Shown: positions 1 through 63,346 of the stretch, piece after piece
How the letters are laid out: each line of letters begins with the position of its first letter
Position numbering within the stretch: position 1 is the first letter of the stretch
Source of the DNA: an uncultured Myxococcales bacterium
GTDB taxonomy: Bacteria > Desulfobacterota > Binatia > UBA1149 > SPBQ01
Direction of reading: 5' to 3'
DNA: 63,346 bases
NCBI GenBank assembly: GCA_964478045.1
Contig: CAYZHO010000002.1
Location: 1 to 63,346 of the forward strand
Position numbers and translations under genes: made by a program
The notes under the pieces: generated by a model
What the model was told of the DNA's origin: nothing
What the model saw: the letters and a program-made list of their open reading frames with translations, nothing else
Databases searched by the model: none

Positions 1-1
1 T

Positions 2-976
2 TACCCACCGCTACCGCAAACCCCACGAATTCAGTTTCTGGCCACGTACAGCAGTGAAGAGGATATCGTTCACAAGGGTGGAGGCTTCCAGGAGTTCATT
101 CTCGGTGAAACGCGCTACCGCGAACTCGGAAAAGTCTACGGCGTGGCTCTCGACCACGGCGAACTGCTGATCTGCGACACCCGGGCCGGTGCCGTCATCG
201 TATTCGACATTCCCAAGGGCGAGGTTCGCTTCATCGGCGACCGCGCGCCGGGAAAGCTCGTCAAACCTGTCAACATCTTCGTCGACCCGGCCAACCGAGA
301 CCGCTATGTCGTCGACACGGGCCTCAAGCGCATCGTCGTTTTCGATCGCCAGGGGCGCTATTTGCGCGCAATCGGAGACCCGGAGAAGTGGAAGCCATCG
401 GACGTCGCCATCCGCGGAGACCTCGTTTACGCCACGGACCTCGAGAATGGCCAAGTGGTGGTCTTCGACAAGGAAAGCGGCGCAGAGCTGAGGCGGATCT
501 CGCAGCGCGGCGACGGACCGGGTGACCTTTTCTTCCCCACGAACCTTGCCTTGGACACGGAGGGAAACATTTACGTTTCCGACACCGGCAACTTCAGGGT
601 CCAAAAGTTCAGTCCCGACGGCCGGCACTTGATGCAGTTCGGCTCGCTCGGCCGGGGCCTCGGCCAGTTCGCCCGGCCGAAAGGAATCGCTGTGGATCGC
701 GCTGGCCGCCTCTACGCCGTCGACGCGGCGTTCGAAAACGTTCAGATCTTTGCTCCCGACGGCAAGCTACTGTTGTTTTTTGGCGAACCCGGTGCCCACC
801 CCGGCGCGATCAACATGCCGGCCAAGGTAGTCGTAGACTACGACGACGTGGACCTATTCGCCGATCGCGTGGCTCCCGGCTACCAGATCGAGCACCTCAT
901 TATCGTCACCAGCCAGTTCGGCGTGAATAAGGTCAACGTTTACGGATTCCTCAAACAGCCAAGCGGGGAAAAGTGA
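2..976 (+). CDS. NHL-repeat beta-propeller protein, 5'-truncated at the window edge
   Basis: The frame is open from nt 2, with no stop before the listed Met at 143. Repeated NHL-like units are present, e.g. GNFRVQKFSPDG and FARPKGIAVDRAGRLYAVDAAFENVQIF. It is a clear paralog of 6254-7348. Confidence 0.8.
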   Translation, partial: YPPLPQTPRIQFLATYSSEEDIVHKGGGFQEFILGETRYRELGKVYGVALDHGELLICDTRAGAVIVFDIPKGEVRFIGDRAPGKLVKPVNIFVDPANRDRYVVDTGLKRIVVFDRQGRYLRAIGDPEKWKPSDVAIRGDLVYATDLENGQVVVFDKESGAELRRISQRGDGPGDLFFPTNLALDTEGNIYVSDTGNFRVQKFSPDGRHLMQFGSLGRGLGQFARPKGIAVDRAGRLYAVDAAFENVQIFAPDGKLLLFFGEPGAHPGAINMPAKVVVDYDDVDLFADRVAPGYQIEHLIIVTSQFGVNKVNVYGFLKQPSGEK

Positions 977-1075
977 CACCCGAGGATGCTCGGACAAGGC
1001 ACAATGGATTGAGGGAGGACAAAGACAACGTCAAGGAGGAAAGCCGGCGGTGCCGCTCGCCGGTTACGAGGACCG

Positions 1076-2479
1076 ATGGTTTCGCTTCCGTTTCGCTCGC
1101 GAATACTGACAACTGTTGGCGTTCGTTCGCTGCTTGGGCGGGGCGCCAAGACCACCGTCCTGCTAGCGGCGAGCGCTTGTCTGCTCGCAAGCGCTCGCGC
1201 CGGGCAGGCGGCCGCGCCCGCAACGGTCGACCCGACCGCGCCGTGCGTCACCTCGAATTGTCACACGAAGCAAGTGGCGGCCAAGAAGCTCCATTGGCCT
1301 GGCTTTGCCGCCGATTGCCGGGCCTGCCACAAGCAAAAGGGAAACCGCCATCGCTTCGCGCCGGCTGGCGGCGAGGCCGCGTGCCTGGAATGCCACGAAG
1401 ATGTGGGCAAGGCCATCGCTACCAGCAAATACACGCATGCCACAGCGAAGGAAAAGAAGTGTTTCGACTGCCATCAGCCGCATGGTTCCGAGGCCGGCGG
1501 CCTGCTCAAAACGAAGACGCAAGCTGAACTTTGCTTCGGCTGCCATGAGGACAAGAAGAAACGGATCCTCGGGGCAAAGTATCTGCACGGACCCACCGAG
1601 CAAGGCGCGTGCAGCATGTGTCACGATCCGCACGCCGGCAAGAACCGGAAATTCGTTATAAAGAGCACCCCGGATCTGTGTTTCGACTGCCACGAAGACT
1701 TTGCCGCGGCCTGGGAGGAAGCCAAGTACCACCACGACGACCCGGACTGCATCGACTGCCACAATCCTCACGGCGGGCCTGAAAGGCGCATGCTGTTCGC
1801 CCAAGGCCGCGAGCTGTGCGGAGAGTGTCACGACGACGTCGTCGGCGTGGTCGAGCGCGCGCCCGTCGACCACGCGCCAGCCAAGACGGGACGCGAGTGC
1901 CTGAACTGTCACACGCCTCACGCCTCGAACGCCAAGCCGAACCTGCTGAAACCGCAGCGCGAGCTGTGTCTCGGCTGCCACGACAAGCAAGTCGAGACGA
2001 ACGACGGCAAGCGGCCGTTGATGAACATCAAAGCGCTTCTCGTCACCAGCCAGAACTGGCACAAGCCGATTCGGGAGTCTTTCTGTACCGGCTGCCATCG
2101 CCCGCACGGGAGCAAATACTTCCGCATTCTCAAGAAGCCGTTTCCGCCTACTTTCTACAGTCCGTTCGATCCAAAGAACTACGCTCTGTGTTTCTCGTGC
2201 CACGAACAGACCATCGTGCGCGACCCGAAGACCAGATCGCTCACGAACTTCCGGGACGGCGATCGCAACCTCCACTATCTCCACGTCAACAAGAAGGAAC
2301 GGGGCCGTACTTGCCGCGCCTGCCACGAGGTACACGCAAGCAGGAATCCGTACCACATTCGCGACGAGGTTCCCTACGGGAAGTGGATGATGCCGATCGG
2401 ATACCAAAAGACGGCGACCGGCGGTAGTTGCGATCCCGGCTGCCACGACCGCCGCACCTACGACCGTGAGAAAAAGTAA
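1076..2479 (+). CDS. Multihaem c-type cytochrome (13 canonical CxxCH), secreted
   Basis: N-terminal hydrophobic signal-like segment. 13 CxxCH motifs, many as CxxCHxPH (CFDCHQPHG, CSMCHDPHA, CIDCHNPHG, CLNCHTPHA, CTGCHRPHG), typical of paired-CXXCH / c7-like multihaem proteins. Also one CX4CH (CVTSNCH) and one CX3CH (CDPGCH). Confidence 0.9.
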   Translation: MVSLPFRSRILTTVGVRSLLGRGAKTTVLLAASACLLASARAGQAAAPATVDPTAPCVTSNCHTKQVAAKKLHWPGFAADCRACHKQKGNRHRFAPAGGEAACLECHEDVGKAIATSKYTHATAKEKKCFDCHQPHGSEAGGLLKTKTQAELCFGCHEDKKKRILGAKYLHGPTEQGACSMCHDPHAGKNRKFVIKSTPDLCFDCHEDFAAAWEEAKYHHDDPDCIDCHNPHGGPERRMLFAQGRELCGECHDDVVGVVERAPVDHAPAKTGRECLNCHTPHASNAKPNLLKPQRELCLGCHDKQVETNDGKRPLMNIKALLVTSQNWHKPIRESFCTGCHRPHGSKYFRILKKPFPPTFYSPFDPKNYALCFSCHEQTIVRDPKTRSLTNFRDGDRNLHYLHVNKKERGRTCRACHEVHASRNPYHIRDEVPYGKWMMPIGYQKTATGGSCDPGCHDRRTYDREKK

Positions 2480-3494
2480 GGCAGAGGGCCGTTGCGTCCC
2501 GCGGCAGGCGGGGCCTCTGCTTGTCGCCCTCGCTGCCTGCCTTGTGCTTCGCGCGGCCGGAGCGGCGGCAGCCGAGCAACGCCCCTCCCTGCCCCCTTTG
2601 ACGCTTGCACGTGTGGGTGGGGGCAGTCTGCGCGTGGAATCCTTGAAGGGCAAGATAGCCGTCTTGGCCTTCTGCCGCACTGGCCAGTCCTACTCTGAAC
2701 ACGTTCTCAACGATCTTCGTGCTCTCGCCCGGGAACTTGCAGAGGAAGCCACCGTGGTTGCGGTCTTTTCGGGCGAAACCCAAGCAGCGGACCTCGAAGA
2801 GCTCAAGAAGACCCTAGCGCTACCGTATCCGATCGTCCTCGACCCGCAGTGGAAGCTTTACTCGGCGTTCGGCATCGTGGCGCGACCGACCGTTTGGATC
2901 GTGGACCGTTCCGGTACCGGCCGCTTCGAGATAGCCGGCTACCACAGGGACCTGCAGACAATCGTACGGGCCGATGTCGACTTTCTCGCTGGCCGAATCA
3001 ATGAAGAAGAGCGCAAGGCGCGCGCGACGCCCCAAGCGGCACCCTCGTTCGCGGGAACCGCAGGGGCATCGGTCCGGTACAGGCTGGCCAAGCGGCTGCT
3101 CGAAGCCGGCAAGAGGCAGGCTGCAAAACGGCAGTTCGAGCTGGCTTGGCAGGAGGATCCGCCGTCTGCCCGAGCCGGGGTCGAGCTGGCCCGGATGCTG
3201 CTTGAAGACGGCAAAGTGAGCGAGGCCCTTTCGATCCTCGACAAAGCCTTACCCATGATCCCCAGCGATCCCTTGGCATTGGGCACCAAGGGGTTGGCCC
3301 TTCTCGAGCAGGGCCGCAAGGAGGATGCGGTGAGGTTGCTCGAGCAAGCGGTTGAATCAGGAAGCAGCGAACCGGTCTTTTTCTACCGGCTCGGCCGTGA
3401 ACTCGAAGACCGGGGCGAAACCGGTAAGGCGTGCCGCTACTTCCGCCGGGGCTTCGAGATCCTGCTCGAGCGCAGCGGCGAGCAGGTGAGGTGA
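2466..3494 (+). CDS. Thioredoxin-fold (TlpA/redoxin-like) protein with C-terminal TPR repeats, secreted
   Basis: GTG start overlaps the end of the cytochrome gene. Signal-like N-terminus. Redoxin-like core (KGKIAVLAFCRTGQSYS ... ALPYPIVLDPQWKLYSAFGI..RPTVWIVDRSG) followed by helical TPR-like repeats. Only one Cys sits where a CxxC would be expected. Confidence 0.6.
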   Translation: MRKSKAEGRCVPRQAGPLLVALAACLVLRAAGAAAAEQRPSLPPLTLARVGGGSLRVESLKGKIAVLAFCRTGQSYSEHVLNDLRALARELAEEATVVAVFSGETQAADLEELKKTLALPYPIVLDPQWKLYSAFGIVARPTVWIVDRSGTGRFEIAGYHRDLQTIVRADVDFLAGRINEEERKARATPQAAPSFAGTAGASVRYRLAKRLLEAGKRQAAKRQFELAWQEDPPSARAGVELARMLLEDGKVSEALSILDKALPMIPSDPLALGTKGLALLEQGRKEDAVRLLEQAVESGSSEPVFFYRLGRELEDRGETGKACRYFRRGFEILLERSGEQVR

Positions 3495-3498
3495 GTGG

Positions 3499-4113
3499 AT
3501 GCACAGCCCCCGCCCAAAGCGAACGATCAGCGCTCGGCGCGCGGCCGCCGGTTTCTTGCTAGCCCTTCTGCTCTCGGTTCCCGCCTGCACCACGCCCGAG
3601 CAACAGCTGTGGTGGAAGATGACGTTCTTCGACGGCGTTCCACCACCCGGACACGAAAAACTGGCGGAGGAAGAGCGCGAAGAGCGCGAGATGACGCCAG
3701 CGGCTCGGGCACTGGCGGCGCTGCGCGAAGCCAAACACCAAATTTCGCGACATGGCCCGTACGCGCAGAAGAAGTGCTCGCAGTGCCACGCCAGCGAATA
3801 CTCCAATCGCCTCAAAGCCCGGCCGCCGGAGTTGTGCTACCGCTGTCACGAAGTCGAAAGCTTTCCCGGAAAGTACCGGCACGGCCCTTTCCGGGCCGGG
3901 CTTTGCCTGGCTTGTCACGACCCGCATAGTTCGCCGAACGAAAAGCTGCTGCTGGCCGGGCGGGAAGAACTCTGCAGGACGTGCCACGACGCAACGACGT
4001 TCGCCCGTATCGACGAGCACGTCGCGCGCTACGGTGCCGATTGCCTCGCCTGCCACCGGCCGCATGCCGGCCCGCGGCCGAAGATGCTCCGGGAGGATGC
4101 CAAAACGTCGTGA
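3499..4113 (+). CDS. Pentahaem c-type cytochrome, probable lipoprotein
   Basis: Five CxxCH motifs (CSQCH, CYRCH, CLACH, CRTCH, CLACH). N-terminus FLLALLLSVPAC resembles a lipobox. A purine-rich RBS-like stretch (GGTGAGGTGAG) precedes the ATG. Confidence 0.85.
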   Translation: MHSPRPKRTISARRAAAGFLLALLLSVPACTTPEQQLWWKMTFFDGVPPPGHEKLAEEEREEREMTPAARALAALREAKHQISRHGPYAQKKCSQCHASEYSNRLKARPPELCYRCHEVESFPGKYRHGPFRAGLCLACHDPHSSPNEKLLLAGREELCRTCHDATTFARIDEHVARYGADCLACHRPHAGPRPKMLREDAKTS

Positions 4114-6152
4114 CGGGCGGAGCGGAAAGAGCTGCGCGCTGGCTTGCCAGCCCCGGGGGGTGGACGGCGGCTGCGGTCGTGGCGCTCCTTCTCGCCACGT
4201 GCCCGGCCCATGCCCAGCGCTACCGGTACCGGAGGGAACCGTTTGCGCCGCTCCGGCTGACGCGGATCTGGGGTCGCGTCGAGTTGGGCGTACGCGGAGA
4301 ACGCGAGCGGCGAGCGCGTCCTAACCAGGGCACGTCGTGGTACTCTGAGGAACTCGAGTTCGACGAGCTCGTCCGGCTCGACCTCAACGGGTACTCGTAC
4401 CACCCTCGCTTCCTCCGATTCCACGTCGGTCTGGAAACCCAAGCCCTCGAGCGGCCGATCAATCGCGGGAGCGACGTCTTTCTGGTCGGCGGAGGCACGC
4501 GCTTGTTCTTCGGAGGAGACTGGCGCTTTACCTTCCTCGAGCGGCATCCTTACAACCTCTCTCTGTTCGGAAACAGCTCCGAGCGAGACGTGGAGCGGTC
4601 TTTTGCCCGGACGTTTCGCGAGCGCTCGCTGGTCTACGGGGCAACCTCGCACATCCGCAAGGGCCCGATTCCTCTTACTCTTAGCTACCAGCGCTGGTCG
4701 CGAAAGCGCCGCGATCCTGCCCTGACGATCACCGAGGAAGGTGACGACGCCCTCGTCCGCGGGCGCTACGACATCGGGCCGCGGTCGCGCGGGTCCCTCG
4801 AATACCGGTATCGTACGGACGACATCACCGAGCGGGGGCTCGAGCTAACGCGCCACGAAGTGCTGGCCACGAATACCACCGCACTGGCCGGGAATCGGCG
4901 CAGGCGCTTTTACGGCTCCGTGCGGCTCTATCAGCAAGAAAACAACCGGACGACGCCAGCCGCTGCGGGCCCGCTCTTTCGAACGCGCGAGGCCTTCGTG
5001 TTCGGCAACCTCAACTGGCAACACACGCGCAACGTCTCGACCTTCTACCACTCCGACCTGCAGTTTACGGACACGGGAGGACAAAGCGCCACCGTGTGGA
5101 ACGGCAGCGCGTCGATCAGCCACCAGCTCTACGAGAGTCTGACCTCGACAGCGGAAATATACTCGAGCATCGAAGACGGTGACTTTGGCTTCACGGGCTT
5201 CTACGGTGGCCGCCTTACGGAAACCTACGTCAAAAAGCTCGGCTCTTGGGGCCGCTTGAGCGTCAATCTCGCGGCCTTCGGCGAACTGCGCGACCGCAAT
5301 CCAAAAGCAGAAGTCGGCCAGGTGTTCGACGAAGCGATCACGCTTTCCAATGCGCCCGTTGCGCTTTCCAAGCCAGACGTAGTAGCCGACAGCATCGTGG
5401 TTACGGACTTGTCCGGCGGCATCGTCTACGAGGAAGGCACGGACTACGTGGTGCTGGTTACCGGCCGCATCACGCAGATTCAGCGGCTCGCGACCGGGGC
5501 CATCGCCGACGGCGAGACCGTGCTGGTCGACTACCAGTTCGAAGTGGTGCCCGAAAGTAACGTCTTGGCCTCGGGCTTGAACCAAAACACCTCGATCTCA
5601 ATCGGCGACTTCTTCACCATCTACTTTCGCTCGACGAACAACGGCCAGCAGCTTCTTGCCGGCACGCCCGAGGTCCGCCTGGAGTCCTACGACGGGTATG
5701 CCGTGGGCGCGCGCAGCACTTGGTGGTGGACGACAACGACCGTCGAATACGAAACCGTGCGCTCGTCGTTCGTTAACTACCACAGCATCTACGATACGTT
5801 TACGATCGCCATGCCGAGCTCGTTTCGACTGCGAGGCCACGCCGGCGTTTCCTACCGCTTCCAGGACTTCACCGACTCGGGCGAAACCGTCGAGCGGATC
5901 ACGGGAATCTGGGGAGCGATGGCACGGTTCTGGGACTTGGGCGTGGCAACGCTCGACGGCGAATACCAGCGGGAACGCTGGACCGGGCGGACGACGGACA
6001 ACGACCTCGACGGATTCGGTATTCACGCCCGAGTTACCTACCCGTACCGCGACCTCGAGTTCGAGCTGGATGGAAGAGTTTCGCGGATCACGCAGCGCGG
6101 CGAGGACGAAGACCGCGACCGCCTCGTCCTGCGCGTGCGGCGGCGGTTTTGA
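4110..6152 (+). CDS. Predicted outer-membrane beta-barrel protein (porin-like, about 680 aa)
   Basis: The listed ORF starts at 3981 inside the cytochrome gene. An in-frame GTG at 4110 forms a GTGA overlap with the cytochrome stop and gives a signal peptide (..AAAVVALLLATCPAHA/Q). The protein is rich in Y/R/G/T with alternating-residue segments and ends in ..RVRRRF (C-terminal Phe, typical of OMPs). No family was recognised. Confidence 0.6.
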   Translation: MTGGAERAARWLASPGGWTAAAVVALLLATCPAHAQRYRYRREPFAPLRLTRIWGRVELGVRGERERRARPNQGTSWYSEELEFDELVRLDLNGYSYHPRFLRFHVGLETQALERPINRGSDVFLVGGGTRLFFGGDWRFTFLERHPYNLSLFGNSSERDVERSFARTFRERSLVYGATSHIRKGPIPLTLSYQRWSRKRRDPALTITEEGDDALVRGRYDIGPRSRGSLEYRYRTDDITERGLELTRHEVLATNTTALAGNRRRRFYGSVRLYQQENNRTTPAAAGPLFRTREAFVFGNLNWQHTRNVSTFYHSDLQFTDTGGQSATVWNGSASISHQLYESLTSTAEIYSSIEDGDFGFTGFYGGRLTETYVKKLGSWGRLSVNLAAFGELRDRNPKAEVGQVFDEAITLSNAPVALSKPDVVADSIVVTDLSGGIVYEEGTDYVVLVTGRITQIQRLATGAIADGETVLVDYQFEVVPESNVLASGLNQNTSISIGDFFTIYFRSTNNGQQLLAGTPEVRLESYDGYAVGARSTWWWTTTTVEYETVRSSFVNYHSIYDTFTIAMPSSFRLRGHAGVSYRFQDFTDSGETVERITGIWGAMARFWDLGVATLDGEYQRERWTGRTTDNDLDGFGIHARVTYPYRDLEFELDGRVSRITQRGEDEDRDRLVLRVRRRF

Positions 6153-6253
6153 GCGGTGGTGGCTCATAGCACAATGGCGGCCGGACCCGCGGTTAAGGGC
6201 GAACCGGCCGGCTCGTTGCAGGACGGTTCAGAACAGAGCGTCGGAGGCCAAAA

Positions 6254-7348
6254 ATGAGGCACCGCAGCGAAAGGCGCCCAGGGCAAGCGCGGTATCCGGC
6301 CGGAGGCCGGGTGCTTGCGCGTTCGATCGCGTTGATTGTGACGCTCGCCGCAGCGGCCGCAGCCTGCGCCCCTTCCCGCGCGCCGCGGCCGCCGTGGAAC
6401 CAGCCGGCGGAACACTTGCGCTGGCCGCTTCCGCCGGAGCCGGAACGGATCGCGTATGTTGGAAGCCTGAGCTCGGGCGACGATCTGCCCGCCGCGCGCC
6501 GGTCCCTGGCACGGCTCACCTCATGGATGGCGGGCCGAAAGCCGCGGAACATGGTCAAACCGATCGCTGTCGCCAAGAACTCCCGCGACCTGCTCGTCGT
6601 GGCAGACCCGGCGATCCCTACGGTCCACTTCTTCGACTTGCGCCGCAACCGCTACGATCGTCTGTCGCGCAAGGTCGCTTCCCGCATCTTGTCCCCAGTC
6701 GGAGTAGCGGTGGCTGATGACGGCACCGTGTTCGTGAGCGACTCGGTCAAAGCCAAGGTGTTTGTGCTTCGCGGGCCGGACGAAATCGAGCGAGTAATCG
6801 GAGAGACGGTCCTCCAGCGGCCAACGGGCCTGGCCTTGTCTGCCAGCGGCACGCGCCTGTACGTCGTGGACACCCTAGCGGGACAGGTGGTGGTATTCGA
6901 CCGGGAGGGCAGAGAGATCGGGCGCTTCGGGGCGCGCGGGACGGGCCCCGGATCGCTCAACTTCCCGACCTACGTAGCCGTGGCACCGGACGGCCGCGTC
7001 CTAGTGTCGGACTCCCTAAACTTTCGGGTGCAAGTTTTTTCGCCCGACGGTCGCTACCTCGGGGCTTTCGGCCGGCCGGGCAATGCGGCAGGCACGTTTA
7101 CCCGCCCGAAGGGAATCGGCGTGGACCGCTTGGGGCACGTCTACGTCGTCGATGCCGCTTTCGAGAACGTTCAAATGTTCGATGATCAAGGACACCTGCT
7201 CCTAGCGTTCGGAAGCAGCGGCACGGGCGCTGGCCAGTTTACGCTGCCTGCCGGAATTTGGGTGGACCAGCGCGACGATACGATTTGGGTCGCCGACTCG
7301 TACAACCAACGGGTACAAGCTTTTCGTCTGGTGGGGTACCAACGATGA
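6254..7348 (+). CDS. NHL-repeat beta-propeller lipoprotein
   Basis: GGAGG RBS upstream. Lipobox-like LAAAAAAC. NHL units such as LNFRVQVFSPDGRYLGAFG and FTRPKGIGVDRLGHVYVVDAAFENVQMF. Paralog of 2-976. Confidence 0.85.
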   Translation: MRHRSERRPGQARYPAGGRVLARSIALIVTLAAAAAACAPSRAPRPPWNQPAEHLRWPLPPEPERIAYVGSLSSGDDLPAARRSLARLTSWMAGRKPRNMVKPIAVAKNSRDLLVVADPAIPTVHFFDLRRNRYDRLSRKVASRILSPVGVAVADDGTVFVSDSVKAKVFVLRGPDEIERVIGETVLQRPTGLALSASGTRLYVVDTLAGQVVVFDREGREIGRFGARGTGPGSLNFPTYVAVAPDGRVLVSDSLNFRVQVFSPDGRYLGAFGRPGNAAGTFTRPKGIGVDRLGHVYVVDAAFENVQMFDDQGHLLLAFGSSGTGAGQFTLPAGIWVDQRDDTIWVADSYNQRVQAFRLVGYQR

Positions 7349-9042
7349 AAACGCCGTGCCTGCGACGAATTCTGCCGCTGGTGTGGGCCGCGCTCCTGGC
7401 CGCTACGCCCGCGCCCGCGCAGATCCTCGGAACCAAGCACAACCTGTCGGCCAGCGGCCCTGGACCCATCAAGGCGTTCGGCGAAAACGAGATCTGCATC
7501 TTCTGCCATACGCCGCACAGCTCGGCCGCCTCGACTCCGCTTTGGAATCGCGTGTTGCCGACGCTCGTTTACACGCCGTACTCGAGCTCGACGCTCGAGG
7601 CGAGCACCGGCCAGCCGACCGGCTCCTCCAAACTGTGCTTGAGCTGCCACGACGGAACGATCGGCCTCGGCATGGTGCTCAGCCGCAGCACTCCGATCGC
7701 GGTGACGGCCGAGCTGAGCGGCCGCGCCAAGCTGACGACGGACCTGTCGGACGACCACCCGGTCTCGTTCGTCTACGACTCGGCGCTGGCAGCGGCCGAT
7801 GCGGAGCTAGTGGATCCCGGCTTGCTCCCCTCCCACGTCCGGCTCGACCCGGACGGCCAAATGCAGTGCACGAGCTGTCACGATCCTCACTCCGACCGCT
7901 ACGGCAAGTTTCTCGTTGCCGACAACGTGTTTTCCGCACTGTGCACCACATGCCACGACAAAATCGGGTGGGCGGCCAGCTCTCATGCCACATCGCCGGC
8001 CACCTGGGACGGAACCGGTTTGGATCCTTGGCCCTACACAGACTGGGCGACGGTCGCCGAAAACGGCTGCCTCGGTTGCCACACCTCGCACATGGCCGGT
8101 TCGCCGCAGTGGTTGCTCACGCAAGCGATCGAGGAAGATACGTGTCTTGCCTGCCACGATGGCAGCGTTGCTTCGAAGAACATCGAGGCCGAACTGCGCA
8201 AGCCGTACCGCCACCCAGTGGACGCGCAGAGCGGCGTGCACGACCCGAACGAAGATCCGCTGCTGATGCCGCGACACGTCGAATGCCAGGATTGCCACAA
8301 TCCCCACGCGGCACGGCACCTACCCGCTTCGGCGCCGGCTGCCAGCGGCGCCCTCGCCGAGGTCCCGGGCGTCTCTTCTTCGGGTGGCACGGTCGATCCG
8401 GCCAGTTACCAGTACGAAGTGTGTTTCCGGTGCCATGCCGATAGTGCCAACGTCCCGCCGCCCTCGATCCCGCGGCAGATCCTCGAGCCGAACTTGCGCT
8501 TGAAGTTCGACCTGTCGAATCCTTCGTACCACCCGGTGGAAGGCCCGGGTCGCAACTCTTCGGTTCCGAGCCTGATCGCCCCGCTCACTACTTCGTCCGT
8601 GATCTACTGCACGGATTGCCACGCCAACGACTCCGGTCCTGGCACGGGCGGCACCGGACCGGCCGGACCGCACGGATCCAACTGGGAGTTCTTGCTCGAA
8701 CGCGAGTATCGGACAGCAGACAACACTAGCGAGAGCTATCAGGCCTACGCTTTGTGCTACAAGTGCCATGCCCGCACGAGCATCCTCGCCAACCAGTCGT
8801 TCAAGGAACACAAGAAGCACATCCAAGGGGAGAAGGCCCCGTGCTCAGTGTGTCATGACCCGCACGGGATCAGCATCACCGAGGGAACCCCAGTGAACAA
8901 CACGCACTTGATCAACTTCGACACGAGCATTGTACAGCCCGACCCCAAGACTGGCCGGCTCGAGTTCCAAGACGACGGCACGCGCAAGGGACGGTGTTAC
9001 CTGCGCTGCCACGGCGAGAACCACTCGCCGAAGACTTACTGA
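7345..9042 (+). CDS. Multihaem c-type cytochrome (11 canonical CxxCH plus one CX3CH), secreted
   Basis: The internal ATG at 7345 forms an ATGA overlap with the NHL gene stop and gives the signal peptide MKTPCLRRILPLVWAALLAATPAPAQ. Motifs: CIFCH, CLSCH, CTSCH, CTTCH, CLGCH, CLACH, CQDCH, CFRCH, CTDCH, CYKCH, CSVCH, plus CYLRCH. Confidence 0.88.
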   Translation: MKTPCLRRILPLVWAALLAATPAPAQILGTKHNLSASGPGPIKAFGENEICIFCHTPHSSAASTPLWNRVLPTLVYTPYSSSTLEASTGQPTGSSKLCLSCHDGTIGLGMVLSRSTPIAVTAELSGRAKLTTDLSDDHPVSFVYDSALAAADAELVDPGLLPSHVRLDPDGQMQCTSCHDPHSDRYGKFLVADNVFSALCTTCHDKIGWAASSHATSPATWDGTGLDPWPYTDWATVAENGCLGCHTSHMAGSPQWLLTQAIEEDTCLACHDGSVASKNIEAELRKPYRHPVDAQSGVHDPNEDPLLMPRHVECQDCHNPHAARHLPASAPAASGALAEVPGVSSSGGTVDPASYQYEVCFRCHADSANVPPPSIPRQILEPNLRLKFDLSNPSYHPVEGPGRNSSVPSLIAPLTTSSVIYCTDCHANDSGPGTGGTGPAGPHGSNWEFLLEREYRTADNTSESYQAYALCYKCHARTSILANQSFKEHKKHIQGEKAPCSVCHDPHGISITEGTPVNNTHLINFDTSIVQPDPKTGRLEFQDDGTRKGRCYLRCHGENHSPKTY

Positions 9043-9061
9043 AGAAGCGACGCCAGCACGC

Positions 9062-11944
9062 TTACGCCCAGGGACGCTCGCGCCGCCGCTTCACGGGCTC
9101 GAGCTCGATGCGCGTGCCGCGGTCGTTCATTCCCGGCTCGCCCATGATCATGAGCGGCTGCAAGTGGTAGTAGCCGCCCGCCAACTGGATCGGGTTGAGC
9201 GGGGTTGCAACAATCGACTGGTGGGAGCGCCTGTGCTTGAACTGGTGCGGCTCCCACGCGTGGTAGACCGCCACCTGCCCGGGCCGCATGGACGGCGCGA
9301 TCTTCGCCTCGACCTCGAAGCTGCCCAGGTCGTTTCGAACGCGCACGAGATCGCCGTCTTCGATTCCGCGTTCGGCCGCGTCGCGAGGATGGATGAACGC
9401 TACCGGCCGCCCGCGCTGCAGCCGCAGCATCAGCGGATTGTCGCGCCAGGAAGCGTGGATCGACCAGCGGGTGTGGCCGCCGGTCATCTTGAGCGGATAG
9501 TCGCCGCCGATCGGCGGGTTGTCCTTGTGTACGGGTAGAACCTCACCGAGCTCGCGGTAGAACGGGTGATCGATGTAGAACTGCATCCGCCGCGTGAGCG
9601 TCGGCCACGGCTGCTTGTCGCGCACGTGCCAAGTGTTGGCCGTAATCGTTTCGTTCGGTTCGATGTCGGTGGCGTTTCCGATGTTGACCGGGCTGCTGCC
9701 AAGCGCGGTAAAGCGGGCGAACCCCTTCTCCTTCAGTTCGTCCCACGTCACGCCGCCGAGGTTCGTGTTCACCTCGAGAAGGGCCCGCAGGAACTCTTCA
9801 CCGTTTTCTTCCGTGTAGCGGCCGCCGTATGTCATCCGGTAATAGACTTGGTCGAGCCGGCGCTCTTTGCCGCTACGGTCCCGGAACGTGCGGATCCCGC
9901 GCTGCTTGGCGCGCTTCTCGATGTGCTTCATGAACAGGCAATGGATCGCCCAGTCTGACTTCGCCTCTCCAAGCGGCTCGACGGCTTTCGTCGTAACCTG
10001 GCAGAACGGCGCGTGAGGCGTGGCCCACGTGATGTCGTCGCGCTCGTACCAAGCGGCAGCTGGCAGCACGTAGTCTCCGTACAGTGCCGTCGTGCTCATT
10101 CGCCAGTCGACAACGACGAACAAGTCGAGGCGCGGCAAGAAGTTGTCGATCAGCTCCGGATAGCCCCGCACGCGCCGCAGGAAGTTGCCGCCGACCGAGA
10201 AGAAGATCTTGGGCTCTGTCTCGGGAACGACTTGCCATCCCTTTGCCTTGGCCTCGGCCAAGTACTCGGACATCTCGCGGGGCAAAGAGCGATCCCAGCG
10301 CTTGGCGCTTCCGGTGCGCGCTTGCATGCCGAACTGGTGGAAAAACAGGGGCGACGGCACGAAACCGCCACGCCGGTACTCCTCCCGGGCCTGTTCGACG
10401 AGGAACATCTCCCAGGTCTTCCCCTCGGCCTTTGCCTTTAGGATGGCCGGGGCCTTTTCCACGCCGAGTGCGATCATGCCGAGCTTGAGCGGCATCACGG
10501 GCGCCACTCCAGCCGCCTCGGGCGCTTCGACCGTCAGCCACGGGAAGGCGTTCATCCCCGCTCCTTTCTTGCCAATGTGGCCGCATAGGGCGAGGACGAG
10601 GATCTGCGCCCGCTCCATTTCCATGCCGTGGTAGTACTTCGAGAAGTTCGACTCGGTCATGATCGTCGCCGCGCGCGCTCGCCCGATCATTCGGGCGAGC
10701 TTGCGAATGAGCGACGGCGGCGTGCCGGTCACCTTGGCTGCTTCTTCGGGCTTGTAGCGGGCCAAGTGACGGCGCAGCCGCGCGAACACCGGTTCCACGG
10801 TGACCGGGCCGTCGGCCGTGCGGACCGTGAACTCTCCTTCGAGCGCCGGACGCCGGCCGCCAAGTTCGAGGGAGCGCCGCGGAGCCGGTTCGACGCGGTC
10901 GGCCGCTTCGTCGAAGAAGTAAAAGACGTCGTCCGCACCTCCTTTGGTGAAGTCCCGCTCCCGGAGCAGGAGCCCGTTGTCCTTGCGCACAAGCAGCGGC
11001 AAGTCGGTCTGTTCTCGGACGAAGTCCCGGTCGAAGAGGCCTTCCTCGATGATCACGTGCGCCAGCGACAGCCCAAGCGCCGCGTCGGTTCCCATCTCGA
11101 CCGGGACCCACAGATCCGAATGGATCGACGACGCACTGTAGTCCGGCGCGATCGTGACGACCGTTGCGCCATTATAGCGCGTCTCGGTCAGGAAGTGCGC
11201 GTTCGGAATCTGCGTGTAGATCGGATTGCCGCCCCAGATCAGTACCAAGTCCGAGTAGAACCAATCGTCCGCCGAGCTCGCGTAGCAGATCTTCCCCGTT
11301 GTAACCGCCGCACCGGGATGGTGGTCGCCGATCTCGGCGTTCGCGTCGAGCATGATACTGTCGAGGACGAAGTTGTTGCGGACAACACCGACGCCGTGGC
11401 CGCCGTTCGTAAAGGAGGTGCCGAAGTCCCAGTAGATCGAGCCAGGTCCGTCGGTGACCAGCACGTCGATCATCCGGTCCGCGATGTCGTCGAGCGCTTC
11501 CTCCCAGCTCACCCGTTTCCACCGTCCTTGACCGCGCCGCCCGACGCGCTTGAGGGGGTGCGTGATACGCCCCGGGTCGTACATGCGGTGGCTATAGCAG
11601 CCTCCTTTTTGGCAACCGCGCGGATTGTAGTCGGGAACGTCCGCGTTGGTCTGCGGGTAGATTCCAGCCTGTTCTTCGCGCAGAACCACCCCATCCTTGA
11701 CGTAGACGTTCCAGTTGCAGCCGCGCTGGTACCAGCAGTTAACGTGATGGGTCCCCTTGGCCACGCGGTCCCACTTCCAGCGCTCCCTGTAGACGTCCTG
11801 CCACTTCTCGTAGCGGACGGGCACCGGCGCGCCCGCGTGGGCGAAATCCGCCCGGAGCACCAGCCGCCCGAGGGTAAGCCCGAGTGCAGCCGCTCCGGTA
11901 GCCTGCAAGAACTGGCGGCGAGTGAGTTTCGTGGAATCCGTCAT
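9062..11944 (-). CDS. Type II DMSO-reductase-family molybdopterin oxidoreductase alpha subunit, EbdA/NarG-like, Tat signal (paralog A1)
   Basis: The ATG at 11944 (ATGA overlap with the A2 stop) gives MTDSTKLTRRQFLQATGAAAL. FS0-type motif HHVNC-x5-C-x34-C. Conserved blocks EQTDLPLLVR, WPTLTRRMQFYIDH, GGHTRWSIH. 960 aa. Confidence 0.88.
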   Translation of the reverse strand: MTDSTKLTRRQFLQATGAAALGLTLGRLVLRADFAHAGAPVPVRYEKWQDVYRERWKWDRVAKGTHHVNCWYQRGCNWNVYVKDGVVLREEQAGIYPQTNADVPDYNPRGCQKGGCYSHRMYDPGRITHPLKRVGRRGQGRWKRVSWEEALDDIADRMIDVLVTDGPGSIYWDFGTSFTNGGHGVGVVRNNFVLDSIMLDANAEIGDHHPGAAVTTGKICYASSADDWFYSDLVLIWGGNPIYTQIPNAHFLTETRYNGATVVTIAPDYSASSIHSDLWVPVEMGTDAALGLSLAHVIIEEGLFDRDFVREQTDLPLLVRKDNGLLLRERDFTKGGADDVFYFFDEAADRVEPAPRRSLELGGRRPALEGEFTVRTADGPVTVEPVFARLRRHLARYKPEEAAKVTGTPPSLIRKLARMIGRARAATIMTESNFSKYYHGMEMERAQILVLALCGHIGKKGAGMNAFPWLTVEAPEAAGVAPVMPLKLGMIALGVEKAPAILKAKAEGKTWEMFLVEQAREEYRRGGFVPSPLFFHQFGMQARTGSAKRWDRSLPREMSEYLAEAKAKGWQVVPETEPKIFFSVGGNFLRRVRGYPELIDNFLPRLDLFVVVDWRMSTTALYGDYVLPAAAWYERDDITWATPHAPFCQVTTKAVEPLGEAKSDWAIHCLFMKHIEKRAKQRGIRTFRDRSGKERRLDQVYYRMTYGGRYTEENGEEFLRALLEVNTNLGGVTWDELKEKGFARFTALGSSPVNIGNATDIEPNETITANTWHVRDKQPWPTLTRRMQFYIDHPFYRELGEVLPVHKDNPPIGGDYPLKMTGGHTRWSIHASWRDNPLMLRLQRGRPVAFIHPRDAAERGIEDGDLVRVRNDLGSFEVEAKIAPSMRPGQVAVYHAWEPHQFKHRRSHQSIVATPLNPIQLAGGYYHLQPLMIMGEPGMNDRGTRIELEPVKRRRERPWA

Positions 11945-14793
11945 ACGCGCTCGACCTCCACGGTCGTACCCCGCGGCGTGTGGTGCGGGCCCGCAAACAA
12001 GAAGCGATAGTGAAGCTGCCCGTACTCGGTCATGTGCAGCGCCTTCCAGGGAGAAGGAACGGGTTGCTGGTTGCTCTTCCAATCCTTGAACTGGTGCGGC
12101 TCCCAGGCGTGATAAATGATCAATTGGCCCGGCTGCACGGCCGGACTGATCTTGGCGAGCATCTCGCACGAGCCGACGTCGTTGTACACCCGGACCCGGT
12201 CGTTGTCCCGTATGCCCCGGCGCTTGGCGTCTTCCTTGCTCATGTAGAGCGCCGGCTCACCCCGCTGCAAGCGAAGCATGAGCGGTTCGTCGCGCCAGGT
12301 GGAGTGAATCGACCACCTCGTATGCCCGCCGGTCATTCGCAGCGGATAGTTGCCGCCCGCCGGCGGCGGCTCCTTGTGTACCGGCAACTCCTCGCCAGCT
12401 TCGAGGAACCACGGATGGTCGATGTAAAACTGCATGCGACCGGTGAGCGTGGGCCAGGGTTGCTTGTGCTGTACGAACCACTGGCACGGATAGATGGAGT
12501 CCTCGGGCTCCCAATCGCTGCAAATGTTCGTGTGGGTGCGGAAGGGCCCCAGCGCCTTGATCGGAACCGCTCCCTGCTCGGCCGCCTCTTTCCAAGAGAT
12601 GTAGCCCATCTCGGGCGACTCGCTGGCTGCGATTTCGTAGTAACGCAGGTCGTCGTCCGGATCGAACTCGCCGTCGTGCGACCAGCGGTCGTAAATCCGG
12701 GAAAAGTCGCGCGGGTTGCCGTGAGCATCCGGTACCTTTGAGATACCCCGGGCGCGGGCCTTCTCTTGGAGAATCCGAGCAACATCGCCCCAAATCTTCC
12801 ACTCTGTGCGCGACTCCCCTAGCGGAGGAACCCCCTGCTCGCCGACCATGTAGTACGGCACGTAACTCTGGGCGTACTTGATCCCGCGGCGCTCGTAGTA
12901 CCCAGCCGCCGGCAATACGATGTCCGACTTGAGCGCCGTCGCCGACATCTTGATGTTGACGCCGACGATCAAGTCGCACTTCGGCCACAGGGTCTTTTCG
13001 ATCACCTGAGGCGCAGGCCAGCGCCGCAGTGGATTCACCCTCGTGTGCACGAGGATGCGGGGCCGCTTTTCGCGGCGCGGGAATAACGGAACCCAGTTGT
13101 TCTCTACCGCTTCGTGCATGGCCTCGGGAAGCGGCTTGCCGGGCTTCGGATCGTGATAGCTGGGGTTGTCGACCACCTCGTTCAACCCGCCGTGGTGGTA
13201 CAGGAACATCAGCGCCGGCGTGTAGAGTTTGCTCTTCTCGTAGTCGCGGAAGTACTTGATGTATTCGCGGACGGTCGGCTTGAAGAGCTTGAGCAGCAAG
13301 CGCTGATACCAAGTCGGCTTCACTCCAGAGACCGCCGACTCGATGCTGCTCAACATGTACCACGCACCGATCTTCAGGCCCGTACCGCGGTAGCCGACGT
13401 TTCCCGTCAGCGCGAGAAGCAAGATGATGCCGCGCTGGAATAGGTCGCTGTGGTAATGCTTCATCGACCCCCACGACGCAAACATGTTGACGGCCTTCGC
13501 CCGGGCCATTTCGCGCGCCAACTCCCGGATCGTCTCGGCGCCCACGCCCGTAATACGCTCCACGCGCTCGGGCGTGTAGTCAGCGAGCCGCTTCTTGAGA
13601 TACTCGAACACCGGGCGTACCCGCACCGTCTCCCCGCTTGCCAACTTCACCTCGAAGCGGCCCTCGAGGGCGGGATCGAGATTGCCGAGAGCGAGCGTGC
13701 TGCGCCGGCCGAGCCCCTCGCTGCCGGGGGCCTTGGCCAAGCGACCACCGGCGAGGTCCCACAGGTAGAAGACGTTATCGGCTCCGCCTTTTTTGAGGTC
13801 CGATTCGCGCAGGAAGCGCCGCGTGTCTTCACGCACTAGCAAAGGCAAATCGGTTTGCTCCTTGACGTAGTGCGCTTTGTAGATTCCCTCGTCCACCATG
13901 ACCTTGGCCATCCCCAGGGCCAGGGCCGCGTCGGTTCCGACGCGCAGGTTGATCCATTGGTCTGCGTGGATCGTCGAGGCGTTGTAATCGGGTGCGACGC
14001 TGATCACCTTGGCGCCGCGGTAGCGGGCCTCCCAGAAGAAGTGCGCTTCAGGAATGCGCGTGTACGAAGGATTGCCCAACCAGATGAAGATGAGGTCGGA
14101 TCGGACGAAGTCGTCGGCTGTCCCGTCCGTATTGAAAAGCCCCCACGTCATGATCACGCCGAGCGGCATGTCGCCCACCGTCGCCCAACCGTCGAGCTGG
14201 GTTGCACCAATGTAGTCGAAGAACGACATTTCGCCCGACGTCGCGGCACCGTAGCCGGCATTTGCGGTACCGCTCTCGTGGATGATGCACTCGGGGCCGT
14301 CCTCGCGGATGACCTCGAGCATCTTTTCCGTAATCTCTTCGTAGGCTTCCTCCCAGGTAATGCGCTTCCACTTCCCGGAGCCACGCGGCCCAACCCGCTT
14401 TACGGGATACTTGAGCCGCTGCGGGCCGTACATCACCTGGCTGAAGCAGGCCCCCTTTTGGCAGCCGCGCGGATTGTAGTCGGGCAAGTCGGTCGCCCGC
14501 GCCTTCATGATCGCATTCTGCTCTTCGCGCCAGACGATTCCGTCTTTGATGTACAGAACCCAAGGGCATGCCGAGGCGCAGTTGGCCACGTGGTGCGTCG
14601 CGTTGACGACCTTATCCCAGGTCCACTTCTGCCGGTACACGTCCTCCCAAGACGCATAACCCCGGCCGCCGGTGGCGCCTCGCGCACCGCGCGCTCGCGC
14701 CTTTTGCGGTACGGCCAATCGTAACTGGAGCAACGAGAGGGTCAGTACCGCCGATCCTTTGAGGAACGTGCGCCGTGTCAGCCGATCCTTCAT
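11941..14793 (-). CDS. Type II DMSO-reductase-family molybdopterin oxidoreductase alpha subunit, EbdA/NarG-like, Tat signal (paralog A2)
   Basis: MKDRLTRRTFLKGSAV Tat motif. H-x3-C-x3-C-x34-C (HHVANCASAC...NPRGC). Blocks EQTDLPLLVR, WPTLTGRMQFYIDHPWF, GGHTRWSIH. AAGGAG RBS upstream. Confidence 0.9.
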   Translation of the reverse strand: MKDRLTRRTFLKGSAVLTLSLLQLRLAVPQKARARGARGATGGRGYASWEDVYRQKWTWDKVVNATHHVANCASACPWVLYIKDGIVWREEQNAIMKARATDLPDYNPRGCQKGACFSQVMYGPQRLKYPVKRVGPRGSGKWKRITWEEAYEEITEKMLEVIREDGPECIIHESGTANAGYGAATSGEMSFFDYIGATQLDGWATVGDMPLGVIMTWGLFNTDGTADDFVRSDLIFIWLGNPSYTRIPEAHFFWEARYRGAKVISVAPDYNASTIHADQWINLRVGTDAALALGMAKVMVDEGIYKAHYVKEQTDLPLLVREDTRRFLRESDLKKGGADNVFYLWDLAGGRLAKAPGSEGLGRRSTLALGNLDPALEGRFEVKLASGETVRVRPVFEYLKKRLADYTPERVERITGVGAETIRELAREMARAKAVNMFASWGSMKHYHSDLFQRGIILLLALTGNVGYRGTGLKIGAWYMLSSIESAVSGVKPTWYQRLLLKLFKPTVREYIKYFRDYEKSKLYTPALMFLYHHGGLNEVVDNPSYHDPKPGKPLPEAMHEAVENNWVPLFPRREKRPRILVHTRVNPLRRWPAPQVIEKTLWPKCDLIVGVNIKMSATALKSDIVLPAAGYYERRGIKYAQSYVPYYMVGEQGVPPLGESRTEWKIWGDVARILQEKARARGISKVPDAHGNPRDFSRIYDRWSHDGEFDPDDDLRYYEIAASESPEMGYISWKEAAEQGAVPIKALGPFRTHTNICSDWEPEDSIYPCQWFVQHKQPWPTLTGRMQFYIDHPWFLEAGEELPVHKEPPPAGGNYPLRMTGGHTRWSIHSTWRDEPLMLRLQRGEPALYMSKEDAKRRGIRDNDRVRVYNDVGSCEMLAKISPAVQPGQLIIYHAWEPHQFKDWKSNQQPVPSPWKALHMTEYGQLHYRFLFAGPHHTPRGTTVEVERV

Positions 14794-14836
14794 GACCTAC
14801 TCCTTCCCCTAGTCTCCCGCCTTGGGCTCTCGGCCT

Positions 14837-15904
14837 TTACGAGCGGGCGGGCAGTTTGGCCGGATTCTGTGTGAAATCGGGAAAGATCTGTTCCGGCCAC
14901 TTGTAGACCACGAGAGTGTCGAGGATCTCCGAGCGCTCGCCCCGCCGCACCCGCTCGAGCTCCGCTTGCAGCGTCGCGAGTGCTTCATCTACGCCTGGAC
15001 CGAACAAGCTGCGGAGGTACTCGGTCGGAATGCGCGGCCGGCTGCGATCAGGGTTGCCGTCCGGCCCGATCCGCGGCGGCGCAAGTGGAGGAACGTAGTA
15101 CACGTTCGGCTCGGTGTTGAACTCGGGGTGCAGCGGCAGCGCTACTTTCCACAGCTTCACGAGCTTGTAGATCGGACCGTTCGGATCGTCGAGATAGCCG
15201 ACGAAGCGCAGTCGCCCCGGGCACTGGCGGGCGCATGCCGGCGCCACCCCTTTTTCGAGGCGCGGGAAGCAGAAAATGCACTTCTGCGCGATCTTTCGCT
15301 TGACGTTAAAGTAAATCCGCTTGTACGGGCACGCTTCCATGCAGAACCGGTAGCCCCGGCAACGGTCTTCGTTGATCCGGACAATCCCGTCCTCCTCGCG
15401 CTTTTCGATCGCACCGCGGGGACATGCCTCGAGGCATGCGGGATGGGTACAGTGGTTGCAGATCCTGGGCAGGTAGAAGTAATAACAGTTGGGATAGTCT
15501 CCGGCGCCTTGGTCCTCGTCCCAGTTGGGCCCCCACTCAGGCTTTCTCCCTTGGGGCGCCAAATGTGCTTCCTGGCCTTTGCCCCCGTAGAAAACCTCTT
15601 CATAGTTGAACTGCCAGGCAACGCCGAAGTCTTCCATAGTCGGCAATTTCCCCGGACGCGGTACGCCCTCCCGGTCGAAGCCGCCTCCGGACTTCTCCCA
15701 GTCGCGCGGGGTGCCTCGACCGGGCATGGTGTTTACGACCGTCCACCACATGCCCTCCATTCCTTCCTCGCGCGTCCACAGGGTCTTGCATGCGATCGTG
15801 CAGGTCTGACAGCCAAGGCACTTGTTGAGATCGAAGACCATGGCGAGTTGATGGGCACTGCCCGTCGCGCCTTTTCTCCGGCGTCGCTGGGTTACGTCGG
15901 CCAT
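14837..15904 (-). CDS. NarH/EbdB-like iron-sulfur (beta) subunit, four Cys clusters (B1)
   Basis: CLGCQTCTIAC, CNHCTHPACLEAC, CRGYRFCMEACP and CIFCFPRLEKGVAPACARQCP Cys groups. 355 aa. GGGAGGA RBS. Very similar to 29343-30404. Confidence 0.92.
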   Translation of the reverse strand: MADVTQRRRRKGATGSAHQLAMVFDLNKCLGCQTCTIACKTLWTREEGMEGMWWTVVNTMPGRGTPRDWEKSGGGFDREGVPRPGKLPTMEDFGVAWQFNYEEVFYGGKGQEAHLAPQGRKPEWGPNWDEDQGAGDYPNCYYFYLPRICNHCTHPACLEACPRGAIEKREEDGIVRINEDRCRGYRFCMEACPYKRIYFNVKRKIAQKCIFCFPRLEKGVAPACARQCPGRLRFVGYLDDPNGPIYKLVKLWKVALPLHPEFNTEPNVYYVPPLAPPRIGPDGNPDRSRPRIPTEYLRSLFGPGVDEALATLQAELERVRRGERSEILDTLVVYKWPEQIFPDFTQNPAKLPARS

Positions 15905-15966
15905 CTGGTCCTCCCTTCGGCGCGCGCCCCGGCCTCCCGCGGGGGCAGCAGCCGGCGCGAGCTGTC

Positions 15967-15980
15967 CAAACGAACGTTTG
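15967..15980. promoter_or_regulatory. Inverted repeat CAAACG-AA-CGTTTG in an AT-rich divergent intergenic region (candidate operator)
   Basis: Read directly from the sequence. It lies in the most AT-rich stretch of the 15905-15998 spacer, between the B1-A2-A1 operon and the kinase gene. Confidence 0.3.
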
Positions 15981-15998
15981 TTTGTTTTTAGCTGCTAG

Positions 15999-17192
15999 TT
16001 GCCTGTATTGCAAGGGATTTCTCCGATCAGCGCACGCTGCAGGGTCGTTTTGCGTTGGCTCGAACAGCCCTTTAAAGAAGTCGAGCGCCTGCCGGGTGGC
16101 CGCCCAACGAGCGGAGAACAAGCAACATTGAGCGAACGGAACGCGCCTCGAACGGACGAGCAGATTCTCGCGGGCATCGAGCAGTTTCTGCGGGCCCGCC
16201 TGCCTGAGCGAAGCGGGCTCAAGGTCACCGGGCTCAAAAAGCACACGGAAGGATTTTCGCTGGAAACCTACTCGTTCGACGTCGAGTGGCACGAAAACGG
16301 GGGCAGGCGCACCGAGAGGCTCGTGGTTCGCAAGGAGCCGCCCGCGGGACTCCTCGAACCCTACGATCTCGAGCCGCAGTACCGCGTCCTCGCCGCCTTG
16401 GCCGACACCCCCGTGGTAGCCCCGCGCGTGCTGTGGTTCGAATCGGACCCGTCTTTTCTCGGTGCTCCCTTCTACGTCATGGAGTGGGTCGAGGGGGAGG
16501 TCCCGCTTCCGATCCTCGACGAAGACGGGGGGCTGCCGATTCGCGACGATGCGGTTCGCGAGAGCGTCGGGCGTGACTTCGCGCGGATTCTCGCGGCAAT
16601 CCACACCGTGGACTGGCGCGCCAAGGAGCTTGACTTCCTCGGAGCTCCCCGCGACGGGCGGGATGCGGCCGAGCGCGCGGTCGACACGTGGGCGGGCTAC
16701 ATCGAGCGGGCCCGTCTCGGCCCCTTGCCGATGCTCACGTACGCGCTGGGATGGCTGCGGCGGCATTTGCCGCGCGAGGCACCCATCACGCTCGTCCACG
16801 GCGACTACCGTACCGGCAACTTCATCATGCGCGCAGGCCGGATCGTCGCCTTCCTCGACTGGGAGATGGTCCACCTGGGCGATCCGATGGAAGACGTGGC
16901 CTGGAGCGTCTCGCGAATTTGGCGCGGTGAATCTGGGCTGGCCGGCCACTTGATCGAACGAGAGCGGCTGTTCGAGTGGTACCGCGAAGCCGGCGGCCAC
17001 GAAGTCGACGAGGAACGCGTGCGTTTCTATGAAGTTCTCTCGGGCGTCAAGATGGCCGCGATCATGCTCACCGGGATCAAGGCTTGGCACGACGGGCGAA
17101 CCCGTGACATGCGCATGGGATTCTTCGATCAGCAGTTGGCGGGAATGCATGCGATCATCGCGGACGCGATGGGCTTGATCCAACTTCCATAG
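15999..17192 (+). CDS. APH-family phosphotransferase (aminoglycoside/choline-kinase-like kinase fold)
   Basis: Catalytic-loop motif HGDYRTGNFIM (HxDxxxxN) and FLDWEMVHLGDPMEDVAW. The start is uncertain. The listed start is a TTG at 15999. An in-frame TTG at 16128 preceded by GGAGAA is an alternative. Confidence 0.75.
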   Translation: MPVLQGISPISARCRVVLRWLEQPFKEVERLPGGRPTSGEQATLSERNAPRTDEQILAGIEQFLRARLPERSGLKVTGLKKHTEGFSLETYSFDVEWHENGGRRTERLVVRKEPPAGLLEPYDLEPQYRVLAALADTPVVAPRVLWFESDPSFLGAPFYVMEWVEGEVPLPILDEDGGLPIRDDAVRESVGRDFARILAAIHTVDWRAKELDFLGAPRDGRDAAERAVDTWAGYIERARLGPLPMLTYALGWLRRHLPREAPITLVHGDYRTGNFIMRAGRIVAFLDWEMVHLGDPMEDVAWSVSRIWRGESGLAGHLIERERLFEWYREAGGHEVDEERVRFYEVLSGVKMAAIMLTGIKAWHDGRTRDMRMGFFDQQLAGMHAIIADAMGLIQLP

Positions 17193-17214
17193 CGAAGATC
17201 GACTCGGGCAAACG

Positions 17215-17709
17215 ATGAACGTACTCGACCTTGACGAGATGCTTTCGGGAATCGTCCGTACGCTGGACGAACAAGTCGGGCCGCACGTAGCGGCCGGCCC
17301 CGCACGGGCCCAGCTGTACGCCTCTCTCGACCTGCTGAACAATCTCGCATCGAAACTCGAATGGAAGCGCGAACTCTTGCAGGCGGAGGGCGACGGCATC
17401 GCCGCCGCGCTACAGCAAGTCGCCGATGTCCTGTCGGGAACCCCCAGCCTTCCCCAACCGCTGGCTACGCTCTCGGAAGAAGCGCAGCGGCTTGCTTCGA
17501 GCCCCGACCGCACGGACGATCCGCTGGCCTGGTGCCGGCGTTGCAACGAGGTTCTCGAGCGCGCGATCGTTGCCCTCGACGAAGCAAACCTCGACGAACA
17601 GGCTGCGGCTAGTGCCCGAGCGGCAATCGAAGGCTACCTGGTCAATCAGACCATCCGGGATTCCATGTTCATCAAGCCAATGATGCTGAAGAAAATCTCG
17701 CAAGGATGA
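17215..17709 (+). CDS. Hypothetical helical protein (164 aa), co-oriented with the kinase
   Basis: Compact ORF 22 nt after the kinase stop. Codon usage is consistent with neighbouring genes. No motif recognised. Confidence 0.5.
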   Translation: MNVLDLDEMLSGIVRTLDEQVGPHVAAGPARAQLYASLDLLNNLASKLEWKRELLQAEGDGIAAALQQVADVLSGTPSLPQPLATLSEEAQRLASSPDRTDDPLAWCRRCNEVLERAIVALDEANLDEQAAASARAAIEGYLVNQTIRDSMFIKPMMLKKISQG

Positions 17710-17731
17710 ACCGCCGAAGAGGAGAAGGACG

Positions 17732-18673
17732 ATGATCAGCGCCACCGACATGATCAGCCCGCAGGACGATCGCCGCCACGCACCAGGACCGGAGTCGCTG
17801 CCACTGTGGAGCGAAAGCTATTGGTTCCCCGTCTACGACCCCAAGACTCAGACGGGGGTGGTCACGCGCATCGGCATTTTGCCCAATCAAGGGCGGGCGA
17901 CCTTGTGGATGTTCATCTCTCACGAGGGGCGAATCGTCCACAACGCCACCGACTTGAACTGCCCGCTGCCCCAGGGAGACATCGACGAACTGCGGGTCGG
18001 CAACGTCACCTACCGCTGCCTCGAGCCGCTGCGCAAGTGGCGGCTCACTTACGACGGTGGCGACTACGGCATGGACCTTCTGTGGGAAGCGATATGCCCC
18101 GTCTACCAGTACCCGCCTCCGCCGGGGACGACCGTGGACCAGGCCGCGCGCCACATCGAGCAGTCGGGCCGGGTGCGCGGCACCGTCCGGGTCGCTGGCA
18201 AGGACGTTTCGGTCGACTGCTTCGGTCACCGCGACCATTCCTGGGGAGGCGAGCGAGACTGGTCGAAACTGGCGACCTGGACCTACATCTCGTGTGAGGT
18301 AGACGAGCGCCTCAGCTTCAACGCCGTACAAATCTGGTTTGGGCCGGAGACGAGTTTCAAAGTCGGATTCTTCTGGGACGGCCAAGACGTGATGGGTCTT
18401 TCGGACCTCGGGGCGACCATCCACACGAACGAAGATCGCACCGTGCAGCGCGGCGCCTCGCTGTGGCTGGTCAACGAGAAAGGACAGCGTTACGAGGTGC
18501 GCGGCGAAGTCATCGACGTCTGCCCTGTGCGGATCGGCCCCACGCAGGTAAACGACGCCATCACCAAGTTCCAGGTTGGCGACCGGGTCGGCTATGGGAT
18601 TATCGAGTACGGCTACCAGACCGACGCCGCCGGCAAGCCGGTCGGTGTCGAACCGGCACTAGGACTCGGCTGA
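17732..18673 (+). CDS. Hypothetical protein (313 aa), beta-rich, HRDHSWGGERDW motif
   Basis: ORF 22 nt after the previous gene. Motifs SESYWFPVYDP and GHRDHSWGGERDWS resemble uncharacterised families often adjacent to APH-like kinases. No confident family assignment. Confidence 0.5.
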   Translation: MISATDMISPQDDRRHAPGPESLPLWSESYWFPVYDPKTQTGVVTRIGILPNQGRATLWMFISHEGRIVHNATDLNCPLPQGDIDELRVGNVTYRCLEPLRKWRLTYDGGDYGMDLLWEAICPVYQYPPPPGTTVDQAARHIEQSGRVRGTVRVAGKDVSVDCFGHRDHSWGGERDWSKLATWTYISCEVDERLSFNAVQIWFGPETSFKVGFFWDGQDVMGLSDLGATIHTNEDRTVQRGASLWLVNEKGQRYEVRGEVIDVCPVRIGPTQVNDAITKFQVGDRVGYGIIEYGYQTDAAGKPVGVEPALGLG

Positions 18674-18704
18674 ACAACCGGAAGAGCCGGCGGCCGAGAT
18701 CGGG

Positions 18705-20048
18705 TCAGCCGCCGGCGCCCGCCGGTGCCTGTGCGGACTCGAGATCGTTGTACGCCGTGGCGGTAAAGAAGTCTCCCCGCTTCTTGCAGCCACGAACGGT
18801 TACGAGGAACTGGTGCGAATCCGCGGGAATCGTGCCCTCGAACAGCACGGTCATGCGCGTACCGTCGATCTTCTCCTTGACCGTGAGATCGCTGTCCTGC
18901 GGCTTCTCCTCCATTCCCGGTCCTCTGGACAGCAGGACCACCGGCTTTTCTCCTTTTTTCCACCGCCATACGTAGGCCGGCTCTCCCTTCGTCCCTAGGT
19001 CGAACGTGCGCTCGCGCTGGCCGAGCGCCCAGTAGACCTCCGCCTGGGGACACGTGTTCTCGCCGTCGTCCCAACTGATCAAGAGGCCGATCCGCTGGCC
19101 TTCCCGGACCGCCCGGACCGAAATCGGCTCGTAGTGCTGCATCCAGCCTCCGCGAATGGCCAAGCGATCGAGTTCAACGGGAGTGGCCGACTTCCAAACC
19201 GGTGCGCCGACGTCGTCCGCCAGCTTGCCCGCCACCACTGGAACCGCGCCTCGGCTGGCCTGCTTTACGTCGCGGCGCTCCTTGGCAAAGGACAGTACGT
19301 AGTGCGCGATCGCCCAGCGTTCCTCCGGGGTCATGACCTCTTTCCAAAACCCCGTCATCGGGGTGCCGTCGAGCCCGGTCAGAATGCGCATGTAGATGTC
19401 TTCCGGTTTGTTGCCCCCCTTGTAGACCCCCACCTCGAAACTGCGAGGGTGCAAGGGCTGCCCCCAGTTGTCGAGCATTTCTTCGGGCTTCTTTCCGTCG
19501 CCCTTGCCGGTTTTGCCGTGGCACTGATCACACCCGACTTTGACGTACAGCTCGGCACCCCGCTTGAGTTCCTCGGGGGTCACCGGCGGCTCGGGCGGCG
19601 CTTTTTCTCCCGGCGGGACTTCGTAAAGCTCGAACCAGCTTCCTTCTTCTCCTTCGGGCCCGCCGAGCGTCTTGATGTAGGCAACCACGTCACGAATCGC
19701 TTGCTCGCCGAGATGGCGGAACGACGGCATCCCCGTACCCGGCATGCCGTTGGTGACCGTCCGGATGAGGTCTTCGTCGGTCGGAAGCTCTCCGGTCTGG
19801 GTCGAGCGAATCTTGAAGAGCCCCGGCCGAAAATCACGCGGGCGCGGATCGAAGAGCGCCGCGCCGGGACCATCGCCCCAACCTTTCGAACCGTGGCAAA
19901 ACGCGCAGTGGTGCTCGTAAATCGCCGCCCCAGCTTTCGGATCGCCTACCTCGGCGCGCGCGGCCGCGGCAACGAGGACGCCGAGAATCAGCGCCGCAAA
20001 CGCGCCCGCTAGCAACGGATGACGTTTCGCCCCAACGTTCTTCGTCAT
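18705..20048 (-). CDS. Dihaem c-type cytochrome fused to a C-terminal EB_dh-like (EbdC-related) domain, secreted
   Basis: The ATG at 20048 (ATGA overlap with the chaperone stop) gives MTKNVGAKRHPLLAGAFAALILGVLVAAAARA. Two class-I-like haem sites (CAFCHG, CDQCHG). The C-terminal ~180 aa align by eye with the gamma subunit at 30425-31075 (VREGQRIGLLISWDDGENT versus CHDGSKLYIRLEWKDPTEN). Confidence 0.75.
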   Translation of the reverse strand: MTKNVGAKRHPLLAGAFAALILGVLVAAAARAEVGDPKAGAAIYEHHCAFCHGSKGWGDGPGAALFDPRPRDFRPGLFKIRSTQTGELPTDEDLIRTVTNGMPGTGMPSFRHLGEQAIRDVVAYIKTLGGPEGEEGSWFELYEVPPGEKAPPEPPVTPEELKRGAELYVKVGCDQCHGKTGKGDGKKPEEMLDNWGQPLHPRSFEVGVYKGGNKPEDIYMRILTGLDGTPMTGFWKEVMTPEERWAIAHYVLSFAKERRDVKQASRGAVPVVAGKLADDVGAPVWKSATPVELDRLAIRGGWMQHYEPISVRAVREGQRIGLLISWDDGENTCPQAEVYWALGQRERTFDLGTKGEPAYVWRWKKGEKPVVLLSRGPGMEEKPQDSDLTVKEKIDGTRMTVLFEGTIPADSHQFLVTVRGCKKRGDFFTATAYNDLESAQAPAGAGG

Positions 20049-20725
20049 TTCTTGACCGGTCCCTCCGTCGAGATGAGATAAGTCATATCGGCGCGGCAGT
20101 ACGTATCGGCGAGCTCGATCATCGCACGCCAAAAGGGATGGGCGTCGATCTTTGCGAGCTTCGCAACCGCCTTCGGCAACCACCGCGCCGGGTGCCGTGC
20201 GAGGAAGTCGCGCGCCGCTCGCCGCAGGGACCCCGGATCCTCCCCGTTGCGCAACGCTTCGACTTCTTTGAACGTGAGGAAATGCAGGAACTCCAATTCT
20301 GCCGTCAAGTGATCCGGCAGGTCGCGTTCCTTGGAAGAAATCGTAAGTCCAAAGTACCGGTAGAAGCGCAGGGCTTCCTCCATCACTCGCTGCCGGTCTC
20401 CACCCCAAACGCCGCCGTACAGAGGCACTGGAGGGCCACCCATGCCAACGTCGAACAGGCCGACGTAGGCCGACTGGAACTCGTCGTAGTCTTCGTCGAC
20501 CTTTTCGAGTTCGGGCCACAAGCGGTCGACCCCCTCTAGAGAATACGGAAGGTGAGCGATCACCGAGCGCGCGGCCGGGATCATCTCTCCCGACCGGGCG
20601 AACTCGTGGAAGTCCTGCCACGGAAAACTCAGCCACGAAGCCAGATACTGGTAGAGCGTGCTGCGCGCCGCCGCTGCCCGCTCGGGGCCTTCGCGAATCG
20701 AATCGATGGTTGCGATCTCGGTCAT
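20045..20725 (-). CDS. TorD/NarJ/EbdD-like redox-enzyme maturation chaperone
   Basis: 226 aa. Family-like pattern: YVGLFDVG..GPPVPLYGG, ALRFYRYFGL, LPDHLTAELEFLHFL. GAGGGAGAA RBS. Confidence 0.8.
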   Translation of the reverse strand: MTEIATIDSIREGPERAAAARSTLYQYLASWLSFPWQDFHEFARSGEMIPAARSVIAHLPYSLEGVDRLWPELEKVDEDYDEFQSAYVGLFDVGMGGPPVPLYGGVWGGDRQRVMEEALRFYRYFGLTISSKERDLPDHLTAELEFLHFLTFKEVEALRNGEDPGSLRRAARDFLARHPARWLPKAVAKLAKIDAHPFWRAMIELADTYCRADMTYLISTEGPVKK

Positions 20726-20745
20726 GTTCTCCCTCTTGTTCGACG

Positions 20746-23559
20746 TCAGGCGACGCGTTCGACTTCGACTTTCGTGTCGCGGTCCACTTGCCCGGGTTCG
20801 TAGTGCGCGTACGACCAGCCCAGGTGACCGTACTCTCCCGCCAGTTGCGTGACTTTGAGCGGCGCCGGCGCCAGGTGCTGGTGGCTGCGGCGTCCGGCGA
20901 ACTGGAACGGCTCCCAGGCGTGGTAGACGAGGACGAACCCCGCCGGCATCGTCGCCACCACCTTGGCTCGCGCCCTGACCTCGGTCAAGTCGTTATAGAT
21001 TCGGACTTCGTCATGATCCTCGATCCCCCGCCGCCGCGCGTCCTCCGTTCCGATCAGGACGACCGGCTCGCCGCGCTGCAGGCGCAACATCAAGCGGTGA
21101 TCGCGCCAGATCGCATGAATCGACCAGCGGGCGTGACCGCCCGATAGGGTGAGCGGATAAGGCCCTCCAGCGGCGGGAGGAGCTTTATACCGGGGCAGCG
21201 CTTCGTCGAGCTCGAGGAACCACCGGTGATCCACGTAAAACTGCTGGCGTCCCGTCAGCGTCGGATAGCGCCGGCGCTTCTCGGAAAACCACCGCATCGG
21301 GACAATCGGCTCGTCGGGAGAATAATCCGAGTAGATCCCTGCAGTCCCCCCCTGCTGTCCTAGGCTGCGGATGCGCTGGTGGCCGCGCTCGCGCAGTTCG
21401 GCCAAACTCGTTCCCCGCGACACGCTCGAAACCGACAGAATGAAATCGGCCAGTGCCTCTTCGTCGTCCGCACCGAAACGCCCACCATCGCTGAAGGCAG
21501 CGCCTATCTCATCGAGCCTGCGCGTCTCGCCCAAGTAGTCCCGGTACTCGCGCACGCCTTGCTCTTTCGCCTTGCGGGCAACTCGCTCGGCAAGCCGGTG
21601 GAAGATCCACCACTCGGGACGCGACTCGCCCTGCGGCTCGACCGCTCGATCCGCCAGCGTCACGTAGGGAATCATGCCCGGGATGTACTTGAACCCCACT
21701 CGCTCGTACCAGGCCGCCGCGGGCAAGACGATGTCGCTGGCCAAGGCGGTCTCGCTCATCCGAAAGTCGACCGTTACCACGGTCTCGATCTTCGGCCACA
21801 AGCGCTCGCGCAGGAGGTCGCCGCTACGCGAGTGGCGGAGCACGTTTCCAAATACGGCCAAAGCGAACTTTGGAGTGGGCGCGCGCTTTACCGGAAACCA
21901 CCCGCGGTCGAGAGCCTCGCGAACGTAGGCGTCGACCTCGCGCGGCATGGCCGGATCCCCAAACGCACGGCGCCCGCTGCGCTCGCCGAGCTCGCCGTGC
22001 ACGTAGTGCCACAAGCCCGAAGGTACGAAATAACGGGAGAAGTCGGCAATGTTTTCTTCCGGATCGCGAAAATAACTGCGCGTTGCCAAGAGCAACAGGT
22101 CGACCAGGCCGAGGTCGCGCTGCATGGCCAGCACGGCCAGTCCTTCCATCATCACAAAGGCGCCCGAGCGCCACCCGCCTCCGGTCCTGCCGATGTTGCC
22201 CGTGACCGAAGCCAGTAGAATCTGCGAGCGCTGGAGCAGATCCGAGTGGTAGAACTTGCACGATCCGTACTGGGACAAGATCAGGGCGCGCGGAGCCGAG
22301 GCGAACTCTCGGGCAAAACGCCGGATCGTCCCGGCCGACACTCCCGTAATGCGAGCTGCTCGCTCAGGCGTATATTCGGCATCGAGCCGCCGCCGCAGCC
22401 GGGCCATGACCGGCTCGACTTCGACCCGCCGGCCGTCGCGCAGTCGCACCTTCCAGCGGCCCTCGAGCGCGGGGCGCAACGACCCGAGGGCAAGGCTGTC
22501 CGAGCGCAGCCCGTGGCTGCCCGGAGCGGGCGCAACTCGGCCGCCCGCCTCGTCCCACAAGAAGAATACTTCTTCGCTGCCCCCGTCGACTAGATCAGCT
22601 TCGCGCAGGAATCGGTCGTTGTCGGCCCTGACGAGCAACGGAAGGTCGGTTTGCTCGCGCACGTAGTCGGCATCGTACAATCCCTCAGCCAGGATCACTT
22701 GCACCGCGGCCAACGCCAGGGCGGCATCGGTTCCCGGTCGCGGGTTGATCCAAAGGTCGGCGTGGATCGCCGAAGGGCTGTAGTCGGGCGCGATCGCAAC
22801 TACCCGCCCTCCGCGGTAGCGCAACTCAGTGAGAAAGTGCGCGTCTGGAATCCGCGTCACGACTGGATTGAACGCCCACAGAACGACGTAGTCCGAGCGA
22901 AACCAGTCGTCCGAGCTCCCGTCGGTGTGCGCCGTTCCGAGCGTAATCGTCCCCCCGAAGGCAACGTCCCCGATCATCGCCATCGAGTCGGTAATCGGCG
23001 CGCCGAGCATCTTGAAGAAACGCAACGGCGCCGCCGTATGAGGCCCGAAGTCCATCTCTGGCCCCAGTTCGGCAATCAGGCCGTCGCCCCCGGCCTCGCG
23101 AACGGCCTCGACGATAGCCTCCGCGCAGCGGTCGAGCGCTTCGTCCCAGGATATGCGCTTCCAGCGGCCCTCTCCGCGGCGGCCGATCCGCACGAGCGGA
23201 TACGTGATTCGCGTGGGCCCGATGAACAAGTCGCTCGCGCACGCGCCTTTTTGACAGCCGCGCGGATTGAAGTCCGGGCACTGCCCGCACCCGTCCCCGT
23301 ACGTGCCGGCCTGCTCTTCGCGCCATACGATTCCGTCGCGCACGTAGAGCTTCCACGCACACGCCGACACGCAGTTGGCGTTCGCGTGGGTGCCGTTGAC
23401 CACCCGGTCCCACCTCCACCGCTCGCGATACAAGTCGCGCCAATCTCCGTAGGACGGCGGGACCGAGACCATCGCACGCGGCCGCGCGAAGGCCAAGCGC
23501 GAAAAGACGAGACTCGCCACCCCAAGCGCACCCGCCTTGAGAAAGGTGCGCCGGTTCAT
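20746..23559 (-). CDS. Type II DMSO-reductase-family alpha subunit, EbdA/NarG-like, Tat signal (paralog A3)
   Basis: The listed ORF runs to 24246 through A4. The ATG at 23559 gives MNRRTFLKAGALGVASLV. Motif HANANCVSAC...NPRGC. Blocks EQTDLPLLVR, YPTLTGRQQFYVDH, GGHARWSIH. 937 aa. Confidence 0.88.
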   Translation of the reverse strand: MNRRTFLKAGALGVASLVFSRLAFARPRAMVSVPPSYGDWRDLYRERWRWDRVVNGTHANANCVSACAWKLYVRDGIVWREEQAGTYGDGCGQCPDFNPRGCQKGACASDLFIGPTRITYPLVRIGRRGEGRWKRISWDEALDRCAEAIVEAVREAGGDGLIAELGPEMDFGPHTAAPLRFFKMLGAPITDSMAMIGDVAFGGTITLGTAHTDGSSDDWFRSDYVVLWAFNPVVTRIPDAHFLTELRYRGGRVVAIAPDYSPSAIHADLWINPRPGTDAALALAAVQVILAEGLYDADYVREQTDLPLLVRADNDRFLREADLVDGGSEEVFFLWDEAGGRVAPAPGSHGLRSDSLALGSLRPALEGRWKVRLRDGRRVEVEPVMARLRRRLDAEYTPERAARITGVSAGTIRRFAREFASAPRALILSQYGSCKFYHSDLLQRSQILLASVTGNIGRTGGGWRSGAFVMMEGLAVLAMQRDLGLVDLLLLATRSYFRDPEENIADFSRYFVPSGLWHYVHGELGERSGRRAFGDPAMPREVDAYVREALDRGWFPVKRAPTPKFALAVFGNVLRHSRSGDLLRERLWPKIETVVTVDFRMSETALASDIVLPAAAWYERVGFKYIPGMIPYVTLADRAVEPQGESRPEWWIFHRLAERVARKAKEQGVREYRDYLGETRRLDEIGAAFSDGGRFGADDEEALADFILSVSSVSRGTSLAELRERGHQRIRSLGQQGGTAGIYSDYSPDEPIVPMRWFSEKRRRYPTLTGRQQFYVDHRWFLELDEALPRYKAPPAAGGPYPLTLSGGHARWSIHAIWRDHRLMLRLQRGEPVVLIGTEDARRRGIEDHDEVRIYNDLTEVRARAKVVATMPAGFVLVYHAWEPFQFAGRRSHQHLAPAPLKVTQLAGEYGHLGWSYAHYEPGQVDRDTKVEVERVA

Positions 23560-23573
23560 CGCCAGTCCCTCTC

Positions 23574-26429
23574 TCACACCGGCTCGACCTCGATCGCCGT
23601 ACCGCGTGGCGTGTGGCTCGGTGCCCCGTAGCTCACACGGTAATGGATGTGCCCGTAGCCTCCAGCGAGATGGAGGGGCTTCCAGGGAGAAGCGACCGGC
23701 TCCTGCTGGCCCTTGTGCCGGCGAAACTGGTGTGGCTCCCAGGCATGGTACATGATCACCTGCCCTGGCCGCACCGCTTCGCTCACTTTGGCGAGGCACT
23801 CGAATTCTCCGACGTCGTTGAACACGCGCACCCGCGCGTTGTCCTTGATTCCGCGGGCGCGTGCGTCGCGCGCGTTCATCCATAGCGCCGGCTCTCCGCG
23901 CTGCAAGCGCATCATCAGTTCGTGGTCTCGCCAAATCGCATGAATGGACCAGCGCGTGTGGCCGCCCGTCAGCCGGAGCGGATAGTTTCCGCCCGCAGCG
24001 GGCGGCTCTTTGTGGACCGGCAGGACCTCGCCGGCCTTCACGAACCACTCGTGGTCGATGTAGAACTGCTGGCGGCCGGTCAGCGTCGGCCACGCTTCTT
24101 TCTCGTCGACCTGCCAGGAGTTGGGGTACAGAGGCTCGGCCATGTTCGGATCGCTGCAGATCGCGTTCTCGACCGAGTACATCCCGTTCTTCTCGACCGG
24201 GATGACGCCGCGTTCGAGCGCTTGCTCCCAAGTCTGGCCGCCGCACACTTCGGACTTCTCGAAGATGTACCGCAGCGCTGTGTGCGTATCCTCCGGATCG
24301 AAGCGCCCGCCGTCGCTCCAGCGGTCGAACAGCGTTTTCAAATCGTAATCGCGGCCGTGGGCGTCCTTGACCACGGGGACCCCCCGGGCCCTAGCGCGCT
24401 CCTGGATCCTGCGCGCCAGGCTTCCAAAGATCCACCACTCGTCGCGGCACTCTCCAAGCGGTTCGACCGCCTTGGCCGCCAGTACAATGTAGGGAATGTA
24501 GCTCTGGCAGTACTTGATGCTGTCTTTCTCGTAGTAACCGGCCGCCGGCAGCAGCAGGTCGCTGTAGAGGCCGGTCGTGTTCATTCGGAAGTTGACGTTC
24601 ACAATGAGCTCAAACTTCGGCCACAAGCGCTCGAGCGCGATCTGAGGAGTAGGCCACCGGCGCAACGGGTTGGGCGCGCTGAAGAAGAATACCTTTGGGT
24701 CCTTGCCCGGGGCGGGATAGACAGGAACCAGGCGCTGCTCGAGAGCAATCTTCATCGCCTGCTGGTGATCGATGCCCGCCTGAGGATCGTTGTATTCCGG
24801 CTTGGAGACCACCTCGTCGTAGCCCCCGTGGACGTAGAGCCAGGGCATCAGCGGCGTGAAGAACTCCTCCTCGAATGTGCGCTTGGTAATCAGCTTTTCG
24901 ATCTCGCGTACCGGCGGCCGCCCGATGAACCGGAGCAGCCATTCTTGCCACCACTTGATCTCATAGTTGGCAGCCATCCGTTCGAAGCCGGTCACGCGCC
25001 ACCAGGCGCCGATTCGCAATCCTCCACCGGGCCGGCCCTGGTTGCCCGTCAGCGCCATGAGCAGCGCCAGCGCGCGGTGCATCAGGTCGCTGTGGTAGTG
25101 CTTGCACGCACCCCAGGAGGCGAAGATCATTGCCGCACCGGCTTGGCCAATGTCGCGAGCCATTCGCCGCACGACCGAAGGATGCACGCCGGTGACTGCC
25201 TCGGTTTGCTCGGGCCGATACGAGCCGTTGAGCTGGCGCCGCAGGATCTCGAAAACCGGCTCGACCTCGACCCGGGTCCCGCCAGCCAGCTCTACTTCGT
25301 AACTTCCTTCGAGCGCCGGTACGAGCTTGCCCAGCGCGAGCGTCGGTTTCTTCTTTCCTTGGCTTCCGGGTGCTTCGGCGAGGCGGCCACTGGCTTCGTC
25401 CCAAAAGTAAAAAACGTCGTCACGCCCGCCTCGCTTGAGGTCTTGGGCGCGCAGGAACCGCCCGTTGTCCTTGCGAACGAGCAGCGGCAGGTCGGTCTGC
25501 TCCCGCACGTACGGCCGGTCGATCAAACCTTCTTCGATCAACACCTGCGCCGTGCTCAACGCCAGAGCCGTGTCCGACTCGATGCGGGGATTTACCCAGA
25601 GGTCGGCGTGAACCGCGCTGGCGTTGTAGTCCGGCGCCACGACGATCACCTTGGCGCCACGATAGCGGGCCTCGGTGATGAAGTGCATTTCTGGAATGCG
25701 CGTGTAAACGGGGTTGCCGCTCCAGATCACGATGCAATCGGAGCGAAACCAGTCGTCGCTGGTGCCCTCGCAATTGAACATCCCCCACGTCTGCACGCAC
25801 CCCATCGGCATGTCGCCGACCCCGGCCCAGTCCTCGATGTGGGTGGCCCGCATCAGGTTCGCCAGCCGTAGTTCGCCGCCGGTGCCGGGCCCGAAGTCGA
25901 TGTTGGTGGTGCCCTGGTCGTAGATGACGGTCTCCGGCCCGTGTTTCACGGTGGCGTCGATGATCGCGTCGGCAAACGTATCGAGCGCTTCGTCCCAGGT
26001 GATGCGCTTCCACTTTCCCTCCCCGCGCTTACCCACTCGCTTGAGCGGGTAACGCAGCCTTGAAGGAGAGACCATCAGGCTGCTGTAACACGCACCTTTC
26101 TGGCATCCGCGCGGAAAGAAGTCGGGAGCGCCACCCCGCCCGCCGTGATCGTAAACCTGCGCCTGCTCCTCGCGCAGGGCGATACCGTCTTTGACGTAGA
26201 CGTGCCACGCGCAGGCGGAAATGCAGTTCGCCCTCGTGTGGGAACACCGGGCGACTTTGTCCCACGTCCACTTGGCGCGATAGACGTCCTTCCAATCCCC
26301 GTAGTTGGGCTGCGGCGCAGGCCCACCGGCCGCTTGGCGCGGGCGGGCAAATTCCAGCGCGTTGAGAGCCAGCACCGCAGCTACCGCCCCAGACGCCTTC
26401 AAGAACTCGCGTCGCGTGATCACCGGCAT
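23574..26429 (-). CDS. Type II DMSO-reductase-family alpha subunit, EbdA/NarG-like, Tat signal (paralog A4)
   Basis: The ATG at 26429 gives MPVITRREFLKASGAV. Motif HTRANCISAC...FPRGC. Blocks EQTDLPLLVR, WPTLTGRQQFYIDHEWF, GGHTRWSIH. 951 aa. Confidence 0.88.
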   Translation of the reverse strand: MPVITRREFLKASGAVAAVLALNALEFARPRQAAGGPAPQPNYGDWKDVYRAKWTWDKVARCSHTRANCISACAWHVYVKDGIALREEQAQVYDHGGRGGAPDFFPRGCQKGACYSSLMVSPSRLRYPLKRVGKRGEGKWKRITWDEALDTFADAIIDATVKHGPETVIYDQGTTNIDFGPGTGGELRLANLMRATHIEDWAGVGDMPMGCVQTWGMFNCEGTSDDWFRSDCIVIWSGNPVYTRIPEMHFITEARYRGAKVIVVAPDYNASAVHADLWVNPRIESDTALALSTAQVLIEEGLIDRPYVREQTDLPLLVRKDNGRFLRAQDLKRGGRDDVFYFWDEASGRLAEAPGSQGKKKPTLALGKLVPALEGSYEVELAGGTRVEVEPVFEILRRQLNGSYRPEQTEAVTGVHPSVVRRMARDIGQAGAAMIFASWGACKHYHSDLMHRALALLMALTGNQGRPGGGLRIGAWWRVTGFERMAANYEIKWWQEWLLRFIGRPPVREIEKLITKRTFEEEFFTPLMPWLYVHGGYDEVVSKPEYNDPQAGIDHQQAMKIALEQRLVPVYPAPGKDPKVFFFSAPNPLRRWPTPQIALERLWPKFELIVNVNFRMNTTGLYSDLLLPAAGYYEKDSIKYCQSYIPYIVLAAKAVEPLGECRDEWWIFGSLARRIQERARARGVPVVKDAHGRDYDLKTLFDRWSDGGRFDPEDTHTALRYIFEKSEVCGGQTWEQALERGVIPVEKNGMYSVENAICSDPNMAEPLYPNSWQVDEKEAWPTLTGRQQFYIDHEWFVKAGEVLPVHKEPPAAGGNYPLRLTGGHTRWSIHAIWRDHELMMRLQRGEPALWMNARDARARGIKDNARVRVFNDVGEFECLAKVSEAVRPGQVIMYHAWEPHQFRRHKGQQEPVASPWKPLHLAGGYGHIHYRVSYGAPSHTPRGTAIEVEPV

Positions 26430-26464
26430 CGTCTCGCTCCCTATTGTGCCTTCGCGCCGGCTTG

Positions 26465-29329
26465 CTACGCCTTCTCGACCTCGACGCGCGTGTCGCGGTC
26501 GAACTGACCCGGCTGCATGCAAATCGACATCGGTCTCAAGTGGAACTGGCCGCCGGCCAACTCGACTGGATTGATTGGACTCGGCATCAGGTTCTGGAAG
26601 CCCTTACCGTCCTTGAACTGGAAGTTCTCCCACGCGTGGTAGATGATCAGTTGGCCGGGCCGCACGGCCGGACTCGGCTTCGCCTGAATGCGGAAGCTGT
26701 CTAAGTCGTTTCGTACGATCACCTCGTCGCCATCGCGAATTCCGCGGGCCCGCGCGTCCTCCACACTCATGTACATGACGGGCACGCCGCGCTGCTGGCG
26801 CAGCATCAGCGCGTCGTCGCGCCACTGCGCGTGAATGCTCCACCGCGTGTGCCCGCCGGTCAGCTGGAGCGGATAGTTCCCGCCGGCCGCAGGCGGATCC
26901 TTGTGGCGCGGCAGGGCCTCGTCGAGCTCGAGGTACAGTGGATGGTCGATGTAGAACTGGATCCGCCGCGTCGTGGTCGGGTAGGGTTTCTTGTCCCGCA
27001 CGTGATGTAGCAGGGGCGTCCATGTTTCGTTCGGCCCGGCGTCGGTCGCGTTGCCGATCGAAACAGAACTGTTGCCCGGGCCGGTAAAACGCGTGAAGCC
27101 TTTCTCCTGGATTTCCCGCCAAGCCTCTTTCTTGACGTTCGTCGATTTGGCGAGCAGGTCGCCGGCGACCTCGCCCTCCGCCTCAGCACCGAAGCGGCCG
27201 TCGTAACAGAACTCCGCGTGCAGCTTTTGCAGCGAATGCTTCCTGCCCATATCGTCGACGTACTCGTCGACTCCTTGCTTGCGCGCGATCTCGGAAATCT
27301 TGCGGGTCAAATGGTAAATGAGCTTCCACTCGTGCCAGGCTTCTCCCGACGCCCCCGCACTCGTGCCGCCGTGGAGAAACGGCATCAACGGGGTTCCCCA
27401 CTTGTGATCGGTGCGCTCGTACCACGCGGTGATCGGCAACACGTAGTCCGCGTACAGGCCGGTCGATGTCATGCGCCAGTCGAGCACGGCGATGCGCGTC
27501 AGCTTGGGCCAAAGGTGCTTGAGCAGCAGCGGATACGCTCGAATTCGACGCAGGATGTTCGAGCCGAGCGTGAACATCATCCGCGGATCCTTGCCCGGCT
27601 TGGGGCGCACGTACTGCCAGCCTTTCTCTAGCGACTCCTCGAGATAGTCCTTGAGCGGCCGCTTTAGGAACGGGTCCCACTCTTGCGTGCGGCCGCTGTA
27701 TTCGAGCAGGCCGCCGTGGATGGCCCAAAACAGAACGCCGCACGTGAACACCCTGCCGTCACGGTACGAATCGCGCGACAGCTCGTACGTGGTCATTTCG
27801 TCCGTGAAGCCGTGCCATTCGAGCCACTTCTTCTTCGGCAGGATGTTGGCCCAGAGCTTTGCCGTGTCGATGAGCCCCGTGCGGCTAATCGCGAACTCGT
27901 CGAAACCGTCGTTGGTCAGGAACGGAAACGCGACGAAACCGCCCCCTTTCTTTCCAATGTGACCGCGCAGCGCGAACAGCAGGGCCTGACTGCGTTCGAT
28001 CAGATTGCCGTGATAGTACTTCGAAAAATTCGAGGTGGTGACGTTGGTCGCCGACTTGGCGGCGCCGAGCCGGCGCGCAAGCTCCCGGATCAGGGCCGGC
28101 GGCGTCCCGCAGATCCGCGCGGCGCGCTCGGGAGTGTAGTCGGCCAGCCGCTCGCGCAGTCGCTCGAAGACGGGGCGCACCGAAACTTTGCCGCTGCGCG
28201 TTTCGACTTCGTACGTGCCTTCTAGCGCCGGATCCGATCCACCGAGCTCCAGCCTCTCCCGAGGCACTGCGACGGCCTTGCCGCGCCGGCGGTCGAACCA
28301 GTAGAAGACATCCTCGTCCCCACCTTCCTCCACGTCGCTCTGCCGCAGCAGGCGCCCGTCGTCGTCGCGCACCAAAAGCGGCAAGTCGGTCTGCTCGATC
28401 ACGAAGTCGCGGTCGTAGAGCCCCTCGTCGATCAGGATCTTCGCCACCGCCAGCGCGAGCGCCGCGTCGCAACCAGGCTTTACCGGAACCCACAAGTCGC
28501 TGTGAATGGACGAGGGGCTGTAATCCGGTGCGACCGTCACGAGCTGGGTGCCGTTGTAGCGTGCCTCGTAGAGGAAGTGCGCGTTCGGAATCTGAGTGGC
28601 GACCGGATTGGCGCCCCAGATCAGGATCAAGTCCGAATAGAAGTAATCATCGGCCGAGCGCTCGAAGACGATCTTTCCGAACGTCTCGGCAGCGCCGCGG
28701 TGGCCGTCCCCGATCTCGGTGTTCATGTCGAGCGAGACGGTCCCGGCCAGGTACGAAAAGCGCGCCTGCGCTGCCGCCATCGCGCCGAACGTGTAGAGGG
28801 GACCGTTGTCCCAGAAAATGCACTCGGGCCCTTCCTCGGTCGCTACGCGGACGAACTCGGCAGCCAAGTCGTCGAGCGCCTCGTCCCAAGTAACGCGCTT
28901 GAACCTCCCGGACCCGCGCTCGCCCACGCGCTTGAGCGGATAGAGCACCCGAGCCGGGTCATACATTCGCTCGCTATAGCAGGCTCCTTTCTGGCACCCT
29001 CTGGGGTTGAAGTCGGGCAGCTCCGGTCTGGTCTGGGGGTAAGCCGCGACTTGCTCCTCGCGCCAGACGATCCCGTCCTTGACGTAGACGTTCCAGGCAC
29101 AGTGGGACTGGTACCAGCAGTTGGTGAAGTGGGAGCTCTTGTGAATCCGGTCCCACGTCCACTTCTGCCGGTAGACGTCCCGCCAGTCGCCGTAAGCGGC
29201 CTCGGCACCCCTACCACTGGCCCCCGCGGCCGCTACCCCCCGGGACCCGAGCGGCCTCAGGTCGCTCAGGACGAGGGCAACCCCGGCCAGGCCTCCGGCG
29301 ACCAGAAACCGACGCCGCGTGATCGCCAT
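26465..29329 (-). CDS. Type II DMSO-reductase-family alpha subunit, EbdA/NarG-like, Tat signal (paralog A5)
   Basis: MAITRRRFLVAGGLAG. Motif HFTNCWYQSHC...NPRGC. Blocks EQTDLPLLVR, YPTTTRRIQFYIDH, GGHTRWSIH. 954 aa. Confidence 0.9.
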   Translation of the reverse strand: MAITRRRFLVAGGLAGVALVLSDLRPLGSRGVAAAGASGRGAEAAYGDWRDVYRQKWTWDRIHKSSHFTNCWYQSHCAWNVYVKDGIVWREEQVAAYPQTRPELPDFNPRGCQKGACYSERMYDPARVLYPLKRVGERGSGRFKRVTWDEALDDLAAEFVRVATEEGPECIFWDNGPLYTFGAMAAAQARFSYLAGTVSLDMNTEIGDGHRGAAETFGKIVFERSADDYFYSDLILIWGANPVATQIPNAHFLYEARYNGTQLVTVAPDYSPSSIHSDLWVPVKPGCDAALALAVAKILIDEGLYDRDFVIEQTDLPLLVRDDDGRLLRQSDVEEGGDEDVFYWFDRRRGKAVAVPRERLELGGSDPALEGTYEVETRSGKVSVRPVFERLRERLADYTPERAARICGTPPALIRELARRLGAAKSATNVTTSNFSKYYHGNLIERSQALLFALRGHIGKKGGGFVAFPFLTNDGFDEFAISRTGLIDTAKLWANILPKKKWLEWHGFTDEMTTYELSRDSYRDGRVFTCGVLFWAIHGGLLEYSGRTQEWDPFLKRPLKDYLEESLEKGWQYVRPKPGKDPRMMFTLGSNILRRIRAYPLLLKHLWPKLTRIAVLDWRMTSTGLYADYVLPITAWYERTDHKWGTPLMPFLHGGTSAGASGEAWHEWKLIYHLTRKISEIARKQGVDEYVDDMGRKHSLQKLHAEFCYDGRFGAEAEGEVAGDLLAKSTNVKKEAWREIQEKGFTRFTGPGNSSVSIGNATDAGPNETWTPLLHHVRDKKPYPTTTRRIQFYIDHPLYLELDEALPRHKDPPAAGGNYPLQLTGGHTRWSIHAQWRDDALMLRQQRGVPVMYMSVEDARARGIRDGDEVIVRNDLDSFRIQAKPSPAVRPGQLIIYHAWENFQFKDGKGFQNLMPSPINPVELAGGQFHLRPMSICMQPGQFDRDTRVEVEKA

Positions 29330-29342
29330 GGCCGCACCCCGC

Positions 29343-30404
29343 TCAGGCGCTTCGGCCCCACTCGATCGTCGACGGATCCCTCTTCCAGGCGAACATGTCG
29401 AGCCAGCGCCGCGAAATCAGGATGTCCATCAGTTCGGACTTTCCACCCGCGCGGGTCTTGGCCATCTCGGCCTTGAGGACCGCTAGAGCCTCGTGGACCT
29501 TCGGGCCGAACAAGTACTCGAGATACTCGTTCGGAATCCGCGGCTGGCTCTCGTCGATCTCGCCGTTCTCGTCGAGCCGCGGCGGTGCCAGCGGCGGCAC
29601 ATAGTAGACGTTCGGCTCGGTACCGAACTCGGGATGGAGGGGAATCGCCACCTTCCATTTGTAGACGAGCTTGTAGATCGGCCCATCCTGGTCATCGAGG
29701 TAGCCAGCGAACCGCACCCGGCCGGGGCACATGCGGGCGCAAGCCGGGGCCACGTCCTGGTCCACTCGCACGAAGCAGAAGATGCACTTCTGCGCGACCT
29801 TGCGCGCGTGGTTGAAGTAAATCTTCTTGTACGGGCACGCCTCCATGCAGAAGCGGTAGCCCCGGCAGCGGTCTTCGTTGATCAGGACGATCCCGTCTTC
29901 CTTGCGCTTCTCGATCGCATGGCGCGGGCACGCGTCCAGGCACGCCGGGTGCGTGCAGTGGTTACAGATGCGCGGCAGGTAGAAGAAGTAGCTGTTCGGA
30001 TACTCGCCGCCGCCCTGGTCTTCGTCCCAGTTCGGACCCCACGTCGGGTTGCCCTCGGGCTTGAGATGCACCTTGTTGCCCTTGCCGCCGTAGAAGACTT
30101 CTTCGTAGTTGAACTTCCATGCTTCACCGAAGTCTTCTCGGGTCGGGAGCTTTCCGGGCCGCGGAATCCGGTCTTTGCCTTCGACCTTGAACCCGCCGCC
30201 CATCTTTTCATAGTCGCGCGGCGTACCCCGCCCGGGCTGCGTGTTCACCGTGGCCCACCACATGTACTCCATCCCTTCGTCGCGGGTCCACAGGCGCTTG
30301 CAGGCGATGGTGCACGTTTGACACCCCAGGCATTTGTTGAGGTCGAAGACCATCGCCACCTGGTGGGCAGGCCCCTGCTTTTCGCTCTTTCGCGTCCTAG
30401 GCAT
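29343..30404 (-). CDS. NarH/EbdB-like iron-sulfur (beta) subunit, four Cys clusters (B2)
   Basis: CLGCQTCTIAC, CNHCTHPACLDAC, CRGYRFCMEACP and CIFCFVRVDQDVAPACARMCP. 353 aa. GGAAGGAG RBS. Close paralog of B1. Confidence 0.92.
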   Translation of the reverse strand: MPRTRKSEKQGPAHQVAMVFDLNKCLGCQTCTIACKRLWTRDEGMEYMWWATVNTQPGRGTPRDYEKMGGGFKVEGKDRIPRPGKLPTREDFGEAWKFNYEEVFYGGKGNKVHLKPEGNPTWGPNWDEDQGGGEYPNSYFFYLPRICNHCTHPACLDACPRHAIEKRKEDGIVLINEDRCRGYRFCMEACPYKKIYFNHARKVAQKCIFCFVRVDQDVAPACARMCPGRVRFAGYLDDQDGPIYKLVYKWKVAIPLHPEFGTEPNVYYVPPLAPPRLDENGEIDESQPRIPNEYLEYLFGPKVHEALAVLKAEMAKTRAGGKSELMDILISRRWLDMFAWKRDPSTIEWGRSA

Positions 30405-30424
30405 GGCTTACTCCTTCCGGCGGA

Positions 30425-31075
30425 TCACTCCGCAAGCTGAAACTCGATCCAGTTCTCCGTAAAGCCCTTGTAGCCGGCCCTTTCGCCGTGGCTTCCTTCC
30501 CAAACCGCTACGCCGAACTTGGACGAGGCGCCCGGGGCCAGCCGCACGGACTTACCGCCCCCCGCACCGGCGAGGTCGCGCGCGAGCACGAGCAGCCATC
30601 GGTCGCCCTTGTGGACCGCCTTGGCTTCGACCGCCTCCCCGGTCGGCTCGGTGGTGCCGACTCCTTTCGCCCACACCGAGCGGCCCTCCTCGCTGTCCGC
30701 GCGCCACTGCCACCCGTTGACCCACTGCTGCTCGTTGCCCATCGTGTTGATCGGGGCATCCTTGCCAATCGGGAACAGCACCGCAGCGCCGTCCGGAAAC
30801 ACGTTGTTGTCGGTCGGCTCCCGGTTTTCCGTGGGGTCCTTCCACTCGAGGCGAATGTAGAGCTTGCTGCCGTCGTGGCACAGCCTCGCCTCGACCTGCT
30901 TGACGGCGTTGATCTCCTTCTTGTCCTTCCACGCCGTGCGCGTATATGGCGTCGGCTGGTTGCCGATCGGCGTGGGCTTGAGCTCGAGCGACAGCGGCTT
31001 CACGGCGCTCCATGCGGAGGACGTCGGGTCGAGGAGCTTGTCGTGAGCCGCGCTGACCTTCTTGACTACCAGCAT
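30425..31075 (-). CDS. EbdC-like (EB_dh family) haem b gamma subunit, no N-terminal signal peptide
   Basis: 216 aa, matching the size of type II DMSOR gamma subunits. Candidate Met (PINTMGN) and Lys (ERAGYKGFTENW) haem ligands. Strong GGGAGGG RBS 6-7 nt before the ATG. The upstream in-frame sequence is hydrophilic, so no hidden signal peptide exists. Confidence 0.78.
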   Translation of the reverse strand: MLVVKKVSAAHDKLLDPTSSAWSAVKPLSLELKPTPIGNQPTPYTRTAWKDKKEINAVKQVEARLCHDGSKLYIRLEWKDPTENREPTDNNVFPDGAAVLFPIGKDAPINTMGNEQQWVNGWQWRADSEEGRSVWAKGVGTTEPTGEAVEAKAVHKGDRWLLVLARDLAGAGGGKSVRLAPGASSKFGVAVWEGSHGERAGYKGFTENWIEFQLAE

Positions 31076-31698
31076 GTGAGACCCTCCCTGCTCGTTCTTA
31101 CCTTTTCGGTTCGTTGTCCCCCGGTCACTAACAGGCGCACTCGCACGAGCCGCGCCCGCAGGTTGCGCACTGTACGCCCGAGACTAGCCAGTACGTGCAG
31201 TGGAATCATCACGTACAGCGCATAGCTGAACACGTCGTGCAGCGTGTAGGACCAGTCGATCACCGGATCGGGGAGACCCCGCTGAAACCACAGCAGAAAC
31301 CCGGTTACCACGAAGACGGCGCCCGAAACGATCGTGAACCAGAGGTTGATCGCGTGGATGGCCAACTTCTCCAGCCGCCAACTGCGCAACTGGATCGTTT
31401 CCCATGCTTCGGCCGGCCCCAGCGCAAAGGCGAGCAGGGGCACGACGAGCATCGCCACTCCCGCCCACTCGTGCCACCACGCTACCGTTTGGCCGTAGCC
31501 GCCGATCAAGCGCGCTCGCCAATCCGGGTACTGAATCAGCAGCCCCGTCGCCACCAGCACGAACACGACCGTGGCGTACAGGAAGTGGAACCAAGGATAC
31601 GAGGCCCACGGTTCGAAAGCCCGGCTGGAGACCGGCTCAGCCGGGGCTTCGACCGGAGTCTCAAGGTCCTCGGCCAATGATGTCCGCTGCGCGTTCAC
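31066..31698 (-). CDS. Four-helix membrane dihaem cytochrome b (FdnI / Ni-Fe-hydrogenase cytochrome b-like)
   Basis: The GTG at 31698 forms a GTGA overlap with the A6 stop. Four hydrophobic helices each carry His (WFHFLY, WWHEWAG, AIHAINLW, TLHDV..IPLHVL). The 3' end overlaps the gamma gene start by 10 nt. Confidence 0.65.
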   Translation of the reverse strand: MNAQRTSLAEDLETPVEAPAEPVSSRAFEPWASYPWFHFLYATVVFVLVATGLLIQYPDWRARLIGGYGQTVAWWHEWAGVAMLVVPLLAFALGPAEAWETIQLRSWRLEKLAIHAINLWFTIVSGAVFVVTGFLLWFQRGLPDPVIDWSYTLHDVFSYALYVMIPLHVLASLGRTVRNLRARLVRVRLLVTGGQRTEKVRTSREGLTCW

Positions 31699-34600
31699 GC
31701 GACCTTCCTCATGCCCACGGCAACTGCTCGGTCGGCCTGCACCGGTTGCCAGTTCCACCGCCAGTAACGCAGGTGTCCGTAGCCGCCGGCAAAGTGGAGA
31801 TACTTGACCATCCCGGGAATTGCCGCGTCGTAACTACGCCAGTTCGGAAACTGGTACGGCTCCCACGCGTGGTAGATGACGACTTGACCTGGCCGCACAG
31901 AAGGTGCCGTGATGATGTGAACCTGGAACCGGTCGAAGTCGTTGTATACTTCGACCAGGTCCCCGTCCTTTGCCCCAATCCGCTCGGCGTCCTTCGGGTT
32001 GACGAACAGGCCCGGCCGTCCCCGGTGCGTGTACTGGATCAGCTTGTTGACCACCCAGATCGAGTGGATACTCCAGCGCAAGTGCCCGCTCGTCATGCGG
32101 AACGGGTAGTCGCCACCCATCTTCGGGTTCGGCTTGAAGACCGGCAGCTCCTCGCCCGCTTCCAGGAACCAGTCGTGGTCGATGTAGAACTGGGCCCGGC
32201 GCGAGTACGTCGGATAGGGCACCTTGTCCCGCACGTGCCATTGTAAAGCGACCACCGGCTTGTCCGGCTCGATGTCGCAGGAGGTGTTGAGCGAGACCGG
32301 ATCGTACGGGTCGAGCCCCGTCATCCGGTGAAAGCCCTTTTCTTTGTAGTCCTCGAGCGTCGCGCTCTGGTCATAGAGCCCGATCCTGCGCTGATCGTCG
32401 ATCCATACTTTGAGCGCTTCGAGGTAGCCCTCGCGATTGACCGGCAGCTTGCGCGTGAACAAATCGTGGGCGTCCTCGTAGGTGCGCTTGATGCCGAGCC
32501 GCCGTGCCATTCCCGGCAGCACCACCGAGACGGCCCGCTCGAACAGCGCCTTGCCCATGATTCGGTGCAGGGCTCGCATGTAGCCCGGCAGCAAGGCCAC
32601 CAGGTCCGACGTCATGCGCTCTTCCTGGCGGAAGCTGTCGATCTTGCGCTCGCGGGCCCGGTCGCGAATCTTTTCCGACAGCCGGCCGAAGATCTCCCAC
32701 TCGGTGATGCAGTCGCCGACCGGCTCGACCGCCTTGTCCGTAAACGTGTTGTAACTGACCGTAGGCGTGAAGAAGCGAAAATCCTCGCGTTCGTAGAACC
32801 AGGCCGGCGGCAGCACCACGTCCGCGTACAGGCAGGTCGTGCTCATGCGCGGGTCCACGCACACCACCAGCTTGAGCTTCGGCCACAAGTGCTTGAGCAG
32901 GCGATTGAGCCCGCCGCGCGTGCGGCGCAGGGTGCTGCCGGCGATTCCGATCAGGACCTGAGGCGGCTTGTCCGGACCTGGCCGCATCAGGCCTTCCCAC
33001 CAGCCTTTCTTCTTCGCTTCCTCGACGTACTCGTCGAAGGAGCGCTTCATCGTGGGGTCCCCCCACTCTTTCTTGTTCCACACCTCCCGGTAGCCGGCGT
33101 GGTGGTACCAGTAGAACGCCGGCGGGACCATGCTCGTCAGCCGCCCGATGATCCGCTCGGATTCGATCGCCGCTTGCTCGTCCGTCAGGGTCGGATCGCG
33201 CTGGCGCAACAGCTTGATGAAGTTCCAGTGATTCTTGGTGATCCGCTCGAACTCTTCATCCCCGTGCTTCTCGCGCGCCATGGAGATGTGGGAGGCGTGC
33301 CCCGACTCGTTCCAGCCGGCGCTCCCCGTGCCCGAACGGCCCCAGTTGCCGCTCAGGGCTAGAACCAGCGACTGCGCCCGCTCGATCAAATCCCCGTGAT
33401 AGTACTTGGCCGAGTTCCACCCGAGGATGATCATCGTCTTTTTGGTCGCGACCAGGCGGGCCAGTCGCCGAATCACGCCGGGTGCCGTTCCGCACAGTTT
33501 CGACGCCTTCTCCGGCGTGTAGTCACGCTCGATCCGCTCGCGCAGCAGCGAGAACACCGTTCGCACCTCGACCGTCTCGCCGTTGGCGAGCTTGACCTCG
33601 GCGCGCGCGTCGAGCTTGGGATCGATGCCCTGCCATCGCAGCGTATCGAGCGGCGCCCGCGCCGGTTTGCCCGTGCGCGCATCGAGCACGTAGAGCTGGT
33701 CTTCGCGAACGCCTTCGCCTTCGAGCTCGGGCCCGCGCAGGTACTTGCGCGTATCGGTGCGCACGAGCAGCGGCAGATCCGTCTGCTCCTTGACGAACTC
33801 CTCGTTGACCAGCCCTTCGGAGATCATCACATGCGCCATGCCCAGGGCCAGTGCCGCATCGGCGCCGAAGTCGACCGGCACGTACAAGTCCGCGTGCATC
33901 GTCGAGGGGCTTGCATCCGGCGCAATCGTGACCACCGTCGCGCCGCGGTAGCGGGCCTCGGAGATGAAATGGTACGAGGGAATCCGGGTGTAGATCGGGT
34001 TCTTGTGCCAGATGAGAATGACGTCCGCGTTGAACCAGTCGTCGACCGAGCTGGCCTGCTGGAACTTACCGAACGTGATGTACTGGCCGACGTTGAAGTC
34101 GTTGATCAGGCCGTCGACGTCCAAGGTCGTCATTCCCTGGGACATCGCAAACCGGCTAGCCGCCTCGGCCTGAAAGATGCCGATGTTGCCGGGTCCCATC
34201 TCCATGATGCACGACTCGGGCCCGACGTTTTGCTGCGCGTCGATGATCGCATCGGCGACCATCGTTAGGGCCTCGTCCCAGGTAGCCCGGCGCCATTTGC
34301 CCTGGCCGCGCTCGCCGACTCGGATGAGCGGATACTTGATCCGCTCCTTGGCGTACATCACGTTGCCGAAGCTCGCCCCTTTCTGGCAGCCGCGGGGATT
34401 CATGTCCGGCATTTCCGGATTGAGCTGCGGGTAGTGGCCGGTTTGTTCCTCGCGAATGACCATCCCGTCCTTAACGTAGACCGTCCACGAGCAATTGCCC
34501 GGGTAGCAGTCCACGCAGTGAGTGACCCGGTGCCTGCTGTCCCAGGTCCACTTTTCGGCCATCAGCTTCTGCCAGTTCTCATAGGGCTTGGGCGGCTCCA

Positions 34601-34730
34601 CGGCCGGTGCCGCTTCGGCCCGAAGGGGAGCCAGACGCGACAAGGTCAGACCGACCACGGTCACCGCCGAGGTCTTGAGGAACTCTCTGCGCGTAATGTT
34701 AAGGCCCGTCATCTCTCCCGGTCCTTTCAT
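31695..34730 (-). CDS. Type II DMSO-reductase-family alpha subunit, divergent paralog (A6), Tat signal
   Basis: MKGPGEMTGLNITRREFLKTSAV (alternative ATG at 34712). Motif HCVDC-x4-C-x34-C. Blocks EQTDLPLLVR, YPTYSRRAQFYIDHDWF, SGHLRWSIH. It is the longest paralog (1005-1011 aa), with extra internal segments. Confidence 0.88.
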   Translation of the reverse strand: MKGPGEMTGLNITRREFLKTSAVTVVGLTLSRLAPLRAEAAPAVEPPKPYENWQKLMAEKWTWDSRHRVTHCVDCYPGNCSWTVYVKDGMVIREEQTGHYPQLNPEMPDMNPRGCQKGASFGNVMYAKERIKYPLIRVGERGQGKWRRATWDEALTMVADAIIDAQQNVGPESCIMEMGPGNIGIFQAEAASRFAMSQGMTTLDVDGLINDFNVGQYITFGKFQQASSVDDWFNADVILIWHKNPIYTRIPSYHFISEARYRGATVVTIAPDASPSTMHADLYVPVDFGADAALALGMAHVMISEGLVNEEFVKEQTDLPLLVRTDTRKYLRGPELEGEGVREDQLYVLDARTGKPARAPLDTLRWQGIDPKLDARAEVKLANGETVEVRTVFSLLRERIERDYTPEKASKLCGTAPGVIRRLARLVATKKTMIILGWNSAKYYHGDLIERAQSLVLALSGNWGRSGTGSAGWNESGHASHISMAREKHGDEEFERITKNHWNFIKLLRQRDPTLTDEQAAIESERIIGRLTSMVPPAFYWYHHAGYREVWNKKEWGDPTMKRSFDEYVEEAKKKGWWEGLMRPGPDKPPQVLIGIAGSTLRRTRGGLNRLLKHLWPKLKLVVCVDPRMSTTCLYADVVLPPAWFYEREDFRFFTPTVSYNTFTDKAVEPVGDCITEWEIFGRLSEKIRDRARERKIDSFRQEERMTSDLVALLPGYMRALHRIMGKALFERAVSVVLPGMARRLGIKRTYEDAHDLFTRKLPVNREGYLEALKVWIDDQRRIGLYDQSATLEDYKEKGFHRMTGLDPYDPVSLNTSCDIEPDKPVVALQWHVRDKVPYPTYSRRAQFYIDHDWFLEAGEELPVFKPNPKMGGDYPFRMTSGHLRWSIHSIWVVNKLIQYTHRGRPGLFVNPKDAERIGAKDGDLVEVYNDFDRFQVHIITAPSVRPGQVVIYHAWEPYQFPNWRSYDAAIPGMVKYLHFAGGYGHLRYWRWNWQPVQADRAVAVGMRKVA

Positions 34731-35227
34731 CCGTACAGCTCGTCGATCGCGTCGCTGATGCGGCGTACCATGTCCCGGAACGACTCGATTTCCTCGGGGC
34801 GAAAACGCTCGAGCAGGCGGCGCAGCCTAGCGATCTGCATCTCCTGAACGTCGCGCACGACTCGCCAACCCTCTCTCGTCAAGTAAAGATGGAAGCTACG
34901 GCGGTCGCTTGGGTCGGGACGTTTCTCGACCCACCCGAGCGAGCACAGCCGGCCGAGCGCCGTGCACGCCGACGGCGTGGTGATCGCCAGGCGGCGCGCG
35001 GCCTCAACGACCGACAGGCCCGGGTTGATTGAGAGCATTTCGAGGAAACGCAGTTGGCTCGGCGTGGCGCCGTAGCGGGTGTCGCTTACGACGTCGGAGA
35101 CGAAGTGCTTGAAGATCGCCGTAAGCAGACCCCCCAGCTCGTGGACGATCGCTAGTTCGACCGGCCCCGGCGAGTGTTCTCCCGGCGCCACGGTGGCGGC
35201 GCCGGGTACGGCTGTCTGGCGCTGCAT
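34727..35227 (-). CDS. MarR-family transcriptional regulator
   Basis: Winged-helix pattern: TPSQLRFLEMLSINPGLSVVEAARRLAITTPSACTALGRLCSLGWVEKRPDPSDRRSFHLYLTREG. Its stop forms an ATGA overlap with the A6 start. Confidence 0.85.
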   Translation of the reverse strand: MQRQTAVPGAATVAPGEHSPGPVELAIVHELGGLLTAIFKHFVSDVVSDTRYGATPSQLRFLEMLSINPGLSVVEAARRLAITTPSACTALGRLCSLGWVEKRPDPSDRRSFHLYLTREGWRVVRDVQEMQIARLRRLLERFRPEEIESFRDMVRRISDAIDELYG

Positions 35228-35285
35228 CCTTTTCCTACCTCGGTTGCAGGCCTCCCCGGCTTCCCGTGTACGCGCCAGTCATTAG

Positions 35286-35367
35286 TGAGTCAAGCAAACT
35301 GTCTCAAAAAAGTTGCGCTGCACCGCAGCATCGCCGGCGGTAATGGCGGGCGGCCCGCCTTGACTCA
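35286..35367. promoter_or_regulatory. Perfect 9-nt inverted repeat TGAGTCAAG (35286-35294) / CTTGACTCA (35359-35367) in the marR / A7 divergent intergenic region
   Basis: Read directly from the sequence, with 64 nt between the arms. The second arm contains TTGACT (a -35-like hexamer). The adjacent palindrome GGCGGGC-G-GCCCGCC lies at 35345-35359. Confidence 0.3.
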
Positions 35368-35454
35368 GGTCTGAGCGGAATCGAGCCTAATCCCGCTTGG
35401 TTACCTTGCGCCCCGGGCCAGTGGCCCAGTGCCAGCGACCTGAGGAGGAGAGGA

Positions 35455-38289
35455 ATGAACGGCGTTCACGTTTCCCGGCGCGAGTTTCTCAGGATTTCCA
35501 GCGCTACCCTTCTCGTGCTGAGCCTAGCCTCGCTCGAGCCTGCCGCGGCGCTGGCTGGGCGCAAGCCGAAGGCACCCGCGTACGGGGACTGGCGCGACCT
35601 GTACCGCAGAAAGTTCACTTGGGATCGCCGCGTGCGTTGCACTCACGTGGTCAACTGCTGGTATCAGCGCAATTGTGCTTGGGACGTGTTCGTCAAAGAC
35701 GGAGTCGTGCTGCGCGAGGAGCAGGCCGGACAATACCCGGCCGGATGCGGGGATGCGCCCGACTTCAACCCCCGCGGGTGCCAGAAGGGAGCCTGTTACT
35801 CCTCGGTCGTCAACTCGCCGGCGCGCCTGCTTTATCCGCTGAAGCGAGTCGGCCCGCGCGGGACCTGCAAGTGGAAGCGCGTGACCTGGGACGAAGCGCT
35901 CGACGAAATCGCCGACCGCTTGATCGACGCGGCCGTCGATCCGGGCCCAGAAACGATCGTCCTTGACATCGGCGGCAGCCTGGCCTCCTCGACCTGGCGC
36001 TTAGGCATTCGCCGGATCATCGACCTGCTCGACGGAATCGAGCTCGATACGAATACCGAGCTCGACGACGGGCAAGGCGGAGCCTCCGTCACGTTCGGCA
36101 CGCCGGTAGCGTCGCGGTCGGCCGACGACTTGTTCCGGTCGGACGTCATTCTGATTTGGGGTGCCAATCCGGTCTACACGCAGATTCCAAATGCCCACTT
36201 CATCAACGAGGCACGCTACCGGGGCGCCACGGTCGTGACGATCGCCCCGGACTACTCTGCATCGGCCATTCACGCGGACTTGTATGTGCCGATCCGCCCC
36301 GGCACCGACGCTGCCCTGGCGCTTGGAGTAGCCCGCCACATGATCGCCACGGGGCGCTACGACACCGACTTCATCCGCTCCCAGACCGACCTGCCCTTGC
36401 TGGTGCGCGAGGACGGGCGCTTCCTGCGCCAGGCCGATCTGCAGCCGGGAGGCCGAACCGACGTCTTCTACGCTCTCGATGAGCGCACGGGGGAAATCGT
36501 CGAGGCACCGGCAAGCCACTTGGACTGGGGCTCGGCCAGACCGGCCCTTACGGGATCGGCCCGCGTGGCCACCCGCGAGGGTAAAGTGCTCGTGCGGCCG
36601 GTTTTCGAGATCCTGCGCGAGCGGCTCGAGCGCGGTTATCGGCTCGAACAAGTCGCCGCGATCTGCGGTACGCCGGCACCGGTCGTCGAGCGCTTCGCCG
36701 AAATCGTAGCCAGCGCCCGCAGCCTGGCCGGCATTGCCGGCTCCTGCATTCCGAAGTTCTACCACGGTGACTTGATGATGCGGGCGCAAATTCTCGTGTT
36801 CGTGCTCGGCGGCCACCTCGGGCGCCCGGGGGCGGGATACGACACGTGCCCGTTCCTGCGACTCGACGGCCTCGACCGTTTCGGAGCATCCCAGATCGAA
36901 GGACTGCTAGCCAAGCTCAAGATGGCACCGGCCCTCGTGCGCAAGCGCCTGGCCGGCGAAACCAAAGAGCGCGTGCTCGCCGACCTGATGCGGGACTACA
37001 TGGAAACGGCAAACGTTTTCTCGTCGGTCCTGTACTGGCGCGAGCACGGCCACCTCAAGGAGCGGACCGACGCGCCTTGGGGCCGCGACCTTCGGCGCCC
37101 CGTGTCGGCCTACGTCGAACGCTCGCTGGCCAGCGGGTGGCAGCGCAGGCCGCCCGCCCACGGCCCCCGCGTCTTATTCCTGGCGGGGAGCAACCTGGTT
37201 CGCCGCTTGCGTTCTTCCGACCTACTCGTCGAGCGCGCCTTTCCCAGTATCGACCTGATCGTGACGACCGACGTGCGCATGACCACCAGCTGTCTGTACT
37301 CCGACATCCTTCTGCCCGGTGCCACTTCGTACGAAAAAGACGACGTTCCGAACTGGTTCACGCTCCTGTCGCCTTTCCTGCACATCACGCAAGCAGCGGT
37401 GCCGCCGCGGGGCGAGGCAAAACCCGAGTGGACGATTCACGCGCTCTTGGCCCGGGCGATCGAGCGGCGCGCCCGGGCCCGGGGCATCAAGACCTACCGC
37501 GACCGAAGCGGCAAGCTGCGCCGCCTCGACGACTTCTATCGCCGCTTTACGGCAGGCGGCAAGTACGGCCCCGAGGCTCAGTCTGAAGTCGCCGCCGAGG
37601 TCGTCGAAAAAACCTCGTTCGTGCCGGCCACGTTCGATGAACTACGGCCCAAAGGCTTCGTCCGCGTAAGTGGAATCGGCAGCCATCCCATCAACCTCGG
37701 CAACGCCACCGACGTCCGGCCCGACCAGCCGGTGGTCAACCGTCAGTGGCGCCGCACGCGTCCCGGGCCGTGGCCCACTCTGACGCGTCGGATCCAGTTC
37801 TATATCGATCACCCTCTGTATCTCGAGCTCGGCGAAGAGCTGCCCGTACACAAGGAACCGCCCGCCTCCGGCGGGAACTTTCCGCTCATTCTCACCAGCG
37901 GGCATACGCGCTGGAGCATTCACTCGGGCTGGCGCAACGTGCCCTGGCTGCTCTACTTGCAACGGGGCCAGGCAGCCGCGTTCGTCGCCGCCCCCGACGC
38001 CCGCGCACGCGGCATCCGCGACGGCGATACGATCCGAATATGGAACGACGTGGGGGAGTTCTTCGTCCAGGCCAAAGTGTCGGCAGCCGTGAGACCGGGA
38101 ACGGTGATTCTCTACCATGCCTGGGAGGACTACCAATTCCCGGGGCGCCGCGGCTACCGCAACGTTCTGCCCTCTCCGCTCAATCCGGTCGAGTTGGCCG
38201 GTGACTACAATCACTTGCGGCCGGTTCCCGCCAGTCTTCAGCCGGGGCAGAACGATCGCGATACCCGCGTGGACATCGCACCCGCCTGA
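35455..38289 (+). CDS. Type II DMSO-reductase-family alpha subunit, EbdA/NarG-like, Tat signal (paralog A7), stand-alone
   Basis: GAGGAGGAGAGG RBS. MNGVHVSRREFLRISSATLL. Motif HVVNCWYQRNC...NPRGC. Blocks SQTDLPLLVR, WPTLTRRIQFYIDH, SGHTRWSIH. 944 aa. Confidence 0.9.
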   Translation: MNGVHVSRREFLRISSATLLVLSLASLEPAAALAGRKPKAPAYGDWRDLYRRKFTWDRRVRCTHVVNCWYQRNCAWDVFVKDGVVLREEQAGQYPAGCGDAPDFNPRGCQKGACYSSVVNSPARLLYPLKRVGPRGTCKWKRVTWDEALDEIADRLIDAAVDPGPETIVLDIGGSLASSTWRLGIRRIIDLLDGIELDTNTELDDGQGGASVTFGTPVASRSADDLFRSDVILIWGANPVYTQIPNAHFINEARYRGATVVTIAPDYSASAIHADLYVPIRPGTDAALALGVARHMIATGRYDTDFIRSQTDLPLLVREDGRFLRQADLQPGGRTDVFYALDERTGEIVEAPASHLDWGSARPALTGSARVATREGKVLVRPVFEILRERLERGYRLEQVAAICGTPAPVVERFAEIVASARSLAGIAGSCIPKFYHGDLMMRAQILVFVLGGHLGRPGAGYDTCPFLRLDGLDRFGASQIEGLLAKLKMAPALVRKRLAGETKERVLADLMRDYMETANVFSSVLYWREHGHLKERTDAPWGRDLRRPVSAYVERSLASGWQRRPPAHGPRVLFLAGSNLVRRLRSSDLLVERAFPSIDLIVTTDVRMTTSCLYSDILLPGATSYEKDDVPNWFTLLSPFLHITQAAVPPRGEAKPEWTIHALLARAIERRARARGIKTYRDRSGKLRRLDDFYRRFTAGGKYGPEAQSEVAAEVVEKTSFVPATFDELRPKGFVRVSGIGSHPINLGNATDVRPDQPVVNRQWRRTRPGPWPTLTRRIQFYIDHPLYLELGEELPVHKEPPASGGNFPLILTSGHTRWSIHSGWRNVPWLLYLQRGQAAAFVAAPDARARGIRDGDTIRIWNDVGEFFVQAKVSAAVRPGTVILYHAWEDYQFPGRRGYRNVLPSPLNPVELAGDYNHLRPVPASLQPGQNDRDTRVDIAPA

Positions 38290-38401
38290 AAGCGAAAGCC
38301 GTCGGCGGGGCGGGCTGAGTCTGCTCGCACGCTCCTGCGCAAGGCTCGCAGGCCTAGCTGTCCGGCAGGTGCCTCGAGCGCGGGGCCACAGCGCTTGCGA
38401 C

Positions 38402-39469
38402 TCAGTCGGGCGGCTCGGCCCTGCCCAGCCACCCCCCGGCATAAAGGAGGAGCGCGGCCACATCACCAACCGGCAAGAGAAGTAAGTCGGAGGGACGCAA
38501 CCCTAGAACGGCTCGGCGCCTCCAGACGAGAAATCCCTGGTAAGCCCACCAGCCGGCGAGCGCCCAAGCCAGCGGCCACCCGTTTTGCCAGACCAGCCAC
38601 AGAAGCGGGGGCAGCCCGTGCGTAACCAAAAGGCCCAGATAGCCCCAAGGGCGCGCGTGGCGAATCACCCTCAGCCAGCGCAGGTGGCGGCGAACCACCC
38701 GGCCGATGGGCTCTTCTCCCAGGTGGTGTTCGAGGACCATGGGAACCCATGCCAGCCGAAATCCCGCGCGCTCGACGTTTCGGGCCAGCGCGTGGTCGTC
38801 CGCCGCTTCGTCGAGCAGTGGCTCGAGCCCACCGGCCGCCTTGAGGGCATCACGCCGCAATGCGATCGTCGCACCGAGCGCAAAATGCAGCCCCTCCAAT
38901 CGAACCGCCAGACAGGTGCTCGGCAAAAACCGAACGTTCGTGAGCAGGGCGTCCACTCGGCTGAGCAGCGAGCGCGCCGCAACGCTCCGGTACGGACAGG
39001 TGCTGAGCCCAACGGACGGATCGGCGAGCGGCGCAACCACCCGAGCAACGTAGTCGCCGGGCACCCGAACGTCGGCGTCGCTCAGCACCAGCACGTCGGC
39101 CGCCGTTCCCGATAGCGCTTGCATCAGATTGGCAATCTTTCGGTTACGACCGGACGGCCCCGGCCCGCAGCGCAGCTCGACGTCGGTGCGCTCTTCGCTG
39201 AGTTGGCGGGCGACCATAATCGCCGGGTCGGCCGGATCCTCGGCCGCCAGGATCACGCGAGCTCGTGCACGCCGGGCGGCTTCCAGGAGGCTTGCAAGAC
39301 ACGGGCGCAGGAATCCCGGAGCTCCGTGAAGCGGGCGCACGAGCAGCACCCGGTCACCGGCCCACCGTCCGGAATTCTCGGCTGGCGAGCCCAGCGTACC
39401 GGTGGCGCGAGTCGCCGCCAGCCAATACAGGGCCGCCGCCGCCAACCACGCCAGGGCAACGACGGTCAC
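38402..39469 (-). CDS. hpnI: Family-2/21 glycosyltransferase, HpnI-like (hopanoid-associated)
   Basis: N-terminal TM helix. GT-A-like core (LLVRPLHG..., NRKIANLMQAL, VLVLSDADVRV). C-terminal TM helices. Ceramide-glucosyltransferase-like architecture, placed immediately after hpnK and hpnJ-like genes. Confidence 0.6.
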   Translation of the reverse strand: MTVVALAWLAAAALYWLAATRATGTLGSPAENSGRWAGDRVLLVRPLHGAPGFLRPCLASLLEAARRARARVILAAEDPADPAIMVARQLSEERTDVELRCGPGPSGRNRKIANLMQALSGTAADVLVLSDADVRVPGDYVARVVAPLADPSVGLSTCPYRSVAARSLLSRVDALLTNVRFLPSTCLAVRLEGLHFALGATIALRRDALKAAGGLEPLLDEAADDHALARNVERAGFRLAWVPMVLEHHLGEEPIGRVVRRHLRWLRVIRHARPWGYLGLLVTHGLPPLLWLVWQNGWPLAWALAGWWAYQGFLVWRRRAVLGLRPSDLLLLPVGDVAALLLYAGGWLGRAEPPD

Positions 39470-40308
39470 CCGGGCACTCCCCCTGGCCGAGGCGCTAGAT
39501 CACGCGTTCCGACCAGTCGGTAGCCGGCCTCGGAAAGGGCCGCGCGCACTCGGGGCGAGCACAGCGCTTCGAGTTCTGCCCGCCCGGCCGCCGTAGCGGT
39601 ATCTGGATGGGTGTAGACCTCGACCGTCGGTGCCCGCAGCCGCCGGATCAGGCGGATCAGCGCCAGCTCGTCGAGCCGGCCGGTGGCCCGCAACCCATAG
39701 ACCCGTTCGGTTGTCGCAATCGCCGAAGACCGATAACGGCGCGCCAGCAGCCAGAAAATGGCGGCCACCACCTCCGCCGCCGGAGTCTCCATGCGAACCC
39801 GGCCGGCCCCGTCTTCGCGAACCAGGCGCACGTGCGGCACGCCGAACTCGCGCATCGCTTCTAGCACCAGCGGGAGCAACACTGGGTGCATGTGCAAGTG
39901 GTGGTGGCCATCTACGTGGTGGATCGCCAGCCCCGCCGCCTTGAGCCGCGCGAACTGCGCCCGCACTTCAGCAGTCAAAGCCGGCGCCAGTCGCCGCCGC
40001 CCCACGTAATAACGGAGGCCCGCAACCAGAGGACTGCGGGGCAACTTGCCACGGCGTGCCAGGCGAGCGGCCGCCGGGTCGGTGGCAGCCGGACGGCCGT
40101 CGCAAAAGACGAGATGCAATCCAGTGGAAAGTTCCGGCAGCCTTCGAGCTCGAGCGACAGCGTCGCCGAATGCCGGACCGGTTACGATCAAGCTCGCGCT
40201 CGTGAGGATGCCTTCCCGGCAGGCGATCTCGACGGCTTCGTTGACGGTTCGGCTCGACCCGAAGTCGTCGGCCGTCACGACGATCTTGCCGCCCACCGCC
40301 TCAAGCAC
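39466..40308 (-). CDS. hpnK: YdjC/ChbG-family deacetylase, HpnK-like
   Basis: N-terminus KIVVTADDFGSSRTVNEAVEIACREGILTSASLIV is typical of YdjC-like deacetylases. HHVDGHHHLHMHP metal-site-like motif. Overlaps both neighbouring genes. Confidence 0.65.
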   Translation of the reverse strand: MLEAVGGKIVVTADDFGSSRTVNEAVEIACREGILTSASLIVTGPAFGDAVARARRLPELSTGLHLVFCDGRPAATDPAAARLARRGKLPRSPLVAGLRYYVGRRRLAPALTAEVRAQFARLKAAGLAIHHVDGHHHLHMHPVLLPLVLEAMREFGVPHVRLVREDGAGRVRMETPAAEVVAAIFWLLARRYRSSAIATTERVYGLRATGRLDELALIRLIRRLRAPTVEVYTHPDTATAAGRAELEALCSPRVRAALSEAGYRLVGTRDLAPRPGGVPG

Positions 40309-41737
40309 GCAGGGCGCGCCGCCGCTGCGCCAGGAACGAGAGAAACTCGACTCCCTCGCGCAGTCGCCGCCGCATGACCCGGCCGTCCCGCACCATGTCG
40401 CGCACGATGCGCAGAATCGGGCGCGGCCGCATGTAGAAGCTCCGGTAGAACCGTTCGAGTGCCTCGTGCATGTCCGCCGCGCTCAGCTCGGGATAGGACA
40501 GTGCCGGCACCTGAACCCCGTGTTCTTCCACCAGTGCACTCGGATCCTTGACGACCAGCCACCCGGCCCGTTCGGCTTCCTCGTACAGTTGGGTGCCCGG
40601 ATACGGCGCCGCCAGCGACACTTGGATGCTGTATGGATCTACCCGCTTGGCGAACTCGATCGTTTCCTCGATCGTCTCGGGCGTTTCTCCGGGCAACCCG
40701 ATCACGAACGTCCCGTGAACCAAGATACCGAGGCGGTGGCAGTCCTCGGCAAATCGCAAGGCTCGGTCGATGCGCGTCCCTTTGCGAATGTTGTTGAGGA
40801 TCTTCTGACTGCCCGTTTCATAGCCGACCAGCAGCAGCCGCAGGCCGTTGTCTTTGAGGACGCGCAGCGTTTCTAGAGGCACGTTGGGTTTGGCGTTGCA
40901 CGACCACACGATCCCGAGCCGTCCCAGCCCTCGGGCAATGGCCTCGGCCCGCGGGCGGTCGTCGGTGAAGGTGTCGTCGTCGAAGAAGAATTCGCGCACC
41001 CCGGGAAACAGCCGCCTGGCCCTTTCCATTTCGGCCAAGACGTTGGCCACCGAGCGCGTGCGGTAGACGTGCCCGCTGATCGTCTGCGGCCACAGACAGA
41101 AGCTGCACCGGCTACGGCAGCCCCGGCCCGTGTACAGCGAAACGTAGGGGTGCTCGAGGTACCCGATCGCGTATTTCGTGATGTCGAGATCGCGCGCGTA
41201 GACGTCGGTTACGAACGGCAGAGCGTCGAGATCTTCAATCGGCGGTCGCGGTCGATTGCGGACGATTCGCCCGTGCTCGTCCCGCCACGCGACTCCGTCC
41301 ACCTGCGCCAGCGGCCGGCCGGCCGCAACTTCCGCCACTGCGTAGTCGAACTCGCCCGTGGTAACGAAGTCCACCGCCTTGGCTACCCTCAGGGTCTCAT
41401 CCGGCAGCACCATCGTATGAGGCCCGACCATACCCACCGTCGCCCGCGGATTGGCCTGGCGCAGGCGCTCGGCGGTACGGGCATCGTGGTAAAGAGAAGG
41501 CGTAGACGTATGGATGACGATCAGTTCGTAGTCGGCAGCAATCCGGGCAACCGCCTCGAGATCGAGGTCGTGCGGTGGAGCATCAACCAGGCGCGAGCCG
41601 GGAACCAACGCCGCGGCCTGCGCCAGCCACGTCGGATACCAGAACGACCGTACTTCCCGGCGTGCCTGGTAGCGCGAGCCAGCCCCACCATCGAAGCCTT
41701 CGTAAGACGGCGGATTCAGGAACAGCGTTTTCTTCAC
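40301..41737 (-). CDS. hpnJ: B12-binding-domain radical SAM enzyme, HpnJ-like
   Basis: The GTG at 41737 (GTGA overlap with the upstream stop) gives VKKTLFLNPPSYEGFDGGAGSRYQARREVRSFWYPTWLAQ, which matches the N-terminus I remember for HpnJ. Radical SAM motif CRSRCSFC. 478 aa. Confidence 0.75.
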   Translation of the reverse strand: MKKTLFLNPPSYEGFDGGAGSRYQARREVRSFWYPTWLAQAAALVPGSRLVDAPPHDLDLEAVARIAADYELIVIHTSTPSLYHDARTAERLRQANPRATVGMVGPHTMVLPDETLRVAKAVDFVTTGEFDYAVAEVAAGRPLAQVDGVAWRDEHGRIVRNRPRPPIEDLDALPFVTDVYARDLDITKYAIGYLEHPYVSLYTGRGCRSRCSFCLWPQTISGHVYRTRSVANVLAEMERARRLFPGVREFFFDDDTFTDDRPRAEAIARGLGRLGIVWSCNAKPNVPLETLRVLKDNGLRLLLVGYETGSQKILNNIRKGTRIDRALRFAEDCHRLGILVHGTFVIGLPGETPETIEETIEFAKRVDPYSIQVSLAAPYPGTQLYEEAERAGWLVVKDPSALVEEHGVQVPALSYPELSAADMHEALERFYRSFYMRPRPILRIVRDMVRDGRVMRRRLREGVEFLSFLAQRRRALRA

Positions 41738-42822
41738 GGCGCACTCCCGCGGCCGCTTCGCCGGCCGGGCAACACGGTGTATTCGACCGCCGGCAGGCAA
41801 GCGCGGCCGTCGACCTCGACGAGCCGCCCCCCGGCCCGCGCCGACTCGTAAGCGGCCTCGATCGTGGCACAGCACGCCGCGGCCTCCCGCTGGTTTTCGA
41901 TCGCTCGATCCGGCTCTTCGAGTGCAGCCAAGAACTCCGCGAGCACCGGTGGAAACCACGCCGCATGGTAGGAGTCGTCGGGCGCGTCGGCCGGCCGCAG
42001 CACCGCCCGAACCGCACCACCTCGATCCCGCACGGCCACCTCTCCATCGCCGATCGTGATCTCCCCGCGTTCTCCCCGCACTAGCACCCGGGTGCGGCGC
42101 CGCTCGGCCGCCCACGTGAGTTCGAGTTGGAGGCGAACCGTGTTGTCGAACTCCACCGTGCACGTGGCTGTATCCTCTACATCTGCCCCCACCCACCGGC
42201 GTCGCTCCGCCTGTGCCGCAACGGTCGCCGGCTGGGCGCCAGCCAAGGAACGGGCCAGATAGAGCGAATGCCAGCCGTGATCGATCAAGATCCCCCCGCC
42301 GGCGCGATCGGCGCGCAGCCGCCACGAATCAGGGCCTCCGGCCGGCTGCGTCCGGTCCGTACGAAACACGATTCGTTCGAGCCGGCCGATCGCGTTCTCG
42401 GCTACCAGCCTGCGCGCTTGGCGGAACAACGGAGCGTGGTGCCAGTTATGGACCGTCATCAGCACGACGCCTGCGCCAGCGGCGCAAGCGGTCATCGAGG
42501 TCAAGTCGGCGCAGCGCAAGGCGAGCGGTTTTTCCACCAGCGCGTGTACCCCTGCTTGCAGGAGGGCTTCGACCACCTCCCGTCGTGTCGCCGGCGGCGT
42601 CGCAATCACCGCAAAATCGGGCCGCTGGCGGGCGAGCAAATCGTCGATGCCCGGGTACACGCCGACCGAACCGCCGAGTAGCGAGCGCGCTCTCTGGCGG
42701 CGCGACCCGTCCGGATCGACTACCGCGCTGACCCGAATGCGCCGGTCGCCGAGCAGCGCCGGAAGATGAGCGAATTCGGCGACTCGCCCGAATCCGACGA
42801 TCGCCGCGTCAAGGGGTTTCAT
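41734..42822 (-). CDS. Gfo/Idh/MocA-family NAD(P)-dependent oxidoreductase
   Basis: N-terminal Rossmann motif AAIVGFGRVAEFAHLPAL, VDPD..., EKPLA. 362 aa. AAGGA RBS. Confidence 0.75.
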   Translation of the reverse strand: MKPLDAAIVGFGRVAEFAHLPALLGDRRIRVSAVVDPDGSRRQRARSLLGGSVGVYPGIDDLLARQRPDFAVIATPPATRREVVEALLQAGVHALVEKPLALRCADLTSMTACAAGAGVVLMTVHNWHHAPLFRQARRLVAENAIGRLERIVFRTDRTQPAGGPDSWRLRADRAGGGILIDHGWHSLYLARSLAGAQPATVAAQAERRRWVGADVEDTATCTVEFDNTVRLQLELTWAAERRRTRVLVRGERGEITIGDGEVAVRDRGGAVRAVLRPADAPDDSYHAAWFPPVLAEFLAALEEPDRAIENQREAAACCATIEAAYESARAGGRLVEVDGRACLPAVEYTVLPGRRSGRGSAP

Positions 42823-42837
42823 CCCGCTAGCGTCCTT

Positions 42838-44166
42838 TCAGCCTCGCCCGTGCGACTCGCGGTAGAGCTCGCCGAGCACGTCTTCGAAGATATCGAGGCC
42901 ACGATTTGCCAGATCTTCTGTAATCACCAGCGGCGGGTTGATCCGTACCCGCGCTCCGTAGGCCATCACCAGCAGCCCCCGCGCCAAACAGCGCCGATAG
43001 AGTTCCTCGGTAACCGCCCGTCCCAGGGGCTCCTTAGAACGCCGGTCGCGCACCAAGTCGAGCCCAATGAGCAACCCGACGCCGCGCACGTCGCCGATCC
43101 ACGGGATCCGCTCGGCCATCTCTTTGAGGCGCGCAAGCATCTTGGCTCCGACGCGCGCGGCATGGTCCGCCAGCCGCTCCTCGACGATCGTTTTCACCGT
43201 CGCCCACGCCGCCGCCGCAGCAAGCGGATTGCCGCCGTAGGAAGAAGAAGACGCGGAGGGCTTGGCCCACGGCAAGGCGCTCGCCGTGTCTTCCCCGGCA
43301 ACCACACCACTGATCGGAAAGCCACCGCCGAATCCCTTCCCGATGGTCATGACATCCGGAACCACACCGCTGTGCTCGAAACCGAACAGCCGGCCTGTGC
43401 GACCGAAGCCGGTGATCATCTCGTCGGCGATCAACAGCGCATCGAACTCGGCGGCAAGCTCGCGAACGCCGGCCATCCATTCCGGTGGCGGAACGACGTT
43501 GCCCGCCGTCCCCTGCATCGGTTCGACCAACACCGCCGCAATCGCCCCCGCGGTGGCCGCATGAACTTGCTGCCGCGCGATGTCGAGACAGCCCAGACCG
43601 CAGCTCGGGTAGCTGGCGTGGAGGGGACAGCGATAGCAGTCGGCGTACGGAACCAGATGGACTCCGCCACCAAGCGGCCCCCAGCCGCGCTTGAACGGGT
43701 CGCCGATCAGCGGGAGAACCCCGCCCGTCTTGCCATGGAAGCCGCCCCAGAACCCAACGACCTCGAACTTGCCGGTTGCCGACCGGGCCAGCCGCAACGC
43801 TGCCTCGACCGCCTCGGCGCCACCCGAGTAAAGTTGCACGCGGCGGAGCCCCTCCGGGAGCACCGAGGCCAAAAGCTCGAGCAGCCGAAGTCGCGCCTCA
43901 CTCGTAAACGACCCTACCGCCAGGCGCTGCGCCTGCTCGGTTACCGCGCGAACCCAGGCGGGATGGCTGTGGCCGATGCTCGCCACGGCAACGCCAGCCA
44001 TGAAGTCGATGTACTTCGAGCCGTCGACGTCCTCGAGCACGGCCCCCTCGCCTCGGGCCATCGCAATGCCGGCCAACGTGGCCAAGCGCTGAATCCCGGG
44101 TGCGATGATTCGCTGTTCGGCCTCGAACAGGGCGCGCGAGCGCGGGCCGGCGATTTCCTCGCTCAC
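42838..44166 (-). CDS. Class III PLP-dependent aminotransferase (acetylornithine/GABA-AT-like; possibly HpnO-like)
   Basis: The GTG at 44166 (GTGA overlap, GGGAGGAAG RBS) gives VSEEIAGPRSRALFEAEQR. Family blocks: DVDGSKYIDFMAG, LIADEMITGFGRTG, MTIGKGFGGGFP (Lys in TIGKG is the likely PLP Lys). Confidence 0.8.
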   Translation of the reverse strand: MSEEIAGPRSRALFEAEQRIIAPGIQRLATLAGIAMARGEGAVLEDVDGSKYIDFMAGVAVASIGHSHPAWVRAVTEQAQRLAVGSFTSEARLRLLELLASVLPEGLRRVQLYSGGAEAVEAALRLARSATGKFEVVGFWGGFHGKTGGVLPLIGDPFKRGWGPLGGGVHLVPYADCYRCPLHASYPSCGLGCLDIARQQVHAATAGAIAAVLVEPMQGTAGNVVPPPEWMAGVRELAAEFDALLIADEMITGFGRTGRLFGFEHSGVVPDVMTIGKGFGGGFPISGVVAGEDTASALPWAKPSASSSSYGGNPLAAAAAWATVKTIVEERLADHAARVGAKMLARLKEMAERIPWIGDVRGVGLLIGLDLVRDRRSKEPLGRAVTEELYRRCLARGLLVMAYGARVRINPPLVITEDLANRGLDIFEDVLGELYRESHGRG

Positions 44167-45005
44167 ATTCTTCCTCCCGCCTGCCGCCAGCGCACGAGCA
44201 GCCGATCGGCGATCGCACGGGCGGCGCCGTCCCGGCACGGCGCGAACGACGGCCAATCGTTGAGGTCGACGAGCACCAGCTCGCCCGACGGAGTCACGAT
44301 CAAGTCTCCTCCGAAGACTTCGAGTCCGAGGGCAGCGGCCGCCTTCTCGGCCAAGCCAGGCCAGCCGTCGGCTTGCGAACCGGAAATGGAGGCCCCGGAC
44401 TCGTCGTAAGCCCGGAAGAAACCCACTCCGCGAACCCCGTAGAACTTGATGGTGGAGCCTTCCACGTGTTCTTCGAGCAGGGCGTGCCGGATACCGCGGC
44501 GGCGAAAACCGGCAAGTACAGCCAGCGCCTCGCCGGGTGTTTCCACGCGGACGACGTCGCCCGGCTCGGTGGCGTGCACGTCGCCCCGCTTGACCCAAAC
44601 CCCCCGGCCGCACGTAGCGAACCAGCGAGCGAGAACCTCGCGGCTCGGCTCCCGCGTGTCGACCGGACGCCTGCGCGCCAGCGCGATACCGGCGCGCTCG
44701 AGTCGCACCGCCGTCTCTATTCGCCGGCAGGCCCTGATCGTGGAAGCGTCGTGGACGACCGGGCGTCCTCGCGCGCCGATCCGGGTTAGTTCGGCCAGAG
44801 CCGCAGGGCCCTGGCACATCGCGAAATATAGCTCGGCACCAACCTCGGCCGCCTCGCGGGCAGCAGTGAACAAGCAAACGCGGACGCCGCGGTCCGCAAG
44901 AGCTGCGGCGGTCGCTTCGAGGATTGCCCGGTCGGCCTCGATCTTTCCGGGGGAATACTCGGGCTCGCGAGCAATGCCGGCAAACAGTGGGGCGGGCGCG
45001 ATCAT
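44163..45005 (-). CDS. ATP-grasp-fold protein (tentative)
   Basis: ATG at 45005 (ATGA overlap). Pattern VWVKRGDVHA, ALLEEHVEGSTIKFYGV, GGDLIVTPSGELVLVDLNDWPSF resembles ATP-grasp C-terminal halves (RimK-like or inositol-phosphate-kinase-like). Assigned by eye only. Confidence 0.4.
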   Translation of the reverse strand: MIAPAPLFAGIAREPEYSPGKIEADRAILEATAAALADRGVRVCLFTAAREAAEVGAELYFAMCQGPAALAELTRIGARGRPVVHDASTIRACRRIETAVRLERAGIALARRRPVDTREPSREVLARWFATCGRGVWVKRGDVHATEPGDVVRVETPGEALAVLAGFRRRGIRHALLEEHVEGSTIKFYGVRGVGFFRAYDESGASISGSQADGWPGLAEKAAAALGLEVFGGDLIVTPSGELVLVDLNDWPSFAPCRDGAARAIADRLLVRWRQAGGRM

Positions 45006-45730
45006 GACGGTGCGCTTTCGGTTGCAATTGCTTCGGCGGTAACGATGTCCGCCGCCCGGTCGACGTCGGCGGCCGGGCCGACGTCGACCGCTCTCAGACG
45101 TATCCCAGTAGCGGGCAGTTGCGCAAGCAAATCGCGGAGGCGGCCGGATGCGGGCTGTGGATGGGCGGCGGCGCGAGCAAGGGCGCACCCGGGCAGGACG
45201 TACAGGCCGGCTGTACAGAGCGGGCTGTGCGCCGCGCCGGACCCGATTGCCTTCACCCAGCCTTTCCGGCCGACGGCCACACGCAGCGGCCGCTCGTCGC
45301 CGGCGGCACTGGTCACCGCAACCAGCCCGTCCGCCCGAGCACCCGGCAAACCGCGCACCTCGGCGGCAAAGCGGCTCAGTCCCGCGCGGCATACGACGCC
45401 GTCGGTCATAGCCAGGGCGAAGGTCCCGCTGCGGCCGCTAGCGAGAAGCCGGCGCCCGACCAGCGCGAACGTCTCCAGACTCGAAGCAGTGGAACACGCG
45501 AGCCATTCGATTGGCCGCGCTGCTCGCAGGCCTTCGATCCGGGCCACGACTTCGCGCGCCATAGCCTCGTTTACGGCGATCAAGAACTGCTCGGCACCGC
45601 AGGCTGCCAGCGAATCGAGCGCGTGGAGCAACAGCGGGCGCCCGCCGACCTCCACTAGGGGCTTTGCCACGGCGACGCCGCTTGCCTTCAGCCGCTCACC
45701 AGCTCCTGCAGCCAGCACGATGCCCACCAT
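45002..45730 (-). CDS. Sugar/alcohol-phosphate nucleotidyltransferase (NTP_transferase fold)
   Basis: The ATG at 45730 gives MVGIVLAAGAGERLK....KPLVEVGGRPLL, the canonical LAAGxGxRL...KPL signature. Confidence 0.75.
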   Translation of the reverse strand: MVGIVLAAGAGERLKASGVAVAKPLVEVGGRPLLLHALDSLAACGAEQFLIAVNEAMAREVVARIEGLRAARPIEWLACSTASSLETFALVGRRLLASGRSGTFALAMTDGVVCRAGLSRFAAEVRGLPGARADGLVAVTSAAGDERPLRVAVGRKGWVKAIGSGAAHSPLCTAGLYVLPGCALARAAAHPQPASGRLRDLLAQLPATGIRLRAVDVGPAADVDRAADIVTAEAIATESAPS

Positions 45731-46497
45731 CACTGTGCTGCGGCCTCCGGGTCGAGCGCGGCCACGGAAGAAACCCAAGCATCCACGCCCGCACTCCAAT
45801 CGGAAGGCGGCTGCGGAGAAACCAAGATCGCCGCAACGCCCGCACTGCGAGCCGCCGCCACGTCGCGATCGATGCGGTCACCCACCGCCGCCAGCGAGCC
45901 AGGCATGCAAGCGAATGCTCGCAGGACCGGGGCGAAGACTTTCCCGTCCGGCTTCCAGACACCGGCTTCCGTGGAATCGACAACCACCTCGAAGAAGTCC
46001 GCCAGCCCGTGTTCCGCCAGCAAGACTCTGGTATTGCCGCATCCGTTCGACACTACGGCCAGGCGCACGCACTCGGCCAGGCGGGCAAGCAGCGACCGGC
46101 GCGATTCGAGCGCACCTTTGGCATCCAGCCAAAACTTCTCTGCAACGGCGTGCGCCGACTGCGAGTCGGCCCCGAGAACCCGCGCCTGCGCGCGGACGTG
46201 CGCTTCCACCATGTCAGCAAGCCTCAGTTGGCGAGCCCGCGGATGTTCGAGAACTGCCCTGTCGCCACAATCGATGGCCGCGTCGATGCGCTCTTGCGGC
46301 ACGCCGGGCTCACGCGCCCGCCATAGTGAACGAAAGCGGTCGCGCCAGGACAAGCCATCGGCATCAAGGGTGCCACCGAAGTCGAAGGCCAGTCCTACGA
46401 TCGATCGGCCGGGGGCTCCCACGTGCAACGACCCGCGGCCGTCCCACTCCAGACCCAAGGCGCCGGCTCCCCGCGGGCCGTTATCGACCGAGGGCAT
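45730..46497 (-). CDS. HAD-superfamily hydrolase with an atypical motif I
   Basis: Motif I reads FDFGGTLD, so the second Asp of DxDxT is replaced by Gly. Motif II VVSNG. Motif IV GDRIDRDV. The start was chosen at ATG 46497. The listed longer ORF overlaps the upstream gene. Confidence 0.6.
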   Translation of the reverse strand: MPSVDNGPRGAGALGLEWDGRGSLHVGAPGRSIVGLAFDFGGTLDADGLSWRDRFRSLWRAREPGVPQERIDAAIDCGDRAVLEHPRARQLRLADMVEAHVRAQARVLGADSQSAHAVAEKFWLDAKGALESRRSLLARLAECVRLAVVSNGCGNTRVLLAEHGLADFFEVVVDSTEAGVWKPDGKVFAPVLRAFACMPGSLAAVGDRIDRDVAAARSAGVAAILVSPQPPSDWSAGVDAWVSSVAALDPEAAAQ

Positions 46498-47632
46498 CGC
46501 GATCACCTGCGGGCTCGGAACTCGCGAGCCACTGCCTGGCCAACTGCTCGGAGAAGAAGAACCGCAAGACCAACAGCGCGGCGGCAAACGCAAACGTTCC
46601 CGGGGCCGCCAGCCAGACAAACCAGTGCAGCCGGTCTATCAAAGAAAGCACGAGAATCAGATACACGAAGTCCCGGCTGCTCGCCCGCTCGTACAACGCG
46701 CGCGCACGATCCCCTACCCCAGCCCGCTCGAGCCATCTCGCAAACCACAGTCCCACACTCGCAGCGACCGCCATCCCGGCCAGCGCCGTCCACGCCACCC
46801 AAGCCGGCGCCTTGCCCGCACGCACGGCCCCGACCCCGAGCGCTGCGAAGACGGCAGCGTTGACGGCGTTGTCTCCAAGCAGATCGAGGCGGCGGCCGCT
46901 CGGGGACGCAGTAAGCGTAAGGCGTGCGACCTCACCGTCGCAACCGTCCAAGATCGTCGAAAGAACCACGAGCGCCGCGCCAACGACCGACCTGCTCGTC
47001 CCCGGTGAGGCGAGCCAAACCGCCCCCCAGAGTCCGATCGCTGTTGCAGCCATCGTGATCGCATTCGGGGAAACCCCCCAGCGAACCAGCCACGGCGAGA
47101 TTCGAGTCGATATCGAGCGGTCGAAGTAGCGCGCCAGCAATCCGTCGGTGTCTTGCCACATCGTAGCGAGCAGCCGCGCACTCGCCTCCCGTGCTTCCCT
47201 GGCACTGCGCACGCGCATGCAAAACTCGCCGGCTGGCCACCAGCGCGCGACTCCGCTTTCGAGAAGCTGCCGGGCCAGCTCGCCTAGTTCGTCCGCATCG
47301 CGCGGCCGGCAGTCGACGTCTGGCGGCAGTGCCACGGCTACCGCCGGCCGCTCCGGCGAAGAGCCGGCAACCACCACATTGGCCTGCGCTTCCCGGCACA
47401 GACTCAACAACGTCTCTTCGCCTATAACGGCGTCGCCCGCGACGAAGACTCGTCCTGCCGGCTGGCCGCCCGTCCGCTCCTCGAGGCGCCGGTTAGCCAA
47501 GTTTACGGCGCGGGCTAGGCGCTCGCCCACCGGCATCCCAGCCACCCGGTGGCCCTGCTCGCCGGCAGCCGGGACGACGACAATCGGCCCGTTGGGCGGC
47601 CGACCGTTTGAGCGCCCTTCCACCGCCTTCAC
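46481..47632 (-). CDS. Fusion of a degenerate nucleotidyltransferase-like N-domain with a CDP-alcohol phosphatidyltransferase
   Basis: Complete D1xxD2GxxAR-x8-GxxxD3xxxD4 motif (LDGCDGEVAR LTLTASPS GRRLDLLGD). Multiple TM helices. The N-terminal ~190 aa resemble an NTP-transferase fold but lack the GxGxR signature. GTG start in a GTGA overlap. Confidence 0.75.
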   Translation of the reverse strand: MKAVEGRSNGRPPNGPIVVVPAAGEQGHRVAGMPVGERLARAVNLANRRLEERTGGQPAGRVFVAGDAVIGEETLLSLCREAQANVVVAGSSPERPAVAVALPPDVDCRPRDADELGELARQLLESGVARWWPAGEFCMRVRSAREAREASARLLATMWQDTDGLLARYFDRSISTRISPWLVRWGVSPNAITMAATAIGLWGAVWLASPGTSRSVVGAALVVLSTILDGCDGEVARLTLTASPSGRRLDLLGDNAVNAAVFAALGVGAVRAGKAPAWVAWTALAGMAVAASVGLWFARWLERAGVGDRARALYERASSRDFVYLILVLSLIDRLHWFVWLAAPGTFAFAAALLVLRFFFSEQLARQWLASSEPAGDRDALGR

Positions 47633-48606
47633 CGCCTAGCCCGAATCGCCGCAGTGCGGCCGGCAATCAAAAATGGAAAGAGCAGCATACCGAGGCCCGC
47701 GTAAAAGATTTGTTCAATTCGAAGGACGACGCCGTAGGACAGGCCCGCCGATTGCGGGAGGCCGAGCAACGCGAACACCAGCATGCGACCTCCCTCTTGT
47801 GCGCCAACCCCGGCAGGCACTGCAAACGCGGCGATGTCGATCAGCGTTCCGATCATCCAAATCGCGGCAGCAAACAACCACGACGCCCGGCCGACGACCC
47901 ACCACAGGAACAGCCACGTCGCTCCGATTCCGACCGCGAGTCCGGCCACGTGCCACAAAATCGAAGCAACCAGCGCCCAGGGATGCTCCCGATAGTAGGC
48001 GCGCAGGTCTTCATCGACGTCACCTGCGACTTTGAGTGCCCGCTCTCCCAATCGCCGGCCGAGCACCCGCCGCACGAGCCAGCCCATACGACCGGTGAGC
48101 TGAAACCAGAAGAAACCGAAACAACCGATCCCCACGGCCGCGCCGGTTACGAACAACGCGCTGGCAAGCCTTCGATCGAGCGGGATCCACCAGGCGAGTA
48201 CCGCGGTCCCCAACCCGGCTAGGCCCAGTTGGGCCGCCACGTACGAAAGCTTGTCCACCATCACCCCGGCAGCCGCGGCCGAACGTGGAATCCATCGCTC
48301 GAGCAGTGCGACTTTGGCAACCTCGCCCCCGATCGAGGCCGTCGGCGTCAAGTAGTTGACCGCCGTCCCGGCGTTGCGCACTCCCCACAGAGCGGCAAGC
48401 GGTACCGTACGGCGGCCGCGCGCGAACGCCAGCCGCATCCCGAACGAGTGGAAAACGTCGGCCACCGCCTCGAGCGCGACGAACAGGGCCAATCCCCAGC
48501 CGAAGCGTTCGACGTCGGCCCACAGTCGTGCGGGACCGGTCCGGGCCACCAGGTACGCCAACAACAACAGCCCGGCGCCGAAGAGGATTGCGTGCACCCT
48601 TTTCAT
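47629..48606 (-). CDS. Polytopic membrane protein, LPG-synthase-TM / flippase-like (UPF0104-like)
   Basis: About 8 hydrophobic helices. The N-terminus KRVHAILFGAGLLLLAYLV and overall pattern resemble the flippase-like domain family. 4-nt overlaps at both ends. Confidence 0.5.
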   Translation of the reverse strand: MKRVHAILFGAGLLLLAYLVARTGPARLWADVERFGWGLALFVALEAVADVFHSFGMRLAFARGRRTVPLAALWGVRNAGTAVNYLTPTASIGGEVAKVALLERWIPRSAAAAGVMVDKLSYVAAQLGLAGLGTAVLAWWIPLDRRLASALFVTGAAVGIGCFGFFWFQLTGRMGWLVRRVLGRRLGERALKVAGDVDEDLRAYYREHPWALVASILWHVAGLAVGIGATWLFLWWVVGRASWLFAAAIWMIGTLIDIAAFAVPAGVGAQEGGRMLVFALLGLPQSAGLSYGVVLRIEQIFYAGLGMLLFPFLIAGRTAAIRARR

Positions 48607-49859
48607 CGATCACCATTGGCCGCCGGCGCTTGCCTGCCCGGCCTTCGGCCCGCGGCTGCCAGCGAAGCTCGGTGCCGAGCAGCCCACAGTAGTCGCGCGC
48701 TGTGGACTACCCCCGTGCACACGGCCCACGCTCCTGCCGCCACGAACCCCTCGTACAGCCGGCCTGCAACGGCGCACAGGAGCAGCATGGCAACATAGAT
48801 ATTTCGCCGTCCCGCGATCAACCGAAAGTGCTCGTCGAAGCGGCCGAGCAGGTCGAGGGGGCAGCCCAGCCACCGGTGGCCGAGCGTGTAGGCGATTTCG
48901 TCGGCCAGATTTCCGCCCAACAGTAAGCCGCCCCACAACAGGGCAGCCGCGCCCTTGGTGCCGTAAAACCACCAGGTCAAAGCGAACCACCAGGCGTTCT
49001 CATAGAGAAAGTCGAAATAAGACTCCCACTCGCCCAGCGCCGAGTATTCCAGGCGCAGCCGGGCCAGCTTCCCGTCGACACCGTCGAGCCACTCGACCAA
49101 GTACATCAGCGGGAAAGCGGCCACGAAGGCTCCCTTGGCCAGTAGGACGGCGGCAAGCAATCCGATCCCCGTGCACGCGAAAGTCACCTGGTTCGGAGTG
49201 ACGCGGGTTGGGGCGAGCCATGCGAGCAAGACGTTTTCGAACGGAGGATCGAGCCAACGAGCCGGCGCGTCCATGACGTGTTTTTGAGTCGCCCGAATCA
49301 GGGCTCTGCCGAGCTCCGCCGCACTGCGCGCACCGGACACGCGGTGCAGGAAGATCGGCACCGGACCGCGCATTTCTTCGGAAAAGGTGTCCAGCGAGCG
49401 GGGATCGATCCGCTCGATCTCGGCATCGCCCGCGGAGCCTCCCGCGAGAATTCCAAGGCGCTCCGGCGGCAATAGCCCAACCGCGATCTCCTGGCTTCCT
49501 TCGGCCGTCGGCTGCACAATGGCCGGCCGGCCGCGCGCCAGCAGCAGCTCGATGATGCGCCGGTCTACGACGAAATCGGCTGCCGCGAACAAGCAATAGC
49601 CGGTCAAGCCAAGATCCGGCTCGACCAGCTCGCCGAGCGGTACCGCCCCGCTGGCCTGCAGCACCCGCAGTTTCGTTCGCCGGTCGCGGGCACCGAAATC
49701 CTCTGGAGCGCACGGGCGCTCGACCACTACGACGATATCGTGCACCCCTTCGAGCTCGAAAAGACGCACGAGCCGAGTGACGCAGGGAATACCACCCACT
49801 CGCATCCAGGCCCCACCGCGCCGTGCATCGAGCAACCCGGTTACGCCGCTTGCCGCCAC
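48603..49859 (-). CDS. Second nucleotidyltransferase-like / CDP-alcohol phosphatidyltransferase fusion, with a deviant catalytic motif
   Basis: The first half of the motif is intact (LDGVDGKLAR). The second half reads GEWESYFDF, so D3 and D4 are not at canonical spacing. TM-rich C-terminus. The start is uncertain (GTG 49859 or ATG 49805). Confidence 0.65.
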   Translation of the reverse strand: MAASGVTGLLDARRGGAWMRVGGIPCVTRLVRLFELEGVHDIVVVVERPCAPEDFGARDRRTKLRVLQASGAVPLGELVEPDLGLTGYCLFAAADFVVDRRIIELLLARGRPAIVQPTAEGSQEIAVGLLPPERLGILAGGSAGDAEIERIDPRSLDTFSEEMRGPVPIFLHRVSGARSAAELGRALIRATQKHVMDAPARWLDPPFENVLLAWLAPTRVTPNQVTFACTGIGLLAAVLLAKGAFVAAFPLMYLVEWLDGVDGKLARLRLEYSALGEWESYFDFLYENAWWFALTWWFYGTKGAAALLWGGLLLGGNLADEIAYTLGHRWLGCPLDLLGRFDEHFRLIAGRRNIYVAMLLLCAVAGRLYEGFVAAGAWAVCTGVVHSARLLWAARHRASLAAAGRRPGRQAPAANGDR

Positions 49860-49875
49860 CGCCGGTCTCGCTTGC

Positions 49876-51069
49876 CTACTCGACCCGCAGGGCCTCCACC
49901 AGGTTGAGCTGGGAGGCTCGGCGGGCGGGGTAGAACCCGAAGAACACGCCGACCGCCATCGAGACCCCGGCCGCCACTACCACGCTCGCCGCCGACACCG
50001 GGACTTCGACCCCGTAGAGCATCCCGACGTACCAGGGAAGTCCCACACCGAGCGCGATCCCAGCCGCTCCGCCGCCCGCCGCCAGGATCGCCGCCTCGAG
50101 CAGAAACTGAGCCAGAATGTCGCGCCGGCGCGCTCCTATTGCCATGCGGATGCCGATTTCACGGGTGCGCTCGGCCACCGTAACGAACATGATGTTCATG
50201 ATGCCAATCCCACCGACCAACAACGAAACCGCCGCGATGACGACCAAGCCCAAGGTGATCGCGTCCGAAATCCGCCGCACCAACGCCAAGTAACGCTCGA
50301 GCGACTCGACTTTGAAACTGTCGATGCGCTCGTGCCGCTGGGCCAGCACCCGGCGAATCGACCGAACGACACCGGGCACCTGCTCGGCACTTGCCGCCTG
50401 AAAGTATACGACGTCGACCCACTGCAGCCCGGACAGATTGCGTTCGGTCGAAAACGGAACGATTGCAGTCAGTCCCGCCGCCTCGCTTTTGTGTACGGCC
50501 GCGGCGCTTTCCACCGCTTCTCGGAACACGCCCACGACCCGAAACCGCACGTCGTAGAGGCGGATCCACGCGTCTTCGAGCCGCCCTCCAGGTAGCAACT
50601 CCTCCGCAAGCTCGCGCGAGACGACCGCCACTTTTGCCGCTCGTTCTTCTTCGGCCTGCGTCAGGAAGCGGCCCCGCTCGATGATTAGGTTTCGAACCCG
50701 CGCGTAAGAGGGCGGCGCGCCGAGCACCGTAATCACGCGAGGCCGCCCGCGAAGCGACACGGTCTGGCTGTCGTTGAGAACCGGCGCCACGGCTACGACG
50801 CCGCGCACGGAGGTGGCCAGGGCACGTGCATCTTCAAAGGTCAGCTCTTGGGGGTTTAGGCCATCGCCGGTTCCATACGCGAAGACAAGATTGGCCCCCA
50901 CGCCCTCGATCTGCCGGATCACGTACGCCCGACCGACCAGACCGATCGACACTACGGCGACGACGCTCGCCGTGCCGATGGCGATTCCGAGCATCGTCAG
51001 AGCCGAACGGCCTTTTTGTGCCGCCAGTCCGTCGGCCGCAAAGCGCAGGAGCAGTTCAAGCCAGGCCAT
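49876..51069 (-). CDS. ABC transporter permease, FtsX/MacB-type
   Basis: N-terminal TM helix, a large periplasmic domain, then three C-terminal TM helices. Start LRFAADGLAAQKGRSALTMLGIAIGTASVV is typical of MacB/LolC-type permeases. Confidence 0.8.
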   Translation of the reverse strand: MAWLELLLRFAADGLAAQKGRSALTMLGIAIGTASVVAVVSIGLVGRAYVIRQIEGVGANLVFAYGTGDGLNPQELTFEDARALATSVRGVVAVAPVLNDSQTVSLRGRPRVITVLGAPPSYARVRNLIIERGRFLTQAEEERAAKVAVVSRELAEELLPGGRLEDAWIRLYDVRFRVVGVFREAVESAAAVHKSEAAGLTAIVPFSTERNLSGLQWVDVVYFQAASAEQVPGVVRSIRRVLAQRHERIDSFKVESLERYLALVRRISDAITLGLVVIAAVSLLVGGIGIMNIMFVTVAERTREIGIRMAIGARRRDILAQFLLEAAILAAGGGAAGIALGVGLPWYVGMLYGVEVPVSAASVVVAAGVSMAVGVFFGFYPARRASQLNLVEALRVE

Positions 51070-51754
51070 CGTGAATCCGCCCGTCGCGCACCCGGACGAT
51101 GCGCTCTCCGGCCGCTGCGACTTCCGGGTCGTGGGTGACCAAGACGATGGTCGCGCCGCGCCGGTGCAAGTCGCGAAACACCTCGAGAATCTCGCGGGCC
51201 GTGGCGGAGTCGAGCGCGCCGGTGGGCTCGTCGGCGAGCAGAACCGAAGGATCGTTGATGAGCGCCCGTGCGATCGCCGCTCGCTGGCGCTGGCCCACCG
51301 ACAGCTCGGCAGGGCGATGATCGAGCCGGTCCCCGAGCCCGAGCTGCTCGAGACGCTCGCGCGCGGCGCGCCGGCACTCGGCCGGAGACCGGTCGCGCGC
51401 GTACAAAGCCGGCAGCGCTACGTTGTCGAGCACGCTCAGTTGGCCGAGCAAATGAAAAGACTGGAACACGAAACCGACCTCGCGGTTTCGCAAGCGGGCG
51501 AGCTCGTCGCTCGAGGCCCTGGAAACCACGCGCCCGTCGAACCGATAGGTACCTTCATAGTCGGCGTCGAGGAACCCGAGGATGTGCAGGAGTGTCGATT
51601 TGCCCGAGCCCGATGGACCCATGATGACGACGAACTCCCCGCGCCGGACCTCGAGCGTAACCGCGCGCAGCGCGACCACCGGGACACCTTCGCGATCGTA
51701 AACCTTGGAAACCGAATCGAGGCGGATCACGGACCCTTTGGGCCGAGCGCTCAC
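51056..51754 (-). CDS. ABC transporter ATP-binding protein (MacB/LolD-type)
   Basis: GTG at 51754 (GTGA overlap with the adaptor stop). Walker A GPSGSGKST, signature LSVGQRQR, Walker B LLADEPTGALD. Confidence 0.9.
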   Translation of the reverse strand: MSARPKGSVIRLDSVSKVYDREGVPVVALRAVTLEVRRGEFVVIMGPSGSGKSTLLHILGFLDADYEGTYRFDGRVVSRASSDELARLRNREVGFVFQSFHLLGQLSVLDNVALPALYARDRSPAECRRAARERLEQLGLGDRLDHRPAELSVGQRQRAAIARALINDPSVLLADEPTGALDSATAREILEVFRDLHRRGATIVLVTHDPEVAAAGERIVRVRDGRIHDGLA

Positions 51755-52923
51755 GAACCCGCGCTCGTTTCCACGGCTTCGACCTGTACCCGCATACCGT
51801 CGCTCAGCCCTTCGCGCGGGCTTAGGACGACGCGGTCGCCCGGTTTCAGGCCCGAGAGGACCTCGACGTCGAGCGCACTGGCTCTGCCGGTCTCGATCGC
51901 AACGCGGCCGAGGCGGTTGCCCACGACCCGATACGCGTAGGACCTCCCCTCTTCGACGAACACGGCTTCGGCCGGGATTTGCAAGGCATCGCTGATCCGT
52001 TCGACGATGATCTCCACGTCGACGATCATTCCCGGCACCAACCCCTCGGGCGCTTGAATCAACTCGAGCAGCGCCTCGGACACGGAACGGCTTTCTTTCT
52101 TCTTCACGTGCGGAATGACTCGGGCAACCCGCGCCGGCACTGCACGCCGGCCGAGCGCGTCCGAGCGAATCACTGCTTCCTGTCCCTCTCGCACGCGCCC
52201 GAGGTCGACTTGATCGACGTTGGCCCGGACCCGCAAGTGGCCGAGGTCGGCGACCCACAGAAGGGGATCGCCCGCGCGCACTACTTGCCCTTGCTCGACT
52301 TGGCGCCGGTAAACCGTGCCCGCAAAGGAAGCCCGAACGCGGGCGGCTTCGAGTCGAGCTTGAAGGTCTTCGATGCGCAGGTCGAGCGACTCGAGTTCGA
52401 GCGGAATCTGGCGCTGCAAGTTCTGGTAGCGGCTCTCGGCCTCTGCCAGGGCCCGTTCACTGAGCCGGTATGCCTCGGGCGCTAGCGCCCCGGCCTCGAG
52501 CAGATCCCGGTCCACACGAACGCGCTCTCGGGCCTGCTCGACGGCATCCTTGGCCTGCTCGAGTCGCGCGACCGCTTCGATTCGCCGCGACCGCGCCTCC
52601 TTGAGTTCGGCCTCCACGCGGCGGGCGTCGATCCGCACGAGCACTTCACCCGGCGCCACCTTCGTGCCTTCCTCGACCACGAACAATACGCGACCGTCGA
52701 GGCCGGCTCGCACTTCGGTTTCTCTAGCGGGCTCCACGGTCCCGTTCGTCACCACCGTAACTACCAGTGGCCGGCGCTCGACCGCCGTTGCTCGTACCAC
52801 AATCGGCCGCTCGCGCGCGAGCCACGCTGTGGCCAACAGGCCCGCGCAGGCGGCGGCCGCAATCCAAACAGGCTTGTTAGTCCGTCGCCCTGCCACGGCA
52901 CGAACACCGGCACCGGCCGCCAT
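51751..52923 (-). CDS. Periplasmic adaptor (membrane fusion protein, HlyD/MacA-like)
   Basis: TM/signal anchor (VWIAAAACAGLLATAWL), a long coiled-coil region (EAELKEARSRRIEAVARLEQAKD...) and beta-barrel-like ends. The start is uncertain (ATG 52923 chosen). Confidence 0.75.
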   Translation of the reverse strand: MAAGAGVRAVAGRRTNKPVWIAAAACAGLLATAWLARERPIVVRATAVERRPLVVTVVTNGTVEPARETEVRAGLDGRVLFVVEEGTKVAPGEVLVRIDARRVEAELKEARSRRIEAVARLEQAKDAVEQARERVRVDRDLLEAGALAPEAYRLSERALAEAESRYQNLQRQIPLELESLDLRIEDLQARLEAARVRASFAGTVYRRQVEQGQVVRAGDPLLWVADLGHLRVRANVDQVDLGRVREGQEAVIRSDALGRRAVPARVARVIPHVKKKESRSVSEALLELIQAPEGLVPGMIVDVEIIVERISDALQIPAEAVFVEEGRSYAYRVVGNRLGRVAIETGRASALDVEVLSGLKPGDRVVLSPREGLSDGMRVQVEAVETSAGS

Positions 52924-54289
52924 CTGGCCCGGTCGCAGCCGCTTGCGCACTCGGGGCTGCGGCCGACAAAGCCGCCCGGGAGAGGCGGCCAAGCTCGCGA
53001 GCCAGCACAGCCCAAGCCCGCAACCGCTCCAGGCGAGCGTCCGCTACCGCCAAGCTCGCTTGTCGGTAGCGCACCTGAGCATCGAGGACCTCGCCCAGAC
53101 TTGCCCGTGCGGCCTGCAGTCGTAGCTCGCTCAGCTCGAGTCGCCGCCGCGCGTTGGCAGCCACCCGCTGTGCCAGCCTCTCGCCTTCTACCCGCGCCCG
53201 CAGGTGCGCGGCTTCTTCTTCGACCCGCCGGCGCTTGCGGTCAAGCGCTAGCTTGTACTCGATGCGAGCCATCTGCTCGCCATTGCTCGCGGCGCCGGCG
53301 GCCTCCCGGCTTCTCAATCCGTCGAACAGTGGGACCCGCACGTCGAGGCCGATCATCCACTCGTCGGGGAAATTGTCGTAGCGGTTGGTGCCATAGTTGG
53401 CGTACCCCGCCCGCACCCCAACGGTCGGCCAGCGCCCGGCCTTGGCCGCCTCGACGCGCAACCGCTCGACCTGCCTGCGCACGTCAAGCGCGGCGATCTC
53501 GGGGGTCTCCTCGAGCGCAGCCTCGAGATCATCGGGCAATGGCAGCACCACCGGCGGTGGAAGGCTGGCCGGCAGCACCCTTACCTCAGCGCCGCTCAAT
53601 CCGACGGCCTCTGCCAACGCACGGGCCGAGGACTGCTCGAGAGCCGCCAGCTCTTCCAACTCGATGCGAACCCGTTCGAGCTCGATGGCAACCGCTTCGC
53701 GCTCGAGCTCCAACGTCCGCCCGGCTTTGGCAAGCGCACTCGCCGTGGCGGCCAGCGATTGCAGCCGTTCGGCAATCTCCCCAAGAAGGCGCCGGCGCTC
53801 GCCGAGCCACAGCGTCCGGCCGTAGAGCTCCACGATCGCTTGAGCCACCGCTTCGCGCCGCTCGCGGGCTCGAAGCGCCGCTACGCGCGCTTCGAGCCTG
53901 GCGATTTCCGCGGCTTTCATCTGCGAGAGATCGAAGAGCAACTGCTCGAGGAATACGTTGAACCAACCCTCGCGCGCGCCAAGCGTAGCCAAGCCGTAGA
54001 CGCGCTCGACTCCCCGGCGATCCACAGCGCGCAGTTTTTCCGTCTGGCGGCTCGAGTAGCCGGCACCGCTCGTCACCGTAAGCTGAGGAAGCAGCGCCGC
54101 CCGAGCTTGGCCCGCCCGGTGTTCGGCCTGCTCTCGCATCAGCTCGGCCAGCCGCGCCTCGTCCCCGTTCGCCAGCGCGCACGCCACAGCCTGACCGAGT
54201 CCGAGCGGTAGGGGTTCGGCGGCCGCCGAGGCAGCCCATCCGGCGAGGCAAAACAGGACCAAGACGCTCGGTCGAAACCAAACCCGCAT
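52877..54289 (-). CDS. TolC-family outer-membrane efflux protein
   Basis: Signal peptide MRVWFRPSVLVLFCLAGWAASAAA. Duplicated helical-repeat architecture with typical LGLGQAVACALAN, LLPQLTVTSGAGYS and PTVGVRAGYANYG segments. Confidence 0.8.
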   Translation of the reverse strand: MRVWFRPSVLVLFCLAGWAASAAAEPLPLGLGQAVACALANGDEARLAELMREQAEHRAGQARAALLPQLTVTSGAGYSSRQTEKLRAVDRRGVERVYGLATLGAREGWFNVFLEQLLFDLSQMKAAEIARLEARVAALRARERREAVAQAIVELYGRTLWLGERRRLLGEIAERLQSLAATASALAKAGRTLELEREAVAIELERVRIELEELAALEQSSARALAEAVGLSGAEVRVLPASLPPPVVLPLPDDLEAALEETPEIAALDVRRQVERLRVEAAKAGRWPTVGVRAGYANYGTNRYDNFPDEWMIGLDVRVPLFDGLRSREAAGAASNGEQMARIEYKLALDRKRRRVEEEAAHLRARVEGERLAQRVAANARRRLELSELRLQAARASLGEVLDAQVRYRQASLAVADARLERLRAWAVLARELGRLSRAALSAAAPSAQAAATGPDGGRCRCSCRGRATD

Positions 54290-54355
54290 CGAAATGCCGG
54301 CCTCAAGGCCGAACCCAAAAAGTGTATCGCGGGCCAGACCGAAGCGCGACCCGGG

Positions 54356-54892
54356 CTAGCGGCGATCGGCCGTCCACGTGCGGTCGCGCACGTTGATTTC
54401 GTAACCCGGGAACGCCATCGCCAACTCGTCGCGCAGCTCGCGGCCGAACTGCCGTATGAACTCGGGAGGGCGGGGGCGCCCCAAGTCGTCGATCGCGACC
54501 CGGAGCTCACTACCGTCGGTCTTTCGCTCGATCACGATCGCAAAGGTGAGCCCTTCGATCCCGCCGAACTGCGAACCGCGAGGAAAGTAGCCCAACGTCC
54601 GCCGGATCCATGAAGCGCTCGGCTTGGCGTAACCGGCGAGCTCGAGTGCCGGCGTCGATACCATGCCGAAGCGGCGGGCCACCCGGTCGGCTACCATGAC
54701 AACGCGATCGACGTCCTCGTCGGTCAGGCGAACACTTCCAAGCTCGCCTCGGCCAGCCGCTACCGGCCCGCCCGCCGGCACTACCGCAATACCCTGTGTC
54801 CTAGCGCACCCTGGGGCGGCGGCCGCGATCAGCAACGACGCAACCAGTGCTCTCGCCACCTGGCTTCCCCCCTTGCCCATCGCTTCGATCAT
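54356..54892 (-). CDS. Hypothetical lipoprotein (178 aa)
   Basis: Lipobox-like LIAAAAPGC. No recognisable domain. Lies between the RHS region and the pump operon. Confidence 0.5.
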   Translation of the reverse strand: MIEAMGKGGSQVARALVASLLIAAAAPGCARTQGIAVVPAGGPVAAGRGELGSVRLTDEDVDRVVMVADRVARRFGMVSTPALELAGYAKPSASWIRRTLGYFPRGSQFGGIEGLTFAIVIERKTDGSELRVAIDDLGRPRPPEFIRQFGRELRDELAMAFPGYEINVRDRTWTADRR

Positions 54893-54958
54893 GCCGGGAG
54901 GTCGTCGATGGTGCCACTGGCAGGGAGGCGAAAAAGCCGGGGGACGTAACGTTCGGGC

Positions 54959-56395
54959 TCAGCGCAACGGACCAAACAGCCCGAACCCGCGCTGGCGCCA
55001 CCAGGACCAGGTCCAGTTCTGTTGCTCCCAGTGGTCGCCGCGCATCCGCAGCAGCAGCGGCCCGGCGGATCCGGTAGCGGCGCCTCCGAAGACGAATGCC
55101 GTTGCCCAGCCTTCGCCGCGAGGGTCAAACCCCATGCTCCAAGGATGGTACGCACTGACGCCCGAAACTTTGGGAAGCGGATATACGCGCCACTCGCCTT
55201 CGACCAGGCGCAGGACGGGCTCGGTTCTTTCGAGCTCGGTCTGCAGCCCGATCCACGGCGTCCCGTCCGGGCTCACGGCGAGCGCTGTGATGGCTCGAAA
55301 GGCATCGTCCGGCTCCTCGATTTCCTCTTCCGGCCGTTCGGGTAGGTCATAGACGCGCCAGCCGCTTTCGCCGTCGTAGCTGTAAAGCTTCGCGAACTCT
55401 TGCGAGAAGCGAAAGATCCAGTTGGAACGCGCTTCGTGGACCACACAGTCGGCCGATACCCACACCCGCCGCTTGGTCCTATCACAGGCCGCATGGCTGA
55501 AGCGCCACCGCAGCAGGGGGTGCAGGGGTGGCCGCGGTGGGGGCAGGACCTGCCAGCGACCGGAAAGCTCGTCGTAGATGGCGGCCCACGGGTCGAAACG
55601 GTCGAGAAAGCCGTCCTCGCGTGCTTTGACCACGCGGCCGACCACTGCGATCTCGTGGTCGGAAAGCCTGCATTCGGAACGAAACTCTACCAGCCCGAGC
55701 CCCGACGGCGTCAAGTCCCGCCACTGCTCTCCGTCGTAATGGAAGGCGCGTGAGAGCCAGCGAGCCCCCTCGAGTCGCGGCCGCGGTAAGTGGGGAATGT
55801 TGGCAACCATCGGCCCCCGGTTGGTGCCAAACACGTACACGCCGCCGTCGCGGGCCGGCATCATCGCCTCGATCGTCCAGTCATCCCCACTTACGTCGGG
55901 AACCTTCGGCGGATCGACCAAACTCCAGCGGTCCTGGTACTGGCGAAGGATGTGCTTGTAGGAAAGGAAGCGGTAGCGGACGATTCGACCCTCTTCGTCC
56001 TCTACCGGAGCAAAGCCCGAATGGTCGTAGGCAATCAGCAATCCAACGCGCGGCGTGTACGTCACCTCGGAAGGCGTTTCGTAAACGCCTGGCGCCGGGC
56101 GCAGTGTTCCCAGCATGACGTGCGGTTTGCCTTCGTCGTCGATGCGTAGGATCGCCGTACCGGCAACCAACACCCCCTTTCCGGGCACGTAGGAAACCGT
56201 GCTGAGGATCATATTGACGGCCGGCCGAATCCCCGAATGGAAGAACCCCGTGTGGCCGATCCATTTGGCTGGAATTTCGTACGGCCAGGCCCAAGCGCCG
56301 GTGCTCGCTGCTTGCACGCAGCCGATCACGGCCGCCAGCGCAGCCCACCGTCTTGGTCGCCTCAGCCCCCTCGCTCTTCTCTTCACGCGCTCCAT
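54959..56395 (-). CDS. Secreted protein of unknown function, probable beta-propeller (478 aa)
   Basis: Signal-like N-terminus (RWAALAAVIGCVQAASTGAWA). Recurring blade-like units: HYDGEQWRDLTP, YDELSGRWQVLPP, YSYDGESGWRVYDLP, LVEGEWRVYPLP, MRGDHWEQQ. The start overlaps the RHS gene end by 13 nt. Confidence 0.55.
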   Translation of the reverse strand: MERVKRRARGLRRPRRWAALAAVIGCVQAASTGAWAWPYEIPAKWIGHTGFFHSGIRPAVNMILSTVSYVPGKGVLVAGTAILRIDDEGKPHVMLGTLRPAPGVYETPSEVTYTPRVGLLIAYDHSGFAPVEDEEGRIVRYRFLSYKHILRQYQDRWSLVDPPKVPDVSGDDWTIEAMMPARDGGVYVFGTNRGPMVANIPHLPRPRLEGARWLSRAFHYDGEQWRDLTPSGLGLVEFRSECRLSDHEIAVVGRVVKAREDGFLDRFDPWAAIYDELSGRWQVLPPPRPPLHPLLRWRFSHAACDRTKRRVWVSADCVVHEARSNWIFRFSQEFAKLYSYDGESGWRVYDLPERPEEEIEEPDDAFRAITALAVSPDGTPWIGLQTELERTEPVLRLVEGEWRVYPLPKVSGVSAYHPWSMGFDPRGEGWATAFVFGGAATGSAGPLLLRMRGDHWEQQNWTWSWWRQRGFGLFGPLR

Positions 56396-59300
56396 CCCAT
56401 GCCGATCTCGAGGGCTAGCTCGCGGGACAGCCGCAACTGGGCCTGCCGGAAACCGATTTCGCCCCCGAAGACCTGGTGGATGACGAGGCGAAACGGGGCG
56501 CCGAGAGGACCCGCAAAGAAACTCGTTCCTGGAACCATGTGGCCGAGGGTGAGAAAGTCCTGCAAGAAATGCTGCGCTGCTCCCATGAACGGCACGTTTC
56601 CGAGGCCGGCGACCGACTTCTCGAAAATCACGGGCAGGGGTAGCGGGCCGTAGCTGCCGTCGGCACGCGCAACCGTTCGCGCTACTTCGCGGAGATCCGC
56701 CATGTGGTCGAGCACGGTACCGAAATGGCCCTCGTTGCTGAGCGTGTAGCCAGCCCGCTCGGCAAACTTGCCGAATCCGTCCTGCTCGACGTTGTATTTG
56801 GAAAGCGCAGGCCCGAACCGCTCGTACTCGGTTCCGGCCACGCTGGCCTCGCTCATCGTCGCGTGATCAGCGCTCGTAGACACCCGCCGCAGGCCGTCCT
56901 GGCCTTCCTTTACCACCTCGCGGCTCGAGACCGCACGCTCAGCAGGCGCACTTCGGCCAGTTTTTATTACGAAGTGGTCATAAGCGTAGGACGCTCCCAG
57001 CCCCGCGGCGATCCCGATGGCCGTCAGCCAGTCGGAATCGAGACCGGCCACGGCACCCGCGCTCACCGCAGCGTGGGTAACAACGGTCGTGAAACTCGAG
57101 CGCAGGCTCACCTGCACCAAAACCCGCATTGCCTCGGCAACCGGAACGATCTGCGACAACCCCGTCGCCATCTGGTAGGCAATGTTCAGGCCGCCGAGAA
57201 GCGTGCCCAGGCCGGCACCGAGCAAGCCAGCCACGAACCCGCCTTCGAAGGCGTCGGCGAAGTCTCCACCTTCGAGCTCGGCCGCAACGCCGGAGATGAA
57301 GGCCGAAGCGGCGCCGGCGAGCAGAATGGGTACCAAGACGGCAATAAGCTCGAAGAAAAACTCTCCGTCGGGATCCTGGCCGCCGACGGGATTGCCGCCG
57401 CCGTAAAGATATGGCGATGCAAACTGGGCGCGAGGATCGGGAGTAAGAAACAGGCCGAGCTCCGGATCGTAAAAGCGCGCCCCGAAGTAGAGCAGTCCCG
57501 AGGCCTCGTCGCGCACGTGGCCGCCGAAGGCAGCCTCGGCGGTCGCTTCGCCAACCGGCCGGCCGGCTGCATCGAGCACCGCGTGCAGAGCGCCGTACGC
57601 CCCGTAGCGAAGGTGCTCGATCACCTCTCCAGCAGAATCCGAGAGCATGTGCGGCGATCCCAGTCGGTCGAGGTGGTAGTAGGCAACGAACGGGCCAGGG
57701 GCAGCCCGCAGCCAGTGCCCGCTCCCTGCCGGCGGGGCGCTGCCGCCTTTCCCCTCGGGTCCCGCGGCCCAGGCCACGAGGGCCGAACCGGGCGCCGGCG
57801 GCCGAGGCAGCGGAGTGACGAAGACCACGAAGCACACGGCCGTAACCAGTGCCACGCGACCGGATCCGGGCAGCAAAGCGGCTGCCACGAGCAAGGCCGC
57901 CAGCGCCAGCACCGCCGCCAACTCCTGCGGCCAGGTCGAGGCGTCGGCGAAGACCAGTCCCGGGCGCAGGAGGCTGGCGTTTCGGCCCGCCGGGCCTGTG
58001 GCGCCACCCGGCGGCCTTTGCTCCCGGGTGGAACCAAGGGCCAGCCGAGGTGGAGCCTGGATTCGGTCGGTCGCGACCAGGCGGGTTCCGAGGTAGTAGT
58101 GGCGGATGAGCGTATTGCCTTCGACCTCGAAGGCGCCCCCGAAGTAATAGCGAACGCTTCCCGTGCGGGCGTCGTAGCGAGCTACCCGCGTCGAACCCTC
58201 ATCGTAGAAGTTGACCTGCACCAGGCTCTCGTCGCGCAGCACGCGAACGAGGCGCCCGAGCTCGTCGTACTCGTAGCGCCACGGGCCCTTGCGGGTGCGG
58301 TTGCCGGCCTCGTCGTGCGCGATTTCCTCGGTTCCGGCCAGTATCGCCTGGTGCGGGGCGGGGCCGCCGTACAGGAACGGGGCCGTACCAAAGGCGGTGA
58401 GGTTGCCTCCGGCGTCGTACGAAAAGCGTTCGGAGGCGCCTGCTGCAGTGCGGCGCTCGACCAGCCGGCCGAGCGCGTCGTAGGCGAACGTAGCACTGCG
58501 ATCCAAAGGCGATCCCGGCGGCGCAACGCGGTCGCTCACGGCCAAAACGTTGCCGGCCGCGTCGCGCTCCGAAATCACGAGTCCGGCCAGATCGAACGCG
58601 CCGGCATCGCACGCTCCGCCGGGAGCCGAAGCTGCCGTCGTCCTCGTGCACAGGAGCCGGCCCATGCCGGCACCGCTCGCGTATTCGAACCGGTCCGACA
58701 GACCGTTGCCGTAGTCGAGGCGAACGAGATGGCCATCGATGTCTGAGGCCGTCGACTCCACGAAGACCCGCTTACCCTCGGGACCGTCGGCAACGAGTTT
58801 TGTGATCCGGCCAAAAGGCGAATACTCGGTTGTCACTACCTCGTCGACGCCGTCAACCGCTGAGGGATAGGTTCGGCTCGTGCGGCGGCCCGCACGGTCC
58901 CAAGTGTAGCGGCTCGTGTAGGTCCGGGTTCGCGCGCCTGCTTTGATGCGCAGCGTGTCTTCGACGAGACGCCCGTAGTCATCGTACGCAAAGTACTTGA
59001 CGACTTTGCTCGGGCCTTCCCCCCGGGAGCGAATGCGCCGGAGCTTACCGATGCCGGAGCCGCGCCGGTAGTAGGAGTAGACGGTCTTGACCGAACCAGC
59101 GCGCTGCCTGCGCAACCGCCCGACGCGGTCGTAGCGCATGGTGACCGTCTGGCCCCGCGGGTCGTCGATACGCACGAGAAAGCCGGCCTCGGAGTACTCG
59201 TAGTGCCACGCCCCGCGGTCGGAGGCCGTCAAATCGGTTCGGTTACCAAGCCCGTCGTAAGCGATCGACGTGACCGACGGAGCACCACCGCGCGGCTGGG

Positions 59301-62300
59301 TCCGGATCTCGATCGGGCGATCGAGCCCGTCGTAGGCAATCGTCTGCTCCTCGATGATTTCTCCCTGGCAGTCGAGCGGGTCGAGGCGTAGCGGCCGAGC
59401 CGCGCAAGTCACGATCCGCCGCACGCGCCCGAAGCCGTCGCGCACCGTCACCACCGCCTTGCCCGGGAACCTCCCGTCGGTGAGGTTGCGATAGACGACG
59501 GCTTCGACACCGGGGGCTCTCTGGTAAGCGATCGAGGCACCGTCGGGGAACAAGCGCTCGATGAGGCGCCCGTCCCCGTCGTAGACGCTTTCCTCGAGCG
59601 CCGGTGCATCGGCGATGGTCGCCACGAGGGCGTCGAGCCGCTGGTCCGGCGCCACGAAACGAGGCGCCCTGGCGATCACTTGTCCGAGCACCCCGTAGAA
59701 CACGAGGTCGTCGACGACGGTGACCCGTCCGTCCTCGGTTTCGACTTGAGTCTTGGTGGCAAGGGGGCGCCCCAATCCGTCGTGGAAGACGACGACCGGG
59801 GCCGCCCCGTAACGCTCGGTCCGGACCCAGCCTGGGTCGCCGTCGGGGGTGGCTTCGGCATAGGCGACCTCCACCTCCGGGTCGTCTCGGTCGAAGGGTG
59901 CGCTCCAGGAGCGCAGCAGGCGCCCGAGTCCGTCGTAGTCGCTGCCCGAGACCAGTCCGTTCGGCGCCTGCTTTTCCACGACGAGACCGGTTCCCACGTC
60001 GCGGACCACGTGCGTCCACTGCCCGGCCCCGTCACGGGTGGACTCGGCATACAGGTCGAGCGGGTCGAAGAAGTTGGTAGTGGTAGCCCCCGCGGCATCG
60101 CGCGTGCGCACCACGTTGCCGCCACGGTCGTACGTGTAACTCACCGCCGACCAGCGCGTGCACTGGTTCCCGTTCCACTCCATGCATTTGCGGCTCTCGG
60201 CGAGCGCTCCCGTGTGCGGGTCGTATTCGAACTCTTCCTCGGCCAGTCGAGCTTGCGGATCGCCGAGAGATCGCGTCACCACACGCGCGGGCCGGTCCAC
60301 GAGGTAAGAAAGCGGCACGCCGTCGGCTCGGTCCTCGACCTGGTAGAAGTATTCGGTCGCCGTCTCCACGGTGTCCGCCGAGGGCGAGGCGACGACTTCC
60401 CGCACGACGTTGCCGTAGTCGTCGTAGTCGTACGAGAGCGTCTTGCGCAGGTTCTCGACCGGCGCGCCGCCCTCGTACGGAACCGAACTCCGGCTGGCCA
60501 ACAAGACGGGCGGTGCCTCGGGCCAGTCGTTGCGTGTGGCCAGCAAAACCCGGCGGTATGGGCTGCACGGATCGCTCTCGTCGAACGGATCGGCCGGCAG
60601 GCAGCCGGTCGATCCAAGAACCAGCGACTCTCGGACGAGGCCGCGGCGTAGCTCGTCCTGGTGATAGCGAACCGCATTGCCGCGTCCCGCTGCATCGATC
60701 TCGATCGCTTCGGCAAAACCGGCGAACTCGCGGCGCTTCCCATCGAACTGGCCGCCGCGGTACCAGTACGCGAACGTACCTCCCGGCACCGAGCGTACGG
60801 CGTCGACCACGTCGCGCCGGGCGACAACCCAGTATGGGAGTGGAATGCGATTGCCCCCGTACGCGGAAGCCGGAAGATACGAGAGGAACGTTTCCCCACC
60901 AACTCCGTTGAGCATCCCGATCATGAGGCCCGGACGGGCCCGCTCGCTCGGTGGAGTCGGCGACTCAAAGGCCAGCGGAGAAGCCGGGTGCCGAAGAAGC
61001 CGCCAGACCGCGCCTTCTCGCTCCACGAGGTCGATCAAGCCGTCGCCGTCGGCATCGAAGAGATCCACCTCGCGGGCGGCCGGAGTTTCGTCGCTGCTGT
61101 AGCTGCGCACGAGCATCGGATACCACTCGGGCAGTTCGATCGGATACGAGAACGACGCGCCGGTGTTGACGAACAGCAGAAGGCTGTAACAGCAAAGCGG
61201 AGGGTCGATCGGAGCCTCGACCTGGCAAGAACCGACCCGGCACTGGGGAAACAGCAGGTCCTGCCCTGTACCCAGCATCTGGCTCCAGAAGCGAATGCGA
61301 TCCGGCAGTCCGTCGCCCGTTAGATCGACTAGATCCGTGGCCACCGCGGCGTATTCGTCCGTGCTCGCGTGCTCGTTGACATAGTTGTCGAGCAGCAGGA
61401 CAGCCTCCCCTTGATCGATGCGCCAAGCACTCGGCTGGGCGGCAAACCCGTAGCCGGTTCCCCAATAGACGTTCCAGTGATCGACGGAGCGCGGGGCAGG
61501 CGCGCCGAGGCGATCGACGTCCGCATCCACGTAGTCCGGCAGCCCGTCGCCGTTGAGATCGAACAGGCCGGCCAGCAGGTAGCTTCCCGTACCCGTGCTC
61601 GCCGAACGCACGATCGAAGGACCCGGCGCTTCGATCGCTGTAGGCTGCGAGGCAAAACCCGAACCGGTGTTCCAGTAGACGTCCCAATAAGGGCGGCTGC
61701 TCGAGTAGCCGCGGGCGTCGATGAGGTCCGGACGCCCGTCTCCGTCGAGGTCGGCCGTGTCGACTTTTACCGAACGCCCTTCCGCGTCTAGGTCCCGCAG
61801 CACGTTGACCGGGGCCTGCCAGTGCTGCGGTGCCTGCGCGAAGCCGCTGCCGGTGTTCTCGTAGACGCACCAGCTGCCAGCGCCGCACGTATCCGCCCGC
61901 GCGTCGACCAGATCGGGAAGGCCGTCTCCAGTGAGATCGAAGACGTTGGCGAGCAGGCGCCCGTCGCCGCTCGTCCACCGCACTAGCCGCGGCTCGGCTG
62001 GCCACGGCCAAGTAACGGGCGGGCCAAAGCCTGCCCCGGTGCCCGGGCGTATCGCGGGCGGGTCAGCGGCCGCGTCGACATAATCGGCAATGGCGTCGCC
62101 GTCGATGTCGAAGGTATCGCGGCGAACCTGCATCCCGAGGTCGCGAAACGGTCCCGGTGCCTCGAACTCGACCGCACCCGCCTCTCGCGCGGGATCGTCG
62201 TAGGCCGGCCATCCGGCCTGCACCGGAGGAGAATAGCGAAAGACCGTCGAGGGTAACGCGACGTCGTCCGGCCCATCGCCATCGAAGCCGTCGAGACTTA

Positions 62301-63234
62301 CCCCCACGAGGAGTAGCGCGCCAGATGCGGAATCGATCTCGTGGTTCATCGAGTAGCGGCGAACGAGACGCCCAGAGGCATACGTCTCGATCCGTTCGAG
62401 CATGAACGGTTGGACTTGCGCGTAGCCGGCCCGGTACGAAACGCGCGCGCCCGCCGGGTAAGGCCGCTCAGCCCAGAAAAACCGGACGGAAAAAACGTGA
62501 GGCAGACCGGCGCGCGAGTTTCCTCCGTAGTCAATGGCCGAGGGCAGCCCCGTCGAGGCGGCAGCGTGACCGGCCTGGACGTAGTGGTAATCGATCTCGT
62601 TGCCGAACGTGTCGACCGTGCGCTCGAGCAGCCAAGCGTAGGTCCCATCCGCGCTGGCAGGAAACGGGCCGAGTCGCGCGGCGAGCGAGCCCCCAAAGAT
62701 CATCGTCGTTCCGCTCTTGTCGATCACGGTCCAGGAGTTCGTCCGGGCGTCGAAACCTATCCGTGCCCCGGAGATGCCCCGCTTGTCGCGGTAGCGGGGC
62801 GTGCCGGGTAAGGGCTCGAGTTCGGCCACGCCGCCTGCCGTCTCCAAAATGAACGTATCCTGGTCCGTGTACGCGGGAACGCCGTCCTTCGTCGAGCGAA
62901 CGATGCGCGCGATCGGCAGGCTCCACCCACGTCCGTAAGGGCTATCGCCTGCCGCGCTCGAATAGACCAGGGCAAGCGCGGGCGTGGCCTGCGCGCGCCC
63001 CGGTGGCACCACGATCTCGATCGACGTGGTTGCGGTTCCGGTGAACATGCTGGCGGCCGGGCTGCCCGCCAGTCCGGCAAAAGCGCTGCCGTCGCCCGTT
63101 TGCGCGCCCGCGGCTTGACCGGCTGTGGGGAAGGAAACACCGGCCCACGTTCGCTCGGGCGTGCTGATCGCAAGCCCCACCGCAACGAGCGCCGCGACTG
63201 CTGCGAGACGGCTTGGCAACGCCGCGCGGCTCAT
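56383..63234 (-). CDS. Giant SpvB-domain / FG-GAP-like propeller / RHS (YD-repeat) polymorphic toxin, Sec signal (TcB-TcC-fusion-like)
   Basis: Signal peptide MSRAALPSRLAAVAALVAVGLAIS. SpvB-like N-terminus (IEIVVPPGRAQATPALALVYSS..GDSPYGRGWSLPIARIVRSTKDGVPAY). Six D(x)DGDG(x)PD(x)(V/I)D propeller units. Many YD repeats (YDGLGR, YDRVGRL, YDALGRLV, YDELGRLV). RHS core end YYHLDRLGSP...RFYDPELGLFLTPDP...NPVGGQDPDGE. Confidence 0.9.
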   Translation of the reverse strand: MSRAALPSRLAAVAALVAVGLAISTPERTWAGVSFPTAGQAAGAQTGDGSAFAGLAGSPAASMFTGTATTSIEIVVPPGRAQATPALALVYSSAAGDSPYGRGWSLPIARIVRSTKDGVPAYTDQDTFILETAGGVAELEPLPGTPRYRDKRGISGARIGFDARTNSWTVIDKSGTTMIFGGSLAARLGPFPASADGTYAWLLERTVDTFGNEIDYHYVQAGHAAASTGLPSAIDYGGNSRAGLPHVFSVRFFWAERPYPAGARVSYRAGYAQVQPFMLERIETYASGRLVRRYSMNHEIDSASGALLLVGVSLDGFDGDGPDDVALPSTVFRYSPPVQAGWPAYDDPAREAGAVEFEAPGPFRDLGMQVRRDTFDIDGDAIADYVDAAADPPAIRPGTGAGFGPPVTWPWPAEPRLVRWTSGDGRLLANVFDLTGDGLPDLVDARADTCGAGSWCVYENTGSGFAQAPQHWQAPVNVLRDLDAEGRSVKVDTADLDGDGRPDLIDARGYSSSRPYWDVYWNTGSGFASQPTAIEAPGPSIVRSASTGTGSYLLAGLFDLNGDGLPDYVDADVDRLGAPAPRSVDHWNVYWGTGYGFAAQPSAWRIDQGEAVLLLDNYVNEHASTDEYAAVATDLVDLTGDGLPDRIRFWSQMLGTGQDLLFPQCRVGSCQVEAPIDPPLCCYSLLLFVNTGASFSYPIELPEWYPMLVRSYSSDETPAAREVDLFDADGDGLIDLVEREGAVWRLLRHPASPLAFESPTPPSERARPGLMIGMLNGVGGETFLSYLPASAYGGNRIPLPYWVVARRDVVDAVRSVPGGTFAYWYRGGQFDGKRREFAGFAEAIEIDAAGRGNAVRYHQDELRRGLVRESLVLGSTGCLPADPFDESDPCSPYRRVLLATRNDWPEAPPVLLASRSSVPYEGGAPVENLRKTLSYDYDDYGNVVREVVASPSADTVETATEYFYQVEDRADGVPLSYLVDRPARVVTRSLGDPQARLAEEEFEYDPHTGALAESRKCMEWNGNQCTRWSAVSYTYDRGGNVVRTRDAAGATTTNFFDPLDLYAESTRDGAGQWTHVVRDVGTGLVVEKQAPNGLVSGSDYDGLGRLLRSWSAPFDRDDPEVEVAYAEATPDGDPGWVRTERYGAAPVVVFHDGLGRPLATKTQVETEDGRVTVVDDLVFYGVLGQVIARAPRFVAPDQRLDALVATIADAPALEESVYDGDGRLIERLFPDGASIAYQRAPGVEAVVYRNLTDGRFPGKAVVTVRDGFGRVRRIVTCAARPLRLDPLDCQGEIIEEQTIAYDGLDRPIEIRTQPRGGAPSVTSIAYDGLGNRTDLTASDRGAWHYEYSEAGFLVRIDDPRGQTVTMRYDRVGRLRRQRAGSVKTVYSYYRRGSGIGKLRRIRSRGEGPSKVVKYFAYDDYGRLVEDTLRIKAGARTRTYTSRYTWDRAGRRTSRTYPSAVDGVDEVVTTEYSPFGRITKLVADGPEGKRVFVESTASDIDGHLVRLDYGNGLSDRFEYASGAGMGRLLCTRTTAASAPGGACDAGAFDLAGLVISERDAAGNVLAVSDRVAPPGSPLDRSATFAYDALGRLVERRTAAGASERFSYDAGGNLTAFGTAPFLYGGPAPHQAILAGTEEIAHDEAGNRTRKGPWRYEYDELGRLVRVLRDESLVQVNFYDEGSTRVARYDARTGSVRYYFGGAFEVEGNTLIRHYYLGTRLVATDRIQAPPRLALGSTREQRPPGGATGPAGRNASLLRPGLVFADASTWPQELAAVLALAALLVAAALLPGSGRVALVTAVCFVVFVTPLPRPPAPGSALVAWAAGPEGKGGSAPPAGSGHWLRAAPGPFVAYYHLDRLGSPHMLSDSAGEVIEHLRYGAYGALHAVLDAAGRPVGEATAEAAFGGHVRDEASGLLYFGARFYDPELGLFLTPDPRAQFASPYLYGGGNPVGGQDPDGEFFFELIAVLVPILLAGAASAFISGVAAELEGGDFADAFEGGFVAGLLGAGLGTLLGGLNIAYQMATGLSQIVPVAEAMRVLVQVSLRSSFTTVVTHAAVSAGAVAGLDSDWLTAIGIAAGLGASYAYDHFVIKTGRSAPAERAVSSREVVKEGQDGLRRVSTSADHATMSEASVAGTEYERFGPALSKYNVEQDGFGKFAERAGYTLSNEGHFGTVLDHMADLREVARTVARADGSYGPLPLPVIFEKSVAGLGNVPFMGAAQHFLQDFLTLGHMVPGTSFFAGPLGAPFRLVIHQVFGGEIGFRQAQLRLSRELALEIGMGWSA
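56386..57360 (-). other. C-terminal variable (toxin) domain of the RHS protein, 325 aa after the DPDGE core boundary
   Basis: The boundary was checked on the DNA (cag gat ccc gac gga gag ttt ttc ttc on the minus strand at 57352-57378). The first ~130 aa are Gly/Ala-rich and hydrophobic (GFVAGLLGAGLGTLLGGL, AAVSAGAVAGL, AIGIAAGLGASYA). The remaining ~195 aa are soluble with no recognised motif. Confidence 0.7.
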
Positions 63235-63346
63235 TGCTTGTCTCCCGCAGCGTGCGGCTGCGCCGGTGCTTGCGCCCCGGGCGGGGCAGGCACAGAGCCC
63301 CGGCGCTCGGCCGCTTGCCGTCCGTGGCGCTCGAGCACCTCCCGGG
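63231..63346 (-). CDS. 3' end of an upstream ORF translationally coupled to the RHS gene (partial)
   Basis: A minus-strand frame is open from the window edge (..REVLERHGRQAAERRGSVPAPPGAQAPAQPHAAGDKQ*). Its TGA overlaps the RHS ATG as ATGA. Too short to identify. Confidence 0.35.
   Translation of the reverse strand, partial: REVLERHGRQAAERRGSVPAPPGAQAPAQPHAAGDKQ

Follow-up and report, generated by a model that had tools for sequence, protein, structure and literature searches.

We observed that a gene cluster of ~29 kb from an uncultured Myxococcales-like host encodes seven paralogous molybdoenzyme alpha subunits, a small set of partner subunits and a putative kinase-lyase module. The window, that is, the whole stretch of DNA analysed, is one complete NCBI contig of 63,346 bp. 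We hypothesize, with moderate confidence, that the cluster specifies an O2-independent system in which a set of water-dependent hydroxylases is combined with an ATP-dependent dehydration, acting on isoprenoid-type or steroid-like lipid chain ends. A pathway of this type is already known from one cultured bacterium.

The seven alpha ORFs (937-1011 aa) are intact, as the preliminary description had reported. Six lie on the minus strand: A1 (960 aa, 9062..11944), A2 (950 aa, 11941..14793), A3 (937 aa, 20746..23559), A4 (951 aa, 23574..26429), A5 (954 aa, 26465..29329) and A6 (1011 aa, with a 41-aa insertion, 31695..34730). A7 (944 aa, 35455..38289) lies on the plus strand and is transcribed divergently from a MarR-family regulator gene. 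Both PF00384 Molybdopterin (E 3e-28 to 2e-46) and PF01568 Molydop_binding were matched by all seven, and Pfam TAT_signal by A1. Alignment revealed the Tat motif (T/S/N)RRxFL in every copy, an EQTDLPLLVR block (SQTDLPLLVR in A7) and conserved (W/Y)PT..(T/S).R.QFY(I/V)DH and GGHTRWSIH variants. An invariant Asp aligned with the molybdenum ligand Asp223 of EbdA, and the equivalent of EbdA Lys450 was kept throughout. EbdA His192 was absent from all seven; S25DH has likewise been reported to lack it (PMC6153880). The His/Cys3 FS0 site reads H-x3-C-x4/5-C-x34-C in A1, A5, A6 and A7 and H-x4-C-x3-C-x34/35-C in A2, A3 and A4, the C-x3-C spacing being as in ClrA and pNarG. Judged by sequence, the alphas are Asp-ligated enzymes of the type II (NarG-type) DMSO-reductase family, with an EbdC-type haem b subunit alongside, in line with the family first proposed for them.

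Seven paralogues for few partner subunits on a metagenome-assembled contig might point to redundant or decaying duplicates, a possibility raised in the preliminary description, or to an assembly artefact. This explanation is very improbable and already largely refuted: the ORFs are all intact with complete cofactor ligands, and dN/dS among the A1-A6 orthologues in the fetched loci was 0.08-0.14 (0.09 for A1 and A2, 0.12-0.13 for A3 and A4, 0.08-0.14 for A5), so that A1-A6 are not pseudogenes. A1-A6 evolve under purifying selection. The A1 orthologue in locus L005 is 84% identical; for A7 no orthologue was found among the loci fetched, the nearest homologues listed being ~50% identical. Pairwise identity among the seven is only 38-54%, which indicates old duplications, and the layout is repeated on two independent MAG contigs (L005 and L006) at about 76-86% protein identity, which argues against an artefact of assembly.

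To place the alphas, we compared them with EbdA, ClrA, PcrA, pNarG and a Halomicrobium enzyme. A neighbour-joining tree with bootstrap split the alphas into three deep clades: I (A1, A5, A7), II (A2, A3, A4) and III (A6). Its deep nodes were weak (bootstrap 9 and 41), and the seven alphas plus EbdA were monophyletic against ClrA at a bootstrap of only 9. Among the seven, A6 alone groups robustly with EbdA (bootstrap 96.5). It matched EbdA 2ivf_A at E 2e-235 (788 bits, compared to 480 bits for PcrA), scored 819 bits on the EbdA NCBIfam model and reached 768 phmmer bits with EbdA versus 472-479 with ClrA and pNarG. A1, A5 and A7 lean towards EbdA in sequence: A1 scored 697 bits on the EbdA model (962 on TIGR03479), and the top PDB match of A5 was 2ivf_A (E 5e-190), with PcrA behind (2e-141). 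A2, A3 and A4 stand at equal distance from EbdA, ClrA and haloarchaeal NarG, with phmmer scores of 612 bits (EbdA) and 604 (pNarG) for A2, and of 582 (pNarG), 535 (EbdA) and 526 (ClrA) for A3. Judged by EbdA, the ethylbenzene/steroid C25 dehydrogenase branch proposed earlier for the whole array is robustly supported only for A6; clade I leans that way, and clade II is no nearer to it than to the reductases.

These affinities bear on whether some or all alphas, especially those of clade II, are instead respiratory enzymes of the periplasm that reduce or dehydrogenate inorganic or other small substrates (nitrate, chlorate, selenate or DMS, for example) and connect to the respiratory chain via cytochrome b561 and cytochrome c, with the kinase-lyase genes as unrelated neighbours. 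Clade II matches pNarG and ClrA as strongly as EbdA and resembles them in FS0 spacing, genes for a membrane cytochrome b and for numerous multihaem cytochromes lie close by, and haloarchaeal pNar loci also pair a cytochrome b with the alpha subunit. However, all seven alphas (570-819 bits) exceed ClrA (446), pNarG (439) and a Halomicrobium enzyme (411) on the EbdA model, outscoring ClrA and pNarG by 125-370 bits, whereas on TIGR03479 the ranking is reversed (843-976 bits versus 1241-1452 for ClrA and pNarG, a deficit of 265-600). The window contains no chlorite dismutase, Rieske or cytochrome bc partner, and the operons that hold the clade II genes also contain clade I alphas and the shared chaperone. 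In the related MAG OFTM47, clade II lies in one consecutive same-strand run with the kinase and the lyase. We consider the oxyanion-type alternative disfavoured and unlikely, although the preliminary description had kept oxyanions among the candidate substrates.

The partner subunits agree with what had been described. All on the minus strand, they comprise two four-cluster FeS subunits, beta1 (355 aa, 14837..15904) and beta2 (353 aa, 29343..30404; Fer4_11, E 7e-30 for each), one EB_dh haem b subunit, gamma (216 aa, 30425..31075; PF09459, E 3e-28), and one TorD/NarJ-type chaperone, delta (226 aa, 20045..20725; PF02613 Nitrate_red_del, E 2e-19). Gamma matched EbdC (2ivf_C, E 8.5e-28) with the haem ligands Met108 and Lys201 conserved. 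Orthologues were 87% identical for beta1 (L005), 84% for beta2 (L004) and 66-72% for the chaperone. The two betas are 74% identical, compared to 38-54% for the alphas, which fits a common electron-transfer module. From the gene counts on one contig, we infer that beta and gamma are shared by several alphas; since the window is a single contig, other parts of the genome may hold additional beta, gamma or delta genes. The precedent invoked earlier is sound: alpha1 and alpha2 of Sterolibacterium denitrificans were produced in active form with beta3gamma3 (PMC6016249).

Six further genes came to light in the cluster. A cytochrome b561-type membrane subunit with four helices (210 aa, 31066..31698, minus strand; PF01292 Ni_hydr_CYTB, E 1e-10) has a probable GTG start at 31698, downstream of a GAGGAAGG and overlapping the A6 stop. 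A dihaem cytochrome c (447 aa, 18705..20048, minus strand), with an N-terminal signal or anchor, two Cytochrome_CBB3/Cytochrom_C stretches and two CxxCH motifs, is a candidate electron acceptor; its start codon, an ATG at 20048, overlaps the stop codon of the chaperone gene, and the order chaperone then cytochrome c recurs in L004 and L006. The MarR gene (34727..35227, minus strand; PF12802, E 9e-15) overlaps the A6 start with its stop. Overlaps of 4 nt join A2/A1, MarR/A6, A6/cytochrome b and delta/cytochrome c, and the remaining gaps are 13-43 nt. Numerous multihaem cytochromes were observed in the vicinity of the cluster.

The other three genes form a module between two alpha operons, on the opposite strand to both: an APH-family kinase (354 aa, 16128..17192, plus strand; PF01636, E 6e-38), a conserved 164-aa ORF (17215..17709, plus strand) and a protein with Pfam DUF7065/DUF7064 (313 aa, 17732..18673, plus strand). 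By sequence and model comparison, the closest solved relatives of the kinase and the lyase-like protein include the 25-hydroxysteroid kinase (25-HSK) and 25-phosphosteroid lyase (25-PSL) of S. denitrificans. PDB sequence matches of the kinase were 3dxp, 3ats (Rv3168), 9fsg and the ACAD11 kinase domain, and its predicted model (pLDDT 92.6) retrieved 3dxp, 3ats and 9fsg/9ft5 (25-HSK) in Foldseek at E 1e-18 and TM 0.78, compared to only ~1e-12 for antibiotic kinases. A profile built from 30 homologues of the DUF7065/DUF7064 protein matched 25-PSL (9fzn, 9g4c) at E 8.8e-12, and the top Foldseek matches of its model (pLDDT 95.9) were 25-PSL (E 5e-14, TM 0.70). The two proteins have the motif G(H/S)RD(H/R)SWG in common; a 150-aa fragment of 25-PSL gave no match to Pfam DUF7065. 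The 164-aa ORF matched no family in a Pfam search, and an SCP2-like identity was rejected (hhalign probability 0.5%). Its orthologues occupy the equivalent slot in L003-L006, L009, L014, L055 and L060, with dN/dS of ~0.2.

Alpha, kinase and lyase genes are also linked in other MAGs, which carry the labels Myxococcales, Deltaproteobacteria, Thermodesulfobacteriota and Chloroflexota. OFTM47 carries, on one strand, an A6-type alpha, cytochrome b, gamma, beta, three alphas, delta, cytochrome c, APH, a small ORF, the DUF gene and another alpha; L004 shares the order alpha, cytochrome b, gamma, beta with the window. Three Chloroflexota loci (L023, L024, L043) combine three alphas, an APH-SCP2 fusion, DUF, gamma and beta with two phytoene-desaturase-like flavoproteins, a Zn-ADH and an aldehyde:ferredoxin oxidoreductase. 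In Thermodesulfobacteriota locus L011, a clade-I alpha is consecutive and on the same strand with CoA ligase, acyl-CoA dehydrogenase, thiolase and APH genes. Some linked loci thus adjoin alcohol- or aldehyde-oxidising or beta-oxidation genes; the 63,346-bp window itself has no gene for an alcohol or aldehyde dehydrogenase, a CoA ligase or beta-oxidation.

Alternatively, the alphas might act alone, like EBDH, p-cymene dehydrogenase and the Desulfococcus oleovorans enzymes, and hydroxylate non-isoprenoid hydrocarbons (for example alkylbenzenes, alkanes or monoterpenes), with the kinase-lyase pair serving another pathway. EbdA is the closest relative of A6, the pair lies on the opposite strand in the window, and ~40 of 51 APH-DUF loci have no alpha within 10 kb. 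Yet alphas flank APH-DUF in MAGs labelled Myxococcales/Deltaproteobacteria, Thermodesulfobacteriota and Chloroflexota and share one strand with it in OFTM47, ~20 loci encode the kinase as a fusion with an SCP2 domain (sterol or lipid transfer), and His192 is missing, as reported for S25DH. We regard this alternative as fairly unlikely. The hydroxylase reading, for which alkyl, isoprenoid or steroid-like substrates had been suggested, is strengthened because a 25-HSK-like kinase and a 25-PSL-like lyase sit in the cluster and their linkage to alphas is conserved elsewhere.

In the hydroxylation-dehydration scheme that we favour, the alphas would be Tat-exported, periplasmic C-H hydroxylases, probably paired with cytoplasmic kinase-lyase dehydration. 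The various alphas would dock onto a shared beta (and gamma) module and differ in the substrate or position that they hydroxylate, such as first a tertiary C-H and next an allylic methyl group. The kinase would phosphorylate the tertiary alcohol, and the DUF7065/7064 protein would remove the phosphate to leave an alkene. Electrons could leave haem b by one of two routes, via the dihaem cytochrome c or via the membrane-bound cytochrome b561 to quinone, and MarR may provide substrate-responsive control. The S25DH, 25-HSK, 25-PSL and S26DH cascade of S. denitrificans, with its alpha-beta-gamma sharing, is the precedent (PMC7411048, PMC8449060, PMC6016249, PMC11061730).

Seven alphas in 29 kb had been thought denser than any described system, but the arrangement is not unique, with five alphas within ~25 kb in OFTM47 and eight genome-wide in S. 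denitrificans. The S25DH1-4/S26DH1-3 set of the latter also consists of many paralogous type II alphas, some of which have no beta-gamma pair of their own and rely on that of another alpha (PMC6016249). A dedicated TorD-like chaperone, Tat-exported periplasmic enzymes, a haem b gamma and the absence of His192 are common to both systems, as are an APH-type kinase and a lyase of the AttH/CrtC fold (9fsg, 9fzn). This likeness to S25DH/S26DH is one of gene content and of features described for S. denitrificans (PMC6016249, PMC6153880, PMC7411048, PMC8449060). In contrast, the window gathers everything in one 29-kb cluster, whereas no lyase candidate lies near the S. denitrificans kinase gene (PMC8449060). 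The alpha:beta:gamma:delta ratio is 7:2:1:1 on this one contig versus 8:6:6:2, and paralogue identity is 38-54% versus 72-82% within S25DH1-4. The cytochrome b561, dihaem cytochrome c and 164-aa ORF are extras of the window, and its kinase and lyase-like protein are only 22-24% and 16-18% identical to 25-HSK and 25-PSL, respectively.

Among solved structures, EbdA from EbdABCD of Aromatoleum aromaticum (2IVF) is the nearest to A5 and A6. Like the window, the EbdABCD system comprises alpha, beta, gamma and delta parts, and the Asp223 and Lys450 equivalents and Met/Lys haem b ligation are kept. The window alphas, however, are 35-42% identical to EbdA and far under its equivalogue cutoff of 2000 bits, lack His192, outnumber the beta-gamma pairs and follow the gene order gamma, beta, alpha instead of alpha, beta, gamma, delta. 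ClrABDC and the haloarchaeal periplasmic nitrate reductase are type II enzymes with equal cofactor ligands and 34-40% identity to the window alphas, but they pass TIGR03479, which the window alphas do not, and fall below them on the EbdA model; their loci carry the chlorite dismutase or Rieske/cytochrome bc genes that the window lacks. The window kinase is equally close to 25-HSK and to Rv3168 of Mycobacterium tuberculosis (APH, 3ATS); the consecutive locus tags Rv3168/Rv3169 suggest a kinase-plus-partner pair as in the window, and the DUF protein matches the NCBIfam Rv3169 family below its cutoff (88.7 versus 150 bits). In ACAD10/11, too, phosphorylation of a hydroxyl group precedes elimination of the phosphate.

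We found that all seven reading frames of the NarG/EbdA-type molybdoenzyme alpha subunits are open: A1 (9062-11944), A2 (11941-14793), A3 (20746-23559), A4 (23574-26429), A5 (26465-29329) and A6 (31695-34730) on the minus strand and A7 (35455-38289) on the plus strand. A Pfam search detected PF00384 and PF01568 in each of them. Their alignment contained every motif listed in the preliminary description, namely the twin-arginine motif, EQTDLPLLVR, the QFY(I/V)DH block, the RWSIH core and an invariant Asp, together with the N-terminal His/Cys3 FS0 site (H-x3/4-C-x3-5-C-x34/35-C in 7/7). A6 was then aligned to the sequence of 2IVF, which contains the ethylbenzene dehydrogenase alpha subunit EbdA, and positions were carried to A1-A7 through a 31-sequence alignment. 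The invariant Asp corresponds to the Mo ligand Asp223 of EbdA, and the column of its partner Lys450 is also invariant. On their domains, FS0 site and Asp/Lys ligands, A1-A7 are classed as members of the type II (NarG-type, Asp-ligated) DMSO reductase family. They score slightly under the cutoff of TIGR03479 (DMSO_red_II_alp; 843-976 versus 984.75 bits), which is nonetheless the best-scoring model for all seven; ClrA and pNarG score far above them (1241-1452 bits). None is an EbdA orthologue, since the NCBIfam equivalogue NF042978 has a cutoff of 2000 bits and the alphas reach 570-819. The active-site His192 of EbdA is absent from the aligned position in all seven, which have Pro, Gly, Ser, Thr, Leu, Glu or Asn there; the same absence has been reported for S25DH, a steroid side-chain enzyme of Sterolibacterium denitrificans (PMC6153880). 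Neither A5 nor the DUF7065/DUF7064 protein encoded nearby had an exact match on record. The preliminary description had allowed that most copies might be decaying pseudogenes. Instead, the cofactor ligands are kept and dN/dS is 0.08-0.14 for A1-A6 against orthologues in other MAG contigs. Because these ratios are low and the layout is repeated in independent assemblies, the copies are neither pseudogenes nor an assembly artefact.

The accessory subunits first described were all recovered by the Pfam search: two four-cluster FeS beta subunits (beta1, 14837-15904; beta2, 29343-30404), one EB_dh haem b gamma subunit (30425-31075) and one TorD/NarJ chaperone (20045-20725). The gamma subunit keeps the EbdC haem ligands Met108 and Lys201, and scores 143 bits on TIGR03477, under the cutoff of 169.85. 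Beta, Met/Lys-ligated gamma, chaperone and the Tat signal on alpha make up the part set of a type II holoenzyme of the EBDH/SerABC/ClrABC type. A minus-strand series runs from 35227 to 18705 in the order MarR, A6, cytochrome b561, gamma, beta2, A5, A4, A3, chaperone and dihaem cytochrome c; its genes are closely packed, overlapping by 4-10 nt or lying 13-35 nt apart. A second minus-strand series, from 15904 to 9062, comprises beta1, A2 and A1, and A7 is transcribed divergently from MarR. The two beta subunits are 74% identical and the alphas 38-54% among themselves; the G+C content of the window is 62-69%. In the model with the best support, the alphas would be Tat-exported hydroxylases that assemble onto the few beta (and gamma) modules, aided by the single chaperone. 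From haem b, electrons could be handed on to one of two cytochromes, the dihaem cytochrome c or the membrane-bound b561. The dihaem cytochrome c (18705-20048, minus strand, 447 aa) has two CxxCH motifs ~125 residues apart in its N-terminal half; Pfam matches cover only these two haem domains and assign its C-terminal part to no family.

To place the alphas, we used a neighbour-joining tree (916 columns, 200 bootstraps; S25dA, CmdA, SerA and DdhA absent from the taxa). It grouped A1, A5 and A7 as clade I, A2, A3 and A4 as clade II (bootstrap 97.5), and A6 with Chloroflexota alphas and EbdA as clade III (bootstrap 96.5). Deep nodes, including the split of clades I and II from ClrA, are unsupported, with bootstraps of 9 and 41. 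By phmmer, A6 scores 768 bits against EbdA, 472 against ClrA and 479 against pNarG. The corresponding ranges are 547-668, 495-577 and 481-536 for clade I, and 535-612, 519-567 and 567-604 for clade II. EbdA is therefore preferred strongly by A6, moderately by clade I and not by clade II. The placement of all seven in the ethylbenzene dehydrogenase branch thus held for A6, on both tree and scores; clade I leans the same way and clade II shows no preference. One main rival explanation is that these enzymes, those of clade II above all, are oxyanion reductases. The even phmmer scores of clade II are what such enzymes could give. On the other side, the NCBIfam EbdA model scores ClrA and pNarG at 411-446 bits, lower than all seven alphas. 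The FS0 motif of clade II is distinctive (H-x4-C-x3-C), compared with H-x3-C-x3-C in ClrA and pNarG and H-x3-C-x4/5-C in clades I and III. References from tblastn against plasmids were all of the oxyanion type (ClrA, pNarG and a cld-linked enzyme), and S25DH has no entry in the PDB. Within the NarG/EbdA family, we single out clade II as a branch whose chemistry is not yet predictable. Its members also read K(H/F)YHSDL at N-terminal residues ~60-80, versus K.YHG in the other clades.

Between the two minus-strand alpha series lie three plus-strand genes, encoding an APH kinase (16128-17192), a conserved 164-aa ORF (17215-17709) and the DUF7065/DUF7064 protein (17732-18673). Foldseek of the predicted kinase structure (pLDDT 92.6) returned 3dxp (Reut_A1007), 3ats (Rv3168) and 9fsg/9ft5 (25-HSK, the 25-hydroxy steroid kinase of S. 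denitrificans) at E ~1e-18 to 1e-20 and TM 0.69-0.79, with antibiotic kinases next at only ~1e-12. The kinase is thus predicted to have the APH fold of the Rv3168/25-HSK subgroup. Its identity to 25-HSK is 22-24%, Rv3168 and Reut_A1007 are equally near, and 25-HSK is missing from its best 120 homologues. Built from 30 homologues, a profile of the DUF protein matched the PDB entries of the S. denitrificans 25-phosphosteroid lyase, 25-PSL (9fzn, 9g2i, 9g4c; E 8.8e-12), and the single sequence did so at E 3.8e-5 with 16-18% identity. Its AlphaFold model (pLDDT 95.9) gave 25-PSL entries as the top five Foldseek hits (E 5e-14, TM 0.68-0.71), followed by kievitone hydratase and AttH, and the two proteins have a G(H/S)RD(H/R)SWG motif in common. 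Profile, motif and model together point to homology and a common fold with 25-PSL. Membership of 25-PSL itself in Pfam DUF7065 was rejected, at least for its recovered 150-aa fragment, which gives no match. The DUF protein is a superfamily relative of 25-PSL, not an orthologue; the kinase is probably likewise a superfamily relative, and not an orthologue, of 25-HSK. In our proposal, a cytoplasmic kinase-lyase pair would convert a tertiary alcohol into an alkene, letting a second hydroxylase attack the allylic methyl group. The parts themselves, their cofactor ligands, selection, fold-level homology and conserved linkage are observations; sharing of subunits, the chemistry of the individual alphas, the activities of kinase and lyase and the substrate are inferences.

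The DUF protein also matches NCBIfam NF053593, the Rv3169 family of M. tuberculosis, at 88.7 bits against a cutoff of 150, and the kinase is as near to Rv3168 (3ats) as to 25-HSK. The consecutive locus tags Rv3168 and Rv3169 suggest that mycobacteria have the same kinase-plus-partner pair. The 164-aa ORF is acidic, has no Pfam family and a dN/dS of ~0.2, and is kept between the kinase and lyase-like genes within the window's lineage. In many other loci the kinase carries a fused SCP2 domain in that position; the idea that the ORF is a detached SCP2 domain was rejected (hhalign probability 0.5%).

We next consider how far this linkage extends. A scan with the DUF profile, using one genome per GTDB species, gave 51 loci, all MAG-derived and labelled Myxococcales, Deltaproteobacteria, Binatia, Thermodesulfobacteriota, Chloroflexota/Dehalococcoidia or Polyangiaceae. 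In about three quarters of them, the DUF gene has a kinase gene immediately upstream, and EbdA-like alphas occur within 10 kb in nine, spanning three of the labelled groups. The second main rival is that the alphas are hydrocarbon hydroxylases acting stand-alone. Many kinase-DUF loci do occur without alphas, solitary in unrelated contexts; the nine linked loci favour a joint function. The Deltaproteobacteria-labelled locus OFTM47 carries on one strand an A6-type alpha, cytochrome b, gamma, beta, three alphas, chaperone and cytochrome c, followed by kinase, small ORF, DUF gene and one further alpha, with an MMPL/Patched-like transporter next on the opposite strand. In three Chloroflexota loci (L023, L024 and L043; in L024 at 466-20197), three alphas of the EbdA clade occur with gamma, beta, the DUF gene and a kinase-SCP2 fusion. 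These loci also encode a pair of flavoproteins resembling phytoene desaturase, a Zn alcohol dehydrogenase and a tungsten-type aldehyde:ferredoxin oxidoreductase; two more (L021, L034) have part of this set. The full Chloroflexota set covers each step from methyl group to carboxylate. In a Thermodesulfobacteriota locus (L011, 6952-17801), a clade I alpha 61% identical to A1 is followed on its strand by a CoA ligase, acyl-CoA dehydrogenase, thiolase and APH kinase, and a nitroreductase-family gene lies on that strand too. A one-to-one pairing of clades I and II as S25DH-like and S26DH-like partners was set aside, since clade I has one member in OFTM47 and clade II three, and only clade III occurs in the Chloroflexota loci. 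In a further locus (L001, 9462-12868), an A5-like alpha (74% identical) stands by itself after a gene for cytochrome b561, and neither beta nor gamma occurs within 10 kb; orphan alpha-cytochrome b pairs therefore exist.

The hydroxylase cluster is flanked by genes of other systems. Multihaem c-type cytochromes (Paired_CXXCH_1, MtrC/MtrF-like; 1076-2479, 3499-4113 and 7258-9042, plus strand) are interspersed with a peroxiredoxin-TPR protein and with beta-propeller proteins made of NHL repeats, and this plus-strand run (143-9042) may be an extracytoplasmic electron-transfer system adjoining the cluster. Directly downstream of A7 are the hopanoid side-chain genes hpnIJK (38402-42325, minus strand): HpnJ scores 741 bits (cutoff 578), HpnK 232.5 (232.6) and the HpnI-like protein 248, under its cutoff of 310. 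A class-III aminotransferase gene follows (~43069-45027), and the host probably makes cyclitol-ether bacteriohopanepolyols. That hopanoids are the hydroxylase substrate, as the adjoining hpnIJK might imply, is speculative; OFTM47 lacks this adjacency. At the far end, a 2283-aa protein (56383-63234, minus strand) has SpvB, TcdB middle/N, FG-GAP and RHS repeat domains, which makes it similar to Tc-toxins or to polymorphic toxins of the Rhs type. Its gene is adjoined by genes of MacB-type ABC transporters (49876-52258) and of an outer-membrane efflux protein (52877-54289).

Water-dependent, O2-independent hydroxylation of unactivated carbons is, to our knowledge, biochemically known in very few cultured denitrifiers. 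Here, a toolkit of putative Mo hydroxylases, kinase and lyase is co-clustered in uncultured lineages of several phyla, and relatives of the window add genes for alcohol/aldehyde oxidation and beta-oxidation. This provides a small, testable set of genes for the discovery of new substrates, and suggests a possible anaerobic turnover of sterols, hopanoids and other isoprenoid lipids, which serve as geological biomarkers. The seven divergent alphas, apparently served by one or two beta-gamma modules, would also be a useful panel for engineering regioselective hydroxylations; S25DH is already in use for making 25-hydroxyvitamin D3. We regard as doubtful, while worth stating, a broader reading in which the system serves not sterol degradation but a general O2-independent oxidation of isoprenoid lipids, bacterial or sedimentary, at their isopropyl or isopropenyl termini. 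Hopanoids, squalene, carotenoids and phytanyl chains would then be candidates. The three alpha clades would be distinct catalytic types: one hydroxylating tertiary C-H bonds, one hydroxylating allylic methyl groups, and one EbdA-like and coupled to quinone, with cytochrome b561 as its anchor. Clade II, with its FS0 spacing, would be a functional branch of the type II family not characterised before. If this were true, the module recurring in MAGs labelled Myxococcales, Binatia, Thermodesulfobacteriota and Chloroflexota would mark a widespread anaerobic sink for recalcitrant isoprenoid biomarkers that has gone unrecognised.

In S. denitrificans, C25 hydroxylation is followed by phosphorylation, phosphate elimination, allylic C26 hydroxylation, oxidation to the carboxylate, CoA activation and beta-oxidation, with a flavin delta-24 desaturase as a bypass (PMC7411048, PMC8449060, PMC11061730). 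The gene sets of OFTM47, the Chloroflexota loci and L011 parallel this pathway step for step. The kind of system, with several S25DH/S26DH alphas, shared beta-gamma subunits and 25-HSK with 25-PSL, is already known. Our literature search, which left most subscription journals outside its scope, found no earlier description of such clusters in Binatia, Myxococcota or Chloroflexota and no paper on 25-PSL; the structures of 25-HSK and 25-PSL became public only in January 2026. In conclusion, what is new compared with the known system is the co-clustering of all components, with an extreme 7:2:1:1 subunit ratio on a single contig, three deeply divergent alpha clades within one locus, and the occurrence of such clusters in uncultured lineages that carry the labels Myxococcales, Deltaproteobacteria, Binatia, Chloroflexota and Thermodesulfobacteriota. 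The dihaem cytochrome c, the 164-aa ORF and the cytochrome b561 are new additions, the last having no counterpart in ethylbenzene dehydrogenase or S25DH as described.

Follow-up and report, generated by a model that had tools for sequence, protein, structure and literature searches.

The window, i.e., the whole stretch of 63,346 nucleotides analysed, contains a three-gene operon. Its first gene encodes an iron-sulfur (FeS) subunit, and the next two encode distinct catalytic subunits of molybdenum hydroxylases of the steroid/ethylbenzene type. By analogy with Sterolibacterium, these catalytic subunits most likely share their electron-transfer partners, and they probably have a role in the oxygen-independent oxidation of sterol or isoprenoid side chains. 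The operon represents a new variant, the underlying system of shared subunits being already known from Sterolibacterium.

The operon lies on the minus strand and comprises the beta subunit gene B1 (14837-15904, 355 aa), then the alpha subunit genes A2 (11941-14793, 950 aa) and A1 (9062-11944, 960 aa). This order and all these coordinates, previously given by a sequence-only reading of the same DNA, were confirmed. B1 scored 517.5 bits against the type II DMSO reductase (DMSOR) beta model TIGR03478 (cut-off 480.7), contains the NarH-type Cys groups and carries no signal peptide. A2 and A1 matched the type II alpha model TIGR03479 with E-values of 1.8e-293 and 3.4e-289, respectively, and share an RRxFL Tat motif, the FS0 His/Cys ligands and an Asp aligned with the Mo-ligand D223 of EbdA (D207 in A1). 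The A1 start was placed at the ATG at 11944, which is directly followed by the Tat motif TRRQFL and is called likewise in the orthologue of the related locus L082; for these reasons, a GTG at 12169 was rejected as start. Compared with L082, dN/dS values of 0.059 (B1), 0.072 (A2) and 0.101 (A1) were obtained, indicative of strong purifying selection on all three genes, which read as intact type II DMSOR beta, alpha and alpha genes.

Spacers within the operon measure 43 nt and then -4 nt, the latter corresponding to the ATGA shared by the A2 stop and the A1 start (11941-11944, minus strand), an overlap that had been reported and was found exactly there. It may couple the translation of A2 and A1. 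Shine-Dalgarno sequences precede the ATG of B1 (GGGAGG) and of A2 (AAGGAG), and GGAGG occurs 10 nt 5' of the A1 ATG. No promoter-like and no above-chance terminator-like site was detected between B1, A2 and A1. On the 3' side, the neighbour is a convergent plus-strand multihaem cytochrome gene (7258-9042), located 19 nt from the A1 stop; on the 5' side, B1 is flanked by a divergent plus-strand kinase gene. The multihaem c-type cytochromes neighbouring A1 span 143-9042. B1, A2 and A1 are thus likely to be co-transcribed and co-translated, as one unit whose transcription would start in the 223-bp divergent region common with the unit encoding the kinase, a 164-aa protein and a lyase-like protein. 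This region includes the 18-bp palindrome CAAACAAACGTTCGTTTG (15967-15984, no strand), a candidate operator, found once in the window and matching both strands (0.05 chance matches expected), and kept at the equivalent place in L082 and L044.

The arrangement is conserved in related uncultured bacteria. The A2-then-A1 pair occurs in 8 of the 10 A2-clade loci, the window included, at 61-86% identity, and the same split of FS0 classes was observed in L001, L002, L008, L028, L060, L082 and L083. The gamma-less beta-A2-A1 order recurs in L082 (NCBI, about 86% identity) together with the divergent kinase-lyase unit, and the beta-A2-A1 order is also present in L083 (ENA), where the contig is cut inside the beta gene; both loci show the same 4-bp overlap. 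Distant relatives show the order gamma-beta-A2-A1, and in L001, L002, L028, L060 and L061, all more distant, a gamma gene stands directly 5' of the beta1 gene, the counterpart of B1. In L044, an 80%-identical relative, the same operator is followed by the A1 orthologue without an intervening beta or A2, and hence A1 need not be encoded directly behind a beta gene, while L063 harbours A2 without A1. The sequence-only reading would have given way to a separate promoter and terminator between A2 and A1, or to a recent, non-conserved rearrangement; since no such site above chance was found in the sequence and the arrangement is conserved, neither objection applies.

The two alphas belong to different FS0 classes, as had been proposed, and this is illustrated both by their spacing (x3 and x5) and by their position in different clades. 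The reported motifs, HHVANCASAC in A2 and HHVNCWYQRGC in A1, are present, and H-x3-C-x5-C holds for A1, whose NCWYQRGC is of the EbdA type. However, H-x3-C-x3-C does not hold for A2, which is described better by H-x4-C-x3-C, as found in the Sterolibacterium S25dA-type alphas. Indeed, the conserved His in the A2 class is the first H, the second being Q, G, A or S inside the A2 clade and I, L, T or others across the wider class. The x3 spacing was observed in all 112 hits with a readable motif, and FS0 spacing tracks clades in a 162-sequence tree, the two spacings marking deep clades. EbdA (2IVF) has the x5 motif HLNICWPQGSC, and PcrA and NarG have H-x3-C-x3-C, which is exactly that of neither window class. 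Alphas from a Sterolibacterium MAG show HTRANC[CI]AAC, placing them in the class of A2 and of the window paralogues A3 and A4, and their N-termini match S. denitrificans alpha1-4 (PMC7411048, Suppl. Table 3). H-x4-C-x3-C is thus common to A2, A3, A4 and the S25dA type, but A2 shares only some 50% identity with the latter and its clade is sister to the S25dA/A4 clade, not within it. With 42% identity to each other, A1 and A2 are likely paralogous, functionally distinct alphas of the S25DH/EBDH branch.

EbdA (2IVF) was the best PDB match for both A1 (685 bits) and A2 (621 bits), and A1 further resembles it by the FS0 spacing C-W-x-Q-x-x-C and the Mo-ligand Asp. However, scores against the NCBIfam EbdA equivalog (697 and 653) are far under the cut-off of 2000, and the gene context points to sterol/isoprenoid rather than alkylbenzene substrates. 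A2 matched PcrA nearly as well as EbdA (594 bits). The system resembles PcrABCD, SerABDC, DdhABC and NarGHJI in the overall alpha/beta architecture, in export via Tat and in the use of a dedicated chaperone, whereas the latter are reductases whose operons each contain a single alpha. A single alpha is also found in the ebd operon, ordered alpha-beta-gamma-delta. The earlier premise that all described type II operons are ordered alpha-beta-(delta/gamma) with a single alpha proved incomplete: S25dA-type MAG clusters run gamma-beta-alpha-delta on one strand, so that beta precedes alpha, the Sterolibacterium MAG contains two tandem alphas, and S. denitrificans possesses 8 alphas for 6 beta/gamma sets and 2 chaperones (PMC6153880).

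One beta is thus co-encoded with two non-identical alphas, as had been noted, and tblastn of the window revealed no gamma or delta gene inside the unit, again in agreement with that reading; the sole window copies are a gamma at 30425-31075 and a delta at 20045-20725. Across 9062-38289, the window contains 7 alpha, 2 beta, 1 gamma and 1 delta genes, and with such numbers subunits must be shared at least within the window, the counts covering the 63-kb contig while more beta, gamma or delta genes may lie elsewhere in the genome. In locus 2, on the minus strand, three alphas are strung behind one gamma-beta. The gamma is a haem b EB_dh subunit (PF09459, E = 2.9e-28; 143.4 bits against TIGR03477, below the 169.85 cut-off), with no signal peptide at its N-terminus. 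It is followed by beta2 (29343-30404, TIGR03478, 526.8 bits), 74% identical to B1, and by A5 (26465-29329, x5 class), A4 (23574-26429, x3 class) and A3 (20746-23559, x3 class), A4 being, with about 50% identity, the window paralogue nearest to the S25dA-type alphas of Sterolibacterium. Then come the delta, a type II DMSOR chaperone (TIGR03482, 163.4 bits, cut-off 152.3), and, as last gene, a dihaem cytochrome c with a C-terminal extension (18705-20012; PF13442, PF00034), matching PDB 6H5L_B at E = 5e-45 and conserved at this place; no similarity to gamma was detected in its C-terminal part. A cytochrome b561-like membrane protein (31066-31758; PF01292, E = 2.4e-10) is encoded 5' of gamma, as in L009, L014 and L020, and is preceded on the minus strand by A6 (31695-34730, 1011 aa, FS0 H-x3-C-x4-C) and a MarR-family regulator (34727-35227). 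A7 (35455-38289, x5 class) is on the plus strand.

Subunit sharing of this kind is established in S. denitrificans. Its native S25DH1 is alpha1(SDENCHOL_20805)-beta3-gamma3 (PMC6016249, PMC7411048), and in S25DH1-4 the alphas rely on beta3gamma3 or beta4gamma4, a single SdhD chaperone acting in trans (PMC6016249). Both systems fall within one branch of the type II DMSOR hydroxylases, with alphas outnumbering the beta/gamma sets and encoded apart from their partners, and a chaperone in trans (PMC6016249, PMC6153880). By contrast, the present unit has no gamma, its single beta precedes two alphas that overlap by 4 bp and come from different deep clades, and its host belongs to an uncultured Binatia/Myxococcota-like lineage instead of the betaproteobacteria. 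The suggestion that two alpha-beta complexes borrow the gamma and chaperone of the second locus fits this precedent (PMC6016249, PMC7411048). According to this analogy, the single delta would presumably serve both A1 and A2 in trans, helping to load each alpha with Mo-bisPGD and FS0; each alpha would bind a separate copy of beta (beta1 and perhaps beta2 as well) and leave the cytoplasm via its own Tat signal, and the haem b gamma would complete each complex. The outcome would be two enzymes, A2-beta-gamma and A1-beta-gamma, with common electron-transfer parts, rather than one complex. That the unit yields these two enzymes for sterol/isoprenoid side-chain hydroxylation is the reading we favour, with moderate confidence.

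This reaction would be water-dependent and oxygen-independent, and would operate with the divergently encoded kinase and lyase. The kinase gene (16128-17192, plus strand), whose start was placed by alignment to L082, encodes an APH-family protein (PF01636, E = 6e-38), a candidate hydroxy-isoprenoid/steroid kinase; a profile of its homologues from the loci matched 3ATS and 9FSG, two generic structures of the APH family, with similar strength (about 1e-66 to 1e-69). The 164-aa protein (17215-17709, plus strand) gave no match in Pfam and has orthologues in L082, L044 and L051. The third gene (17732-18673, plus strand) encodes a DUF7065/DUF7064 protein according to Pfam. Alone, it matched PDB 9FZN, "25-phosphosteroid lyase", weakly (phmmer, E = 3.8e-5, 26 bits), but a family profile including closer relatives matched this lyase over its full length with E = 5.9e-79, which places the protein in the family of the solved enzyme by profile similarity. 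Kinase or lyase genes adjoin alphas of the A1 clade or of its x4-FS0 sister group in L015, L028, L033, L044, L060 and L082. Besides, in L001 and L002, genes for an FAD oxidoreductase, acyl-CoA dehydrogenases, hydratases of the ChsH1/ChsH2 type and thiolases of the Ltp2 type, hallmarks of steroid side-chain degradation, lie 3' of the A2-A1 pair.

A comparable cascade, in which S25DH is followed by 25-HSK, a lyase and S26DH, has been described (PMC7411048, PMC8449060, PMC11061730). S26DH, the second Mo hydroxylase, acts after the kinase and lyase and is about 38% identical to S25dA (PMC7411048, PMC6153880). Likewise, the two 42%-identical alphas of the window are accompanied by a kinase gene and by a homologue of the PDB 25-phosphosteroid lyase. 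However, S26DH1-3 of S. denitrificans each have their own beta and gamma, and the paper identifying the 25-hydroxysteroid kinase reported no lyase candidate near its gene (PMC8449060), whereas here two alphas, the kinase and the lyase homologue are gathered in a divergent operon pair of roughly 10 kb. Because A2 is in the S25dA FS0 class, it may be the likelier tertiary-carbon (C25-type) hydroxylase, and A1, in the EbdA-type class, may more probably hydroxylate the pi-activated (allylic, C26-type) carbon resulting from the kinase and lyase; this assignment is the weakest part of our proposal.

Instead of consecutive steps, A1 and A2 could catalyze a first hydroxylation of the same kind on different side-chain substrates, like S25DH1-4 in S. 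denitrificans, as parallel isoenzymes with common beta, gamma and delta. We hold this to be possible but clearly less probable. Several S. denitrificans alphas do use the same beta-gamma for different sterols (PMC6016249), and the window holds seven alphas, three of them behind the one gamma-beta of locus 2. However, S25DH1-4 are 72-82% identical (PMC6016249), against 42% for A1 and A2, which moreover differ in deep clade and FS0 spacing. Their pairing has also been retained over long divergence, often beside kinase and lyase genes, and complementary functions therefore fit better than redundant ones.

The missing gamma gene could also reflect a changed electron exit instead of borrowing, conceivable since the more distant relatives retain an operon gamma gene. 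Alpha-beta modules would then dispense with the haem b gamma and deliver electrons to the multihaem (143-9042) or dihaem (18705-20012) cytochromes. Perchlorate reductase PcrAB, which uses the c-type cytochrome PcrC, offers a parallel; gamma is absent from the operon here and in L082, multihaem cytochrome and NHL genes are convergent to A1 in both, and locus 2 has a conserved dihaem cytochrome as its last gene. We nevertheless regard this route as improbable: gamma is directly 5' of beta1 in the five distant loci listed above, beta1 is close to the gamma-associated beta2, and the cytochrome genes are on the opposite strand, their adjacency being restricted to close relatives.

An alpha-alpha'-beta assembly, the other proposal of the sequence-only reading, in which one beta would bridge or alternate between two alphas and possibly channel an intermediate, is very unlikely. 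Its sole support is the 1:2 gene ratio with the A2/A1 translational coupling, whereas each alpha has its own Tat signal, a full FS0 site and a Mo-ligand Asp. In the EBDH structure of Kloer et al. from 2006 (PDB 2IVF), subunits are reportedly 1:1:1, with one end of the beta FeS chain facing FS0, which argues against a bridging beta. L044, with A1 lacking an intervening beta or A2, and L063, with A2 lacking A1, point the same way. In addition, the kinase and lyase of the cascade are ATP-dependent and cytoplasmic whereas the alphas are periplasmic (PMC7411048), so direct channelling makes no sense. Finally, a recent non-functional rearrangement or an assembly artefact has almost no credibility: the beta1-A2 block missing in L044 and the gamma missing relative to distant relatives do mark the region as evolutionarily labile, but this explanation is largely refuted by the independent assemblies L082 and L083, which show the same beta-A2-A1 order and 4-bp overlap (L082 also with the divergent kinase-lyase unit and without a gamma gene), and by dN/dS values of 0.06-0.10 with all catalytic motifs intact.

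The sequence-only reading had proposed a three-gene unit on the minus strand, and analysis of the coding sequences confirmed it. Three long minus-strand open reading frames with high GC3 encode B1 (beta1; 15904 to 14837), a type II DMSO-reductase (DMSOR) beta subunit of 355 aa (TIGR03478, 517.5 bits against a cut-off of 480.7), followed by the type II alpha subunits A2 (14793 to 11941, 950 aa; TIGR03479, E = 1.8e-293) and A1 (11944 to 9062, 960 aa; TIGR03479, E = 3.4e-289). Both alphas match TIGR03479 over the full model length with E < 1e-288, and their scores, 961.9 bits for A1 and 976.0 for A2, fall just below the NCBIfam curated cut-off of 984.75, as do those of all seven alphas of the window (843-976 bits). 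B1 contains four Cys groups, as for a beta subunit with four FeS clusters, and no signal peptide was found in it. Its gene is separated from A2 by 43 nt, each gene has its own Shine-Dalgarno sequence, and the ATGA common to the A2 stop and the A1 start was found as described, with a GGAGG 10 nt upstream. On the upstream side of B1 lies a 223-bp divergent region followed by a plus strand kinase gene, and on the downstream side of A1 a convergent plus strand gene for a multihaem cytochrome stops at 19 nt from the A1 stop. Hence, the unit is exactly B1-A2-A1, and the claim that it holds no gamma or chaperone gene was borne out by these flanks. A separate promoter and terminator between A2 and A1 had been named as a possible objection, and scanning of 8800-16200 revealed no obvious break. 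Indeed, a consensus scan returned no promoter-like site in this region, a result that is otherwise uninformative, and its terminator-like sites (7, against 5.8 +/- 2.4 expected from shuffled sequence) all lie within coding sequence.

Both alphas carry a twin-arginine (S/T-R-R-x-F-L) signal at the N-terminus (LTRRQFLQA in A1, LTRRTFLKG in A2), a motif that agrees with Supplementary Table 3 of PMC7411048. The His and Cys ligands of FS0, the N-terminal [4Fe-4S] site of alpha, are present near the N-terminus of both proteins. Besides, the Mo-ligand Asp (D207 in A1, D208 in A2) aligns with Asp223 (D223) of EbdA, the alpha subunit of ethylbenzene dehydrogenase (PDB 2IVF), in a column that is invariant in 7/7 alphas of the window. 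At the sequence level, A1 and A2 each possess their own predicted Tat signal and an apparently complete cofactor site. The two alphas had also been distinguished by the residue spacing between the Cys of FS0. This distinction is real and marks deep clades, but the motif initially given for A2, H-x3-C-x3-C, needs correction: the invariant His of the A2 class is the first H of HHVANC, so that the motif is H-x4-C-x3-C, unlike the H-x3-C-x3-C of PcrA and NarG. The H-x3-C-x5-C motif (N-C-W-Y-Q-x-x-C) was found in A1, A5 and A7, C-x3-C in A2, A3 and A4, and C-x4-C in A6. The A1 class shares its spacing with EbdA (HLNICWPQGSC), the best match among solved structures. Among the database matches listed that have a readable motif, the spacing was x5 in 118/118 matches of A1 and x3 in 108/108 matches of A2, the totals being 121 and 112, respectively, once window paralogues and near-identical cluster members are counted. 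In a 162-sequence tree, FS0 spacing tracks the clades.

The unit was then compared with 83 related loci from other assemblies and MAGs (L001-L083), whose ORFs were classified against the window proteins. Those close to the window carry the labels Ca. Dadabacteria, Binatia, Myxococcales or Deltaproteobacteria; the window itself coincides with an NCBI MAG contig, and an origin in Sterolibacterium denitrificans was rejected. In L001, L002, L008, L028, L060, L082 and L083, an orthologue of A2 precedes one of A1, and the two differ in FS0 class as they do in the window. With the window included, the pair thus occurs in 8/10 A2-clade loci; the other two are L061, where the contig ends soon after A2, and L063, which has A2 without A1. 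Identity to the window is 65-86% for A2 and 61-83% for A1, and both vary together across loci. Because these identities co-vary, and A1 and A2 share only 42% identity with each other, the pair is old and co-inherited. The more distant L001, L002, L028 and L060 have the order gamma-beta1-A2-A1, and L061 also has a gamma directly upstream. The gamma-less, beta-first form with its 4-bp overlap recurs in an independent assembly (L082, ~86% identity), where the kinase-lyase unit again runs divergently and the cytochrome gene convergently, and L083 shows the same beta-A2-A1 order and overlap on a contig cut within the beta gene. A recent, non-conserved rearrangement, which had been raised beforehand, is thus contradicted for the alpha pair, but the loss of gamma is lineage-specific. 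Between the window and L082, dN/dS is 0.059 for B1, 0.072 for A2 and 0.101 for A1. These comparisons show that the B1-A2-A1 operon is intact, conserved and under selection, and that it combines one beta with two alphas of different clades.

Scans of the window by tblastn and HMM returned seven alphas, two betas, one gamma and one delta, so that alphas are more numerous here than any other subunit. Besides A1 and A2, the alphas are A3 (20746-23559), A4 (23574-26429), A5 (26465-29329) and A6 (31695-34730), all on the minus strand, and A7 (35455-38289) on the plus strand. The second beta (beta2, 29343-30404), the haem b EB_dh subunit gamma (30425-31075; a PF09459 match, below the TIGR03477 cut-off) and the chaperone delta (20045-20725) are all encoded on the minus strand. 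Both gamma and delta belong to a second cluster, locus 2 (18705-35227, minus strand), 4-15 kb from the B1-A2-A1 unit, which runs in the order MarR, A6, cytochrome b561-like protein, gamma, beta2, A5, A4, A3, delta, dihaem cytochrome c. The window thus contains two cases of a beta with several alphas behind it, in the B1 unit and in locus 2. No missed gamma was found upstream of B1, in the divergent intergenic stretch that leads to the kinase gene; an HMM built from 48 gamma sequences finds gamma in the relatives, and the sensitivity is thus adequate. The possibility that the dihaem cytochrome c (18705-20012) hides a gamma-like EB_dh domain in its C-terminal half was rejected, as BLASTP against gamma gave no similarity and Pfam no EB_dh.

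Locus 2 itself has three tandem alphas of two FS0 classes behind one gamma-beta, and the order gamma-beta-A5-A4(-A3)-delta is also seen in L010, L016, L044 and L051, among others, and in reversed orientation in L036. Its gamma (30425-31075) starts about 10-20 residues before the EB_dh domain with no recognisable signal peptide, as do the gammas of most of about 30 related loci, those from clusters with S25dA-type alphas among them. Such N-termini suggest that gamma would be exported by hitch-hiking on a Tat-targeted alpha and not via Sec. A cytochrome b561 / Ni-hydrogenase-cytochrome-b-like membrane protein is encoded at 31066-31758, with a 10-nt overlap with the gamma start, and a cytochrome b561-like gene also adjoins gamma in L009, L014 and L020. 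This neighbour hints that electrons may leave via the membrane (quinone), in contrast to EBDH and S25DH, which are soluble.

Steroid C25 dehydrogenase (S25DH, EC 1.17.99.7) hydroxylates 3-ketosteroids at the tertiary C25 in a water-dependent manner. In Sterolibacterium denitrificans, cholesterol receives a hydroxyl group at its primary C26 through four oxygen-independent steps: S25DH acts first on the tertiary C25, which it hydroxylates, a 25-hydroxysteroid kinase phosphorylates, a lyase eliminates the phosphate, and steroid C26 dehydrogenase (S26DH) hydroxylates the allylic C26 (PMC7411048, PMC8449060, PMC11061730). In this organism, 8 alphas go with 6 beta/gamma sets and 2 chaperones (PMC6153880). 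The native form of S25DH1 is alpha1-beta3-gamma3, its alpha1 gene lying apart from beta3 and gamma3; beta3gamma3 serves alpha1-3, the 99%-identical beta4gamma4 serves alpha4, and one chaperone is common to alpha1-4 (PMC6016249). Hence, it is established biochemistry that several alphas use beta, gamma and delta in common. With this direct precedent, the borrowing of gamma and chaperone from the second locus is likely the correct one of the two alternatives initially put forward. A haem b gamma and a dedicated delta encoded with alpha-beta were taken as a mark of the EBDH/S25DH holoenzyme branch; neither is part of the B1-A2-A1 unit. The premise of a single alpha, always ahead of beta, in known type II operons does not hold for this branch, in which gamma-beta-alpha orders and tandem alphas occur. 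The latter are illustrated by a Sterolibacterium sp. MAG (L058, 242-6317), where 296 bp separate two S25dA-type alpha genes in tandem; tandem alphas are thus also found in the genus where the enzymes were characterised. S25dA-type MAG clusters encode gamma, beta, alpha and delta on one strand (L043, L067), and L071 and others lack delta only.

The S25dA-type alphas of these MAGs match S. denitrificans alpha1-4 at their N-termini and carry the motif HTRANC[CI]AAC, which places the characterised C25 hydroxylases in the FS0 class of A2, A3 and A4. The window paralogue closest to those of the Sterolibacterium MAGs is A4 (~50% identity). Neither alpha of the unit is an orthologue of S25dA1-4: A2 shares the FS0 class but forms a separate sister clade, and A1 belongs to a different superclade. 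Searches meant to place the S26DH alphas (alpha5-7) in an FS0 class yielded none of them. No named Sterolibacterium protein was among the homologues retrieved with A6. The N-terminal regex for alpha5-7-like subunits (Supplementary Table 3 of PMC7411048), run over all collected proteins, matched one unrelated ORF only, and metagenome contigs scanned with degenerate DNA for the Tat peptide of alpha5/alpha6 gave only an unrelated Tat-signal protein, which is not a molybdoenzyme.

Divergently from B1, the plus strand encodes an APH-family kinase (16128-17192; PF01636), a conserved 164-aa ORF with no Pfam match (17215-17709) and a DUF7065/DUF7064 protein (17732-18673; PF23213 and PF23212), which is lyase-like. 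Taken alone, this last protein matched PDB 9FZN, "25-phosphosteroid lyase", by phmmer with E = 3.8e-5 (residues 28-173), and a profile of it together with six homologues from the compared loci matched 9FZN with E = 5.9e-79 over chain positions 5-353 of 362. Judged from these alignments, it is homologous over its full length to the 25-phosphosteroid lyase family (PDB 9FZN, 9G2I, 9G4C). In papers of 2021 and 2024, this lyase was still "unknown" or "putative", and the literature search found no paper on PDB entry 9FZN. The kinase profile matched PDB 3ATS and 9FSG ("aminoglycoside phosphotransferase-like protein") about equally, the reference 25-HSK being S. denitrificans WP_154717265. Kinase and/or lyase genes adjoin alphas of the A1 clade, or of an x4-FS0 sister group, in L015, L028, L033, L044, L060 and L082, and they adjoin locus-2-type clusters in L051. 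In L001 and L002, gamma-beta-A2-A1 is followed by genes for an FAD oxidoreductase, acyl-CoA dehydrogenases, ChsH1/ChsH2-type hydratases and Ltp2-type thiolases, which are hallmarks of steroid side-chain degradation.

An 18-bp palindrome, CAAACAAACGTTCGTTTG, perfect to near-perfect, lies at 15967-15984, 63 nt upstream of the B1 ATG, within the promoter region between the divergent B1 and kinase genes. It occurs once in the window, is kept in L082 and L044, and represents a candidate operator. In L044 (13590-14841, ~80% identity), an A1 orthologue directly follows this palindrome without the beta1-A2 block, so that beta1-A2 is an insertion or deletion between close relatives. The kinase, the 164-aa ORF and the lyase-like gene travel as a trio in L082, L044 and L051. 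Other layouts were also observed, i.e., gamma, beta1, A2, a lyase-like gene (365 aa) and A1 in one direction in L060 (8240-14780), and an A2-like gene, a further gene of ~1.9 kb, an A1-like gene, a kinase and a lyase-like gene (366 aa) in one direction in L033 (9986-19975).

Two separate enzymes, A2-beta-gamma and A1-beta-gamma, would be built from shared parts, with delta and gamma supplied by locus 2, and beta1 and beta2, which are 74% identical, may be interchangeable. With less confidence, A2 could be a tertiary-carbon hydroxylase and A1 a hydroxylase of a pi-activated carbon made by the kinase and the lyase; with these roles, the divergent operon pair would encode the whole cascade. A more far-reaching reading, to which we give somewhat less than an even chance, is that this ~10-kb pair (beta1-A2-A1 / kinase-164-aa ORF-lyase, with one palindromic operator) is a compact, self-contained module for the oxygen-free hydroxylation of an unactivated primary carbon. 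An S25dA-class and an EbdA-class alpha behind one beta would then be an ancestral, widespread encoding of the S. denitrificans cascade in uncultured Binatia/Myxococcota-like bacteria. According to this proposal, A2 would hydroxylate a tertiary carbon, the kinase and lyase would turn the tertiary alcohol into an alkene, and A1 would hydroxylate the resulting allylic methyl, both Mo enzymes using one shared beta, with gamma and delta in trans. That A1 and A2 are instead parallel isoenzymes for different substrates is rather unlikely, while deserving some weight. It is improbable that electrons leave independently of gamma, to c-type cytochromes. An alpha-alpha'-beta particle is highly improbable, as each alpha has a Tat signal, the intermediate steps of the cascade are cytoplasmic, and some loci have A1 or A2 alone. 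An artefact or decay is hardly conceivable, being refuted by conservation and selection.

The biochemistry of oxygen-independent sterol/isoprenoid side-chain hydroxylation comes essentially from one organism, S. denitrificans, where both Mo hydroxylases as well as the kinase and lyase are encoded at scattered sites, whereas in the window their counterparts are condensed into one putatively regulated unit. From the window and its relatives, the same parts are now found in uncultured lineages labelled Binatia, Myxococcota and Deltaproteobacteria, and in the window a single electron-transfer subunit would serve catalytic subunits from two deep clades. If the proposed division of labour is true, FS0 spacing would be a simple metagenome marker for the two hydroxylase types, and the genes would form a compact expressible set for biocatalysis, e.g., 25- or 26-hydroxylation. 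Anaerobic sterol/isoprenoid turnover would then also seem more widespread than cultured isolates indicate. A literature search on Binatia/Binatota together with S25DH or EBDH found no paper describing these clusters. The conserved, translationally coupled pair of an S25dA-class and an EbdA-class alpha behind one beta appears undescribed, as does its occurrence beside kinase and lyase genes, in uncultured lineages and, here, in gamma-less form. The system as such is already known and the operon layout of B1-A2-A1 appears to be new; as the principle of subunit sharing was known, the gain is incremental, not conceptual.

Several neighbouring genes are also worth recording. The plus-strand run convergent on A1 (143-9042) encodes NHL-repeat beta-propeller proteins, a TPR-AhpC/thioredoxin-like protein and several multihaem (paired CXXCH) c-type cytochromes, and L082 has the nearest part of this run as well. 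The genes at 38402-42325 and 47629-48606, which directly adjoin the hydroxylase cluster, encode a GT21 glycosyltransferase, a YdjC-like deacetylase, a B12-binding radical SAM protein and an LPG-synthase-TM protein, a set that we take to resemble hpnI/hpnK/hpnJ/hpnL of hopanoid side-chain (cyclitol ether) biosynthesis. Finally, a 2283-aa ORF with SpvB, TcdB-middle, FG-GAP and RHS-repeat domains (56383-63234, minus strand), Tc-toxin or RHS-like, lies downstream of a MacB/HlyD/OEP efflux set (49876-54289).

Follow-up and report, generated by a model that had tools for sequence, protein, structure and literature searches.

A kinase and lyase-like gene triad flanked by molybdenum-enzyme operons: a likely ATP-dependent alcohol-dehydration module in an uncultured Myxococcales bacterium

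Introduction

Why would three small co-oriented genes, for a kinase and two further proteins, be held between two operons for molybdenum (Mo) enzymes? To our knowledge, Sterolibacterium denitrificans is so far the one organism in which a tertiary alcohol is documented to be dehydrated with ATP between two Mo-catalysed hydroxylations that use water. In that organism the kinase 25-HSK (SDENChol_21286) and the 25-phosphosteroid lyase, 25-PSL (PDB 9fzn, 9g2i and 9g4c), act between S25DH and S26DH; the hydroxylases are periplasmic and the ATP-dependent step is cytoplasmic (PMC7411048), and no lyase candidate was found close to the kinase gene (PMC8449060). In ACAD11, too, an APH-type kinase phosphorylates a hydroxyl group and the phosphate is then eliminated to leave an alkene (PMC11342911). 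An earlier note on the DNA stretch analysed here (63,346 nucleotides, hereafter the window) proposed that the triad supplies an analogous kinase/lyase step in a hydroxylation cascade, an idea that finds support, at the bioinformatic level, in the homologies and gene co-occurrence described below. We consider it likely, though by no means assured, that the triad acts in the cytoplasm as an ATP-dependent module for dehydrating alcohols, in the service of the surrounding periplasmic Mo hydroxylases of the EBDH/S25DH type.

The triad and the molybdenum-enzyme genes around it

The three genes, which we call K, M and L, all lie on the plus strand, in open reading frames at 15999-17192, 17215-17709 and 17732-18673, and the two spacers (17193-17214 and 17710-17731) measure 22 nt apiece, just as the earlier note had described them; the motifs it had quoted for these proteins, HGDYRTGNFIM, DWEMVHLGDPMEDVAW and GHRDHSWGGERDW, are likewise all found in the translations. 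The kinase frame exists as that note gave it, but its start needs correction: 15999 merely opens the longest frame, and TTG 16128 is the probable start, because it matches the 354-aa NCBI call (P0121) and has GGAG 12 nt upstream. K (16128..17192) is accordingly read as an APH-family small-molecule kinase of 354 aa, M (17215..17709) as an all-helical protein of 164 aa, and L (17732..18673) as a 313-aa protein of two beta-barrels with DUF7065 and DUF7064. Judged by the Pfam scores for APH, DUF7065 and DUF7064 and by homologues conserved in identical order in other genomes, these are real genes and not chance ORFs. The closest relatives of the window's proteins come from uncultured Myxococcales MAGs, at 78-84% identity, and it is on these that the placement of the host is based.

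The triad is placed head-to-head with one Mo-enzyme operon and tail-to-tail with another, which ends at 18705. The divergent operon has the B-A-A composition stated previously, one EbdB-like gene and two EbdA-like alpha genes, all on the minus strand. The first encodes an Fe-S beta subunit of the type II DMSO-reductase family (14837..15904; TIGR03478 517 bits, above the cut-off; EbdB model E 2e-138). It is followed by a group II Mo-bis-MGD alpha with the TAT motif TRRTFL (11941..14793; NCBIfam and Pfam), whose best PDB match is the EBDH alpha subunit 2ivf (E 2e-185), and by a group I alpha with the TAT motif TRRQFL (9062..11944; Pfam and NCBIfam), whose ATG overlaps the stop codon of the upstream gene and which has a 61%-identical orthologue close to a K/L pair in a Thermodesulfobacteriota MAG (locus L007).

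The final gene of the convergent operon, on the minus strand, encodes a dihaem cytochrome c with a signal peptide (18705..20048; Pfam Cytochrom_C/CBB3), the C-terminal region of which weakly resembles EbdC, the haem b gamma subunit (TIGR03477, E 0.003). Beyond it lie, also on the minus strand, an EbdD-like delta chaperone for Mo enzymes (20045..20725; TIGR03482 163 bits, above the cut-off) and, by Pfam, three more EbdA-like alphas (20746-23559, 23574-26429 and 26465-29329), a second EbdB-like beta (29343-30404), a gamma subunit (EB_dh, 30425-31075), a cytochrome b561-like protein (31066-31758), a sixth alpha, of group III (31695-34730), and a MarR regulator (34727-35227); a seventh alpha (35455-38289, Pfam) is on the plus strand. 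The window therefore holds seven alphas in three groups, with pairwise identities of 36-53%, and beside them two betas, a gamma, a delta and a cytochrome c, and each of the two operons flanking the triad contains both group I and group II alphas. An [ST]RRxFL motif is present in all seven alphas and a signal peptide is absent from K, M and L, which predicts a split between periplasm and cytoplasm like that of Sterolibacterium: hydroxylation in the periplasm, the ATP-dependent step in the cytoplasm. There are thus at least two distinct TAT-exported EBDH-family alphas, with beta, gamma and delta partners, as a cascade would demand. Pfam annotation of the window gave no steroid-ring degradation genes.

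Proposed mechanism

What the analysis shows is homology and fold, the order, fusion and co-localisation of genes, and a predicted split between periplasm and cytoplasm. The scheme that we infer goes further, and in it the phosphorylation and elimination chemistry, the assignment to particular alphas, the kind of substrate and what M does are all conjectural. A TAT-exported alpha would use water to hydroxylate a hydrophobic substrate, probably isoprenoid- or sterol-like, giving a (tertiary) alcohol. This alcohol would get to the cytoplasmic face of the membrane and be phosphorylated by K at the expense of ATP, perhaps with M as the dedicated partner of the kinase; L would then eliminate the phosphate to generate an alkene, and another alpha paralogue would hydroxylate the carbon that has now become allylic. 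Such a module would help to explain why there are so many alpha paralogues.

The combination of an APH kinase, a two-barrel lyase-type protein and several TAT-exported EBDH-family alphas is what the window has in common with Sterolibacterium. Unlike that betaproteobacterium, the host of the window is Myxococcales-like; its kinase and lyase-type genes lie in one cluster, next to the Mo operons, and a third conserved gene, M, is added.

Pairing and neighbours in related loci

Among 45 informative, non-truncated related loci, sampled with L at least 37% identical, an APH kinase is directly upstream of L, or fused to it, in 35. Twelve loci have an APH-SCP2 protein followed by a separate L, and in five a single polypeptide reads APH-SCP2-DUF7065-DUF7064; such fusions suggest that the two enzymes take consecutive steps on one lipid substrate, the SCP2 domain itself indicating only that the substrate is lipid-like.

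The neighbours of these pairs bear on whether the module has any particular relation to Mo enzymes. An EbdA-like alpha lies within 10 kb in seven of the 35 K-L loci as against none of 43 kinase-less loci (Fisher p = 0.0025), and the seven are distributed over three phyla (Myxococcales/Deltaproteobacteria, Thermodesulfobacteriota and Chloroflexota). The association of the pair with EbdA-like genes, which the earlier note had named as a check on its proposal, was thus found. In locus L003 one strand reads alpha-alpha-alpha-delta-cytochrome-K-M-L-alpha, with neighbouring genes overlapping or 3 nt apart, so that the triad sits within an operon between alphas. The remaining 28 K-L loci, however, have no Mo enzyme within 10 kb, and the neighbours seen more often than Mo enzymes are P450s, SDRs, CoA ligases and luciferase-like oxygenases; about 12 other loci have a P450 instead. 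Eleven neighbour ORFs are P450s, often directly downstream of L, and AMP-binding, NMO and TetR genes also recur. One could therefore read K-(M)-L as a general cassette for dehydrating lipid or terpenoid alcohols that are supplied elsewhere, for example by P450s or hydratases, with its position in the window reflecting the clustering of catabolic genes and no specific tie to Mo. Such a reading sits poorly with the adjacency to Mo alphas in three phyla, its absence from all the kinase-less controls and the in-operon arrangement of L003, and also with the enclosure of the window's triad by two Mo operons, with one of which it shares a divergent control region of 223 bp; we consider it rather unlikely.

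One ORF in locus L022 (10000-12180) was considered as an L-P450 fusion and rejected: since the frame holds the P450 alone, this P450 has a gene of its own, which follows immediately after L.

The lyase-like protein L

What does L do? L scores well above the Pfam thresholds for both DUF7065 (71.1 bits, threshold 27, E 1.7e-19) and DUF7064 (60.8 bits, threshold 24.7, E 2.2e-16), and we found no functional study of DUF7065, DUF7064 or Rv3169 in the literature. As a single sequence it finds 25-PSL (9fzn) by phmmer at E 3.8e-5, and the L-family profile does so at E 8e-12. The AlphaFold (AF2) model of L has a pLDDT of 94.5, and the best PDB matches to it in Foldseek are the three 25-PSL entries 9fzn, 9g4c and 9g2i (TMq 0.70-0.71, E about 1e-13, the best hit at 5.5e-14), among them the phosphate- and product-bound 9g4c, the overall fold of the predicted model being equal to that of 25-PSL. 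On the NCBIfam model Rv3169_fam (NF053593) L obtains 88.7 bits (E 3.7e-25) against a cut-off of 150, and a 151-aa fragment of 25-PSL alone obtains 212.5 bits. Pfam DUF7065 was not detected on this fragment; the link between L and 25-PSL rests on the L-family profile, the NCBIfam model and the fold. Since its score does not reach the threshold set for the Rv3169/25-PSL family, L belongs to a sister family. By these profiles and the modelled fold L is a remote homologue of 25-PSL, and we regard it as a putative phospho-alcohol (C-O) lyase.

The resemblance has its limits. L and 25-PSL have an R-D-x-S-W-G motif in common, and structure-based identity is about 16%; where the L family invariably has E28, S29, H141, E143, H166 and H169, 25-PSL has D, R, R, A, S and R, and since these residues are replaced in this way the catalytic machinery of L, with its own His/Glu cluster, may differ. 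These residues are also kept in distant L homologues with no kinase within 10 kb, and no conserved residue was found that splits kinase-linked from kinase-less homologues, a comparison in which two motif columns are biased because the loci were fetched partly with those motifs.

The next fold matches of L, after 25-PSL, are kievitone hydratase and then AttH (E about 1e-10, TM about 0.6). Kievitone hydratase and the AttH/CrtC class carry out chemistry on the tertiary carbon of isoprenoid end groups. L has the double beta-barrel fold of these proteins, a fold class that includes cofactor-free hydratases and Diels-Alderases, and this feature, together with the conservation of an unlike His/Glu cluster where no kinase is adjacent, allows the alternative that L is a hydratase/isomerase of AttH/CrtC/kievitone-hydratase type, or a pericyclase, and makes or rearranges the alcohol; the kinase would then act on the product of L or on some other target, in activation, export or regulation. 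Unlike the role we propose for L, the hydratases add water with neither ATP nor phosphate, and their identity to L is about 13%. The closest relative of L by both sequence and structure is 25-PSL, the APH-SCP2-L fusions argue for successive steps on one lipid substrate, and in the one case where an APH kinase and an L-related protein have been characterised as a pair, the kinase acts first and then the lyase (PMC8449060; title of 9g4c). Elimination of phosphate thus remains our preferred reading of L, a hydratase or pericyclase being improbable.

The kinase K

K is a member of the Pfam APH family (PF01636; E 6e-38, 131 bits, gathering threshold 23.2), and its translation contains both the catalytic HGDYRTGN and the Mg-binding DWE motif (LDWEM). 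Its PDB relatives are 3dxp, 3ats, 9o56, 9fsg and the ACAD11 kinase domain. Entry 9fsg is probably 25-HSK, to judge by the name of the deposit and by the codes of the entries next to it; if so, two of these relatives, 9fsg and ACAD11, phosphorylate a hydroxyl in preparation for its elimination. K is about 30-31% identical to it (88 bits), a further point of difference from Sterolibacterium. Rv3168, 3dxp and 9o56 are equally distant from K and other APHs score as well, so that a specific closest kinship of K to 9fsg was not found. The comparison with the Sterolibacterium enzymes, as envisaged in the earlier note, turned out favourably at the bioinformatic level: L is a homologue by phmmer, profile and Foldseek alike, and K an APH relative of 9fsg, if no nearer to it than to other APHs. 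The kinases of the SCP2-fused relatives have 9fsg (163 bits) and Rv3168 (3ats, E 1e-43) as their best PDB matches, and are closer to 9fsg than K is (163 vs 88 bits).

Entry 3ats we take to be Rv3168 of Mycobacterium tuberculosis, the gene of which presumably adjoins that of Rv3169. The mycobacterial pair of an APH kinase and an NF053593 protein resembles the pairing of K with L, but the window proteins fall outside that subfamily and the mycobacterial pair has no Mo enzymes. The catalytic loop HGDYRxxN is similar in K and in ACAD10/ACAD11; there, however, an ACAD domain carries out the elimination on a CoA thioester, whereas here the partner is an AttH-like beta-barrel protein and no ACAD is present.

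That K might be an antibiotic-resistance APH or a 4-hydroxyacyl-CoA kinase of ACAD10/11 type, with the downstream genes as unrelated passengers, is suggested by its Pfam family, by its matches to 3dxp (the kinase domain of a 'putative acyl-CoA dehydrogenase') and ACAD11 and by the loop they share, but is very hard to credit given its 39.2 bits against a cut-off of 205 on the resistance APH(3') model (NCBIfam NF033068), the lack of any acyl-CoA dehydrogenase gene near the triad in the window and their rarity near K-L pairs (3 of 242 neighbour ORFs), the conserved K-M-L order with its tight spacers, and the existence of fusions. The resistance or acyl-CoA dehydrogenase setting that would have spoken against the cascade was thus not encountered.

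The helical protein M

M and L had entered the analysis as two unknown proteins; L can now be placed as a lyase homologue, and M as a new kinase-associated protein. M has no Pfam match and no PDB sequence match. Its AF2 model consists of five helices (pLDDT 82.5) and has no significant match among PDB folds (best E 0.4). Weak sequence matches to methenyl-THF cyclohydrolase (E 0.004) and MCE (E 0.005) were judged to be due to chance. The family comprises 143 representative clusters, every one standalone and about 150-170 aa long, and M adjoins an APH kinase in 17 of the 17 contexts examined; on this showing it is a kinase-associated accessory protein of a small standalone family.

M holds the position in the operon that the fused SCP2 lipid-binding domain holds in relatives. 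We considered whether the C-terminal extension of about 110 aa in the related kinases is a fused M, but an HMM of M finds nothing there and Pfam identifies SCP2; M and SCP2 thus correspond in position but are not homologous. By analogy, M perhaps assists in binding a hydrophobic substrate or passing it on, or else serves to dock the enzymes on the membrane.

Wider distribution and meaning

A diverged kinase/lyase pair that is genetically joined, even fused with a sterol-carrier domain, recurs beside EBDH-type genes in several uncultured phyla; new in the window's module is its three-part form with the accessory protein M. We tentatively entertain, as a bolder and rather doubtful extension, that K-(M or SCP2)-L is a widespread cassette for phosphorylation and elimination, so far unrecognised as such, in uncultured Myxococcota, Binatia, Chloroflexota and Thermodesulfobacteriota. 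It would be teamed with either of two unrelated kinds of C-H hydroxylase, anaerobic EBDH-type Mo enzymes or aerobic P450s, and would shift a hydroxyl group of isoprenoid-type lipids from a tertiary carbon to a terminal one; L would have its own His/Glu site, possibly metal-dependent, and M would be an obligatory kinase subunit replacing SCP2. The P450-linked variants suggest that the same logic may run aerobically. In the genomes of sediments and soils, the locus and its relatives might serve to mark the breakdown of isoprenoid or sterol side chains without oxygen. Concrete candidates for biochemical reconstitution are the three proteins of the triad and the alphas of groups I and II.

Regulatory sequences at the borders of the triad

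Between the convergent L and cytochrome genes lies a GC-rich hairpin (18686..18716) with 12-nt arms and a 7-nt loop, a possible bidirectional terminator, which the terminator scan missed because the hairpin has no T-tract; the matches the scan did return were no better than chance level. A sigma-70 promoter scan of 15850-18800 detected none. With 16128 as the probable start of K, and with the EbdB-like gene beginning at an ATG at 15904 (minus strand), the divergent intergenic and presumed promoter region between the beta and kinase genes (15905..16127) spans 223 bp. Within it lies an inverted repeat, the palindrome CAAACGAACGTTTG (15967-15980), of which no second copy occurs anywhere in the window; the palindrome and two more blocks of the divergent region are kept in the related locus L001, and we regard it as a candidate operator.

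Results

Translation of the window bears out the three co-oriented plus-strand reading frames that an earlier note had described (15999-17192, 17215-17709 and 17732-18673), encoding an APH-type kinase (K), a 164-aa helical protein (M) and a 313-aa beta-rich protein (L, the candidate phospho-alcohol lyase), together with the motifs quoted for them, two spacers of exactly 22 nt, and a head-to-head arrangement with a beta-alpha-alpha operon of EBDH-type Mo-hydroxylase genes. A GAGGAGAAGGA ribosome-binding site lies inside the second spacer, between M and L, and none of the three proteins carries a signal peptide. For the kinase, TTG 16128 is a likelier start than 15999: it agrees with the public gene call of 354 aa (P0121) and is preceded by a GGAG at a distance of 12 nt. 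With this start, the divergent region reaching to the minus-strand EbdB-like ATG at 15904 measures 223 bp. A palindrome in this intergenic region, CAAACGAACGTTTG(TTTG) at 15967-15984, occurs once within the window and is kept in the related locus L001; it may serve as an operator, possibly for the MarR regulator whose gene lies at 34727-35227.

The divergent operon on the minus strand begins with the EbdB-like beta gene (ATG at 15904; TIGR03478, 517 bits) and continues with EbdA-like alpha genes at 11941-14793 (group II) and 9062-11944 (group I), the ATG of the latter overlapping the upstream stop. A second minus-strand Mo-enzyme operon lies tail-to-tail with the triad, with a GC-rich hairpin (18686-18716) between the convergent ends, and comprises a beta gene (29343-30404), alpha genes at 26465-29329 (group I), 23574-26429 and 20746-23559 (both group II), a delta chaperone gene (20045-20725) and, translationally coupled to the last through an ATGA overlap, a gene for a cytochrome c/gamma-like protein (18705-20048). 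In this protein, a dihaem cytochrome c is followed by a C-terminal region weakly resembling EbdC; the counterpart gene in locus L003 lies directly 5' of the kinase with a 3-nt gap. For the alpha at 11941-14793, the best match among solved structures is the ethylbenzene dehydrogenase entry 2ivf (E 2e-185). The seven alpha paralogues of the window, 36-53% identical pairwise and all bearing the [ST]RRxFL twin-arginine motif, fall into groups I (9062, 26465, 35455), II (11941, 23574, 20746) and III (31695); groups I and II are combined in both operons flanking the triad, a pairing compatible with two regiochemistries.

L is a remote homologue of the 25-phosphosteroid lyase (25-PSL) of Sterolibacterium denitrificans. 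L consists of Pfam DUF7065 and DUF7064, and its sole significant PDB-sequence match is 25-PSL (9fzn, 9g2i, 9g4c; structures released January 2026), with E values of 3.8e-5 (single-sequence search) and 8e-12 (profile built from 23 family members). Among PDB folds, an all-beta AlphaFold model from the family alignment (pLDDT 94.5, pTM 0.91) most closely resembles the 25-PSL entries (TMq 0.70-0.71, E about 1e-13), with kievitone hydratase, AttH and the pericyclases Fsa2, Phm7 and CghA next. An R-D-x-S-W-G motif is common to L and 25-PSL. By sequence and fold, 25-PSL is thus the closest relative, but L scores only 88.7 bits on NCBIfam Rv3169_fam, under the 150-bit cut-off, and the L-family invariants E28, S29, H141, E143, H166 and H169 are replaced in 25-PSL. 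The 151-aa 25-PSL fragment read off the L-profile alignment scores 212 bits on Rv3169_fam and is not matched by Pfam DUF7065; we therefore place 25-PSL in the Rv3169 family and L in a sister family. An invariant His/Glu/Asp cluster of the L family (H141, E143, H166, D168, H169, E292), which could be a metal site, persists even in remote homologues from archaea and actinobacteria that have no neighbouring kinase, and is swapped for Arg/Ala/Ser in 25-PSL.

K belongs to the APH family (PF01636, E 6e-38). The antibiotic-resistance connection that would have told against the proposal is not seen, K scoring 39 bits on the APH(3') model against a cut-off of 205. Its solved relatives, 3dxp, 3ats (presumably Mycobacterium tuberculosis Rv3168), 9o56, 9fsg and the ACAD11 kinase domain, are each about 30% identical to it, with none preferred. 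The entry 9fsg is deposited as 'aminoglycoside phosphotransferase-like protein'; from this name and from entry codes near those of 25-PSL, we suspect it to be the 25-hydroxysteroid kinase (25-HSK).

When the L alignment was used to search GTDB at one genome per species, 78 loci were recovered. The nearest L relatives are in uncultured Myxococcales MAGs (84% and 78% identity), which makes these the probable kin of the organism that carries the window. The close set of 49 loci, with L at least 37% identical, left 45 usable after removal of four cut at a contig end, and in 35 of these an APH kinase is directly upstream, fused, or (L007 only) adjacent on the opposite strand. These K-L loci take several forms: separate K, M and L genes, which is the window's own arrangement (L001-L005, L009-L011, L013, L047), a K-SCP2 fusion followed by L (12 loci: L017, L019-L025, L027, L031, L039, L049), K and L with nothing in between (7 loci), and a single polypeptide of ~770 aa with the order APH-SCP2-DUF7065-DUF7064 (L029, L040, L042, L044, L045; about 8000-10900 in each), which in L029 matches Pfam with E values of 3.7e-28, 2.5e-13, 1.8e-11 and 8e-17, respectively. 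Both SCP2-containing architectures appear to be previously undescribed. Since such fusions are classical evidence of consecutive action, kinase and L would be expected to act one after the other, and the SCP2 domain points to a substrate that is a lipid or resembles a sterol. Where K is fused to SCP2, the kinases find their best matches in 9fsg (E 7e-47) and 3ats (E 1e-43); if 9fsg is indeed 25-HSK, they would bridge the DUF7065/DUF7064 family to the 25-HSK-type kinase lineage.

M gave no Pfam, PDB-sequence or fold match. Its predicted model has five helices (pLDDT 82.5), and the segments at both termini are strongly conserved, with ...NQTIRD...ISQG closing the C-terminal one. Exhaustive HMMER searching of 1.84 billion proteins (E ≤ 1e-3) yielded 143 representative clusters, all standalone and most of ~150-170 aa. 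In seven additional contexts, M always adjoins an APH kinase, which argues that M is a kinase partner; L is also adjacent in three, kinase and M occur without L in one, and the remaining three are on contigs too short to assess L. At L080 (2394-4128), an APH kinase and an M-family protein without a DUF7065/7064 gene precede DHquinase_II, AccB and AccC, so that M tracks the kinase, not the lyase. M fills the same position as SCP2, to which it is not homologous.

The predicted co-occurrence with EbdA-like genes was found at seven K-L loci, with an alpha 38-84% identical over >900 aa within 10 kb: L001, L002 and L003 (Myxococcales/'Deltaproteobacteria'), L007 (Thermodesulfobacteriota), L017 and L029 (Dehalococcoidia) and L019 (Chloroflexota; also an EbdB-like gene). 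No such alpha lies within 10 kb at any of 43 kinase-less loci (Fisher p = 0.0025, between sets that also differ in taxonomy); one kinase-less locus has a weak partial match (30%, 253 aa) to another molybdopterin enzyme. L003 carries alpha, alpha, alpha, delta, cytochrome c, K, M, L and alpha on one strand, with junctions of 3 nt or overlapping.

Mo enzymes are not adjacent to most K-L pairs. Pfam matches among the 242 neighbouring ORFs of the 35 K-L loci include P450 (11), SDR (7), AMP-binding CoA ligase (7), luciferase-like oxygenase (7), NMO (5) and TetR (5); acyl-CoA dehydrogenase, a linkage that would likewise have spoken against the proposal, accounts for 3. P450 genes, with the haem loop FGxGxHFCLG, stand beside K-L at L014, L016, L021-L025, L027, L034, L039, L040, L044 and L045, and directly 3' of L in several loci (L022, L025, L039), which suggests that the association with Mo hydroxylases has an oxygen-dependent equivalent. 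Whether a Mo enzyme or a P450, a C-H hydroxylase is thus the typical neighbour of the K-L pair.

Discussion

In S. denitrificans, the Mo enzyme S25DH uses water to introduce a hydroxyl at C25, and the tertiary alcohol so formed is phosphorylated by the APH-like 25-HSK. Loss of the phosphate through a lyase gives a delta-24 alkene, whose allylic C26 is in turn hydroxylated by S26DH. The ATP step takes place in the cytoplasm and the Mo enzymes reside in the periplasm; eight alpha paralogues are encoded in the genome, in which the kinase gene has no lyase candidate nearby (PMC7411048, PMC8449060, PMC11061730). The pathway predicted from the window follows this cascade in logic and topology. It differs in that L comes from a sister family and K is a diverged kinase, in the extra conserved protein M, in the tight clustering of the triad with Mo operons, and in phylum. 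ACAD10/11 follow the same phosphorylate-then-eliminate logic, with an eliminating domain unrelated to L (PMC11342911). Homology and co-occurrence both support the kinase/lyase cascade of the earlier note, which is still a prediction; we rather favour the view that the triad would act as a dehydration module for the Mo hydroxylases next to it.

Other features of the window deserve mention. Directly upstream of the Mo cluster, NHL-repeat beta-propeller proteins and a TPR/AhpC-like protein are interspersed among multihaem c-type cytochromes with paired CXXCH and MtrC/MtrF-like domains (143-9042), and this block may form an extracellular or periplasmic electron-transfer chain accepting electrons from the hydroxylases. 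Hopanoid side-chain-like genes adjoin the Mo-hydroxylase cluster at 38402-42325 and 47629-48606; their families are Glyco_transf_21, YdjC, B12-binding radical SAM and LPG_synthase_TM, which we take to correspond to hpnI, hpnK, hpnJ and hpnL, respectively. MacB-type ABC and OEP efflux genes (49876-54289) lie near the gene for a 2283-aa Tc/Rhs toxin-like protein with SpvB, TcdB-mid, FG-GAP and RHS repeats (56383-63234).
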